A program made the position numbers and the translations under genes. Shown in pieces: positions 1 to 64,000 of a stretch of DNA of 64,000 nucleotides. This DNA is from Phyllosticta citribraziliensis (lineage: Eukaryota): assembly GCF_038025025.1 (NCBI RefSeq), contig NW_027117352.1, forward strand, positions 186,001 to 250,000, in the 5' to 3' direction. The notes beneath the pieces were generated by a model. It was not told the origin of the DNA. It ran no database searches and saw only the letters and a program-made list of their open reading frames with translations. How positions within the stretch are numbered: position 1 is the first letter of the stretch; each line of letters opens with the position of its first letter.

Positions 1-1278
1 GAGTTCTCGAAAGGTGCCGAAGACACTTTATACATGAGGTGAACTCTAACACAGGCGGCATTACTAGACTAGCAGTAGGGATGCCGCGGGCAGTGTTACT
101 GCGCAGCAAACGATGATGAGTCGCCTCAACGTGGTCAGCATGCAGGATTCAGGGCCATAAGTTGATGCATGCAGGAACTTACCCACCAATCAGTGCTGTT
201 TTTTGACATGCTCAAAACTCACTTCACCCCACACTCGGGAGGCGGCTTTGCCAACCAATCCGCCCCATTTCTCGCCACCTATGGTTACACAATAATTATC
301 AGTACACTGTTAGAGTGCATCTTGTAAAGAAAATTTTGGTGTAGACAGACAGTCGGTGATGAGAGTGATTCGGCTGACTGCCTGATGAGGACTAGCTTAG
401 GCAGTGCGGCCGTGACATCAAACAGGGCCACTTGCGGCCAATCGATGTCCTGAGCAGCTGCGAGTGGCTGCCCACGTTTGATCGGTCGCCTGCATGGATG
501 ATCACCCTATGGTGCGGCGCCTATCAGCCTTTTTTGTGCATGGGCATCCGGTCGTGTGGCGACCATCGTCCTTTGCACTGCGTCTCAATTTCTCTTCGAC
601 TCCATTCCAGCTTTCAGCCTCTTGCCAGTCGACCAGAAGCCGTTCCAACGGCATCCTGTCAATTTACTTGGATGAGCTTTGTCCCCATTTGGTTCGTCGC
701 CGCTCTCGCGTTTCTGAACCTTTCCCCGCGTCAGACTGTTATTTATTTGGCCACAAAAACGGCGCCTTGAATTTTCGCTGACGCAACTACTTTGTACGTT
801 TCGCGCCTGAGTTACGAAATGAAGTCGTGAGGACAGCGGACAATCCGATTCCCGCTTTTGTACACACTGATCAGGGGGGACGGGATAATGCCGCCTCTGT
901 GCAACAAAGACTCGTGTCCGGTGTTCTGGCAAACGAATCGGACCCATGATCCCTGACCGTAGCGCACCCGAGAACCGTTGCGGACACGCGGCTCTGTGTG
1001 AGGCGACAATTCCTGCGCGATGACGTGGGGTGGGGGACCGACAGGCGGGGACGGCCGAGCGATAAAGGGCAAGCTGTGCCCGTCTGATGGACTGACTTTG
1101 GCTCTATCACGACTGCACCTCAGGGTGTCGATGGTCCACAACATTTTTTCGTCTTGAATTTGCGCATTATTCAACTATCCACAACGCCGTCACTTCGCGA
1201 TACCTGTTCCCAATCGCTCAACTCCGTACCTGAACACCCCAATGGTCCGCGAACTCACTATATGGATACACCATGCCG

Positions 1279-2017
1279 TCAGGGATGTGTCTCCAAGGTG
1301 TCCATATCCGTACACTCCATATTGTCCTCAATGGTAGTGACGGAGCGCCAGACTCCAGTAGTCCTCGACGAGGGTAAGCTGGAAGGAAGATCTTCAAGAT
1401 CAAGATCGAGTTCAAAAAAGGGCAAAATGTTGCGACGGACATGGCGTCGGTGGCGATATCGGCCCTGCTGGCCAGGACGAAGGCCTCGGGACTGGATTGG
1501 TGACTGGCTTGGCCCTGATGGCAAGGGTTCTGGAGAAATTGGCGTGTTAGAAGTTAGTCTGCCCGAAGTACGAAAGAAAACAGAAAGTGGTGCCAGGTAT
1601 GGATGGTTCAAAACCAAAATATCCATCATGGAGCGCTCAGTGATTGGTGACGGTCCCAGACAAGGAGAGTCCACCAGATTGTGTGGGTCGAGTTGTTGAC
1701 CACGGACCGTCCGGAGTAAGAGATGAACTGACCTGACGCTCCGCAGTTGCGCCTTGTCGAGTCCTTCTTCATGACGGTTGCCATGAATGGCCAGAACCAT
1801 TTCCGACACATGAAGCCGGTGAGTGGAACGGCCACTGCCAGAGCTAATCCAGCTAAACCGATTTTGGCCTCCATTGACCAAGTGGCATCGTTCTCTGGCG
1901 CTGAGTATGATCAGTACTGAATCAGACTGTTGTTTTGGGAAGCGACGAACCAATGAAGCCAGTTGAAGATGCATTTAATAGGTCGGTATGCACAGATTCG
2001 ATGGATTCGATAGCCAT
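1279..2017 (-). CDS. SxEA-TM small single-pass membrane protein, copy A (~161 aa, 3 exons)
   Basis: Exons 2017-1951, 1900-1733, 1529-1279. Introns GTTCGT..CTGAT..CAG (50 nt) and GTCAGT..CTAAC..CAG (203 nt), both phase 1. Spliced: MAIESIESVHTDLLNASSTGFIAPENDATWSMEAKIGLAGLALAVAVPLTGFMCRKWFW...EPLPSG...LETHP*. Confidence 0.75.
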
Positions 2018-2460
2018 TCTGCGTCCTTTGTACAATTCCAACGATCATAAAAGACCAAAATCGACAAAGGGAGGAGGATGGTGGATTGAAAAGAGATGGG
2101 AAAGGGACTTATTTTATGCGACCCTTTCGAGCAGAAGTAGGGTCGGTATAGGTGAGTCGCACGAGCTGTTGATTGGGCATACCGGTACGCTGCTCTATCG
2201 AGGCTTTGAAGCGTCAGGGGCCGTGCAACTGTCCCAGCTCCCCGTATAAACTGCAACTCTTGACCTCGGGCGTCGTTGCCTTCGACGCATGCCAACGCCG
2301 CTGTGGCAAGCAGAAGGGAACCTTTACCGACCTGTCTCGCGTGTGCTGTCGCAATTCATGTGCTGCTGCAGTTTGCTGCGCAGTCATCACCAGCCCTGAG
2401 CCTGGCCCGGTGTCGAACTGACTGAGTTCTCGCTGCAGTCCTTCTTAAAAAGCGCACCTG

Positions 2461-2571
2461 CGTGGGGAGCAAATTGGGAGACCAGGTCGTCACTGCGGGA
2501 AATGCTACAGTGCCACGCTCGTGGGGAGCAAAATGGGCGACTAAATCGTCACTGCGGGAACTGCTGCAGTG
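2461..2571. repeat. Imperfect 2-copy direct repeat, period 59 bp
   Basis: cgtggggagcaaa-ttgggagaccagg-tcgtcactgcgggaa-atgctacagtg at 2461 versus cgtggggagcaaa-atgggcgactaaa-tcgtcactgcgggaa-ctgctgcagtg at 2520. Confidence 0.85.
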
Positions 2572-3542
2572 TGACTAGGAGTGACATTCGACAACGTCGA
2601 GGTTGCTATGGCTTGCGGGATCGAATCTGGATTTCTTTTGGCCCCCGCGTCGGAGACTCGGTTGCACATGGTGCACCTTCTACTACCGGCTTGCCTTTGC
2701 GCAAAGCAATTCCTCCTCCCTCGGCCTGTCGATCCTTACGAGTCAAGGTTTTTTGGCCATTCTTAATTTGCGCACGAAGCACCTATGATCCAACACCGTT
2801 GCCTGCGTGAGATAGAGGTCCGCAAAGTCTAGTCGCGTAAATTGAGTGTTCCGTGGGCCACTTGGACATCCGCTTCCACACCCCGCTCGGCCTGTCAGCT
2901 TACGCCGACCAACGTGTACCCATAATTTTCTGTTGGACCTCTGCTGCCGGCCCATCTGAATTGTCGGCTTACACCGGCAATGGATTCAAGAAGAGTGTTA
3001 TTGTCTCCATCCAGTCTTGGTATTTTTTTCAATTCGCCACGGAACGCACTCGCGTTGAGGAAGGGTGCCATTCCTGCGCGCATCCCATGTCAGGCCTATC
3101 GACGACCGTCTGTTACCCCTTGGTCATAGACATAAGTATAACAATTTAATCTTTGATTTCCTCAATCTTCCAATCCGTCCATCTTCCCAACTGTGATTGC
3201 GAGGATTCCCGTCAAGACGGTGCACTAGCGGGAGCGAAACCGTCCACGCGCACGGACAGCGGCCCGTCCCGCATCATCACAGGCCATTCCTTGTCTTGCA
3301 CTTTGAAGACTTCTCATTGCATTTCAGTGATTCTGTATAATGAACTAGTAAATCATAAGCATCGATCCGTCGTCCCAATCTCTTCGGTGGTTGTTTGCCA
3401 ACTCCAGCTCAAATGCATGTCGTTTCTCATGTTCATAATTCGTTCCAATTTCATGATTTGACAAAAGAAATGTGTTCCCCAGTTCCCCAGTTCACCTAAG
3501 GCATTCAGACTTGGACGTTTACCAAGCATTTAGCCATACAGA

Positions 3543-4349
3543 TCACACGCCCAAGGGTTGAGGCTCTGGAGTAGACGTATCGCAAGTTGACCTTTCCAGT
3601 TCCGTCTCTGGCGACTTGAAAGGGAAGTCACACGGATCAGACGATGAACGGCGCAACGACGTTGGTGGCCGGTCTGTTGTCGAGATTCGAAACTCTTCAT
3701 ATGCGACTCTGTACATTTTTCGGTGTCCGAGAGAGGAATGTGAACGTCGTTTGAAGGTCTGAATATCGGCCGGCTGGATCTCCAGTCCCTCCTGAGGCGG
3801 ACTCAAAGGTGGTGGTGGTGGCAGGTTTTGAGGGAGGGGCTCACGTCGGACTTCGATTGGAACATCCGGTTGCTCTGCTCAACTCAGTATGGCTTCAATT
3901 AAACAACTAAAGACTCGCGGTATCAGGAGGACAAACGGAGACTTGTCCTCTACCGACTAGAATGAACTTACCTGGATCCGGTCCCTTGCTGGATGACGAG
4001 AATGTGTTCTTGTAGGATCCGCACAGGCGAGGAAAACAGTCCCCCAAAGCGACTACATGGCTCACAAGCCACGCGCCAACGGCTTTCAATGTGGTGGTAA
4101 ACCGTGAAAATGATCGTGAAAGGTTGCGCTTGAAGATGCCGTAAAGATTTGATTCAACAGCCCAGTTGATTACAGCAGTGACAAAAGGGACAGCAATCGC
4201 GACCAAAATGGCGATCAGTCCGAGTTTAGCCTCAAGGGACCAAGAATCTGCACTTTCGGGGCTTGCTGTAAGTTGTTGAATTAGCAATGATACCATACAT
4301 TTAAGTGGGCAAGGATAGACGAACCACTTCGGACTGGGATGGGCGGCAT
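3543..4349 (-). CDS. SxEA-TM small single-pass membrane protein, copy B (~216 aa, 3 exons)
   Basis: Exons 4349-4325, 4265-3972, 3874-3543. Introns GTTCGT..GCTAAT..TACAG and GTAAGT..GCAG, both phase 1. MPPIPVRSASPESADSWSLEAKLGLIAILVAIAVPFVTAVINW... TATAAA about 100 nt upstream (4451-4456). The intron-2 acceptor is uncertain: an alternative TAG at ~3907 would stop the protein almost immediately. Confidence 0.7.
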
Positions 4350-6592
4350 GTCGCTGAGACTGACTGAAAGAGGGTGAGGACGAACTCTGAAGTGAATGAC
4401 TTGTTCGATGAGAATGCTGAGAAAAGTGCAGTGATCCAATCCGCAAATACTTTATACAGACCATGGCTCGCGTAACGCACCAAGGAAAATTCAGAAGAAA
4501 AGACGGTAAAGGGTTTGGAGAGCCTAGAGAATTCACTTGTGTTGGGTGTGGGGTACCTTGACGAGGTGGCTTGGATTGATTGGACAGTGTCGTTTCGCTT
4601 TGCGACGATTCTCGTCCGCATCCCTGGAAATCAGCCTTGGGGACACTCCCAAAGGTACAGTTCAGGTACTGTGCCACATGCAAAGGGTAAGGTGATATGG
4701 CGGTGCGCACGTTGCGCTTTCCCGGCCAATGGATTTTTCGCACCGCCACCACCAACACGCCGAGGACAAAAATGTCGTCAGATGTGATTCTGTGCATGAA
4801 GATTTTGCGCACCCGAGTCCATGGACAAACGAATCCTTGTTTACGTGCGGAGTCTACCCTTTGTCCATCTCTTACATTGCGATCAAAGAAGACGCAGGAA
4901 GCGAGTGTTCAGTCATTTCCACGGAGCCGGGAAGTCAATCAGAGCTCTGGAAGTTGTGAAATACAGACCACAGTTTGCATGAGGAAACAGGATAGGAAAG
5001 ACTGATCGACAGGTTGCAGGGCTGACCTCCCCCATTCGGTAGGCATGTGACTAGCTGGAAGGATTCCAGTAGGGACGTGGAGAGGTGCAGGTATGCCCAA
5101 CTCATTGCAAGGCTGATCAACGGTCTCGAAGCAGATAGATCTGCATCTGTCAACGAAAACGGCGAGCCGGACATCGTCTTTTCTGACTGTCACCTGCCTT
5201 GCTTGCTAATCAGTCGGAGTGTTGTTTGAAATCCTCTTCTTGTTCTTTCCAGTTTACAGTGAGTTCGGCAAGGCATCAAGTTGCAGAACAATCCGAAGTG
5301 GTCGATATCTTCTCCTGATTTCAAGGCCTGCTGGTGCGATGCAAGAGCAAACAGTAGACATTTTTTGCAAAGACAACAACCCGCAGGCGATGCCGCGGGT
5401 CCCGTCTCGTCCCTTTATCTTTATCCCTTCTCTGTTTGCCGCGTTCCCCTCCTGGTCTGTTGCGCTTCGACAGTTTGTCGAATCCAATCTCTCAGACGTT
5501 CATCCTAGTGAAATTGTATACTGTCGCAAGTCCCTTGGACAGATTGCGCATTGATTGATTGGATCAGGGCGACAGCTTGGATCTGCGTGTCCGGCAGGTG
5601 GAAAATCTCCCGTGTTTCCAACAGCGATGCGACCGAATTTTGATCGTGAGATTGCCCAAGACGAACAAGATCATTCAAAGCAAAGTGACGAGGGCTTTGA
5701 GCAATCGAAATGCTGTGGCAGACTGCACGGCGAGCGGGCGATACGCCGCACCTGGTCATGTCAGTCTAGAGCCACGAAAGTCAACGGCAAGCAAGCTGGT
5801 GCACCGTCTAAACAAACTGACGAAGAGTTTTTGCGCTGAGAGCCAGGTTTGCTCGCTTCCGATGCTGCGACTGACATGCGTTGTGGATCCCCACTTTGGG
5901 GCCAAAATGCCAACGTGTGTTTGGTTTGCTGCCCTTCTGTCGTCTGACGAGGTACTTAAAGCCTTACGCCCCCGACTTCTGTGTCGGCTTCGACCCAGAA
6001 ATTCGCCCCCAAACTGACCCCTCCGACTCGTTCTACGACAGTTGGGGTCTTCCCACAACAATCTTCCGCACCAATTCCTCGCCTGTCAGTCTACCTGTCG
6101 ACTTTGGCTAATGTTTTGAACAGAGAATCTTTCAAGTCTTTCAAGTCGCATTCCATCCGAGATCTACCGTTTCAACCATATGAAGTCCTGCAAAACTTGA
6201 CCGTTTCCTCGCTCGTCGCGTTCGACGCTTCGTTTTTCGTAGCGCTGCGCGCAAATCTGAACCTTCACACTTGTGACCACCAAAACAGGGGCCTATGTTC
6301 AGGAAACATTGTACAATTCTCTTGATAATGGTGGAGCGCGACAACGGAAAATTAAGGACAAGAGCTCTCCAGACCCTCTTGGTATCATAACAAAAGCGCG
6401 TGCCCAAAGTATACCCTTGCGCGACAGGAACCTAACACGGAACAGCAAAAGGAATTTATTTGTGTTGAAAACCATTGGAAATGAAACGCTCCTTTGTGCT
6501 CCAGATGATGCTTGACAGCGTCTAATTGCAATAATTCCTGGGCTCTCAGAGTCGGGAAGTGACGAGGGACTTTTGTTTGCCGGTTGTATTAT

Positions 6593-7056
6593 TTAATGTT
6601 GGATGAAACCGCGCTCCCTAACTGAAAACTGACCCGGTATCGTTGTCGGAAGACCACTAAGGCTCATGAATACCAGAAAATCAACACGAGCAGGCGTCGG
6701 AATGTGTCCGCCTCGATGATTTGGCGATGCGACCGGTATCATTGTTGGCAGCATGGGGACAGCTTCTGCTTAATTTAACTTTGGCGTTACTTGAAGATGA
6801 TCTGTCTTTTACCTGGATCTTCATCTCTACGAGAAAGACTCGCGCTGAACAACTGTCTGATGATGTGGAGGATTCGGTTTCGAAATACAAAGCCAGAAAG
6901 TGGTACTAGGACTGCCAGTACGAGACCAACAATGCCTATTATTGCTTCGGTTGATGGACCTGATTCCCCAGACGTCGATTCTAGTTGTATATTTGAACCT
7001 GCCACAGTGAGATTGGTAAGTGCTTGTAGGCAGGGGAGCGTTGACTAACTGTTCAT
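6593..7056 (-). CDS. SxEA-TM small single-pass membrane protein, copy C (~121 aa, 3 exons)
   Basis: Exons 7056-7050 (ATGAACA), 6998-6813, 6765-6593; phase-1 introns of 51 and 47 nt. MNSSNIQLESTSGESGPSTEAIIGIVGLVLAVLVPLSGFVFRNR...DEDP|EAVPMLP...RVDFLVFM...FIQH*. Confidence 0.78.
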
Positions 7057-8557
7057 GATGGCCTAGGTCTCAGTTCCTTTTCTACAGATGAGATTCAGGA
7101 AGGACGAAGTGAGGAAATCAAAATTGCCAGGAGATCAATGAATGCAAACTATGGTGTGAGTGAAAAAAGTAAGATGGAGAATCAAGATGTTTAATACTGA
7201 TTTCTGAGTTTCTCTGCCTGTTTGTGATGCCTGTTTAAAGCCCGTTGGGCGATGCAACGTGGCTATCCTGCATTCAGACTAGTCTCCCTAGGTCCTATGT
7301 CGCTGCCAAGACTTGCACTGCCTTATAGTACACTAACCCCAAACAGATTTGTTGTTCCCGGGCGCAGATCAGTTCTACACAAGACCCTGCATAGATCAAG
7401 TCTTTGTATGCTCACTGCTCGTTAATGAGATGCTATTTGTAATTATTCATCTTTGAATTCACAAGCATTGTTCACTCAATGTTGCCAAATTAATTGAGAC
7501 AGGAAAAATTGTTCCGAAGAATGTTTCTGACGCCTCTGTAAGCGCGACTACGCGTTCCTGCAATACTCAATCCCATGTCTGTGTGCGTCGAGCGAACGTT
7601 GAAATCCCATCGTGCTGTCACGACCAGCCATCTCGAGCCAAAAAGTGAGACAGGGCAAGTGTAACCATCAGAAGTAGCTCCGGCGCTCGAAAATTTTGTT
7701 GAATTTCATACCAGTTTATCTCTTTTGTGATCATTGTTTGAAGTCTGTGCTGTTCTTGGAGGGCAAAAGGAATATCCGCAAATCGGACAACACAAACTAC
7801 CAAGGTGCCCAAAATATTTGCACTCTATCAGAACCCTGAGCTTGAGATCCATAACCTGTTTCTGAGTTTCTCACCAGGTGGCTTCCTGAAACCTCATGCT
7901 TTTGGGTTGACAAAACTGCCTGATCCGGTTAGCGCGAACCAATCCACCGCAAAAACGTGAACAACGTTCAATCCGGAAACTGGGCGCCAGTAAAGGCCAA
8001 TCCACGCCCACGCTGTTGATAAAAGAAGCTTTTGAGTGGCTCGGACGAACGTGTTGGCGTCAAGGTAATCGAGAATGGGGCAGACCGAAAAGTCCAGAAG
8101 CAGACGCCATGTCCGCCGAGAAGCTTCTCTTGGGTCACACCGACGCTCACGACTCGACGATTCGACCTCTCCACCTTGGGATCCGTCTTGAAATTGTTCG
8201 TGTCTGTCATGAACCTGCGGCATCATGAATCCGACTGCCTTGCGGTCGGGTTCCACGTGAACTCCACATGAGGTTTCTTAGACGCGAAGGAAGCTTGAGA
8301 TGGCTCAAATAGCAGTGTGAAATTTATAGAGGAAGCTAAATGAAACAATTAAAGAAGATGATGACACGAGGCCTGACGTTTGAAACCTGAACGCAGACCA
8401 AAATGGAACTTTTCCACCAAAAGCTTTTAGCTTGAAATTACCTCGCGATCCAGCAGTTATTGATAACATGTTATACATAGATTCGTACAGGCTCCGTCAT
8501 GTGGAGAAGCCTTTTGGCGGCGGAGTGTAGAGACGGGAAGGTGTTCCAGTAACTGAG

Positions 8558-9001
8558 TTATTCGCAACGCAATTCGAGTCGGTCGCCATCGGATCTGGGA
8601 CTTTGGTCGCGGAAGTAGTGGACCCAGTCACTGGTAGGCGAGGGGTCTTGCGGATCCTGGTAGTTTTCTCCGGCCATGAATATGGGTATGAGTTCTGATA
8701 GTGTCAGATTTGGAAAGCGAGGTGTGCATCGCAGCAGGTGCTCACCTATATCGAGTACTTTGTCCTTGGACCGTTTGAGGAATCGAGATATTTGTCGGCG
8801 GAGAATGAAGCCAAAGATTGGCACGAAGACTGTGACGAGTACACCGACGAGGCTGATGATCGCTTCATTTGACAGGGTAGATCTTGGAACCGGCGCGGGC
8901 GAGGGCGAGGGAAAGGGAGAGGGCAGGTGTGGGGGACTGTTTGTGTCTACGACAATTTCAGTCAATGTTGCGGTCTTGGAAAACATTGCCATACTGTTCA
9001 T
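8558..9001 (-). CDS. SxEA-TM small single-pass membrane protein, copy D (~114 aa, 3 exons)
   Basis: Exons 9001-8995 (ATGAACA), 8946-8746, 8694-8558; phase-1 introns GTATGG..TAG (48 nt) and GTGAGC..CTGAC..CAG (51 nt), both in-frame and stop-free. MNNTNSPPHLP...TLSNEAIISLVGVLVTVFVPIFGFILRR...LDI|ELIPIF...RCE*. Confidence 0.8.
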   Translation of the reverse strand: MNSMAMFSKTATLTEIVVDTNSPPHLPSPFPSPSPAPVPRSTLSNEAIISLVGVLVTVFVPIFGFILRRQISRFLKRSKDKVLDIGEHLLRCTPRFPNLTLSELIPIFMAGENYQDPQDPSPTSDWVHYFRDQSPRSDGDRLELRCE

Positions 9002-10977
9002 CTGGATGAGGAAGGAATGTGAGACCCAAAGCACGTGGTATTTGGGATGTGACCTCTGTTTCCAACTGGATCTGTACAAGGACGGACAAAAATATGGCGC
9101 GTAGGACTACGGAGAGTGTGGGAACGTTCTCTGGGAAGTGCGCTCCTCTTGTGAAGAAGACGGTGTGGATGACGCTTGTCGATCCCTCCAAAAAACAGAG
9201 GGGGGAAGGCGCAAGGACGTCCGGGGCCAAGGTCCGAGAGGCCGTCGATAACGGGGCGTGGCGAGGCTACGACGACAACTTGGCGGATAGTGTCAAAGGC
9301 AGCGGCATGTGTCCTCATTTACGCTGCCGACACGCACCGCAGAAATGGTTGTTGTGGGGAATCCTGCCATGGCGACCCGTACATGAAATGGAAGGACTTA
9401 TGATGACGCTGGCGTTGGCGGAGTCGGCCTGGGCAAAGGATGGCACTGCAGGTACGGATGGTCTGCATTTTTGCCACTCGATCGCAGGTGTTGACACGCG
9501 GCGGTCCATGTGGTTGCAGCGCAGTAAGCCTCAAAGACGCACGAGAGACAAAAAGTAAATTTTCCCCAACACAACCCTTGAGGGCTGGGAAAAGGTCGGA
9601 TATTTGAGAAGTTGATCACGGCAATGGTGCCTCATTCACTTCGCGCCTGGAAGAACCGGACTGCGGTCATCGGCATCACCGAACCAATTAGCCACCATGC
9701 GCTGTCGCATGAAACACGTTTGAATCCCCGTGGGTCAAACGAAACGTCGGCCGTACCTTGCAGCATACCTTGTCGACAACCTCTAATGACCTCCCGGCCG
9801 GCAAAGCTGCGGAGTCGGCAACCTCATTTTGAACGTCGCCCAGATTTGCTTGGCCACCGCGATGCACAGAAACAGCAGTGAGGTGGCTCCGGGACAAGCT
9901 CGTGCTGCGGACCAGCCACGAGACTCGTAACAGATGGCAGTTGAACCCACTCTGAGACCTCCACCGCAGTAGCCCGTGAAGGCAGGACAGGAGTTTTGCC
10001 TATCAACGCCTCATATCATCGCAAGAGCGGCGTTTCAGCCGTATGATCGTCAGGGCGTGGCACAAGCAACACGAGGAATGAATAGCCGTGAACGCATGGC
10101 GTGCGGCTCTCTGGGAGGCCGGCAATGTCGAGTGGACAAGAATGGACGCGACGAAAAAACATGAGACGAAGAGGCTCTGCGAAGGTTGGGAGAAAGTGAA
10201 TTAGCCGCCCGGTGCCTGAAACGTTACCTCGCGTCCACTCGCCTGTTGCCTGTCGACTGTCGCCTGTCATCGGCTGCCACGTACGTACCTTGGCGGAAAT
10301 CGCCGCGCACGAGCAAGCCCTGTGTCTGAGGAAATGTCGTACGACGCCTTTCACCTCGTGCAGGAATGGCACAAACGACCCATCGTCGCACGAGCCTGAC
10401 GGCCACAAGTACCCCGCAGCCCGCGCATGAAAATCCCTTGAGACGGCCGCTTCGACTTTTCCAGAGTCGTTTTGGCAGAGATCAAGTGGAAGTCGAGTCA
10501 AGCGCGCTAACAAGTGGATCCAGGGCTCCACCACGGGCCGAGCCGCCTAGTCGATGATCGTCGCCTCGTGGCAAGGACTCCCTTGCGGCAGCGCGCTTCC
10601 ACCTCGACCGACAGCACACATTCAACGGCCAAACCTCGACTTTCGCACAGTCGCACAGTCGCATAGTTTTGCATCCAGAGATGGATGATGATATAGCTTC
10701 AAGATTGCCAGGAGTCGAAACAACTCCGTCTTGAACAGGGGTATACATGCGAAAGGAATTGGTAAAATGCTGGCCTCAACTGCGAGGATGGGAGAGACAA
10801 GAAGAAAAGAAAAGAAACGACACGGAAAGGGGAACCGAAGGCCAGATTCGCCAATTCTATGATGCAACAGATACCTCCGTCCACGATGCCGCTTGACGTT
10901 CCGCAATCTACCTTGCTTGAAGGAGAGGCCGCATGCATGAGACGCTGAAGACAATTCAATGCCAGGAGAAAGTGTTT

Positions 10978-11486
10978 TTAGAGGTTCGGTAACGTCCCCT
11001 CAGGAAAGACTGGCTGGTTTCCCGCAAACTGTTCGATTTGACGATCGAGCCGGGGCGCCTCGGCCACAACTGCGCGGTCCAGATTCAGAATCAGGGACAG
11101 GTCGATGCGAGTGGAGAGCATTCTCGGGCGCTGATCTTGAGCCTGTTGCTGCTGCATGGATTGCAACGGAAGGATGGGGATCGATTCTGCATGAGTCAGC
11201 AAGTCCACAGATCTCGAGTCTCCATCTTGGCAGATTTTTGGGACTGACCGGGGTCTGATGCGCATGCAGAACGTTTCTTAAGGCGTCTTTGGACTACACG
11301 GAAGCCGAAGCCAAGGAGCGGCACGACGATCGCTACGCACACACCAGCGATTGCAATCTTCGCTTCGGCCGATAAGCCTGAGCTCCCTGCAGCCGCGGAT
11401 GCAGCAGGCTGATTCGCTGTAGTAGTGTCTGTGGTTACATGAACACGTGGCCTGGTGATGGACTTCTCATCTGACTTACTGTTCAT
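10978..11486 (-). CDS. SxEA-TM small single-pass membrane protein, copy E (~131 aa, 3 exons)
   Basis: Exons 11486-11480 (ATGAACA), 11428-11249, 11186-10978; phase-1 introns GTAAGT..CAG (51 nt) and GTCAGT..GCTGAC..CAG (62 nt). MNNTTTANQ...GLSAEAKIAIAGVCVAIVVPLLGFGFRVVQRR...SDP|ESIPILP...RIDLSLIL...LPNL*. Confidence 0.82.
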
Positions 11487-12695
11487 CTTTGTGGCACCCG
11501 ATCGGGTGAATCGGACTGCTCTTAGACCGAAACTGAAATCTTTGCGAGTGCTCTGGGGTTTGGAGGTGCCTCTTCTTGCGAGGACGTGAATGTTATGAAC
11601 AGAGAATGATTTGGTGCAATGAAGAAGACAAAGCGGAATTGAACTGGATGATACAAGACCGAGTCCAGAGAGGGTAGGCAGCTCATTATAGGCCTGAATT
11701 CATAGCGGAGAAACGGTGAGATGAAGCCAAAACTGAGAAATGGTGAGATGAAGGAGGATTTATTGGTCGAAGGGCGATAAATAAAGCGGGCTGTACAAAA
11801 TGAAGAAGGAAGCGGGCTGTACAAAACACCAAGATCGCATATCCACTTCTGATGAAGAGGAGCCGAACGAGTTGGATGATGTCGAAGGAGAACTGAGAAA
11901 GAGGCGTGTGGTGCGCGGCCGGCACAAATGCAAGGCCACAGACGCTACGAAGGGAATGATGTCGAAAAGGGAACAGAGAAGAGAGACGTGGCGCGCGGGC
12001 CGGACAATCGCAAGATCACCTAACCATGGCTTGGCTACACAGTTGATTTACCCAAACCTAGAGAATGATGATGCGGACCTTCAAAGGGGGCTGTGCAGAG
12101 AGGGTGTAAAGTGGATTTGCCCGAACTCACAGAGAGATAATCTGAACCATCCGCAAAGGCAGAGAAACGGTGGCAGGCTATGCCCAGGTCCTACGAAACG
12201 GTAAAGGGGGCTGTGCTGTCGACCGAATATCAAAAGGCCGCGAGGGGATGTCCTTCTCAACGAGCTTCAGGCAGTTATCAGTCGCCAGTGCATAAGGCTA
12301 GAGTTCTTGCAATCCAGTCTTTACTTTACTCTGTTGCTCGTCGGCGTGTCGGAAGTCTCAAGCTGGAGAACTTGGTGAATCTATACCCTTAGTCGCATAA
12401 TCCATAAGGTTGATGCATTTCCGATGATTGAGCGCTCAAAGGGGGCATCGGATCGCCTGGTGCGCGAAATGGTTGCCTCGCTTCGGATCGCTCAGCACTC
12501 TCTATTCCATCGGATGGATCCACATCTCATCGAAGGACGCAGGGAATTCCTAGACTATGAACCGAATTCGAGTCTGAATTTTGAGCTCCTGGTCCTTTTG
12601 CCATGTGCAGTGAGACACTGAAGTTATGGTTGCCATGTAGGCAATTGGTCGACAACGCAGTGGAGGCGCCGCATCATACGCTGACGCGCTCCATA

Positions 12696-13062
12696 TTTCC
12701 TGTGCGCTGACAAGCTTCGCCACCACGAAACTCGCCTTGGCACAGCCCCCAGAAGAGGGCAGTGCAGTAATGAGAACGAGAGATTTGTTGCTTTCTCAGT
12801 TCTGGAGCAAAAAGCTCAAGGTCAAGTCCTCTCGACATGAATGCCAAGAAGACAAAAGTTCCAACCGCCAGAAAAGATGTCTGGTTTCTGCGCGCTGACA
12901 AGCGCCACACCAAAATTCGCCTTTGCACAGCCCACAAAAGGGGGCAGTGCAAAGATGAGAATGAGAATACTTGATGCTGTCGCAGCACTTCTCAGTCTGG
13001 AGCACAAGTCTCAAGAACTCATCTCGACCCGAGTACCAAGAAGACAAGATTGCCAACCACCA
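12696..13062. repeat. Diverged tandem duplication, two copies with period ~189 bp
   Basis: Co-linear blocks gcgctgacaagc / gcacagccc / gggcagtgca / atgagaa / ttctcagt(t)ctggagca / ctcaag / tctcgac / ccaagaagacaa / ccaacc(g/a)cca recur from ~12696 and from ~12885. Confidence 0.85.
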
Positions 13063-15379
13063 CTAAGGATACCTAGTCACCAGCAGAGCACGTTCGAGCA
13101 TCTCCAAGGCGCCATTCAGCGTGCCCAGTGCAGCCAGCCGCGTCCTTATCCACTCATGCTTGTTCGTTGAGTCGGAGCTGGCAGCAGAACCACGAGCATC
13201 ATGAGCTCCGTCACGGACTGTCCGATCAATCGAGCAAACTGAGCCAAGCCGCACGAGACGCGGGATGACGTCGTCCTAGACAAAATGACGGGCAGTGGTT
13301 GAGGGAAAAAAGACAGAGAAGGCCTGCCATGGACACTGAAAGCCACGAGAATCACTTGGTACCCAGAGGATATCGCCAAGGGCTGAAGAGAGAAAAAGAG
13401 ATGAGCAAGCCCAGCAGCCAGAGGGATGACAGTCAACTTCCTGCGGAAAGGCCTTCTCTGTTTGATTCCTGAAGCTTTACAATAAGGCAAGGCTCAGGGG
13501 CATCTGCAATGAAGAGATGATAGGGCAAGCAAGAGTCAAGAGAGGAGAAAGAGTAAACTAAGGGGGAAGAACACCGGAGCAAGTAGCAAGACGTCAAGAA
13601 AGGCCACGACTGACAGGAACACTGAGAGGACGCAAAGACCTCTGCTTCCGCACTTCCAACCAAGCCAACGCGAAGAGGGGTTTGACCATTTGCCTTCTCA
13701 CCACCTGGCAGCGGCTTTGGCGCAACTCTGAAAGTCTAGCCGGCCATTTGGAGGAATGTTCCGCTTGCTCGAGTCGAGCTGACAGTTGCCGCCAGTCGTC
13801 CCCAGTTCAGCTGCACCCGGCTTCGCGCAAATTCAAGCAGTTTGGCGATTCGATTCAAGCTCGGCGCCCAGTCCAACCGGACACTCCGTTTGTCTAGTCG
13901 CAGTCCAGGCTGAACTCAAGTCGCAAACGCAGCGGCGCACGCGACCTCGTTCCCGTCTTGGTCGAAGGAGTGAGGCGAGGTAGATAGATGACGGCGCGCT
14001 ATGATTGGTGCGGCAGAGCAGGCGAACCGCGTCGTGGTATACGGAGGACGAGGTAGGTCGTTCTTTCGGGCTACAGGGGGGTTGCGGCAACGCGATTGGC
14101 TGGCGCAGCCGTACGAAGGTTGCGCGCGGAGACGCACTGTTGCTCGTGCTCTGGTCGGAAATGCCGGCAGCGTGTCATGCCGAAAAACAAGCTGGTGTTG
14201 GACCGACTGGCGAAGCGCTGGAGGAAGTCTGAATGACGTCTGGACTGGCAAGACAGTTCGGGCTTGCAGCGACTTAAAGTCTGTGAATCGCATTGTCGGC
14301 AGTCGGCTTCGAAGATAGGCGCTGCGGAGCCGATCCGTCCCAAAGCGGAAAGCCCGGCGACAGCGTGCTGCTTAACTCTCCCGAGTCAGGAAGACGAGAT
14401 AGAGTTCGGCCTGTTCCAACTACAGTAGTTCATGCAGGGCATAGACTCTTTTCAGCCCCAGTCGTCAAGTCAGCTGCAAATCCAATTGCCGGTATTGGTT
14501 GCAATGCCGCATGAGCGCGATTGATTCGCGTCTCCGTCCGAGGGTCCTGGGATGTCGGATTGCTCGTTGGCAGCGGCAAGGCTGGCTCGCGCGTCTCCGA
14601 TGCTGAAAACTAGCGAGTCGAATCGAGATTTGAGAATGTGGCTTTTGTTTTCAAGGCCTTGTTTGCTCGTAGCCAGATGAAGTGTCGGTCCCGGCAGTCT
14701 GCAAGAGGCGTAACCTTGGAAGGATCGGCTCGCCTAGGCTGAGATGTCTTACAGTTTCCCGGGAACAAGTTTTTGGCGACTGCAAGTCTGCTTGTCGGTC
14801 TGGAGCGCGCAGCCATTCACGGCAATGATGTAAACGAAAAGTGAAAGGGTGTTGGAATAGAGATGGAGGTTAACGGGCGCGATGCTGTCTATATTGCAGA
14901 TTCGAAAGGCAATAAATCGCTCAACATGGTCGATAGCCAATCAGAATGGTTCCGTTGATGCATGTTTGACGCAGAGCAAACACCAATAGCTTCCATGGCA
15001 AACTTATGCTGTCGTGTAGCCGGGTAGAAGCGCCACTCGGACGTAGGCTACGAGGCTGGTGGCGCATCCAAACACGACACACGACAGACTCCTTGCGTCG
15101 ATTGGAACATCGGGCGTCTGGCTGGAGTCGAGATGTTTTGGCATGGTGGCGGCCGTGACATGGCACCGGCCTGATGGGCTGATGCGGCCGTAATAGAGGG
15201 TTGTTGGGGATCCATCAAGGTCTTGGGAGCACGCTACCGGGGGGATTGATATCATTATGGATACCGACAAGACGGTTGCAGGTTGCAGAAGAGGAGCCGC
15301 TGTCGATCGTTTCCAGGGCGCATGGGCTGTGGAAATTCCAGAAGGCAGAGGCGGCGGCTCTTGATTCTGCAACAAGGTC

Positions 15380-15798
15380 CACGTGGGGGGAGGCCGAGGC
15401 GACGTCCGGGTCGCGAGGCGTGGACAAGGCAGATTTTTCATCGCGGTCAGCCAAGAGGGCGGAGAAGGCCGATTCGCGCTTGGCAGTTGGCGTCGTGATC
15501 TTGTCTTGCGGGCGGCATTGCTTCGGTTGCTTGAAAGGCATGAGGCGGGCTTGGGAGAAGGGGCCCAGCTTCGCTCATGGCCGTGATGGCTTGCAGTATG
15601 GCGCGGCGAAGGATGGAGCGGCGAGGCAAACGAGAGGGTCGGGTAGCATTGGTGTCGTAAAGGTCGAGGGTTTGGCAGGGACAAGCGAGAGGGACGCGGT
15701 GTTTGGTGGTTGCAGAGGGGAGAGGTGCAGCTGGGTGGTGTTGCGGGCGTCGCGGCATGATTGGCTCAACACCAACACGTGGGATCCATGATTGGCTC
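15380..15798. promoter_or_regulatory. PHO84 promoter: two CACGTGGG Pho4/NUC-1/PalcA-type boxes; the proximal box is flanked by a CATGATTGGCTC direct repeat (CCAAT on the minus strand)
   Basis: CACGTG at 15380-15385 and 15776-15781, both followed by GG; CATGATTGGCTC at 15756-15767 and 15787-15798; upstream of a phosphate transporter gene. Confidence 0.7.
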
Positions 15799-16144
15799 TG
15801 GGCGTGTTTGCGCTGCCAACGGCGACACTTTGCGCCCAGGACTTGGCCGCGTGCGTCTCGCCCTTGGCAGGTCCGGGACACTAGTCATTATTCCCTGCTC
15901 GTGCACCTGTCACACCTTGCCATTGGCCTCGCAACCCTCTTGTGCCGTTATGGTTGACCCTCGATGTCGGCCCCCAGATTCCTTTTCAGCACCTCGCTCC
16001 GCCCAATGAATGAGCCTTTCCCCCGATGGTTTAGTCCCTACATATATCTCCCATCCACCTCACCACCTGCCGTCGCGTCCTTGCAGTGTCACTTTGCATC
16101 CATCGTAGCACCATCTCTTCCGCCAGGCCGGCTCCGCCTTCACC

Positions 16145-18060
16145 ATGGCCGCCGCTCCACCCGTCCACAAGACCGCTGGTGGCAACTCTGCCTTCCACAA
16201 CTACCACAACGATTACGGTCAGCCTCCTCCTACACCAAAACTACCCACCCCCTCCTTGCTGACCTTTAATGCAGCACACATTGCCGACCCCAATGAGCGT
16301 AGACGTCTGGCCCTGGCCGAGATTGACAAGGCCCCCTTCGGCTGGTATCACGTACGCGCCATCGTCGTCGCCGGCATTGGTTTCTTCACCGATGCCTACG
16401 ATCTCTTCGCCATCAACCTGGTCACGCCCATGCTGGGCGTGGTCTACTGGCAAACCCGTCCTGGCGCCAACAGAGGCAGCATCCCCGAACCCTCCGACAC
16501 GGCAATCAAGGTTTCCACCAGCGCCGGTACCGTCATTGGTCAAATTGGCTTTGGTGTTCTCGCCGACATTGTCGGCCGCAAGAAGATGTACGGTCTGGAG
16601 CTCATCATGATCATCTTTGCAACTCTCGCCCAGGCTCTTTCTTCCAGCTCTTCCTCCATGTCCATTGTCGGTCTCCTCGTCTTTTGGCGTGTGCTCATGG
16701 GTATCGGTATCGGTGGTGACTACCCTCTGTCATCCATCATCACTTCCGAGTAAGTACAGCCACTACGCAGACAGGATACAAAGACTGACAGGAACAGGTT
16801 TGCCACGACCAAATGGAGAGGTGCCATGATGGGTTCCGTCTTTGCCATGCAAGGATTCGGTCAATTTGGCGCTGCCATCATGGCTCTTATCGTCACTGCT
16901 GGCTTCAAAGACTCCCTCGAGACGGCCAAGGGCCCCTCGACTTGCTCCGGCGTCTGTGGTATCGCCACTGACAAGATGTGGCGTGTCATCATCGGTTTTG
17001 GCGCGGTTCCCGGCTGCATTGCCCTCTACTACCGCCTGACAATTCCCGAGACTCCCCGCTACACTTTCGATGTCGCCCGCGATGTCGTCCAGGCCGGCTC
17101 CGACGTCAAGGCCTACAAGTCCGGCCAACATGAGGGTGTCCCCGACGAAATCACCCGCATCCAGGCCATGCAGGAGCAAGCTCCCCAACTCGAGATCCCC
17201 AAGGCCAGCTGGGCCGACTTCTTCCACCACTACAGCCAGTGGAGGTACGGCAAGGTCCTCATCGGCACGGCAGGCTCGTGGTTCTTCCTCGACGTTGCCT
17301 TTTACGGCTTGGGTCTCAACAACTCGGTCATTCTCAAGCAGATTGGCTACTCCAAGGGCCACACCATGTACGAGACGTTCTACAACAACGCCGTCGGCAA
17401 CCTGATTCTTATTTGCGCCGGCGCCATTCCTGGGTACTGGGTGACGGTCGCCACGGTCGACACCGTCGGCCGCAAGCCCATTCAACTGATGGGCTTCGTC
17501 TTGCTGACCATCCTCTTCTGCATCATCGGTTTTGCGTACCACAAGCTCAGTGGTGGTGCTCTGCTCGGTCTCTACGTCTTGTCTCAATTCTTCTTCAACT
17601 TTGGTACGGCCTTGTCCCTTTCCACGCTCTTCGCGAGAATAATCCACTGACTCGATCTCTAGGCCCCAACTCGACCACTTTCATCGTGCCAGGCGAGTGC
17701 TTCCCAACGCGCTACCGCAGTTCGTCGCACGGTATCTCGGCGGCGGCAGGCAAGGTCGGCGCCATCATCGCCCAAGTGCTCATCGGACCGCTGCGCACGC
17801 GCGGCGCCACCAAGGCGGGCGACTCGCCGTGGCTCAACCACGTCATGGAGATCTACGCGCTCTTCATGTTCTGCGGCATCTTCACGACGCTGCTGATCCC
17901 GGAGACGAAGCGCAAGACGCTGGAGCAGCTGGCGGGCGAGGTGCCCGGCACGCCCGAGTACGACCCGTCGGAAATGAACCACACGCGCGCCATCAGCGAA
18001 GGCAGCCTGAACGGCGAGAGCGTGACGGTCGAGAAGGGCAGGCCCGAGGATATGGCGTAG
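16145..18060 (+). CDS. PHO84: High-affinity phosphate:H+ symporter (MFS), 4 exons
   Basis: [88 protein letters not shown]; introns near 16218, 16750 and 17603. Confidence 0.97.
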
Positions 18061-18081
18061 ATGGTGTCTTGTTTGTTGCTT

Positions 18082-18082
<1 letters not shown>

Positions 18083-18112
<30 letters not shown>
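18083..18112. repeat. (GAC)10 microsatellite just after the PHO84 stop codon
   Basis: Read directly from the sequence. Confidence 0.95.
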
Positions 18113-18114
<2 letters not shown>

Positions 18115-20667
18115 TGCTCGCCTGCCGCCTTTTCCATGGTCGTGGCAGGCAGTGTGGGTTGGCTGGGCGCGCCGCCGCTTTCTCCCTTCCTTCGTTTTAA
18201 TATATCACGGGCGGGTCGAATGGTCGCTCTCTTGTTTTCTTCCTCTTCCTCTTCTCCTCCATTACACACGCTTCTCAAACCCGATCCTTAGCTCGCTTGC
18301 CCCTCGTACCTCGACATACCCCTCGACACGCAAGACTGAACGGACGGACGGATTGACGGAATGGAACGGATGGCCTTGGGCTGGTTGGTTGTTTGGATGG
18401 TCGGTGCGTGGGCGGTTTTCTGCGACCAAACAAATCGCTTTGGGGTGGTCGTCTTGCTTTCCTCTTCCCTTTTCCCTCCAAAATTCAAATCTAGACAGCG
18501 AAGAAAAGATTCGATCGCGCCGCTAAAAATGCTCTTCCATCTCTGCTCTTGCGTCTTTCATCTTGTAACTGCGACGGGTAGTAGGTAAAGTAAGGCCTGT
18601 CAGCTCGCGCCCCACACAGCAGAACGATCTCGCGGCCCCCGGAATCCAGGATCGAAGGGTGGGTGCGGTGGGTGGATTTATCCGTCGGCTCGGCACATCT
18701 TCCGCCGCGGGCAGGTGGGGGCCATGTTGTGATCGGGCCGAATATTGGACGGTGCTGAGCACGGCATGGCGACGAGAAGGAAACAAACGGATGGCGATGA
18801 TTTGAAGATTGGTGCGAGTCGAGAGCTGGAGAGGAGACGAGGGATGCGCGAGGATGCTGCAGACGCTTTACCTATAGAAGGACAGTAGGAACGTGCGTGT
18901 TTGCGCGTCGTCGCAGGGCACAGGGAGACGGAACGAATCCAAGGAACTCCTGAAGAAGACACCACAAACCGTCGGCAAGCAGCACATCTCAAGTGACGTC
19001 TCTCCCATCGGCCCAGCAAGTCGGCTCAGTGCGTTAAACCTGTTCCTGACGCTGCGGTCGTCGCTCAAGCGAGGCAGGGCAGCGACTGTCCGCCCCACAT
19101 TTCTCCCGGTCCCCTCCCTCGCTCGCCTCTCCCGGCTCCCGCCCGCGCGCGCCGCCATCGAACGGTCCGTCTGCTGCTCGCTCCACATCTGCAGGGAGGG
19201 AGAGGGGGAGGTGCTGGCGAACGCCCAAGTCAGCACTGTTGGGCAAGGATTTCAGACCACTCTGTAAAACAGAGCAGACTTGCGGTTCGTTAATCTGATC
19301 TTGTTTCTCACGGCTCTTGCAAAAATGGCGTCGAGCAATAATAATAGACACACACACATCTTACACACCCAGTCCCAAGCATCCGGATCCCAGGCAGACA
19401 CGGCAGGCGCAGCTATACACATTACCTACATGATGCAGCCAGCAACCGCGCACCACTTCCCTCTGCATCGTCTGCTTCGTCTACTGCACCTCATCCCCCC
19501 CATCCCATGCCGCCGATGCGAGCCACCAACAGATGCCTCCGCCCGCCTGCATGCAACGCATGCACCCACCCGCTGTGCCGCCGCCGCCGCAGCCCGCGGA
19601 CCGGGGTCCTGTCCAATCACACGCCGCCAAATCGCTCCGCGCCGTCCAGTGTTGAACGTCGCCGGGACTTCTGCGGCGCCGTCGGTCGGAGCGACGGCGG
19701 GTTGTGTGGGATGTGATCAAGGGCATGGGGCGCTCGAGACGCGAGGGACAAGGGACGGGAAAAAGGAATGGTGGGTGGAGTGGTGGTGGAGGCGTTGGGT
19801 GGAGGGGAGGGGAGGGGAGGGGAGGCAGCAGGTACGCGTGGAGTAGGCCATCGAGCTGGACTTTGCTCTCTCTCGCTCTCCCCGCATCTAGTGTCTCGTC
19901 ACGCTGGATATGAAGATGGCATACAGCCGTACATGCACTCTCGCTGCCACACACCAAGACGGTGGTGTGGATTCTCGTCAGGGAGAAACGGGAGCGGCCA
20001 GGAGAGCCAAAATTAGCTGATTTGTTGCTGCGGCCCGAAGAGAGACAGATGGCCTGCCAGGGTCTAGGGTCTCGAACCACCGGGCGAACTCGAGCCGGTG
20101 CCAGCTGGCTGGGCGCCGGCGGCGGAGATGTGTGGGTTGCATTTAATCCGTTCGCAATGGAATCGATGATGCCGCGCCTGTTGGTTGTTGTGTTCGCTGG
20201 AAATGCGAGTCGTGTTGCTGAAGGGAAACGCGTGTAGGAGCCGTCGTTCTGGAAAGCAGCGCCGTCTTCTTTTGTTCTCCTCTGCTGCGTACCGTACACC
20301 GTACACGGTAGCACAGTGAACTCGCAACACCATTATCCAACTACAACAATAACAAACGCTGCTCTCCTGTCGTCTGCCTCCAGTCTCAACACGCACATTT
20401 CATCCATCCCCCACATGGAGCTGCATCGATCAGCGCGAGCCTTCGGCCCACGCATCCATCCACCAATCGCCAAACTCCACTGTCCTGTCCGCCCCGATCC
20501 ACGACGCACCCGCCGTAGTGGTAACCACCCCACAACAACCAACCGAAGCGGCCAAGCAGCCAGCCAGCCAGCCAGCCCTACCCCTAAACCCACCCTCGCG
20601 CCCATTCATCCATGCCCTTGGGTCTCCCTGCCCTGCCCTGCCCTCCCCTGTCAAATCTCCGGCCCGC

Positions 20668-20696
20668 GCTGCTGCTGCTGCTGCTGCTGCTGCTGC
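20668..20696. repeat. (GCT)9 microsatellite
   Basis: Read directly; lies in a low-complexity intergenic region. Confidence 0.95.
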
Positions 20697-21609
20697 CCTC
20701 CCTCTGCCTCGGTCGCAGCCTAGATGCCTGCCCTGCCCTGTTGCTGCGCCATCCCCGGCGCGGCAGGTCGAACTAAGTCCACCTTCGAACGTCGCGTCCT
20801 GCTGGAAGGGCCGAATGTGACGGTCCTTCCTCTCTCCTTTGCTTTGGTGCTTCGCGCTCGTCTTGGTTGGCCCCCAATAATCTGCGGGCGGGCGGGCCTT
20901 GCCTTGGCTCGTCGTGGTGCGTTGGACGCTTGTGAGGCCGTGGCTAGGTACATGTACTTAGCTGCTGGCCTACCTATGTACTTTTTGCTGTTGGGTTTCC
21001 GGCTCTGGCTGTTTTCTTCCTCTTGGTCGGACGTCCGTGGCCCGAGTCTTCCTGTGCTTGTTGTTGCATCGCATGCCATGTCGGAGTGGGGTCGGGTGCT
21101 CTCAGGACCTGAGCCTCGGTGTGCTAGGTTGCTGTCTTGGCTGCGCGTGATGGAGCGGTAAGACTTCTAGAAGCTTCTTTTCCCTTTTCGTCTGTCTGTT
21201 TTGTTTCTCGTCATTTTTTTGAGCCGCACCCTTCACCCTTCACGCAAGGACTTGACCAGCGGCACCTCTTTCCCACGTCGGATTGCCACATGCACATAGC
21301 CAGCGTACCCCAACACCCCCGCTTGTGCTGCGAGAGGACACTCCGGGAATCAGCCAGCAGTTGCCATGTCGCCTCGTCGAGACGTGGATGGGAAACTCCG
21401 CCACGTATCATTCTGCACTACCAGCTGCCATCTCTAGCAAAACACAAACTGGCAGCGTACCGATTGTTTGTGGTATATATGCAAACTACCCATTGCAACC
21501 TTCGCTCCCCCGCTGCTATGCAGACATGAAAACGCGGGCGATCTGATGTGGACTGACGCTGTCCTCTTTGCGCATCCGAATGCTCCCGTGGTAATTTCCA
21601 ACTTTGTCC

Positions 21610-22698
21610 TCATTTATCGGAACCATCTCCTTTCATCAACACATACTCCCTTTCGCTTGTCCCAAAGCTGAAGACGTCGTACGGCATCAACTCGACATAT
21701 CGCGACCCTTCAATCCTCTTCTTGTGCAGAAACGTCCCGTTGCTGCTCTCCAGATCAATCAGGTATGGCCGCACCTGGCTTTTGGCGTCGCCAAACTCGT
21801 TGGTCCGCGTCGTGTGGCGGAACTGGAGCACCGCGTGCTGCTTGCTCGCGCTCGGATGCTCGAGCACCATGTCGGCGATCTTCACCTCCCGTCCAAAGAG
21901 CCAGCAGCTGCGGCTATACAGCGGCGTCGAGGCCAACAGGTCCTTGCCCTTGAATATAAAGAGTCGCCAGTCGGCCTTTTGCGGCGGCTTGCGCGCGTCG
22001 GCCGGCTCGTTGTACTTGAGGACGATGTTGGTGCCCTCGACCATGTTGGCCTCGCGCGCAAGCAGGCCCGTCTGATTGAAGTTTGGCTTCTCCTTCTCGA
22101 CGGGCTTCTCGACTGGCCCGCTGTCGCTGTTGCCATTGTAGGCGGCTTCTTGGGAGGGCAGCGGTTTTGTGGAGCGTTTGCTGCGCGGAGGCGACGGGCT
22201 GGTCGACGGCTTGCGGCGCTTGGGGGAGCGCGAGCGCGAACGGCCGCCGCGTCCGCTGCGCCGTGAGGAGCGTGGTGAAACTGAGCGCTCGCTCGTCCTG
22301 TCCTTGCGATGTGGCCGTGTTGGACTGCCCGAGCGGTCCCTGTGGCGCCGTCTTCTCTCGTGCCTGTCGCGAGACGCGCTCCTGCTGCGATTGCGGTCGC
22401 CGCGGGATCTGCTCAGGCTCCTCTTCCTCCTCGAATCATCTTTGGTATCGTCTCTTTTGCGTCGATGGCTTCGTTCCCGGTCCCTCGACTCGTCCCGGTG
22501 CCGCCTCGGGTGTTTGCTTCTGCAGTCGTCCGGGCTTCGTGAATGCCGTTGACGGCGGCGTTCTCTACGATGGTCGTCTTCGTCTAGATCCCGCCCTCCG
22601 CCACGGCTGTGGACCCTTTCTTCCGACAACGACCGTCTGCGTTCGCGCCGTGGCGGGGAGCGTGGCGGACGTGACGTTGATTCAGAGTCTGTTGCCAT
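21610..22698 (-). CDS. PML1: FHA-domain RES-complex splicing factor, SNIP1/Pml1-like (~362 aa)
   Basis: Arg/Ser/Asp-rich N-terminus, then KPNFNQTGLLAREAN..LKYNEPADARKP..WRLFIFK..FGRE..HPSASKQHAVLQFR..PYLIDLESSNGT..FGTSEREYVL; ATG at 22698 (MATDSES). Confidence 0.9.
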   Translation of the reverse strand: MATDSESTSRPPRSPPRRERRRSLSEERVHSRGGGRDLDEDDHRRERRRQRHSRSPDDCRSKHPRRHRDESRDRERSHRRKRDDTKDDSRRKRSLSRSRGDRNRSRSASRDRHERRRRHRDRSGSPTRPHRKDRTSERSVSPRSSRRSGRGGRSRSRSPKRRKPSTSPSPPRSKRSTKPLPSQEAAYNGNSDSGPVEKPVEKEKPNFNQTGLLAREANMVEGTNIVLKYNEPADARKPPQKADWRLFIFKGKDLLASTPLYSRSCWLFGREVKIADMVLEHPSASKQHAVLQFRHTTRTNEFGDAKSQVRPYLIDLESSNGTFLHKKRIEGSRYVELMPYDVFSFGTSEREYVLMKGDGSDK

Positions 22699-23374
22699 GG
22701 GGGTTGGGAGGAGATTTGTTGACGGCGGGAGCAGATGGCTAGGCGGCGGACGGGTAGCGCGGCTCAACCGGCTAAGAATAAACCGATGGCCGTAGTGGTT
22801 GGCGCAAATGAGGTTGTTGTGTGGATCTGAGATTGCAGTGAGTGGGCTTGCAAAGCGTCGAACGGCGGCGCTCCGCCAAGCGAGCGACGTCAGTTGCCGC
22901 GGGGAGGGACTGAGGGAGGCCTGCTCCACCAACTCTCTCCCGTCACCATGCAGCTTCTTGTTTACCTCGGCGGCTAAGTCAGCTGCTATTGACATCACTC
23001 ACGGCTCTCGAAACTTGTACTACACCACGGTGCAGGCCATGTCGTCAAAACTGGCGCGTTCTGCCTTTCGTTTCATCGTCGATGGTGGAGCCTCCCTTGC
23101 AGACGTTGCAGATGGCATACTTTGTGCAGCCTGTCCTCTCTTCTCGTCCACCTCTTCTCCACTGCTTTTGTATCCGCTGGGAACGCGTGCATCTGTGTAG
23201 CATACTGACGTTGACCGCATCAAGTTTCTCGACCGAACTTGCATTCCTTCATCTCTTTGCATTTAGTTTTTGCAAGCCCGTCGCTTGCTCTTCAACCCGG
23301 CACTTTTTTCCTCGTCTTCTTGTGCAGCGCTTTCCTTGTCAAGTCCAACCTCTACCTACCATGACGCCCTCGTC

Positions 23375-26300
23375 ATGTCGTCAAGAAAGATTTTTCCTTG
23401 GACAAGAAGGGAGCGGAGGAACGCCCTCAGATCCTACCGCGTCGATGGCTTAATACCAGTGGCCATGTACGAGCCGCACTCTGGCCGAGCAAGAGCAATT
23501 CGAAAACGAAAGGTAAGCAAGTCGAGGCCGCGCGTCAGATCAGAGAGAGGAGCCTGCGGTTAGCTTGGTAGTCCGTGGAGAGCCGTCGCGTTGGCGCGCA
23601 ACGTGCGTTTTGAGAACGGCTCCATTTTCTGAAACCACCGGACGCGGGAGCATGTCATCTCTCATTGACAACACCAAATAGAAGAGCCACCGGCCAAAGC
23701 CTCATAACATTGCCATTCCTTCACCGCGAACCTCGTTCGCATCATGTTTCGCTCCTCCCTCGGTGCTGCACGATGCTGCGCTGACCTCCGTCTCGTCCGC
23801 CTCACACCTCTTCGCCGCCGCCGCCACTGACATGTTGCGCTCTCCCAACCTCAACAATGTTGTTCCGCCCCAATCCGTACAGACTCTTCCCTCGACCCAG
23901 TATCGCGCCAACGCCACCCCGTCGCTCCCTGGTATCGCAGAGCTGCCTGGCTCGCTGCTCCAGGAAAACCAAGGCTTCCCGGGGGACGGCGACTCCCAGG
24001 ATGAAAATAGACCGACTGTAACAGAAAGCGCGGGGAGTCCACGTCTCCAAGGCCAAGAGCCGGATTTGGCAACACGGCTAGCCGCGGCGCGCAAACGGTG
24101 CCTAACCGTAAACACTGCCGCTATGCCAACAGACGCAATGAGCCCCGGTCTGAGCACCGGCGGCACCCAGGCTTCCAGAATGTCTCGTCGGAGTGGCGAC
24201 TCGAGATCTGCTAGTTACCGGAGCAGCGATTTCATGGGACGAAGGGGCATCCATAGCGACAACAGCTCCATGTTTTTCATGCCCTTGACAGAAATAACAG
24301 AAGGATCGAGTGTTTATGGAGGCTCCGAGGGGTGCAGCACACCCTCCAAAGTAAGCAGCCACAAATCTTCCATCACGTGCTTCTACTACCATGGAGACCT
24401 CCGTCGAGACTTGTTCCTCTTTCAAAGTAAAGCTGACAGGGTCGGCGCAGACTTCCAATGACCCTGAGGCGCCTGCTTCCGAGAATTTGCAGGAGACCGT
24501 CCTCGCAAGAAACAAGACCATCTTCAACCTGAGGTCTCAGTTTGTCAATTTGCGCAAGTCTCACAAGGCGCACATTCGGACTCTGGTCGATGCGCATACC
24601 AAAGACATTGAGGCTATGAAAAGTTATATCGATTTCTTGGAAAGCACACGTGGAAAATGTGAGAGCCTTCTCCCCACTGGCGCGAAACTGCTAATGCGCC
24701 CAGCAGCACCAGACCAGGACCAAGATGGAGAAAAGAGCGTTTCCAAGCCGGTCACAGCGGACCCGCCTCAATTGCCACCGTTCAGCGCATCCTCGATAGC
24801 CCCACGTACACCTGCCAAAGATGGCGACTCGAAAATGAATGACGATGATAGAGATTCTGCCGAATCAGCCAAAGATTTTGAAGAATTGGCCAAGGTCAAA
24901 AAATCGCTCTATCACGCAAATTGCCAGATCCAGGCCATGAAGGAGCAAATGGAAGATTTGGTTGCCAAGAAGGACTCGTACAAGGAAAGAGCTGTGGACT
25001 TTGAAGTAAGAGTGCGGAACAACCAGGAGATCATTGTCGATCTGCGCGACACGGAATACAAGCAGGAGTCGGAAAACAGAAGACTGCAGGACAAGCAAAA
25101 GAAGCTCAAAGAGCAACTGGAAACTCTGCAGAAGCAACACCAAGAGCACATCAAGAATCTTGTACAGGAGAACGAGTCTGCCAAGCACTACGCCGAACTG
25201 CTATCCGACCAACTGAAGAGCAGAAAGGGACCCAACGACACCAAGACGACCGTTGCCGAATTGCTTACCATGGTCGAAAGCTTGAACAAAGCGCTGAGAG
25301 AAAAGAACACCCGCATCCAGGAGCTTGAACGCCAGAACCGCGCGCTGCAACTCGATCACGACGAAATGGAGCACAAGCACGCTGCCTACGTTGCTAGACA
25401 CGACGAGGCACTTGCTCGCGAGACGAAAAAGAGACGCAAGCAGATTGAAAAGGCCAAGGAGGCAGAAACTCAAATTTCAGGCCTCAAGATGCTTGTTGAG
25501 GAACAGGGCAAGGAGCTGCAATCTGTGCAAGCAGAATACGAGCGCCTGCGAAAATTGCTGCATGCGGAATTGAGAAATCAGGCCAAGGATGCACTTTCAA
25601 GAGGCTTCATCGCCAGCAAACCATCAAACAACGACGAGTACTTCGAGCAAATTCTCAAAGATACTCGGAAACGCGTGCAAGACTTGATTGCCCAAGAGTC
25701 GCAGGCCAAGTCTTACGAGCCGGCATTCAATCCATACGAACGCGTCGAGCAATTGGAAAAGGAGATTGAGTTTCATGTCCGCGACCTTATTCACTTCAAG
25801 CGAGAAGCACGAGGCTTCAAAAAGGAAGTCAAACGCGCAAACAGCAAAATTTCTGATCTCAGCACTAGTCTGATGGCATTTTCTGCGGAGCCGTCTCCCG
25901 CCTCGGCCTTGTCAGCACCAACTAAACAGTTCCTTCTCAAGGACTCTCCAGATCGACGCCCAAACGGCCTGGGCATCTCTGGCCCTGCTAAATCTGCCGA
26001 TTCGCCCGAGGTCTTCCGATTTCCGGCTTCGACTCAGACCATCACTGCTCCGCCCACTATGCGTGGTGTCCCGCATTCTGCACCCTTACCACCACTACCA
26101 CCGACCCCCTCGGCATCTACGTTTGGGTCACTGAACCGCTCACACAGCAACAGGCAGCTGCGTGGAGAAATTCCGGTTCAGTACACCCCGGCCCCGGCAC
26201 CTCCTCCCATGGCTCCGCCTCCCAAACCTCCGAAGCTCCATCGTCCAGACTCGGAGACGCTGCCCGCTCCTTTCCTGCAGCAGATTCCCCGGACAAAACG

Positions 26301-27318
26301 ACAACCAAAGAAACATAAACCACCAGCTCTCTCCATTACTGCACCGCCCTCTTCACAATCGGAAAACACGAGGACGACGCCGTCGCCATCTACATACTCG
26401 ATACCTACAGAGCACAAGCCGACACCTCCGCTGCCCTCAGCCACTCTGGCTCCCCCCAAGTCTCCATCAGGTCCCCTTCACAGGAGAACACCGTCGGAAC
26501 GCTCCTTTGGTCTCCTCTCTCCATCCAGCTCACAACCTGCGCCGCCTTACACTTCGGCTGCAGCATCTGACAAGCCGAGTGCTTCTCCGTCTCCCTCCGG
26601 AGTCACCATAATGCCCAGTCCGCCTCCGCCTCCACCGAAGAATAAAATTATCCATGCGCCCTTGTCACTCTATTTGACGGCGCCAGCCCACATGTCGACA
26701 CTCGACACGATCCGCTCAGACTCGACCGTCGATGGCATGTCGTTGGCCGACGGCGACGAAAACGAAGACGAAGACCAGCCTCTGCTCAAGCCGGGCAATC
26801 CGGAAGTGTTGCAGAGGAGCATGACAGCCAGCATCATATCAGGCTCTGACGAGGCTTCTGGCAGCATGATCGGCGTGGCACTGGGCGGCGAAGAGCACGC
26901 ACGTTACGAGCGCGCGCCGCGGGACGAGCGACGCCACGGGCTGCTCCCTGTCAACAGGGACGAACACGCGTTCGAGAGCGCGCGCGAGAGCCGCGTCCGC
27001 GAGAGCTGGGCGCGCGAGGCCGTCGAAGCGCTCATGGCCGACGTGCTGGCGCGCGTCGAGGAAAACGACCGCGTCGAGCGCCAAAAGAGCCAGCGCAGCC
27101 AGCGGGGCCGCGGCGACGCTGCTGGCGCGGACACGGACCAGCGTGGTCCAAGAGACAAGTCGCTGCCCGGCGGGCCGGACGACGAGGATGGCGACGGCAT
27201 CGGCAGGACGCTCCGGCGCCTGGGTCGGCGGCGCGGCATCGACGTCGAGGGCCTGCTGAGCCGCTACAGCAGGAAGGGCGTCGTGATGCAGGGCAAGGGC
27301 GAGGTGACGCAGTTCTAG
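23375..27318 (+). CDS. Large coiled-coil plus proline-rich protein of unknown function, 3 exons
   Basis: Phase-0 introns at ~23513-23681 (GTAAGC..TAG) and ~24351-24450 (GTAAGC..GCTGAC..CAG) join ORFs 23270, 23763 and 24391; long E/K/Q/L heptad-like stretch followed by PPPP-rich disordered region. Confidence 0.8.
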
Positions 27319-29347
27319 AGACGACACGCGGGTGAGCTGAATTCGACGTGGGTACGATTTTTTGTTTCTGCATCTTTCCGCCCATCATCTTGCATACATC
27401 TCCTCGCATCATCATAGCGCGCGAGCATTTACCGCGCGCATACCAGCAAGCAAGCATGCATGCACGCACTTGATACCACCTCTGTCTTCCTTATACCATC
27501 AGCTGCATTACGTCCCTTCCAGTCTCTCTTTCCCCACCTTTTTTCCGCCTCCTTTTCTTTATGTTTCTCTCCTTTCTGTCGTTGCATGGCGCGGAGCCTC
27601 GTTTTCTCGTACACACGCTGCATTCGGAATTGACGGCTCAACTGAAGGGCGCAACGAGGGAAGAAGAGATCGCGCGGCGCAATGGGTGTTCGTGCTGGCG
27701 AGGCAAGACGACGCGTAACAGCACTCGGCATTCGGGTCGGCGGGCGGCGTGGGCATTTCTGCATCCCATATTACTTAGATACTCCTCCATATCTCCTCCC
27801 TATTGTATTATTGCTAATGTATATCAATATTATCTGCGGGAGAGAACGCGTTTCTCTTTCCGTGCTTCCATCAACTGACCTGTCTGCTTTTTCAGTTTTA
27901 ATCTTGTTTGTGTCTGCTTCTTTGCGCCTGTTTCTTCGGTGCTGGAAAGGTGTCGGAGTTGTGGCACGGAGACGAGCAACGTGGAGTCGCGTGGCGGGGG
28001 ATCCTCGTCGGAAAACGTGGGTCAGGCGGCCCGGCCCGTACTGTAGCGTGCGCTTTGTCTGACTCGTGAGCTTTGGTGTTTGCTAGAAGGAAACCTGGCG
28101 GCGTCATGATCCGCCGCTCATCATGTTGCGTCTGATATCCAGAGCGCAGTGGAAGTCAGGCTGAGAAGGTCTGTTTGCAGCTACAGAGACGGTACTATTA
28201 CATACAGCCTTTGGTGAGTATGAGCCCTCACTTACTGTCAAAGCAAGTTGGTTGCTTCGAAGACGATGAATCGCTGACGAAAAGTTTCAGTTCGAGGAGA
28301 TTGAGCCTTGCGCTTCCGACCTCTTCAAACGGAGTGTGTGGCTCTGCTGAACAAGCTCCGTTGATTGATCCTCACATTGGCTGCTGCCTGAGGGATTTGT
28401 GGGTTGCCAGCGCGTTGGGCACCGCTCGCATGCGAATACCTGAGCCACAATCCGCCTCCTGCATGGAAATGATGTCAAAGTGTCAAAATCACACTGCAAT
28501 GGAGGAGGACAAGAGCAAATTCTGTTTCGGGAAATATTTTTGACGCAGCGAAAGGTTCAATTTGTGGTACGAAAATTGGAGCGAACCTTCTTGGGAATGC
28601 CAAAGTCGCTTGCAAAGGGCTGAAGCGGATCACTTGACAGATTAACTGCTAAATGGGCTCCTGGCACTTTGGGAAGTTGCACAGAAAAGGCCGCAGGCGC
28701 AAATTTTGACCATGGTCCTCTCCCCTGAAGGTCATAAATTGCCAGCCTTTTGCACGTTGCTCTCAGAAAAAAGTGGGGAAACCAGCGGGGCGGAGCAAGA
28801 GTGCAAGCTGTAGCAGAACAGCCGAATGGTCAGGGTTGTGTTCCTGATAAGCCATGAACGCCCACACTTTGCAACGGGCAAATCAGTTTCTTTTGGTCTC
28901 TGCAAGCAGGCCTGACAGGATTCGCAAGTCTCCTGCATGATTACGGGGAGTGGAGAATCACCAAGCTTGCGCGTACGTCTCTGATGGGCTGTGCAAGCCG
29001 ATTCTATAAGATTGGACACCTGCACTGAACCACCTCTTCTTCTGAATTCTCGCCTTTTTTGGTTTGCATTTTACTCATCAGAATTCGACTCAAAACATCA
29101 CGTTCCACCGGAGCCGAACTTCGGGCGATAGTAAGGCTTTGAATCGAATCAAAAAAGCATCACACTAAATTCTTTCACAGCCAGCGGCCTCCAATCTACA
29201 TCCCCAGAAACGCCAGCCTCTACCCCGGTCGTTTCTCTCCCAACAGGCCACTGCAGTTGATGTTTTCGCTGCGTCTAATTATTCAAAACCACCTCAGCTT
29301 ACAACTTTGACACAAAATTTCCTCAAGAGTCGACGTTCACCATCTAC

Positions 29348-30184
29348 ATGGACATGGACTGTACGATAGGATGCCATAGCGGAACCCGATACAACCCAAA
29401 TACTCATTGGCAACAGGTCTTTGCACGCGCAAGTCGCATACTCCCCATGGCTCCAGCTTGTCCAAAGAAGCCATCATCGCGATTGTAGGAGTTGTACTTG
29501 GGGTTCTCGTTCCAATTTGTGGGCTCATTGTCAAGCGACTGCTGTTTCGGAACGCTGCAAAGACACCCGCCGCAGACATCAGCGTTGAAGACCGAGGTGG
29601 GGGTAAGAGCCATCTCAAGAGCCGATACGACTTCTTGAGCCAGGAATGAGAACGAGTACAACGTACTGATTTTTCAAGGACTTGGTTACGCAAACTCGGT
29701 ACCCGCCAACGCTGAACATGGCAACGAAAGCAACATGACGATCATGGCCAATACCAGCCTTCGCAACTCGAATGCGCACAACGTGCAATGGACACGACCG
29801 AGCAACTACCACGGAATATCCAACGGAGGGCGGCCGCCCTCCGTTGATGATGGTCCCCTCCGCGGAATTCTCCTGGACAGTGCTGATGGTAGCAGATCCG
29901 TGCTGGACGACCCAAACGCGTCTGACGTTGTTCGACCTCGGAAGCCTGATGATCAAAAGACACTGGCCAGCATTGGCAACGCTAAAGACGACAAAGGAAC
30001 GGCAAACAGATCTATCTGTCAGTCTCGACCAGAGGCAAATCGTCAGTCCAAGTCGTCCCTTGGACTCCAAATGGACCGGAATCCCCCCGTTGTCGGCATA
30101 GCATCTGTCCCTGCAAGCCAGCTACCTCAGGATGTTCCCGCCGACTCTTCCACCAACATTCCGGACAACCACACCAGGATTTGA
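29348..30184 (+). CDS. SxEA-TM small single-pass membrane protein, copy F (~234 aa, 3 exons)
   Basis: Exons 29348-29360, 29417-29602, 29679-30184; phase-1 introns GTACGA..CAG and GTAAGA..CTGAT..AAG. MDMDCLCTRKSHTPHGSSLSKEAIIAIVGVVLGVLVPICGLIVKR...; exon 3 continues into ORF 29735-30184. Confidence 0.75.
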
Positions 30185-31670
30185 ACTCCGGGACAAGGCC
30201 TCAAGTTTCCAAGGATGTTGCCGGACTTTCCACGGACGCCCTGGACGTAGTGTCGCGCGCGGTTCTCTTGTGTCCCAAGAGAAGGCGTGGATTTCCTGTC
30301 GTCCTGGTTGCCACAGTGCACCTTCTTCCGGTGTGCTGTTTCATTTCGTTGGGGTCTACTTTCTGTCTCTTTCGATTGATGTTCCCATGTACACTTTCCT
30401 TTATTGCTGTAAAGGTCGCGGGCAAGTCTAGAAGGCTATTCTTGTGGAGTCGTAGCGTTGAGCAACACGGCGTGCTCAATGCGATTTGGGTCTCTCAAAA
30501 TCCACTGGAAGTGTATGCGAGTGGCTTCATGGACGACGCTTTCACTGTCTTTATTGTTGTTCAACTCAGGGTTGAGTTGAGTTACCGCTGTAGTCGTCCT
30601 CCAATGAACCGCTCAAATGCACACCTGACAAATGACGCAGGACAGAATGTCATATCTGCGCGGCCGTGGACCATGCTGGTTGATAGACCTCTCAGCTATC
30701 CGTAAAGTGACGGACAAGACCACCAAAAAGATGCTTCAACGAACCGTGTCACGGCCGAATCCAGGGGAATAAGAGTTGCACTGACGGTGATGGATGATAG
30801 TGATGACTGGCGGGTGTGAAGATGGTTTCGCTAAACGGGGTCGTGGTTTCTAGAAGAAAGTGATGGAAGGAATTTTCCGGTCAAGTTTGGACGTCGTCAT
30901 CTCCCTGAATCCAGGAAGGTTCGCAACGGACATTGATTGAACAATTTGAGATTTTGTTCCATGATGACTGAGTGGAAAGCGAAATATACCTATAGATACC
31001 ACGCAGCCTCAATAAGAGCCAAACCACCGAGCCCAAGTTGGTGACTTCAGCGCTTCCAGCTGGTGCTCCAAATAGCAGCAAAGAAGCAGCGTAGGTGCAC
31101 TCAGATACTCCTAAATCCATTATGACGTGGTGTGAGAGGCCACCGGAGCAACAAGCTCGCTCCCCGCCAAGATATTGCTGCGTGCGTGGCAAAAAAGGCT
31201 GGATGCTGCCGCTCGGAGCCGAGGCGTTGAATTGTGGCGCACAAAAAATTGTAGGTGTGAATCGTTGCGCGCCTGTGAGTACTTCAGCGTCTGGCTTGCA
31301 GAAGAGAGGAATGCGGCGCTGGTTGTCTATAGGCAGCAACGCCAACCGCTAAGAGGTAGATCAGCCGATAAGCTGGGAGGTATGATGCGAATTTGATAGG
31401 CCGGTTACTTGCAGCCGAACGGGATGGGTCCTTAAGTAGACGGCCGAAACAGGCCCAGTCCAATGGACGCGCAGTCAGCAACGTCGACGTGCATGCATCG
31501 ACTTGACATGTATGCATCGCGTCGCGTCGATGTGCATGCAACAGTAGCCTTCCATTTCATCCTTTCAGGTGCTCATCATGGTAGGAGAAGTCTCTGTCTT
31601 TATGTCTCTGACCATCCTTTAAATCGTAGTTACCCGCACGAGTAGAAGACGCAATACTTCAGTTCCGCTA

Positions 31671-31696
31671 CTCTCTCTCTCTCTCTCTCTCTCTCT
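31671..31696. repeat. (CT)13 microsatellite just upstream of copy G
   Basis: Read directly from the sequence. Confidence 0.95.
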
Positions 31697-31742
31697 CCAC
31701 ATTGAAAGTGTTTCCTCGCGCAGTCCCCTGGCATATGAAAAC

Positions 31743-32113
31743 ATGAACTGTACATCACCCAAAGCCCTCGTACTTAATCCTCAACTGACAAAGCACAGCC
31801 ACAACGTACACACCGGTCTTCGCTTTACCTCAACACTCAGAGCTGTCAACTGAAGCCATCATCTCCATCGTTGGCGTAGCCGTCACAGTCATAATACCAA
31901 TCACCGGCCTCCTACTACGTCCCGTAGTATCCCGGATACTGTCGAAATGTTGGATCCAGAATACCATCACCACTGAAGACACAGATCTTGGTCAGTTCCT
32001 TCGCATCTCCAATGTCCCAGGACTGTAAACTGACGATGATAGAGCTTGGAACGCCGCGCCCAGAAACGACCGAAACTCAGCGTGGCAGTATCGACGAAAG
32101 ACGGACTATATGA
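31743..32113 (+). CDS. SxEA-TM small single-pass membrane protein, copy G (~89 aa, 3 exons; absent from the ORF track)
   Basis: Exons 31743-31749 (ATGAACT), 31799-31990, 32043-32113; phase-1 introns GTACAT..CTGAC..CAG and GTCAGT..CTGAC..TAG. MNSTTYTPVFALPQHSELSTEAIISIVGVAVTVIIPITGLLLRPVV...TDL|ELGTP...RRTI*. Confidence 0.78.
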
Positions 32114-33587
32114 AGCTGCGACCCATCAGCCTCGGCGGCGTGTCCACATCGAGGGAAGAATGTGTCTGGTCTGTATCATTGCGGAGTTCGAGAGTGTCTA
32201 TATTGCATCAGCAATCCTTGTTCTCCGGCGCACATTTGTAGATATAGAGAGAACAGTGTACATTACCTTCACGAGTCAACAGACACCAAAGTTGACATCT
32301 CCTTTTCCGCTCCGATATTCTCACACCAAGTCTACTGCACAGCACGCGCATGAGCACCACAAGAAAACACTTCTCTCGAATGTGGTAGAGAGTTAAGAGG
32401 GAAAGTCGAATCATATTCCTATCTACCGTAACGCATCCACTTAAACTCCCCTCCCAACGCCAAAACACCTTGCCAGACAGGCCGAACACGACAAAGTTTC
32501 CTCACTTTCAAGCACTCCTTCTATCAGAAGCCTAGACACAACGACCCACGCCGCCAACGCAGACGCATTGTGAACAATCTGACAACAAGACCAAAAGAAC
32601 CAGATGAGCAGACAGAATCAATTGAGAAAACAAGGCACCGCGCACCCAACACTCCTATCCGCGCCGCCTCCGCGTCACGAAACAGGATAGAAAATACAGA
32701 AGAGCATTCTGCATCCGAGAAGCAGCTCAGCTGAGCGACTGAGAAGCAGATGGAAAGACAGACGGACAGACAGACAGACTTGCAAAATATCTCAGTGCGT
32801 GCCAGTACGCCACGCAATCTCGACAGGCACCTGCAGCAACGATTACCATCTAGCCTATCTACCTACCGACCCTGCCGCGCCAACGAGATGAGAGGGGTGC
32901 TTTTAGAGAAGAGCACGAAGGGTAGAAGGGAGGAAGAGTGGAGAGACGTGAGCAAAGCAAAGCAAAGCAGAGTTGAGCAACGCAGCAAGATCAAGAGAGA
33001 AGGGGCGAAGAAGAGGGGGACACGTCTGCACTATATGGGGGGCGAGAGGGCGAGAGGGGATAGGACTGCAAGAAAGCAAGCAAGAGCAAGAGCACGAGAG
33101 CCCAGTCCAGTCCAGGTGCTGGCCGGACGTAGAAGAGCAGTATAATCGAACTCGATCCATGTAGTAGAGCATAAAGTACAAAAAGCGGCAGGAAGGGTAG
33201 GGTATAGGCAGGTGGTGAATGTTCGAGCATAGGTATTTGTGCTCAACAAAGAAAAAGCCAGACCCAACCGGATAGAAAAGAAAGTGGAATATAAAACAAG
33301 GTGTGACCAGCCTGGGAAACATAAAGGGGTGTTTCCCAGGCTCACTCAAACCGTTCCAAGTTCTCCTGTCGCCGCGTCTCGTCATGCCGATAATTGCGCC
33401 ATTGGGCGCAGCACGTAAGGCGTATGAATTCATGTCCGAGGCCGACACTGGCCTTGTTAGATATTCGAAACCGGCTTGGCTGTCGAATCGCCTCGTGGGA
33501 GACGGAAGCACCATTTTACAAGCCCATGAGCGTCGAACGTGGACGGCATTTTCATTTAGCGCGTCAAAGACTTGTAGCCGCCCCTGA

Positions 33588-36416
33588 TCAGCGCCTGTAC
33601 TTGGCCAGCTGGGCCATAATCTCCTGCATGTCTGGCTTGCTCGCCGAAGGAACACCAGTCGTCTGCTGCTGCATCGGCGGCTGTTGAGGTGCTGAGCTAG
33701 GTTGTTGGCCACCGAGGTACGCCGCTAGCGCTGGATTGCCCTGCAAACTTGCAAATGGGTTGGCATTGGGTTGTGGAGGAGGGTGTTGTTGCCAGGCTTG
33801 CTGTTGCTGTGCGGGGTGGAAAGCTTGCGTTGGTGCGGCTTGAGGTTGACCAGGTTGCATCGCGCCGCCGAGGAGGCGCGAGAGGTCGGGCGTGATACCG
33901 GCTGACGTTGCTGCGGAAGGCTGTTGGCCTGGTTGTTGAATGGTTGCAAGAAGCTTCTGCAGGCTGTCGGAGTCCAGATTGCTGATCAGACTGGCGACGT
34001 CAGGAGCATGTCCACCAGGTGCAGGCTGTTGAGGCGCCCCAAAAGGCAAACTTGGCTGTCTGGGAGGCATTCCATACTGTGCAGGAGGCATGCCATAAGA
34101 CACCTGGTACGCAGGAGCTTGGGGTTGAGCTGCAACAGGTTGGTTTTGCTCTTTCGTGCGCTTGATGAGCTGTGCGCAGGTGACAATGTCGAGATTCTCG
34201 TACTCTGTGGTTTGTTAGTGGAAGCCTTTTGAAATGGGTCGAGTCGTCTACCTTCAAAAGTCACATTGGCTGCACCCGCGCTGCGATTGAAGACTTGTAG
34301 AGGAATCTTTCCGGTGATCGCACAAGGATTGGTGATGCGGGACACGGCGTGGACGCCTTCGAGGATTTGACGGCGGACAACGGCTGCCTCGTCAAGGCGA
34401 GGACTTAGGAGAAGTACGTCACAGCGGACGCCGTTCTCTTGGAAAGTACGCTCGACCCATGCGATGAAGCTTCTAGGTTTCGAAGTTAGCCAAGCGAATT
34501 CGTTCGCTTGTGAATCGCTGCCTGAGTAGTACCTGTCGATCTCCTGGGGTTGTAGCACGAGGATTTGAACGTCTGGAACGTCGCGAGGCAGGCGACGTGG
34601 GAGCGGGAGGTCGTCGTCGACGTCTCGACTCCGTGGCGAGGGGCTGCGGTATCTGCTGCCTCGTCCGTAGGGAGATCTTGATCTGCTTCTTCTGCGACCA
34701 TCATACCGATCCCTGCTCCTATCCCTGCCACCTCGGCGGTAGCCACGTGGTGAAGGCGAGCGGGCGCCGGGGCGGTAATCATCCCTGCCCCTGCGAAACT
34801 CGTCTCTGCGAGGCGAACCAGCGGGTCCGCCAGTCCCAGTGTAGCGGTCGACGTTGCGCGGTGCTGGGCCTGTGCCTCCACGTGAGTAGTCAGGAGAGCG
34901 GGACCGGCGTCTGGCACCATTGCGTAAGCTCGGCGTGTCGGAGTTCCGTGTACTTCTCTGGGGTTTGGAAATCTCGAGATCTGCTGCGAATCAGTGACCA
35001 TAGTCGCAGTCGTCAATCAACAAACTCACGAATTTTCCGGCCTCGCACAGGCTGACCCTGTTCAGCCTGGAGCGCTCCAAGGCATGCTTCGGCATCCAGG
35101 AATTGAACAAAACCGTAGGCCTGTTTGATGGAGATCTGTGCAAGCTTTCCGTGACGGTGGAAGAGGTGGAAGAGATCGCGCTTGGTGACCTTTTCGGTAG
35201 GTAGGTTGCCTGCATGGTCAGGTGGTCCACAACTGTCGGGCCTCTTGAGCAACCCACCTATGAATAGCCGTGAGTTTGGCGGAAATTTGTCCCACTGGCC
35301 TTCGGTCACGTAAACCCGTTCGTCTTGCAGAAATTCATCGTAGAGCTTTTGAACTTCTGGGCCCCAGGGCACATCGCTGTCATCTACCCCATCCTTGTCA
35401 TTGCGCCGGTCGACGGATTCGCGCTGGCGATACTTGGGGGTTGACGGGCTCGAGGTACGCTGGGACATGGCCGATGCTGGGTTTTGCTGGTAGCCGGTGG
35501 CGGGCAGGCCCGTTGCAGCCGTGCCCTGGGCACCCGAGGTCATCAAGGGGGGAAGTCCAGGTTGATTACGATAGGTGGAGGTCGAGTTCTTCTGCGCATG
35601 TGGATGGTAGGAGCGAATGTCTTCTCCGGGAGCGTAGTTCGGATGCGTTGCGGGTTTCTCTTGTGGCGGTGGGCGAGGTGGGAGATTGGGATTACCGGGC
35701 AGCGCAGACGTGGTGGGCGACTTGAGAGGAGCGCCGGCAGCTGAGGCAGCGGGGACTTGAGATTGGCTGACGGCGTGGGCAGCAGTAGGGTCGGGCGGTG
35801 CAGAGGCATTTGAAAGGTTGTCTAGCAACGCTTGGAAATCAACACCGCCATCATTCGAGGTGTTTTGCGTTGCTGTGCCGTTCGAAGGCTCTTGAGCAAT
35901 GCCGCCGTGGGGAACAGAGGCTTGATTGTGCGACGCCGTCGCATTGGGGTAGGGATCAAAGGGCTGGTACGAGGCAGCTTGACCTGCTTGGGAGGGCGCG
36001 AAAGCAGCGTCACTAGGCGCATCAGCTGGGATGTGGCTGGGTTGAGGTGCGAAGCTCTCGATTTTTGAGGTATCCTGATTATCCGCGCCCTGTCCGTCTT
36101 CAAATTCTAGTGACCGCGCATATTCATCGTCGGCGGCGTTCACGGGCGCCGGTGCTCCGCTCTGGTTGTGCTGGTGGTCGGCAGCATTGGGCTGGTCGGC
36201 GTACAGCGAGTCAGACGAAGAATGGTTGGAGACTTGGTCTTGGAGCGCATCATCGGGCGGGTAGTGGGTGGCTGTATCATTGAAGACGGGATCCATCTGT
36301 TTTTCAAGGACTGGTATGTTTGCAGGCGCAGGGTAGTGAATGGGCTTCGGAGAGACTGGAGTAAGGGTTTGGCCGCGAAATTCCTCTGGTTCTACAGGAG
36401 GGCTTCTGGTCGTCAT
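33588..36416 (-). CDS. NAB3: Nab3-like RRM RNA-binding protein, multi-exon, with Q/P-rich C-terminus
   Basis: WDKFPPNSRLFIG|NLPTEKVTKRDLFHLFHRHGKLAQISIKQAYGFVQF resembles the Nab3 RRM; R/D-rich segment; C-terminus MQEIMAQLAKYRR. Confidence 0.85.
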
Positions 36417-36899
36417 CAGGCAAAGAACTCTGAGCGGGCAGCCGCGAAGGGGGAGCTAGCCACGCGCAAAAGTCCGGGTAACGCGTTTCAACTCAAAGTC
36501 ATAGAAAGAGTGTGCGCCACGGGTGATGCTGAGAGAGGAAGTCGGTTGAGGGGAGTCGCGCTCAGGAAACGCCCGGTGAGCTGATGGTCAGAAGCTGCTG
36601 GTGAGGCAAGCAGGACTGAGGCCTTCGACGCGAGTGGGGCCAGAGCACGACAAGGCTGGCGGGAATGGGCGGCGATGCGAGCCGAGGGCGTTGACGCGGG
36701 TGACAAAAAGGCGTTGGGAATGGGTGTGGTGGTGAGAAGGAAGAAGTGCAGGACGGCGGGGGACGAGGAGGGTTGAAAAGTGGCCGCCCGGAGTAGCATC
36801 GGCACTGATCGGCCCGATGGCGCCGACCGCCGGCAGAACTGGAATGGACCTGACATCGAACCAAAAGGAAGCAGACCACGAGCAAACCAAGTCGACGCC

Positions 36900-37651
36900 A
36901 TGCACTCCGCGCGTGCTTGTACCATCAGACGCTCCATGACATGGGCGTATGCATCGTCCCGTCTCCCCCTGGCGAGCAGCAATGCGGGGCCATCCTTTCC
37001 CCAGTCTGCGCTTCTACTGCGTCGTTCGTTTGCTACTCGCAGAAACGACTCTCACGCGCCGACAGCCAAAGAAGACGAAGTCAAGGCCGCTCGCCAATGG
37101 ATTGATCATTTGAATCCAGAAACAGTTCCGAGGTCCATCTGCGACGTTTCATTCAGCAGATCGTCCGGACCGGGGGGTCAAAATGTGAACAAGTGCGCCG
37201 CCAAGCCTTTCTTGTACATTCGGGTAGTCCCTGATAACCACCTTCCTCTCTAGAGTCTCTTCTAAAGCTACTGTTCGCGTACCATTGGGCCCCCTCCTCA
37301 AAATCTTGCCGCCTCTGTTCCACCAGGAGATTCGTCAATGCCGGTACTTTGCTCCCAACTCTGATTCGCTCATTCTCCAATCCGATGAAGCGAGGAAGCA
37401 AAATGAAAACGTCCATGCTTGTTTCCGAAAGCTTCATGAGTTGATTGTCGATGTGGGCAAGAAGATTGTCCCAGGCGAGACGTCTGCGGAGCAAAAGGAG
37501 CGCGTGAAAAACCTGCAAGTTTTTCCACCGCACACACTGTTTGCCGTCGCAACTGACACTTTGCAGTGAGAAGGCCGCAAATGAGAGGCGGATCAAGTCA
37601 AAAAAGTTGCAGAGCAGCAAAAAGAGCGCTCGCAAAGGGAGCTTGGAGTAA
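36900..37651 (+). CDS. PTH4: Mitochondrial ICT1/ArfB-like peptidyl-tRNA hydrolase (RF-1 domain), 3 exons
   Basis: FSRSSGPGGQNVNK|VSSKA GGQ motif; Arg/Ser-rich presequence-like N-terminus; basic tail ERRIKSKKLQSSKKSARK; start codon uncertain. Confidence 0.88.
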
Positions 37652-37715
37652 TGAGTGCTCTGCATCCGCCTTGGTAATCTCCGGGCCAGCAGCCCGCTGC
37701 CTTTCAACCAATCCA

Positions 37716-39110
37716 TCACCGCACCATTGACGGCGCTCTCGAGCCATTCAGCTCTGTTTGCGCTTGAAGCAAGCGATCACTGCTAGGCCAATGCTTTGCG
37801 CCATACACAACCAGTGTGCTTGCATCTTCCGCTCTCTTGGACTGCTGCAACGACACGGCAATATTTGCCACGTGATCGTCGTCTTCCAACTCCCGAATGA
37901 ATTGCCGCACAGAAGCGGAGAGGACTTTGCGCAAGCTCTGATCCAAATCTTCTTGTCTGAGGAGAGGCAGAAGGAATCTGAGGGCCTTTTCGGCAAGTAG
38001 GGACTTGGATTTTTGTGAAGACTGGAGGAGAACCTTGATGCGTTGGAGGGTTTCTCCCAAGGCTGGAGGGAAGAGCGGGGAGGAAGGCTCGACACCGAAC
38101 AGAGGCAGCCTGAAGCTGCAAGCTTGTGTCGAAACGGCTGTGGGCTTGCTCTCGCTCAAGGAGTTTACGACGTGCTGAAGAATGTCCTTGGTGCATGGAG
38201 CTCGGTCAAATTCGGAGAATAGATCGAAGAATTGCTCGCCCAAGATTGGGTCCATGTCGAAGTGATTCATGGCCGCATCGAATATAGCCCTGGGAATGGC
38301 TCCCGAGAGTACTGGTGAGTTTGCCAGATTCTCCAGCGCGACCTGGTCCACGCCGTCTTCCTTCTTTAGACTGGGGTCAATGTCCTCGGCTGTGATGTCG
38401 GGAAGAGCAATCATGTCGGCATCAGGGTCGTCTGCGGTGGGTTCCGCAGCCTTTCGCTCCTGGTCCAGTCCCAAAATCTGTCTTCGTGCAGCAATCTTTG
38501 CGACGTAGATCATCTCGAGTTTCGTGTACTCCAGCCACAAGAACCTCGAGTTCTTGCAAAACCTCAATCCTCTTTGCATGTATGCTCTTGCACCCGTCAT
38601 ATCCGCCTGAAAGTCCATTGCCCAACGCGCAGCCCACACCCAGAGTTCAGCTTTTGCAGGGTGCATGCGGAGCACGCTCGTCAAAATCTCCTTGAGCTTC
38701 TTGTTCGCCTTCTCTTTGCGGGCAAAGTTGAGATATTCCATCCAGAGCCCAAGGTCTCCATGGTGCTTTCGGAGTGCGCGATCGAATATGAAGAAGATTC
38801 GTCTCTGCCCTTGGTGGCCGGCCTTGACTCCCAGGCGTTTTGCGCGCTTCTTCCGCAGCGCCTCCAGGTTCATCTCGTACTCGACATATCGGGCGAAGTC
38901 GGAGGGCTTTGGTCCGCGGGCGTTGATGATGTGCTCGAACTCGGATCGCTTCTTCGCAATCGCCGTAATCTCTTCCTGTCTGCTGTCAGAATACGCCTGG
39001 AAAAAGTGCCATGGTCAACTTGCCTTCGAAAAGAGCCCTTTGCGCTCAAGCTCATGGAGCTCGGGCACGGATTGTTCGAGATAGAAACGCGCCTTGTCTT
39101 GGCTGGACAT
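37716..39110 (-). CDS. UTP6: U3 snoRNP / SSU processome protein Utp6 (HAT repeats), 2 exons
   Basis: MSSQDKARFYLEQSVPELHELERKGLFSK|EEITAIAKKRSEFEH..DFARYVEYEMNLEALRKKR; ARAYMQRGLRF; intron 38976-39023. Confidence 0.95.
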
Positions 39111-39636
39111 TTTTGCAGTGGCTGAGGGGAAAATCGAAAGGTGTTGATCAATGGATGCGCCGTCAAGGAAATGCGTGCGGGAGCAGTTGGGGAACTTTTT
39201 AGACCGCCGGCGTTTACCCGGCGTTGCTCAGCCGGGGACCGCGGAGGGCCTGAGGTGCCAAGACGCAGGTAAACAAACCACGCGCATCAGGTCAGATGCA
39301 TGGACATCGAATTGTCAAGAGCAGTGTGGGATGCAGAATATGGTCCAACAGAATCGAACGTCGTTCATGAGATGGAAGCCATCGCCGAGGCAAATTCGGG
39401 CGGTGAAGTTGGCGGTGCCGCCCGCGCCCGCGTCTTAGCTACCCCCTTTGAGACGGCCGCCGCCAGCCGCATCTTACGATCCGCGCTCCTTCGTGTCCAC
39501 TCCCAAGCGCGTCTCTTGGAGCTCCAATTTCCTTGTCTCTCTTCCGAGCCCCCCGGAGCTTGGCCAACACTCCCACCCTCTCGCACCTGACACAGTCCTC
39601 CTCTTCCACTCGTATGGCCAGCCGCTGAGATACATC

Positions 39637-42600
39637 ATGGGAAAATACAAGGATGGAGAGCCCGTCGCGGCTGTATGTTTACTCTCGAGGGCCAGGGATT
39701 GATCGACCGATCGGAGCTGACAGTCGCGTAGTTCAATGGCAAATGGGTTTCGGTGCTTCACACGATAGTTGCCTACGGTATGAGCGACCCGGATCTCCGA
39801 AGCCCTCGATTTCTGCCTGCAACAACACATAATTTGGCGATGGACTGACAGGGAGCTTCAGCGGCATTCCTGGGTGCGCTATTCGTCGGAGTGTAAGGAT
39901 AAGCTCCACGTATGGTGTCGGACTGCGCTGATGCTGTCCTAGTGCCCTTCACTACCACAAAATTGTCGAGAACGAACACTATGTACGCCGACTTGTCTCT
40001 CGCCGTAGCTCGCGGCAGTCCAGGGGAACGCTGACGACCACAGGGTTACCCACAAGAATGGTTTCCTTCCGTGTCCGCGACAATTGGCGACCGCTACCCT
40101 GAGCGCTCGGTCTTTCAAGTCTTCATCGCCATGACTGCCGGTACATCCAGAACAACACAAACGGTGGGAGCTATTTGCTGAGATAAATGGACAGGCCCGA
40201 GATTCGCTCTGTGTGCCCTCTTCTACATCCTGACAGCCAGACCGGGTGCTGCGCTGCCCAAATTCATCGCGGGTGTCGGTATTTTCCGCACGCTTACATG
40301 TGGTGGGTGGACATACATTACCTCGACGGATGACCACGACTGGCACGACATTTTCATGATCTCCTATCTGATTGCAACGATCCCATGGACATATGGCTGC
40401 TTCATCCTCAGCCCTCCAAACCCACAAGCAATCAAATGGCGCAAGATCTTTGCGACCAGCTTCTTCGCGACCATCATCCCGTTGGTCTACTTCTTCATTC
40501 AACACAAAGTCCACAAAGTCCCAGGAGGTAAAAGATTTCCAACAAGGCAATGGATTCGAATCACTGACGGTACACAGCATACACCACTTATGCCTTTTTT
40601 GAGTGGTCGCTTGTCCTTCTCGATGTTGCGTTTGATGCTGTTACATTTTTTGACTTCTCCGGTTTCGAGATTGTTGTCAAGGATATCAGGGGCGTCAGCA
40701 GAGGGTACGTTCCGTGGCTGCCGAAATAGATAGCGCAAAGGACAGCCGTCCTGATCAAAGATCAATTCTGATAAACCTCCAGAAGTGCCAAGCAAGTTGC
40801 CGACCGTATCGCCGAGAAGGAGTATGTTTCTCTGATTTGATAGCTAGAACAGAATGCTAAGTGGTGCAGGAAAAACCGCGAACTGGCGGAACTCTACACT
40901 GGCGGATTCTCGTGGCCAGCCGCATTTGATGCTGCTGCCGACGTTTACAATGGCGTAAGTTGGACTGATCATCTGGAACAAAACATTCCTAATGTGGTTA
41001 GTTCGTTTTCTGGTCGATGCTGACCTCTCTTGGACTCTGCGTCTGGTGTAAGTATTCACAGCAAGTCTTCAAGATCGCTCGCTGACACCTGCAGACTTCC
41101 CGCTCTGGCACATGGGAATCAGTGGCTACGAGGTGCTCGTCATGTCCACCGTATCCCCCTTTTTCCTCGGCATCAGGTCTGTCCGCAACCTCGTGATCAG
41201 AAATCTTCGCATCACCCATCTCCTTGCCCTGGCGGGCGTGGCCGCTTGGAACGTCAAGTCGCCCGAGTACCGCCTCTTCACCGTGGGCTTTGGTGTCAGC
41301 ATGTCCTGCCTTTCCTGGGCGGCGACCTTTTACGCTGAGCGGTCTCAGCCGCACCGCCTTGAAGCGCGCATCTCTGCGTTTTCTCTTGGCCTCATCCTGT
41401 CGAGCATTGCCAAGTTCGCTTTCTGGACCAACAACCCAATCTGGCCCATCATGCACGCTCCGAATGGTGGGTGGAACAAGACTGGCCTTGTCCTGGGTCT
41501 CCTGGCCGTCGTCCGTTCGACCAGGTACACGCCAAGCAGCACTGCCGACATCCCTGCCGCTGGACCCCAAAAGGGCTCTGCTCCTCTGGCTGGCCTTGGA
41601 TTGGCTGGCCTCTTCTTCGCCATGCATTCCCTGCTCTCTGACTCGAGCACCATGATTCTTTGGGTCTGGGAGGGCTATCCAGTCCGTGGCCCGCTTTCTG
41701 TACCTCACGGTGCTTGGACCCTTGCGGCCATGGGTGCTGGTCTCGCCTTTGGTCTCTTCCAACCGAATTTCGCTCGCAGCTGGACCCTTTATGGCATTGG
41801 CTCCGTCGGCGCTGCAGTTTTGACGTCCTACAAGAATTGGTTCGGCTACTATGGCGCTCTGACGGTTGCCTTTTACGTCATGGCCGCTGCTCCGGTTCTC
41901 ATTTCTTCTGCGGCGCGCCATTCCCCAGCGCTTACCTTTGGCCTGGGCTTCCTCATCTACAACATTCTCGTTCTCGCCCATGTCTGGGTTGTGGCGTACG
42001 CGTTCGTCCCTGGTGGTCCCCTTATGCGCGAGCACACTGATTGGGTCATGACGGCAACCATGATCTGCCTCGGATGTGGTGTCTTTTCGGCGACATCCTC
42101 TGCCAGTGGTACTTCGATTCCGAGCTCCAAGAAAGCCAAGAGCCCGGCGGCGCGCAAGTCACGGGCGTACTACCTCTACATTCTTCTTGCCCTGCAGGGA
42201 CTTGGTGCGTCCATTGCCTATCTGCGTTTCCCGTCATACGACTACACGCCGTACCACGCTCCCGACAAGGTCGTCACCGCCGGCATCTGGACCATCCATT
42301 TCAGCCTGGACAACGACATGTGGTCCTCGGAGCGACGCGTTCGCGATCTGATCAAGGAAATGGAGCTCGACGTGGTCGGTGTCCTCGAGTCGGACCTGCA
42401 ACGCATCATCATGGGCAACCGCGACACGACACAATTCATCGCCGAAGACCTGGGCATGTACGTCGACTTCGGGCCCGGGCCAAACAAGCACACGTGGGGC
42501 GCAGCGCTGCTCTCCAAGTTCCCCATCGTCAACTCGACGCACCACCTGCTGCCGTCGCCGGTCGGCGAGCTGGCGCCCGCCATCCACGCGACGCTCGACA

Positions 42601-43210
42601 TGTACGGCGAGCTGGTCGACGTGTTTGTGTTCCACTCGGGCCAGGAGGAGGACGCGGAGGACCGCCGGCTGCAGACCGAGTACCTGTCCAACCTGATGGG
42701 CTCGAGCAGCCGCCCCAGCATCTTGCTCAGCTATCTCGTCACCAAGCCCCACGAGGGCAACTACAACACGTATGTCAGCCAGACCAGCGGCATGCGCGAC
42801 GTCGACCCGTCGGATTGGGACCGCTGGTGCGAGTACATTCTGTACAAGGGCTTGCGCCGCGTTGGCTATGCGCGCGTCAGCCGCAGCACCATTACCGACA
42901 CGGAGCTTCAGGTGAGTCGTCTCATGGCCTCGTCTCCGTTTTCTCGTTGGATTCGTTTGCTGACTCGCGCGCGTGTGAAAAGACGGCCAAGTTCGTCGTC
43001 GGGCAGCCCGAGGGCTCCGACCACATCGTCCCCGAGGACCAGGTGCCGTACGGGCTGCGCTACCCGACCATGTTCAGGGGCGCCGGCGTGCGCGACCATC
43101 GCTACCACGTGTTTGACGAGCCGAGGTGAGTCTTTTCCCTTCATTCCCCCGTTTCTTTTTCCCTGTGTGTAGTGATGCGATGCTGACGCCGTCGCAGGTA
43201 CTATGCTTGA
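39637..43210 (+). CDS. CWH43: GPI lipid remodelling protein Cwh43 (N-terminal Frag1/PGAP2-like plus C-terminal EEP-like domain), about 12 introns
   Basis: [109 protein letters not shown]. Confidence 0.96.
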
Positions 43211-45113
43211 TCTGTTGCTTGTTTTGTTGCTGCAAAAGCTGTGTGGTGCGTCGGTAGATGGGAAGGCGAGGAGACAGACTAGAATTCGAGCGCAGAAGAG
43301 TAGCTGGGTGCGTCTGGTATGTAAGGTAGTGTTTATGGGCGGAAAAATAGGGTTGCTTGCTTGCTTTGTAGAAACAGGTTCCAATGAGCTCTTTCTCGCG
43401 CGTACCCATCCATTATCCTGGGCTCATCTCACGCTGCTCCCCCGAGCAAGCAGTGGTGACAATCTATCATCTATCACGGCTGGCCGTTTCGTAGGTAGTC
43501 GTCGCGGTGTCTCGGCGCATTGGCCGTCAGGCGTGCTGTGCCACGGGCATATATATATATGGGTGTTGGCAGCAGTCAGCACCCGCCTCTCTCTGGCTCC
43601 GTCGGCCGTCGCCGAGTCGGGGAGATTTGCTGGTTTTTGCTTTTGACGCTGGGCCTTGGCGCTCTGATCGCGATCCGTATTCTGCAGTGCGATTCAATGG
43701 CAGGCTGCATACATTGATAGATGGGCGCGTGGCTTTTCTGGGTTCGCTGGTTGTCGAATGCTTGGGGGATGGTACGGGTGCCCAGCTGAGCGGTTCGGCT
43801 TCGGGAAGAGAAGAGAAGGGAGCATGTGCGGATGCTAGTGGTGGATGAGAAGGTTCAGACGGACGGGCGGCAGACGGGTTGGTGGGTCGTCGACATTATT
43901 GCAAACGGAGGGAGGGATGAGGGATGGAGGGAGCACGTCAGCTCTGCAAACCTTTTTCTTGGTGGCGGCGCTTGGCGGTGGGTGGTGATGGATGCGCTGC
44001 GAGGGATGCGGTGGTTGTACGAATACATGTGCGAGATGAGTGCGTGGGCGGTGGCGCTGGGACAGGGCGCGAGGCGCCACAGTCAGGTCCCGCGGCGGTC
44101 AGCACTTTGTTTGCACGTTGCCTGTCCGTGTCTGGGTTCTCGTGTGCCTTGCCTGGATCGTTTTGGTGACGATGGCACATTGGTGATGGTTTCTTCGGAG
44201 GAGGCAAGGAAGCGCAGACCCAAGGACCTGGAGCCGGGTAGGTGATCGTCTCCCGGCGACCCGGATGCCTCTGCAGCGTCATCCTTGTCCACATGTACAC
44301 GCCCAGTGCTTGTCCTGTCCTTGACCTTGTCCTTCGCTTCGGTTGGCCGTCAGCACCAGTTCCCTCAGCTGCTGCAATCGACCGGCGCGGCATAACCACC
44401 TCACCTGCGCAAATTGACGCTTTCCATTTCTCGCGAGGTGGCCTTGGAGGCGACTGACGACGACAACGACATGCAAAATGCCCGTGTGTCTCGCGCCCCA
44501 TCAGATCTGGACGCCACCCACCTAATCAGAAACACACAGATGCACAGTGCCGCTGCTTTTTTGGCCGACCTCGAGGCCTCTTCCCTGCAGCTTCCCCGCC
44601 AAAGGAGCTGGCCTAGACGCGAGCCTGAGACGACTCTACACGCCCGGCCCGCAGCTTGGTTTACACTGCCTGCTAGTCGCACTTTTCTCCAACCGCCAGC
44701 AAGAGACGGCTCGAGATGCATGTCCTTCTCGTCGTCGTCGTCGTCGTCTTCGATGAGATGGCGGCCTGCAGGAGCTGAAGGCGACGCCTGCAATTCGCCT
44801 GGCCAGCCCGCTCGGCTTCCTCGACAGCACCACCACGCAGCCATGCACATCACGTCTTAACATGCGCCTGGACCCGCTGCCGGGGCTGAAGACTCGACGC
44901 ACGATCTGCGCTCTGCTTGCTGCGCCTGGAGACCTTTGGTCCAATTCGTCTGCTGTTTCGATTACATACATGGACCCCTAGGCGCGCCCATTGACTGCAG
45001 CCGTCTACTTCAAAATTGCCATGGTACATCTTCTTCGCCTGCTGCTTCTACTTCGCCTCTCCTCTCGCGTCGTTCTCTCGCTTCCGTGGTAGCCCCCCCG
45101 CCTGCTCGTCACC

Positions 45114-46132
45114 ATGCTCCGGCTGCGCAGCCTCCCCCCACTCTTCTCCTCGTTGCTGCTGCTCGCCTTTCCGTCGTCCGTCTTCGCTGCCACTACCTTT
45201 GCGACTTTCTACGACGATGCCTGTAAGGAGTCGTATAATGGCTTCAGCGGCCCCGATGGCTTCCCCAATGGCACTTGCACCGACCTCGACCAGGCCAATG
45301 GCGGCGCCTTCAAGAGCTTCCAGGTCGTCGAGCTGGACCCGGGCTGCGCAGGTTTGTCTCCCACGTCCATCACGCCGCGTTGAATAGTATAGATCGCTGA
45401 CACTGTCTGATAGTCACCATCTACGACAACAATACCTCGGAAGGGCCCTGCTCGCCCGTCGTCCTCCAAGTCGCCGACCTAGCTCGCTGCTACGACACGA
45501 CGTGGACCTACTACAGCATCGACGGGTGCACGGCGCCGTCATCCTCCACCTCCTCGTCATCCCCCACACCCTCCGCATCCGGCAGCGCCCGCCGCAAAAA
45601 GAAGCACCACCACACCGGCGCCATCGTGGGCGGCGTGGTGGGTGGCATCGCCGGCGGCGCCGCCATTGCCTCGCTGGCCTTTTTCCTTCTGCGGCGGCGC
45701 CGCCGCCGTCGCGGTGCCGCCCAGATGGGCTCCTCGGCCGCCGGGACCGGGCCGCCTGCTGAGCTGCCCCACGACAGCGCCGTGTCGGAAATGGGGTCCG
45801 GGTTGGGGGCCGGTTCTGGGCATCCTCACCACGGGAGCCACGAGATGCACTCGCCGGCTCTCGGATACGTCAACAACAACAACAACAACAAGAATGCCGA
45901 GATGGAGGCCGTGGTGCCCAGCGAGATGGGCGGCGGCATCGAGGGCCGCACGCGCGACGAGGTCGAGCAGGAGAAGGTGACGCCCGTCGAGATGGAGGGC
46001 GACGTGCGATGGATGTGGGAGGGGCGGGGCGGAGCACGAGATGAGGGCGGCCAAGGCGGCCATGGCAGCGTCGGGACGCAAGAGACGCGCGATGAAAAGG
46101 ACAGGAAGAGGTGGAGTTGGGAGCGGCAGTGA
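45114..46132 (+). CDS. Type I single-pass cell-surface protein (signal peptide, small Cys-containing ectodomain, Ser-rich stalk, Mid2/Skg6-like TM), 2 exons
   Basis: MLRLRSLPPLFSSLLLLAFPSSVFA signal peptide; 6 Cys in the ectodomain; TGAIVGGVVGGIAGGAAIASLAFFLLRRRRRRR; intron ~45352-45413. Confidence 0.82.
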
Positions 46133-47425
46133 GAGCTTGTCGTCAAAAGTTTGCACTTTCCCCTTTTTTTTCCCTTTCCCTCTCTCTTTCAGCGACGGCT
46201 TTTTCGGCCTGGTGTTTTGATCAGCCACCGTTTCCCGTCCTTCGTCTTCGGTCTTCACGGCGCCTGCTGAGCGTCTGGTATGCATGCATGGATGACGGGC
46301 AGGCGGCAAGCGGCTGTTTTTGTGGCACGATACCCTTTGCACAGCAACTCGTCTTTTTCCCATCAACCCCGCTCTCTCTCTCTCCTCCTCTTCTGTTCAT
46401 ACAACGGCCGTCATGACATCCCGTTCTCTCAACGTCTCACACTCTAGTAAATAGCCATGTCTCCTGAAGATCAGCGAGCGCACCTTGTCGCAAACTTAGC
46501 ACGTGTTTTGGCATTTCACATGTCAGCCAGGCACAAATCGATCGAAGCGACAGATGAGAGATTTTTCCAACTGGTGCGTGAGGGACTTTTCTGCCGGCTA
46601 CCCTTCGCCCGTTTGGCGTGCGACGAGTTGACTGTCAGGCGATGCCAAGGCGGATGGCTTGACAGGCGCCGCGCTGCTGCGTCGTGTCGTGTCGTGTCGT
46701 GGTGTGGTGCAGAGGGAGGGGTGCGCAGGCAGGGGTGCGAGTCGCGGCTTGTGGCGGTGCAGCGGCAGCAGAGGACGAGCGGAGCGGAGAACCAAGGGAG
46801 TTGGCGACGTTGGTGCACAGCCGCTGGGTGGAGAGGGAGGGACTGGGGCTGGAATGATGGAGATATTTCGCGTGGCTCGGCGATGATGATGGACTTCTGT
46901 TGTTGGCAGTCGACGACGAGACGAGACGGGCGAGGTGTTGACGGGACAGGGCATGCATGACCATGACGACACGGCAGTGGACGGCAAACCCGCGGTGAGG
47001 GTGAGGGGCGCTGGGGCCAGCGGTTCGAGCGTCCAGTGCTTGGCGCTTGGGGAGACGAAGACGTCCAAGTCGTGTCTTTTGTCGTTCCTGTCGGATCTAC
47101 AATGATGTCCAGGTCCAGGGAGATCGGGCGGGGACGCGGACATGTCATGTCGGCTTTGTCGCGACGACCTGGAGACGTGGAGTGCATTGGCTTGCCCCGC
47201 AACCTGCAGTTGGTGATAAGTTAATGGCGCAAAGCCGGGCGGGCGTACCTATCGGTAGCGGCCGAGGTCTGGTCTTGGTACGCCCGCTGACTGACCACTT
47301 AGGATGGATCATCGTGAAGCCTCGCCTCGCACTCCAACACGGCAGCTCTTCTCTCTCCCTCCCCCTCTCCACGTCCTCGTTCGTTTCCCCCCCATCCACG
47401 ACACATCATCCCTGTGCAGACAGCC

Positions 47426-48965
47426 ATGGGTCGGCCCGGCTGGACAAACCGCTGGTCGCTGTCCCTCTCCCGCCGCCAAGAGCTCTTCCGCCTCCCCGAC
47501 GAGATCCTGGTCTTGATATTCGAGTCTTGCGACATCGATAGCCTCCTGGCTCTGCGCCTGACCTGCCGCGCCTTTCGCACCCTCATCACCACCTACGAAT
47601 CCACCATCGTCCAGGCCGTTGCCCGCTCCACCTTTCCCGGCTGCAAGCTCATCCTGCGGCCGCCCCAAGCCCAAGACCAAGACCAAGACCCAGATCCGCA
47701 GAGTACTTCCCACCCCCTGCTGCTTTGCACGACACACAGCTAATCGCCGCCTCAGCATCTCCATACGACCTGAAATGGCTGACGGGCCTGATACCGCAGT
47801 TCCTGGCCGCCATCATCGTCGACCGCCACCGCTACTGCGGCGCGCCCTTGCCAATGCTCGACGGCATCCCGGCCGAGGACGAGATTGGCGATGAGATACG
47901 CCAGCACGTCGCCCACGGCTTCCGCATCCTCGAGGCGCTGAGCTTGATAGCCCAGTACGTCGAGGAGACGCCCGACTCCAAGATCGAGTCGAAGCTCCCC
48001 GCGTAAGTTCTCACGTGTCTCGCTTTCCCGATCCGGAAGTAGTTGGTCCGACTGCTAGCCCGACTTCCCGTTCCGGCAAACTCTGAGACCCTTGAGCGTG
48101 CCCGCCCCCTTGGACTACCAACACCCCCTTGCTGACCCCTTTTGCTCCCCCTTGCAGTGCCCTCGTATCCCGCACCCCCGTTCCCCGCCCCCGCTTCTCC
48201 ATCAAACACAACCGCGTCTTCCGCGCATACCGCAAAACCACGCGCGCGCTCAGCTCGTGGCGACGGCCGCAAGAAACGGCCGAGCGCAAAAAGCGCGCGC
48301 TCCTCCAACGGCGGCAGGACCTCACCACGACGCTGCAATGCCACTTCATCCAGAAGCGCCTCTCGCCCGACGCGGCCGCCGCGTTCGACGCCATGTGGAC
48401 GATCCTGCGCACAGCCTTTGCGCACCACCGCTACTTCGACGACGGCTACAACAGCAGCGCCGGCGGCGGCGTGCTCGACTGGGGCAAGCCCGACCGCCGC
48501 GACGTCTTCAACGACAACTCGTGGGCCAACTGGTTCGTCCTGCGCGCCGGCGCCTCCTTCTGGTGGCGCTACTACTGGGTCAACCGCCCGGACACCAAGT
48601 TCGATCCCACGCAGCCGTCGGCGTACGCGCGCCGCCTCAACGCCGCGCGCCGGCGACGCGGGGGCGGCGGGCCCGGGAACTCCGATTCCAAGACCAAAAC
48701 CGGCGCCAGCGGCATCCGCGCCGAGGACGGCTTTGCGGCGCTCAAGATGGTGTATCGCGAGCGCGAGCGCGCGCAGATGGAGATCGAGCGCGCGGGCGCG
48801 ATGGAGGTGTTTGCCACTGTCAAGTACCGCATGAAGGGCGTGGATCGGCGGCGGCTGCCCAGCGCCGACGAGTATCGCGCCATGGTGCGCAGTCTGCGCG
48901 GCGAGGGCGCAAAGGAGCCCGAGGACGTGCTGGGCTGGCATTGCTCTAATATGGCGTTACTCTGA
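47426..48965 (+). CDS. F-box domain protein, 3 exons
   Basis: LFRLPDEILVLIFESCDIDSLLALRLTCRAFRTLI F-box motif; introns near 47703-47755 and 48003-48157 join ORFs 47414, 47725 and 48129. Confidence 0.85.
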
Positions 48966-49644
48966 TGACGGACGGGCGGGCGGGCGAGTGTTGCAGAGCA
49001 AGGAAGAGCACAGCGGGGCGGGAAGAGGACGGGGGCCGGCGCGTCGCATTGCATCGCATCGATGGCGAGTGCGGCGGAGAGGAGTGCACCGCGTGCGTGT
49101 TTAATGTCTAGTCTCGCACCTCGCCCGCTGGCTGTCATTTCCTCCCCATTTCCCTTGTCTCCAGAGTCACCCACGACCTTCTCCTTTTTGGCACTCATTC
49201 TCTTTTCTTTCTGGATAGACGGAACGGAACGGTACGGGACTGATGGGACTGACGGGACCACCGGGGCCCAGCCAGCCAGCGGCAATGCTGCCACCCCCTT
49301 TTTGCTTTTCGTGTCTCTTTTTTTCTTTCTTTCTTCTCTGCCATCTTTTCCTCTTCCCACACACATACACATACATCGATGCGTACGTGCGTTCGATCGT
49401 TGGTGAGCGAGTGAGCAAGGTAAATGACGAATTGACGGCCGCAGTCGGACTTTTTTTGCTATCGGACGAACGGGACAGACGTGCTTGGACTGATTGATCG
49501 ATTGATTGCCCTGGCTTTTGTGCGGGCGTGCTTGGGTGCATATGAGAGAGATGGAGAGAGAGGGAGGTTGGGTCTGGTCTGGTCTGGGCGGGCAGGCAGA
49601 CAGGAGGAGCAGTGGCTGAGCACGATCTAGCTAGGTACCTTGAG

Positions 49645-49692
49645 TAGGTAGGTAGGTAGGTAGGTAGGTAGGTAGGTAGGTAGGTAGGTAGG
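49645..49692. repeat. (TAGG)12 microsatellite
   Basis: Read directly; sits at the left edge of the gasdermin/protease island. Confidence 0.95.
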
Positions 49693-50518
49693 TCAGTCGG
49701 TTGGTTGGTTAGGTAGTTTCGTTGCGGTAGCCACCACTGCATGACGCACGCATACGACGTCTCTGTCCGTTGACCGTGTCAACGATTAACCACCTTGACC
49801 TACCCCTGAACCTACACACATCTTACCTCGTCTCGTCTCCGTCATTCGCCACTGCTCGTCTGTCTATTGAGCCCAGTCGTGCGTTATACACGGAGCTTTT
49901 GTATGATGCGGTAGGATTTCTGGCAGTTGAGGAATTCGTTTTGCCTTGGAACGCTGTGGTGGTTCTCTTTCCATGCGCATACGCAGACGGGATCCATCCA
50001 ACGGTCAACTTCTCAGTGATGACGGATATTGATCCCAAGTTCTTCATTTGGTCAGTTCATCAACGCATACAAAAGGCGTGTTCATCAAATGCTGATTGAT
50101 GTATCGAATCTGAGGCTTCAGTGGCGAGTGCCAGCCGGTGTCATATGTCCCTGTGCAAGTTCTTCGACCAGTGAGCACGCCTTCCAGCACGGATTGATCC
50201 TGGGTGGACTTTCCAAAGAGGACGACGTGTGTATAGGTAGACAGAGGGCTGGAGATGACTGGAATTCATCACGTCTTGTTTGAGCACCCTGCATGGATGG
50301 ATGAAGGGAGCCTTGTCCGGGCTTCCGTTGTTTAGTGTTGCGCCGCAATAACGAGGATGGAGACTGCGTGTTTTCCTAAGCGGTATTCATACGCACTGTG
50401 CCGAGGAGTATGAGATGTGTTTAGTAATCTATGTTTGGATCCCTGTCGGTCGATAGCCAAACATAGACAGTTCTGGGGAAGGAGAGTCATTTATAAATGC
50501 TGGAGCCGGATCCAGCCA

Positions 50519-53228
50519 TTATGACGGGTATATTCTTTCTACGGCGTCCTTGAACGCTCTCTTCAATTCTTTCTTCTTGGTCCTGTTGATCTCCTCCTGT
50601 TTCTTCTCTTCGTCCTCCCTTTGCTTCGCCACCGTCTCTTCCCACGCTTCTCTTTCCTTCCGCCTCTGCTCCTCCGACTCTCTTGTCCACTTTTCACGAT
50701 GGTTTTTGGCAATCTGATCATTCATCGCCTGCCCGTAATCATCGTCCAGTGCATTTTTGAGTCTTTTGCATATGGAATCCGCCGCTTGGTAACGATCCGA
50801 GTTCCAATCATCACACTCTCCGCCCTCATCCCACCTCTCCTTGTTGTTGTTCATGGGTTCAAAGTGCTCAATGTTGATGTGGTTGAACTCCGAGCCTGCC
50901 GACTTCTTGGTCGAGAGCAAGTGGATGAAGACGGCACGCATGCCTTCCAGCATCTTTAGGCCCTTCAGTGCCAAAGGGTCGTAGCTCAAAGGCGGCTGCC
51001 TGGCAAATTCCAGAATGGCGGCAGCCGTCGCGGCCGCCACCGGCGTCGCAAACGACGAACCGGGGATCACTTCTCGTCTTCTTTGACTGCCCTCCATGCT
51101 CCCCCGGAGCGACAGAATCTCGCCCAGCGCGGTGAATCGATAGGGCTTCTGCAAAGCGCCCGGGTTGTCGAACGAAGGGCCGCCGGTGCGGTTCGCGGCG
51201 TCGATGGCGAAGACGTCGTCGCTGTTTGCGGGGAATTTGATCCGCGGCCCTCCGTCATTCGAACTGGCCGCAAACATGAGGATTCCTTTGCCCTTGGCTT
51301 CGTTTAGGAGATTTCTGATGTCCTGCGTTGGTTTTATTCCGAACGACATGCTGATGATGTCGACGACTCCCTGGCGCCGCCCATGTATGGCATGGCGCAG
51401 TGCTTCTGCTACAATCGCAGGCTCGATGTCGTCTGTTATTTTTTCGGCTATGCGGTACGAAAGGATTTGAGCGAATGGGGTGACTCTGGTCAAGAGGTAA
51501 GCACACTCGCTACCATGACCGTCTACATCTCTATCTGGGGGGAGGCGGTTCTGCAGCGTCTTCCCTCGCATGACCTGCTCACACAGCTCCATCTGGATGT
51601 CCTGAGACATTTCTATTGCGGATGGATCCCGGAGGGCCACTCCCGTGTCCAGCAGTGCTATTGTAATTCTCTTTTCGTCGTCGTGGTACTTGTGCAGGAA
51701 CCTGTGAGCGTTTCTCTGCAAGTGATCGAACCATCTTTCAGATTCGTTTTTCCTGCGACATGATGAGATTGAACCATATCGGTCTGGAGATTGTGCAGGA
51801 GACTCACGCGTTGCTTCCAAAGAAATTCCCACTGTTGCTGGTTGGCGAGACTTTTGGCGGCATTACTGACGGCGCTGTTGAGACAGGGCGCTTGCCGCGT
51901 TGAACTTTGCCCTGTTCCAGCGTACGGCGAGGATTGCTCCGGGCATCGAGCGAGTTGGACAACTCAAGCCCGGATGTTACGTGAATTGGTAACTCACTCG
52001 GTTCCGCTGGCCTGGGTAACGGAGTAGCAGAGGCTAGCTGCGAATTTGACCCTTCTGGAAGGGACAACGGTAAGCTAGAGGCCGATCGCGATCTCTCAGC
52101 CACCTGCTTGTCTGCATCTGCAAACGTTTTTTCTGCTAACGATGAATCTTCGCAGCCTCTGTTCCCTGATATCTGATTTGAGTTCTGATTTCTGACTGTT
52201 GATTTCGACTTTTTCCGGGACGAGCCTTTCGATGTAGTATGAGAGGGAGAGATATGCGCAATTCTTCTTGAAGGCAGACTTGCGGCGGCTTCAGAAGCTT
52301 GCGAATGACTTTTTGTTGATCTGTCTGATCGCAGCTGTGAATTCGGACTCTTTGCTGCTTTGCGAGCTTCATCATGCCGTGTAGATCCAGTGTTCAGTTC
52401 AAGCGCTTGGGAAGCTACTGAGCCTGGTACGCCAAGTTCAGTTCCATGTAGTTGGTCATCTTGCTGCTTGTCTTTCTGTTCTCTTTCTTTAATTTCTGCT
52501 TCCATCTTTTTCATGCAGAGGGCGAGCCACTTTCTTGAATTCGCGAGCAATACGTCGTTTTTGAGACTTTTACCACTTTCGGTGACTTTGTTCGCTAGGA
52601 CAACGACTTGTTTAAACCGTAGGCTCGCCTCCAGGTACTTGCCAAGATGTCTGAGCTGAATGCCGATGTTGTAATTAAACTCCACGAGGATATCATAGTC
52701 TCCTGGGACATCCGCTTCCGCTTTTCCGAGATACTTCATGCTTGTCTCGAGCGCCTCGGAAATCTTCACTAGATCCCCAGTTTCGCTCCCCCAGCCGACG
52801 AGTAGGCAAACAAAACTCAGAACGTCCTCGAATAATGTCTGACGGTTCCCGATTCCCTTGTCTATTCGGATGACCTTGCGATACTGCTCGATGCTTTTCG
52901 CCTGCTGCTTGGTCTGAAGGTAGGAGTCCGCCAGAAGCCGACGTGTTGCCAGCGTCGTCTCATGACGCTTTCCGAATGATATGCTTCCGAGGCGTCTTTG
53001 AAGGTTTTCTTCGTTACATGATATTGCTGCTGAATGGTTCTGCGCATCAAGTAGACAGTTGGCCCAAGAATCGCGGATTTCGAGTGTCTCCTCATGACAT
53101 GCACCCAAGTGAGACTCCGCCTTTTGCGCAGCGGCTTCAAAGAGTCGGGCAGCCTTAGCAGGGTCGCTTTGTTCAGCCTCTTCAGCAGATCCCAAGAGGC
53201 GGGAAATGTCTTTGACAGGATCGGTCAT
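50519..53228 (-). CDS. TPR-like + disordered linker + subtilisin-like S8 serine protease + C-terminal coiled coil (HET-Q2-like, ~884 aa), 2 exons
   Basis: A 55-nt phase-2 intron 51753-51807 (GTGAGT..CTCAT..GCAG) fuses ORFs 51804-53228 and 50519-51832. Catalytic triad IALLDTG / DVDGHGSECA / PGSSFATPVAAA; oxyanion AASSNDG; N-terminal LGACHEETL and FGKRHETTL kinesin-light-chain-type TPR motifs; no signal peptide. Confidence 0.9.
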
Positions 53229-53595
53229 TTGCTTCGTACACCTGAATTCCTGAGGGGAGCGATGTTGAAAGTATGAGGCTGTGAGTGTCCTTGGTCGTCG
53301 TACATGGCGAAGTGGAAGACGTCAGCCGCCACGTCGTGAGCGGAACTGGTATCAAGCGCTCCCGGGGTTCGCCGTTGGCGGGGTAATGTTTTCAAGTGGA
53401 AGTTCGGTTATGCAGGAAAGGCTGTGCAGGCTCGCGCGATTAATACTGGGGCCAGATTAGAAACTTGTCATTCTGGAGGTTGGGGCGGCTGGATTAACGA
53501 GATCTCAAACGAAAATCGACTTTAAACATGGAGAAAGCTTCCCAATACCTGTCTCCAAGGTTCTTGTCCACAATGCAGATGGTGTGGCTATACTT

Positions 53596-55656
53596 ATGCC
53601 CACTCTTGCCCTTCCGCCTCGCGACCCGATCGCTGGGTGGAAAACCTACACTCGCTCAAGCCTATCAGCCTCGCCAATTGGACTCGCCATCACCAGACCT
53701 TCAGAAACTTACACTACATCAATACCACGGGACTCTTCTTCTGCGATCACGACCACTGCGGCGGTTGTAGAGCCAACTCAGAGCCCTCAAACCGCGAACC
53801 ACCCTTCAAGGACTGGGATTGTGGTTGCTGTTTTGTTCTCGGTTTTGGCCCTCTTCCTCATCATCTTGTTGTTGTTCTATTGCTGCCGTCAGACTCGTCG
53901 GCAACCAAAAACGTGGACTGAATCCACATCTACTTCTCCTTCACCATCACCCCTCCCAGACCCTGTACCGCCACCAGTCCCACCTGCAGAACACGGTTCA
54001 AATGCGGCCGCACATCCCAGCCGCAGCGACGATGGATCGGCTCGAACTCGTGGGCCGAATCGGAATCCCCCGCGATCGAATCAAGAGGACGATTCCCGAC
54101 CGACTGGGGGTATTGCAGCTCCGGAGCCACCTCAATTGCCTGTCCTGAATTCGACACCACTGGTTGGACGTACAAATGCACCAATTACGAGAGGCTCCTT
54201 TAATCAAGTGCCACCAACACCTCCGATTCCGGATCTTCCAAGTCATGGTCGGAGCACGACAACAGAGCGAGGTGAGAATCAGCGCCCTCAAGCGTCTGCT
54301 CCCTTCGTTGGACGTGCACCCGCTTCAAATGGAAAGTCGACTGTGCAAGGGACTGGGTCCTTCGCCAGTACTGTACCAATACCGCCAACTCAAGTAGACC
54401 CGGTGTCGAATCATGGGTTCGCCTCACCGCAGACGCATTCAAACTTGCACACTGCGGCGTCGACAACGACAAAAACACCTCAAGCGTCGAGTCAGGGTAT
54501 GAATGCAGAGAACCCGTCAGCTCTTTCAACGGTGCCGGGGAGAGCCCGGCAGAGTGTGGCCACACAGCAAGCCCCGAAAGCCTCGAGGTCGGTTCCTCTC
54601 GAATCCAAGCTAGGAGGTCGGTATGAGAGGAAAACCGACGGACAGTTGAGCAAAACCGGAATACCAGGGGGTGAAATGCCCGCTGAGAAGAAAAGCCAGG
54701 CTGATCCGGATGGAAGCGAGACCTTGGTTGTTGAAGAGCCATCTTCACATACCCCTGCACAATCAGTTGCGGAAAGGTCAGGTCCAAAGTCAGCTGCTCC
54801 TACCGACAAGAAACCAGTGCAGAGCTCGCCTGCGCGCAGTGAGATTTCGGCTCGAAAGGATGAACAGGAACAGGTGCCCGAGGATCCAGATCCTCGCGAT
54901 GTTCCTAAAGGAACAGCGTCGATTCAAGCATCGCCTCGGAGTCCTAGTTCCACACAGAGCAGTAGCTCAAGCAAGGGTAGAAGCTCTCGCGGGGGAAAAA
55001 GCGTGGCTCGGAGTCGAAGCTCATCTGGGAGCAAGAAGTCTGCTGGAAGCAAGTCCCATAAGGCAGGCACGAGTCCTCCTCAACTACCAAGTCAAGAGCC
55101 TTCAGTTCGAACTGAGGGTGGAGAAGACTATACTGCCGTTGAACAGGATTCTGGTTCCGCCAGGCTTTCAAGTCCGCCCCAATCAGCCCGAAGTGAGCCT
55201 TCTAGCCGAAGTAGGAGATCTCAGGCCAGGAGTGCAACAGAAGAGCCAGTCGACGGCACCCCGGAGCAGACATCCGTTCCTTTTCATCAAAGTCCTGGAT
55301 CAACATCCGAAATTACGACTCAATCAACAAGCGTTGATTCCACCGGGCGCGTGTTCGTCGACGCACCAGAGATTCCAGACGCGCACGAACCATCAGCTCA
55401 TCAGCGTAGAGTTATTAGGATTAGACTAGACGAAAGGGCACCTCAGCCTCGAGGGCTAGTGGATCCAAGTGGTTTACATTTTGCAAGGCCAGCAGCAGGG
55501 CGGAGGAGAAGAGCACAGCGTCCTGTTAGACGCATGGGAAATCTCGATGCAGAGATTGAAGGTGTTGATGTCCAGGAGATGACTGACGAGGAGATGTTTG
55601 CAAGGCTCGACAGGTTGAATTACTGGGCGGGTAGAACAGGAGGACGACTTGTATGA
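53596..55656 (+). CDS. Single-pass membrane protein: S/T-rich N-terminus, one TM, YCC motif, very long disordered S/P-rich tail (~686 aa)
   Basis: Uninterrupted ~2 kb ORF; GIVVAVLFSVLALFLIILLLFYCCRQTRR; first in-frame ATG at 53596. Confidence 0.78.
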   Translation: MPTLALPPRDPIAGWKTYTRSSLSASPIGLAITRPSETYTTSIPRDSSSAITTTAAVVEPTQSPQTANHPSRTGIVVAVLFSVLALFLIILLLFYCCRQTRRQPKTWTESTSTSPSPSPLPDPVPPPVPPAEHGSNAAAHPSRSDDGSARTRGPNRNPPRSNQEDDSRPTGGIAAPEPPQLPVLNSTPLVGRTNAPITRGSFNQVPPTPPIPDLPSHGRSTTTERGENQRPQASAPFVGRAPASNGKSTVQGTGSFASTVPIPPTQVDPVSNHGFASPQTHSNLHTAASTTTKTPQASSQGMNAENPSALSTVPGRARQSVATQQAPKASRSVPLESKLGGRYERKTDGQLSKTGIPGGEMPAEKKSQADPDGSETLVVEEPSSHTPAQSVAERSGPKSAAPTDKKPVQSSPARSEISARKDEQEQVPEDPDPRDVPKGTASIQASPRSPSSTQSSSSSKGRSSRGGKSVARSRSSSGSKKSAGSKSHKAGTSPPQLPSQEPSVRTEGGEDYTAVEQDSGSARLSSPPQSARSEPSSRSRRSQARSATEEPVDGTPEQTSVPFHQSPGSTSEITTQSTSVDSTGRVFVDAPEIPDAHEPSAHQRRVIRIRLDERAPQPRGLVDPSGLHFARPAAGRRRRAQRPVRRMGNLDAEIEGVDVQEMTDEEMFARLDRLNYWAGRTGGRLV

Positions 55657-55923
55657 GGCGCGAGGCAGCAAGGACGGCTCTAGAGTCGATACTTCGGTCT
55701 TCCTCCAACTCCATTCTTGAAGAGAGACAGAAAGTCCCACTGTTTTTCCTTCGCATAAGCATGCATGCGACCAGCTCATCGCGCATGAATGTGTAAGCAA
55801 GTATGCCGGAGAAGCCAGTACATAGGTGGGCTTCCATGGCCCCCAATGTCGCAGGGATTTGTCGATGATAAAGGCAGCGGCACCCGATGACGTTACGACC
55901 GCCTTCAAAGTTCACCTCGCAAA

Positions 55924-56772
55924 ATGTCGTCGCGTCCATGCTGGTTTATTGCACCACACTCGTGCACTCCCAATGGCCACCTCAAGCTTGGAAACATTAT
56001 CCTCAACCCATCAAACCCGGATATCCCGCTGTACGAGTCTCCCAGCCCGTTGCCAGAGACGGAGAGGATCGAGACTTTCAGTGCGCGTGGCGCCCACTTC
56101 AACGGCCATGAGTCTCAGAGCGCAGCGCTCGGTATTGCCACTTCCTTCTTGTCGTTTTTGTCAGGAATCGGAATCGACGTCGCAACAAGCTGGAGCAAGA
56201 AAGAAATTGACCAACTGAGGGCGCAAACGATGACCACTCTGAGCTTTCTCCCTTCCTCGGCGTTTACTGAAGAGTGCGCCGCGCAAAAAGTGGTCCGGGA
56301 CTACGCTCGGAAGAAAATTGTCGTTAATCTGTACATGGTGGTGGGAGTGATGATTGCATCTGGAGCATCACGAAACACATGGTCCTCGGCCGGTCGTGAC
56401 GTGGGATTGCATGTCAATATTGACGGCACTTTGATGGGAGCACCTGCCAGCGCAGGCCCGAGCGTCGGACTCAATCAAGCGAAGATGATTGAAGTTGGAG
56501 CCGAGGATGCAGATGAGTTCGTCTTTGCGTTCCGGCTGAGGAAGATGAAGTTCAAAAAGGGCGAAGCGAAGCTGAGTATGCGCTACAAGAGCAGCGGATT
56601 CTTTGGCAAGGGGACCGTTGAGGAGAAGGAAGAAGAGGACGAAGAGCCCGTCCCGATCATCTTCGAAGGCTTAGCAGATGAGGACGTGAAGGGGCAGCAC
56701 TTTGGGCTCGAAGATACGGAAACCCAAGACGAGACGTCGGGCCAAGCTTGTCTTTGCGTTATGCCAGAATAA
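55924..56772 (+). CDS. Fungal gasdermin (HET-Q1/RCD-1-like pore-forming cell-death protein, 282 aa)
   Basis: N-terminal WFIAP..PNGHLKLGNIILNPSNPDIPL, TLSFLPS, LYMVVGVMIASGA, alternating beta-hairpin segments (GLHVNIDG..SAGPSVGL), EFVFAFRLRKM, YKSSGFFG then an acidic ~55 aa tail; size and S8-protease neighbour fit the family. Recognised from motifs, not from an HMM search. Confidence 0.82.
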   Translation: MSSRPCWFIAPHSCTPNGHLKLGNIILNPSNPDIPLYESPSPLPETERIETFSARGAHFNGHESQSAALGIATSFLSFLSGIGIDVATSWSKKEIDQLRAQTMTTLSFLPSSAFTEECAAQKVVRDYARKKIVVNLYMVVGVMIASGASRNTWSSAGRDVGLHVNIDGTLMGAPASAGPSVGLNQAKMIEVGAEDADEFVFAFRLRKMKFKKGEAKLSMRYKSSGFFGKGTVEEKEEEDEEPVPIIFEGLADEDVKGQHFGLEDTETQDETSGQACLCVMPE

Positions 56773-58333
56773 GGGCGAGCTTTCCGTCTTCCTTCTCGAT
56801 GGTGGTATTTTCCCGCCAAGGCTGAGATTGGGAGCAGTAACGGAGTGGCGAACTTCCTCCTTTCCTTCCGCATTTTCACATCGATGTATTCTTTTAGCGA
56901 AAAGCCTGGGAACCTTCAGACTTTTCCACCACCATCACTCTAGCACCCAACACTCATCAGATCTGGAGCTCGGCGATATTCCGCAGGTCGTTGTCGCTTG
57001 CTAGCGGGATCGTGAAAAGGTTCGAAAACCCAAGAGGCGATCTGGGTTCCAAGTCATACCGACCCAAAGCCTTGCGGAGGGACACTGGCCGCAGTAATAT
57101 GGACTAGAAGGCTGGCGCTAAACCGCAATCGTCGCGGGGTTCAACAAGTGCTGTTCAGTCGCGGGCATGATCCCACATGTAATTTTGCAGTGTCGCGTGG
57201 AACAGAGTCTGAGCCGGGAATTCACGGAACCCGAAAGAATTCTTGGACGTGCTTGCCTGCAGACAAAAGCGGGTCTTAAGGGTTGAAATCGTTGGTATCC
57301 TGGGTTACGGGGGCGATGGAAGCAAGGCAGTGCTCTCCGGAAGGCCGGTGGCGCAGGTACAAGTCATCAAAACACGGAACAACCGTCTAAGCCTCTTCCG
57401 GGTCGTTCCTAAAGCTCTGTCTTGGTATTTCAACGTCTTGGGACGTCGCTCCAAGCCTTTGAGGCTCGTATGTGCAACAATACAAGCCTGCTCCGCCTCT
57501 GACCCGTTCTTTGGTGGTGGAGTCGATCTTTCGAAGTGTCTGTCTCATTGACGAGGCCCGAAATCCACTCCACAGACACGGGCGTTGTTCCGGCAAGAGT
57601 CAACACCCAGTCTGTCGCATCCGATCGCCGTGGTGGTTGCACCATCCACATCTTGCTGAGCCATCCACAGGAATGAGGTCTGGTGTCTCTTCGAGCGAGT
57701 GTCGCGTTTCCGCTAGTGCGACCGGGCCGTGCGGATCCTGGTGGGATGTAGGCACTTGGCATTGGTGGACAGTGGATTCCAGTCTGTTTCCTGCCAGCTG
57801 TTCGATCGAAAATTTCGATCTTCAGTCATGCGGGTTTGGATAGTCAAATGAGGGGTAAGAGGAGAAGGTCGTGGTGTTCACGCGAAGTGGGTGTTTGTGT
57901 GGCAGAAGGCTTGGGGAACCCTTGCACGCCCAGGCAGCTGATGGCTTTAAGCTTAATTTTTGAGTTGTGGCTTCCTTGGCGACGCATGTGGCGTGGATGA
58001 CGGCGGCTCTAGCGGGCTGTGAAGTTGACGTGTGGACGTTTGAGAGGTCTGGTTGGCTGTTCTTGTCACTCCTTGTGTTCTGTAGGTGGTGGTGGCTGGA
58101 ACTTGGTTGGCGTACTGCCATAGACTTCGCTGGAGTGTGGTCGCTAGTTGCACGCTTCTGCAATACTTAGTCCAAGCATCGATTTCTTCGGCTTCCGACG
58201 CGCGTCATCGTCATAGACCCTTTGTTGTGGGTTGGCTTGAAAGGCAAGCTTTTGTACCCTCGTTTCTTGTTATAATAATTTCCTTGAGCCGCCTGATCGA
58301 CGACAGGAAGCGCCCGTTTCAAATTCTGCTACC

Positions 58334-59676
58334 ATGAGTGGCAGCAGCTCAAGCACACACAAGACGACAAGTTCAAGATGCGACCCTTCCTCGCTCGAAA
58401 CTGGCTGCTCGAGCAAGATTCAAGTGAGCAACCAGAGGAGCGAATCCTCATTGCAAGCATTACCGGAAGCTCCGGCCAAAGTATCATGGCGCGAACGGTT
58501 GAGACACTTTACTTGGGTACGTTCTTTCAAACAGGACATTGACGAGAATCTGGTACTGACCGTTGATAGTCTCAATTTGAGATCACCATGGGCACCGGAG
58601 CCATGGCCGCCCTGATGGCACAGCAGCCAAACAGCTTCGAAGGCGTCAGGACGATTGGCAAAATCTTCTTCATGCTCGACATAGTCTTGTTCGCCCTCTT
58701 CACTGGCTGCATCGCGTTCCGCTTCTGGGACAACCCTCGCACCTTCAAGAAGTCTCTTCATCATCCTCACGAGTCATTCTTCTTCGGCGCCTACTGGGTC
58801 AGCATCGCATTCATCCTGTACAACATGCAGGAGTACGGCGTTCGCGCGTGCGGTCCCTGGCTCGTCAAAACGCTCGAGATACTGTACTGGATATACGTGG
58901 GATGCGTCTTGTTGGTTGTGGTATTCCAATACCACATCATCTTCGATGAGGAGGTTTTGCCGGTTTCCGAAGTCATGCCCGCATGGCTCTTGCCTGCGTA
59001 CCCCTTCCTGGTTCTTGGTCCTCTGTCCGCCGATTTGCTAAATAGTCAGCCTGCAGAGGCCGGCGTTCCGATCCTGATTGGGGGTATCATGTTTGCTGGC
59101 TTTGGTTGGGGGATCGCGTTCATCATGTACACGCTGTACTTTACTCGTCTGATAACTCGTTTCCTTCCAACCGAACCCAAACGTCCCGGGATGTACGTAG
59201 CAGTCGGACCTGCCGCATACACAGCAAACGCGCTTGTTTCTCTGGGCATGAAGGCTCCCAGAATACTTCCGCCAGACTATCTTGGAATTACCAGTGGCGT
59301 TCCCGCGGGAGAAATATGGCGCGCAGTCGGAGTCCCTGCTGGCATCTTTGTCTGGTTGCTCGGATTCTGGTTCTTCTCCGTGGCAACCATCAGCGTACTG
59401 AAGGGATTTCAAAAGATGCACTTTACGCTCAACTACTGGAGCTTCGTATTCCCGCAGGCTGGACTGACAATTGCTGCTATTGAGATAGGAAACGTTCTCG
59501 AGTCTTCGACGATAAAAGGGCTGACAAGCGCGATGACCATACTCCTGGTTGTCGCATGGATTGCCGTTTCGGTGCTCACCATCAAGGGCATTTTGGATAA
59601 GCAATGCCTGTGGCCAGGTATGGACGAGGATGAGGAAGAGATGGAAAGCGAGGGATTCATTTGGTCCAGAGAGTGA
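58334..59676 (+). CDS. TDT/SLAC1-family C4-dicarboxylate (malate) / sulfite transporter, Mae1-like, 2 exons
   Basis: RERLRHFTW|SQFEITMGTGA; SLHHPHESFFF; MPAWLLPAYP; RPGMYVAVGPAAYT; FTLNYWSFVFPQAG; LWPGMDED. Confidence 0.92.
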
Positions 59677-60909
59677 GGAGGAGCAACCGATCCTATCATG
59701 CACAATTTGTCAGACAGCACTGTGCCGTCGAGGTTGGCCCGCCATGGGAATTCGCAAGAGCGCATTGGTCCGCGGAGAAATTCGTTTTTTTCGCATAAGA
59801 GGTTCAAGGACCTCGGCCATGACTTCTTTCATCAACGTGAAAGCAAAGTTGGTCTGAATAGGAATACCCAAGCGACCACTGGCCGACGAGGCTGCAGCAC
59901 CTGAGGCATACTTCCTCAGCCATCTTCTGAGAGCTGGCAGATAGCGTTGCTTCAACGCCCTGGCTGCAAGTCACAGGGCGTCGGCGCCAACGGCGGCCAC
60001 GGGAAGGAGATGGGAGCACATGCTCCGGATGACCTGATGCGCTGAAGAACACCATCTTTCGACTCGAACTCTGAGTCAACATCTGCACGCTTGCAGTCAC
60101 TCTGGAATTCAGAATGGAATGGTTCCATGGAGATATAGCACCGAAATTGACAACGGTTGCATAGAAGCGCGAAATTGCTATTCTGTGACTCAAGCCTGGC
60201 GAAGTAATCTGTGAGCGGGCTTCCAGACGCAATGCCATGAATCCCTCTCAGGCCCCGGCTTCGATCGACTTGTTTCGGGTAACTTTGTTCGGTGGTGCGT
60301 GATGAAGTCGGAAGCCGACATGTCATCGTGTCGTGGTGTTTGTGCAGCAGCCAAGCAGCCAAGTGTTGAGGCCAAGAAGTCAGACACCGGTAACCATCCA
60401 GATTGCTTTGAAGTTGTCGTAGATGCCGCTGACGAAGGTCGATGGAAGCAGAGCCGTTTGTGAGCCATGTCGTGAGAAGGACGAGGAGTGAGGTGAGAGG
60501 TCAAAGGGCGTCGGTTAGGTTTCCGGTCGAGGACTAGCGCAGGGTAAGCGAAGGTCAAAAGTCGTTGCCACGCCCTGTGGGTCTCGCCTCCCCGGGAACA
60601 AATTCTTTCTGGGGGCCAAGAGCGGGAACAACAACGCACCTTTGAAGATCAACTTTGGCGGCCGAATGAAATCCATCGCCTTGTGGGGCGCGGTGGGCCG
60701 TTCGCCAGGATGGCATTCCGACGTACAGAAGCCGTCGGCAACTTGCGATCCCTGAGCTGCAATTTTCTGGTTGCGCAACGTCACGCTTACCAATGTGGCC
60801 ATCCATTGGACTGTCTGTGCCGTTTATCTTTGATTCATATCTCTCCGCAATCCGTCTCTCCTCTTCTCCTCACTAGTCCTTCCTCTTCGTTCAACATTGG
60901 AACCTCGTC

Positions 60910-62831
60910 ATGCAATCGTACCTTCAGTTCCGCCGCATTGGCCTTGCGGCACAGGCACAAATCCAGCGCGACCTGGAAAAGGCTCAGCTGGTCACCATCA
61001 AGCCGCAACCGGCTGAGAACCTCGTGCCGCGCTCTTCAAGCTCCGAAAAGGACCCGCATGAAGGCGAGGAGCCAAGGGAGGAAGACGACAAGGCATCAAG
61101 TGACAAGGATATTGAGAGTGGGGATCAGGTGAATGAAAACGAAAATCAGGTTGAAAAGGCCGAGTCACTCGATTCGTCGCCAGCCCACGGGTCGTCCGCC
61201 TCCACCAATTCTTCGGATTTAGCTGAGATCCAGCCAGTTGAGATAGAGCGGCACCATACGGCAACCACTGTACAGACGCAATACACGGCCAGGGCCGCAC
61301 TCGGCCACACGCTTACGGGAATCCACGCGCGCGACAGGCAGACGCACGAAGGCGCCGGCGGCAAGGTTTTTGTCGTCGGCTGGGAGGGCGAGCTTGATCC
61401 CACATGGCCACGAAACTGGAGCCACTTCAAACGAACGGGGGTTACTCTGCAGATTTCGGCCATTGCCTTTGTCGTGACTGCCGCCTCCGCGATCGATTCG
61501 ACCATCCTACCACAAGCAGCCGAGGAATTCGGTGTTAGCGAAGTTGTAGAGTCTCTTGCGACAGGTTAGATCAATTAGTGCATGTGCAGATCTTGACTGA
61601 CGGGTCGAAAGGCATCTACTTGGTTGGCTTCGGCCTTGGCTCGCTGATCGCAGGCCCCTTTTCAGAGACCTTTGGTCGCAATGCCGTCTACATGGGGTCT
61701 CTATTCATCTTCATGATTTGGATCATGGCTTCAGGTCTTGCCCCAAATATTGGCGCGCAGATTGCTTTCCGCTTTCTGGCCGGTTTTTGTGCTTCGACTC
61801 CCTTGGTCTGTTCGGGTGGATCCATCTCCGATCTCTACAATCCGCTGGAGAAAACTTATGGATTTCCTCTCTACGCACTTTCTGCTTTCATTGGACCCAT
61901 CCTCGCCCCAGTCATTGGCAGCTACATCGGACCCTCGTCTGCGATTAGCTGGAGGTGGACTGAGTGGGTCTGCCTGATCATGGCCGGTTTGGTCTTGGTC
62001 ATTTGCATAGCGGCAATGCCCGAGACATACGGCCCTTTGCTGCTGACCTGGAAGGCCGCACACTTACGCCAGATTACTGGAGACGACCGCTTCCGCGCCG
62101 AGCATGAGATTGTGGACTCGACGCTCTTCTCCCGCCTCAAAGTCGCCATGACTCGACCCTTCCTCATGTTGACGGAGCCAATTGTCATGTCGATGACTCT
62201 CTACCTCACGGTCGTCTACATTGTCCTTTTCACCTTCTTGGACGGCTACACCTACATTTTTCAGGAAACGTACGGCATCTCCCAAGGACTCACGAATGTA
62301 ATCTTCGTCGCCATGTTCTTGGGTGTCCTCTCGGTCGGCTTCCTCATTCCGCCCATTTACCGCATGACTGTCAACGAGCTCGAGCGCGCGCGCACAAAGG
62401 GAGAGAAGATGTTCAACCCAGAAGTTCGCCTCTGGTTCTGCATGCTTGGAGCCGCTCCCGCCATTCCGATTTCTCTGTTCTGGATGGGCTGGACCGCATA
62501 CCCGAACATCTCCATCTGGTCTCCCATCATCGCCTCCTTTGTCTTTGGCTTCGGCATCACAGGAATCTTCATCACAGCGTACATGTACATCATCGACTCG
62601 TACGAAGTGTACAGTGCCTCGGCGCTGACATTTGTGTCGCTGGTGAGATATGTCGTAGCGGGTGGAATGACGGTCGTCGGCATTCCCTTCTACGAGAACT
62701 TGGGCACGCATTACACATGCACAATTCTTGCTTGCATCTCCACTCTGCTGGTCCCGATCCCGTACATCTTTTACAAGTATGGATACATAATCCGGCGCAA
62801 CAGCAAGTACGCTGTCTCGAGAGAGGTGTGA
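60910..62831 (+). CDS. MFS drug:H+ antiporter, DHA1 family (Tpo/Flr-like), 2 exons
   Basis: VGWEGELDPTWPRNWS; GPFSETFGRNAVY; FRFLAGF; WRWTEW; MPETYGPLLL; PEVRL; YIIDSYEVYSASAL. Confidence 0.93.
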
Positions 62832-63246
62832 TCGGACCACGGTTCGAGGACTATGGACACAAAAAGACTTCAGCATCAGGCAACGCATCTTACGGCCGCA
62901 TTTTCCAGACCAATCACGGACGAATCGCAAACCAGGCGCACTCAATCACGGGTCCAGGAGAAATTGAGACCATGGCCAACCAATAGACGGAGGATTCAAA
63001 GCCCTGGTATGGCCAGTCATATTTTCCAGCAGACGAATCGCAAAAGGCGGTGCTCCTATTGATGAGCCCGGAGAAAATTGAGACCAACATGACCAACGAA
63101 GAACGGGAGGATTTCATGGCTTGATCTGTCATCCAGACTCTTTTCATTTCTTTTTAGTACTAATTTAATAGACGTAATTTTCACGCTCTTCCATCTTCAA
63201 CAATTCTTTTTTTCCTCATTCCAGACACACTTCGTCTACTCACATT

Positions 63247-64000
63247 CTACAGTTTAACACCCAGCTCCCTCTTCGTTTGCTCTCGCAGTTGATTTTTCAA
63301 AGTCTTGCCACCTGCGTTCTTGGGGATAGAATCGACCACCTTCACGCCGCCCTCTAATTTCTTGTATTTCGCCAGCCTCTCCGCGACATGATCGAACACT
63401 TCTTTCTCCGACAACTTGGCGCCCTGGTTTCTCACGACATATGCGCGCGGCAACTCGGACCCGTCTCTCGTCAGCACGACGCCAATGACGGCTGCCTCTG
63501 CAATCGCAGGGTGGCTGAGCAGCACGCCTTCTATCTCTGCCGGCGCCACTTGGAAACCGCGGACTTTTATAAGCTCCTATGTGCACAATTAGCTTTGATG
63601 GCACTGTCAGCGCTGGAGCTGTGCTCGCCTTCTTCCGGTCAACAATGTACCAAGACTCGGTTTGCGCATCGCGGTACGCGACGTCGCCCGTATGGAAGTA
63701 GCCTTCGGCGTCAAAGTCTCGCGCATTTGCTTCATCGTTACGGTGGTAGCCGCGGATGATGATCGGACCGCGCACGCAGAGCTCGCCGCGGGTGTTGAAG
63801 GCCGAGATGTCGTTTCCTGAGTGGAAAGGTTCAGCGCTTGTGCTTCTTCAAGTCTACAGCACTCCCTCGCTCCAAAGAAAAGCTCACCAGCATCATCCAC
63901 GATCTTCGCGTCCAGGTTCGGAATGTTGCGCCCAACGCCACCAGTGCGATCTTCCTCGGGCCAGTACAGCATCGTCGCAATCCCACTCGTCTCGCTCATG
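63247..64000 (-). CDS. AMP-binding acyl-CoA ligase (4-coumarate/phenylacetyl-CoA ligase-like), 3' part only; 5' end lies beyond the window
   Basis: MSET, GELCVRGPIIIRGY, YFHTGDVAY, IVDRKK|ELIKVRGFQVAPAEIEGVLLSHP, IPKNAGGKTLK; C-terminal VKL is PTS1-like. Confidence 0.92.

Follow-up and report, generated by a model that had tools for sequence, protein, structure and literature searches.

A family of seven small single-pass membrane proteins with a conserved transmembrane module and paralogue-specific tails in Phyllosticta citribraziliensis

Small bitopic membrane proteins are under-studied, and they frequently prove to regulate pumps, channels or trafficking. Among the described systems, the FXYD proteins (PF02038, ATP1G1/PLM/MAT8), which regulate the Na,K-ATPase, have a short exoplasmic N-terminus, a motif before the helix, Gly and other small residues within the helix, basic residues after it and variable tails. 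The fungal protein Mid2 (PF04478) is also single-pass, and it carries a signal peptide and a Ser/Thr-rich ectodomain hundreds of residues long. Type III viral membrane proteins, such as influenza A M2 (PF00599) and influenza B NB, insert one helix in the N-out/C-in orientation without a signal peptide, and their very short ectodomain may carry N-glycan sites near the initiator Met.

The locus described here encodes proteins that resemble each of these systems in part. In the window, i.e. the whole 64,000-nucleotide stretch of contig NW_027117352.1 that was analysed, a preliminary description had quoted the transmembrane (TM) peptides of seven genes (A to G), and all seven were found by exact peptide match at the positions claimed:

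1800-1883, minus strand, TM peptide of gene A
4162-4245, minus strand, TM peptide of gene B
6877-6960, minus strand, TM peptide of gene C
8795-8878, minus strand, TM peptide of gene D
11295-11378, minus strand, TM peptide of gene E
29455-29538, plus strand, TM peptide of gene F
31840-31923, plus strand, TM peptide of gene G

When the core profile was compared with the stop-to-stop frames of the window, seven matches of 63.7-76.2 bits were obtained and the runner-up reached 5.7 bits, so that the seven copies stand far above chance. The simpler pattern S-x-E-A-x13-P gave 12 matches in the six frames of the window, seven of which were genes A-G; the five others (19065, 53190, 13601, 39712 and 22102) were excluded as not hydrophobic. 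S, E, A and P were invariant in 7/7 genes, and the small residues reported at E+4, E+7 and E+11 were confirmed, as was the spacing of the start codons, which are 2332, 2707, 1945 and 2485 bases apart in the left array (A-E) and 2395 bases apart between F and G. The data support the view that genes A-G are true paralogues encoding small bitopic membrane proteins, which have the TM module as their conserved part. The coding structures are as follows:

1279..2017, minus strand, gene A, 161 aa (codon tables, spliced contigs, public model P0001): coding exons 2017-1951, 1900-1733 and 1529-1279; introns 1950-1901 and 1732-1530
3543..4349, minus strand, gene B, 216 aa (spliced contigs, public model P0005): coding exons 4349-4325, 4265-3972 and 3874-3543; introns 4324-4266 and 3971-3875
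6593..7056, minus strand, gene C, 121 aa (spliced contigs, translated exon joins): coding exons 7056-7050 (7 bases, first coding), 6998-6813 and 6765-6593; introns 7049-6999 and 6812-6766
8558..9001, minus strand, gene D, 114 aa (spliced contigs, public model P0002): coding exons 9001-8995 (7 bases), 8946-8746 and 8694-8558; introns 8994-8947 and 8745-8695
10978..11486, minus strand, gene E, 131 aa (spliced contigs, public model P0006): coding exons 11486-11480 (7 bases), 11428-11249 and 11186-10978; introns 11479-11429 and 11248-11187
29348..30184, plus strand, gene F, 234 aa (coordinates chosen to reproduce public model P0004): coding exons 29348-29360, 29417-29602 and 29679-30184; introns 29361-29416 and 29603-29678
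31743..32113, plus strand, gene G (codon tables, public model P0003): TM exon 31799-31990
31743-31749 (7 bases), plus strand, likely first coding exon of gene G, read from the sequence, followed by intron 31750-31798

Genes A-E are transcribed and spliced. The three-exon structure proposed earlier for them was matched by spliced contigs at 10/10 predicted introns in run X1 and 6/10 in run X2, two public runs that are not recorded as RNA (RNA is a guess) and that were taken as cDNA-derived solely since canonical introns, three of them in the neighbouring sugar-transporter gene, are missing from their contigs. All spliced joints of A-E had GT..AG ends on the minus strand. Both joints of gene A were spanned in X1, with exon joins identical to those of P0001; in genes B and E the intron 2 joint was found in both runs and the intron 1 joint in X1; and both joints of gene C were present in both runs, within the highest-depth contig. 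For gene D, the joints of both coding introns were seen in X1 and X2. Its long 5' leader holds an extra intron (9756-9661), the joint of which was seen in X1. This read-based support covers A-E, and the structures of F and G are drawn from the sequence and the public models. In the window genes, two phase-1 introns recur, one close behind the start codon and one that closes the TM exon 15-25 codons past the helix; the TM exons of 7/7 genes end in G|GT, and in 5/7 window genes the first phase-1 intron follows a coding exon of 7 or 13 bases. No shared promoter word was found in the upstream regions, the best 7-mer being present in 4/7 of them and shuffles also reaching 4.

The family had been called hidden, which turned out to be mostly wrong: public models named 'uncharacterized protein' (P0001-P0006) exist for six of the seven genes, and only gene C seems to be without one, none having appeared among the matches of two protein searches. 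The exon joins of these models agree with ours, including those of gene F, for which the preliminary and the public model are the same, except in gene G, where P0003 has another exon 1 and another acceptor for intron 2. In the structure first proposed for G, intron 2 (31991-32042) ends in a TAG acceptor and the stop lies at 32111-32113, whereas in P0003 intron 2 is 31991-32044, the gene runs to about 32239 and exon 1 lies upstream near 31493-31579. The micro-exon and the TAG acceptor are favoured on sequence grounds because P0014, the nearest foreign relative of gene G, opens with M-D-S-T directly before the shared stub, and because the sequence past the TAG acceptor reads E-L-G, as it does in seven other members.

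Each window gene contains the same module, namely [W/L]-S-x-E-A, one hydrophobic helix, and P at +17, G at +20 and R/K at +24. The stub before the helix is polar, 17-30 residues long and often begins with M-N-x-S/T, and the helix has about 21 residues with a small residue at every third or fourth position. Among 57 distinct cores, E2 was present in 56, A3 in 49, G/A/S6 in 57, G/A/S9 in 54, P17 in 50, G20 in 48, R/K24 in 50 and W or L at -1 in 52, frequencies that are partly circular since the logo was anchored on the motif itself. The most variable positions (11, 15, 18, 19 and 22) form one narrow stripe on the helix, and the conserved surface is wide. Compared with FXYD, the family is similarly small and single-pass, with a short, probably exoplasmic N-terminus, an invariant motif before the helix, Gly and small residues in the helix, basic residues after it and tails that vary between paralogues. 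However, the pre-helix motif is [W/L]-S-x-E-A instead of F-X-Y-D, FXYD is an animal family whereas the present one is fungal, and a sequence relationship was not found in the Pfam search with PF02038 (1/50 members, E = 0.071).

The proteins are probably inserted N-out/C-in (type III), as had been suggested. By the positive-inside rule, this orientation fits the net charge of -0.7 before and +3.5 after the helix (61 family proteins), and it also fits the single confident helix. The hydropathy of the 20 residues past the anchor averages 2.6. The reported lack of a signal peptide was borne out as well, the stubs of the seven window genes having no N-terminal hydrophobic segment. As in the type III viral proteins, N-glycan sites may lie near the initiator Met: N-x-S/T occurs in the stub of 32/61 proteins, and 14/61 start with M-[ND]-x-[ST]. 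AlphaFold2 (gene E, 50 sequences) predicted one helix at residues 23-56 with pLDDT 92-97, beginning directly past the invariant Ser, and coil elsewhere (pLDDT 54-74). A homo-oligomer prediction for four copies of gene E residues 1-62, made without an alignment, scored 0.03 against a mark of 0.32, a value that carries no weight for or against oligomers.

The preliminary description proposed an adaptor, recognition or channel-regulator role, and such a role may apply. The most likely reading, to which we lean with some reserve and whose functional part we purely infer, is that these old N-out/C-in single-pass proteins would serve as small helix-packing accessory or adaptor subunits with paralogue-specific tails. 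First, [W/L]-S-x-E-A may act, by the helix-capping rule, as a helix N-cap with a hydrophobic staple, which would set the start of the helix at the outer membrane face. Second, the wide conserved helix surface may pack on a partner helix, either of another copy or of a multi-pass protein. Third, the presumably disordered cytosolic tails with D-P-E-x-I/V-P or E-L-G could provide a paralogue-specific sorting or regulatory output. Such a mode would be like that of FXYD, regulins or KCNE, without membership in those families. A bolder version, which we consider rather unlikely as a whole, is that the family represents undescribed N-glycosylated type III micro-membrane proteins, perhaps Ascomycota-wide, which would dock via the N-capped, small-residue helix on one conserved transporter, pump or channel. 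Their paralogue-specific tails would allow one regulatory subunit to be exchanged for another, so that the family would be to fungi what FXYD, regulins or KCNE are elsewhere.

The sequence outside the TM segment had been described as barely alignable. Between paralogues this holds, except that they share a short element, D-P-E or E-L-G, where exons 2 and 3 meet. The tails are also kept between species: relative to the nearest foreign relatives, identity was 49% in the tail (223/453 aligned positions), 64% in the core (119/185) and 45% in the stub (52/115). Both junction motifs exceeded shuffled tails, with [DE]P[DE] in 12/60 tails (3.4 +/- 1.7 in shuffles, 0/1000 of which reach 12) and [EG]LG[LYT] in 7/60 (0.35 +/- 0.56, 0/1000 reaching 7), although these counts are inflated by relatedness among the sequences. 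A 'basic cluster plus hydrophobic strand' motif was not enriched in the tails (15/53 vs 12.5 +/- 3.0; 129/500 shuffles at or above the observed value), and PPxY/LPxY occurred in 2/60 tails, the same as in shuffles. If the junction motif were an adaptor-complex signal to the vacuole or endosome, the proteins could be cargo or adaptors of endomembrane sorting or quality control, with the TM segment as an anchor only. E-x-x-P followed by two hydrophobic residues, which resembles the proline-containing acidic dileucine signals of AP-3 cargo, is indeed present in 5/60 tails at a fixed distance (+41 to +47) from the anchor (1.6 +/- 1.2 in shuffles, 19/1000 reaching 5). However, the five tails represent three paralogue lineages (C; D with P0025; E with P0034) and hence few independent events, the canonical [DE]xxxL[LI] signal is found in 0/60 tails against 5.3 expected, and an anchor-only role leaves the strongly conserved and codon-varied S, E, A, P and G unexplained, so that we regard this explanation as improbable.

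The wide conserved helix surface on which the accessory-subunit reading relies could also line a homo-oligomeric pore or viroporin-like channel, i.e. a helix bundle with a Ser/Glu ring at the outer mouth and small residues in the lumen, as in influenza M2. The short ecto-stub, single helix and basic cytosolic start give the same type III form, and a Flu_M2 cluster appeared among the protein-language-model (Atlas) neighbours with scores of 0.75 and 0.78, a lead only, since these values lie under the chance-excluding bar of 0.9 and, according to the tool itself, one in three shuffled proteins attains scores below this bar. Against a pore, the gating residues of M2 are absent: His is missing from the seven TM segments and Trp is confined to -1 or to the region past the helix, which leaves no H-x-x-x-W gate. 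The helix interior also has no polar or charged lining residue, and Pfam shows no Flu_M2 match. A pore is, in our judgement, quite improbable.

Beyond the window, a profile search of 1.84 billion proteins returned 58 representative matches at E<=1e-3, 14 of them at E<=1e-10, and the module or a close variant was found in 57/58. The exception, P0028 (2398 aa), was discarded as a false positive, being a chain of receptor-kinase units with S/T-rich TM segments that lack E-A. Members with organism names belong to Phyllosticta species and Zopfia rhizophila (P0008-P0010, P0013, P0016-P0019, P0049 and P0059-P0061), where public 'uncharacterized protein' models of the same family carry no family name, domain or function. 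Some of the public models are fused, read through intron 2 or start with another first exon. The best explanation is an unnamed, ascomycete-restricted family of proteins of about 90-234 aa, its range being judged from the few named members. In a metagenome scan with a narrow alignment, three loci were obtained, two with a partial match (26.6-27.2 bits) and one whose 13.6-bit match, which lies within a long ORF, is probably due to chance; a 9-kb metagenome locus held no second family copy. The earlier statement that this is not a named family stands, as Pfam gives nothing above cut-off and no PDB relative was detected, the best hit of the PDB sequence-profile search being the MsbA TM helix (E = 0.066; four chains in total at E<=1). 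Structure neighbours from the Atlas were disregarded (TM-score <= 0.52, all unrelated bacterial proteins), and the family was not found in the accessible part of the literature on the P. citribraziliensis genome and on the WSKEA motif.

The sole Pfam family that weakly scores two window genes is Mid2, with 18.0 bits for the read-through ORF of E and 13.2 for F, in addition to 15.0 for P0006, and the Ser/Thr-rich stubs would likewise suit degenerate relatives of the Mid2/Wsc-type sensors of cell-wall stress, whose Ser/Thr-rich ectodomain is anchored in the plasma membrane by one TM segment. All of these scores are nevertheless below the gathering cut-off of 23.2, 1/50 members matches at E<=1, and the match spans just positions 20-61 of the 150-position profile, its S/T-plus-TM part. 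The family has neither a signal peptide nor the long mannosylated ectodomain, its outer part being 17-30 residues long, and Mid2 does not share the conserved S-x-E-A, P and G; a Mid2/Wsc origin is very improbable.

The duplications are old, as each paralogue has a closer foreign relative: in 7/7 genes, a foreign sequence outscores every window paralogue, and the recent birth-and-death pattern suggested at first does not fit. DNA similarity between the units has been lost save for one 60-base stretch. Over the 28 TM codons of the 21 gene pairs, mean pS was 0.76 (saturated) and mean pN 0.38, which places these codons under purifying selection. Any TM segment has a lowered pN through its hydrophobicity, however, and the value is no proof of selection on a specific surface. 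At the invariant S, E, A and P, several synonymous codons are in use. That the genes are functionless, fast-evolving lineage-specific transcripts, alike through common descent and hydrophobic composition, could draw on the lack of a known domain in Pfam and PDB, the low structure confidence beyond the helix and the merely 44-69% identity to the nearest relatives in other species, but this reading is already disfavoured and highly improbable, since the module persists in 7/7 paralogues despite saturated synonymous sites and the loss of inter-unit DNA similarity, the foreign counterpart of each paralogue is recognisable with its tail included, introns sit at conserved positions, and the genes are both expressed and spliced.

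Uncharacterised membrane-protein families restricted to one lineage are common in fungi, and one more of them is by itself no surprise. The value of the present analysis is mainly descriptive, in that a family of 'uncharacterized proteins' is now defined by a motif, by where its introns lie and by its likely topology. New findings are the well-expressed and apparently unannotated member C, and the public model of G flagged as doubtful at exon 1 and the intron-2 acceptor. Should a partner be found for the accessory subunits that we favour, the family would provide a natural series in which one conserved helix carries seven different tails. Against the accessory-subunit reading, the tail of the gene B lineage is better kept than its core (97/137 vs 15/30), and its nearest relative has lost the Pro. 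Exon 2 of gene B exceeds those of the other paralogues in length, and a basic residue appears only late past its helix.

The small, single-helix membrane proteins encoded in this stretch form a real, expressed and conserved family outside every named one. A preliminary description had placed seven related genes here (A to G), and all of its quoted peptides (7/7) were found exactly at the positions it gave:

1.8-11.4 kb, minus strand: five family peptides (A-E), exact peptide match
29.5 and 31.9 kb, plus strand: two family peptides (F and G), exact peptide match

The pattern S-x-E-A-x13-P has 12 six-frame matches in the window; 7 are the family loci, and hydrophobicity was absent in the remaining 5. 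A family profile, built from the seven window cores ([W/L]-S-x-E-A plus the transmembrane (TM) helix) and four relatives, was run unfiltered over all stop-to-stop frames of the window. The seven loci scored 63.7-76.2 bits and nothing else exceeded 5.7 bits, so the window holds exactly seven copies, with a signal far beyond chance and at the loci first proposed.

The family had also been called hidden, which holds for gene C and not for the other six genes, whose public models were already known. The profile search returned six Phyllosticta citribraziliensis proteins, all named 'uncharacterized protein'. The public models of A, B, D, E and F are letter for letter the same as the exon joins made here, and that of G is a variant of the model described earlier. 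For gene C, the joined frame gives a 121-residue protein, and a spliced contig was found in both public sequencing runs (X1 and X2). Neither the word-based nor the exhaustive protein search returned this protein (the best relative of C was 46% identical), and C therefore seems to be without a public model. The public model of G places its first exon further upstream and joins exon 3 at a GAG acceptor. Sequence comparison favours the earlier model of G, because its nearest foreign relative has an M-D-S-T start right before the common stub (the part N-terminal to the helix), and because the TAG acceptor lets exon 3 start with E-L-G, a start shared by seven other members. Some 50 bases before the likely G start codon, at 31665-31700 (+), there is a (CT)n microsatellite.

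When the frames were read codon by codon, the TM exons of all seven genes ended in G|GT, a phase-1 donor located 15-25 codons past the helix (much later in B), and the 'conserved Gly' of a read-through alignment is this donor. Genes C, D, E and G have a first coding exon of only 7 bases, ATGAAC followed by A or T, and that of F has 13 bases; in all five genes a phase-1 intron comes next. Contigs of X1 and X2 were compared with positions 1-20000 of the window, which cover the A-E region. The predicted A-E introns, on the minus strand and bounded by GT..AG, were skipped in 10/10 cases by X1 contigs and in 6/10 by X2 contigs, which confirms the three-exon structure predicted for these genes. The labelling of both runs as RNA is a guess, but three introns of the adjoining plus-strand sugar-transporter gene were likewise skipped, so the contigs derive from spliced RNA; their depth is not usable for ranking the expression of the family genes. 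Two further minus-strand features were seen in the contigs. Between B and C, a spliced transcript at 4714-5934 (-), with intron 5750-5819 in both runs, has longest ORFs of 100 and 79 aa without recognisable features, and could represent either a non-coding RNA or an extended 5' leader of B. At 9002-10430 (-), the contig of gene D extends upstream of the ATG through an extra intron (9661-9756), which means either that D has a 5' leader of about 0.7-1.3 kb or that a neighbouring transcript is merged with it; no ORF in this region exceeds 106 aa.

A HMMER profile search over 1.84 billion representative proteins gave 58 matches at E<=1e-3; 14 of them reach E<=1e-10 and none reaches E<=1e-30. The window itself accounts for 6 of the 58. 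One match, a 2398-residue chain of receptor-kinase units, was rejected as a compositional false positive; the module or a close variant is present in the other 57. Named members come from P. capitalensis, P. citrichinensis and Zopfia rhizophila. In a language-model atlas, the closest entries to E and the Zopfia protein were unnamed Ascomycota clusters with 56, 315 and 77 members, with a best neighbour score of 0.91 and all others <0.9. That this is not a named family was borne out: Pfam gave no family at or above its cut-off for the seven genes and none recurring in more than 5 of 50 family members, and the best PDB match had E = 0.066. Two models from other species, P0011 and P0012, contain two S-x-E-A helix modules each. 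They may be true two-helix proteins or tandem neighbours joined into one model, and in the latter case they would hint at a tandem arrangement elsewhere. Four distant relatives (P0038, P0048, P0057 and P0058) share a C-terminal stretch, a run of basic residues and then T-[I/V]-V-[L/F]-V-[L/V] as the last residues, which may be a subfamily-specific C-terminal signal, and P0040 ends in a looser variant of it.

Module frequencies were taken from 57 distinct cores anchored on Ser, an anchoring that is partly circular. Position -1 is W or L in 52/57 cores, +2 is E in 56/57 and +3 is A in 49/57. G/A/S occupies +6 in 57/57 and +9 in 54/57 cores; P is found at +17 in 50/57, G at +20 in 48/57 and R/K at +24 in 50/57, while positions 11, 15, 18, 19 and 22 are the most variable. 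An M-[N/D]-x-[S/T] protein start occurs in 14/61 family proteins. AlphaFold2, with a 50-sequence alignment, predicted a single helix for E (residues 23-56, pLDDT 92-97 in the membrane part) that begins directly after the invariant Ser22, the remainder being coil (pLDDT 54-74). By the rules of helix capping, [W/L]-S-x-E-A-[I/V] would form a helix N-cap with a hydrophobic staple. Mean hydropathy is 2.6 over the 20 residues after the anchor, and the N side carries a net charge of -0.7 against +3.5 for the C side, which by the positive-inside rule suggests the N-out/C-in topology proposed before. The stub N-x-S/T sites in 32/61 proteins, a raw count without chance comparison, would fit a lumenal N-terminus.

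Among the seven units, the only DNA similarity left is a 60-base stretch at 78% shared by D and G. Over 28 gap-free TM codons (21 pairs), pN is 0.38 against a saturated mean pS of 0.76, in agreement with purifying selection, and the invariant residues of the module are encoded by several synonymous codons. The birth-and-death pattern, in contrast, was not upheld. For 7/7 paralogues, some foreign relative outscores every window paralogue, which indicates that the duplications predate those splits and makes the array an old one instead of a recent product of birth and death. The tails, the parts after the helix, do differ between paralogues as described, but are not free to drift: identity to the nearest foreign relatives is 49% for the tail, compared with 64% for the core and 45% for the stub, and the B lineage keeps its tail (97/137) better than its core (15/30), the relative having lost the Pro. 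At the exon 2/3 junction, an element D-P-E-x-I/V-P or E-L-G is enriched over shuffles, among related sequences that are non-independent.

Fungal genomes commonly contain membrane-protein families that are lineage-restricted and uncharacterised. We propose that the helix would offer a packing surface for its own copy or for a multi-pass partner, and that the paralogue-specific tails could provide sorting or regulatory outputs. FXYD proteins, regulins and KCNE proteins resemble this proposed combination of packing helix and regulatory role, an analogy of inferred function; tests of the S-x-E-A family for membership in known families all failed. Four rival readings have less support than the packing helix: the proteins may be a viroporin-like pore, a Mid2-like sensor or a sorting cargo, or the genes may give a functionless transcript.

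The neighbours of both gene groups are ordinary (sugar transporter, FHA, RRM, UTP6-like, PGAP2IP-like, subtilase with TPR, SLAC1-type and MFS genes), and no common promoter word stands out among the family genes. Between the two groups, a 987-codon open frame at 24355-27318 (+) has no Pfam match. At 50519-53321 (-), a subtilase S8 domain and TPR repeats sit in adjacent open frames, which may belong to a single gene with an unusual combination of domains. A 731-codon frame at 53461-55656 (+), whose only match, glycophorin-like at residues 83-160, is weak (20 bits, under the cut-off), may encode another single-pass membrane protein, unrelated to the S-x-E-A family.
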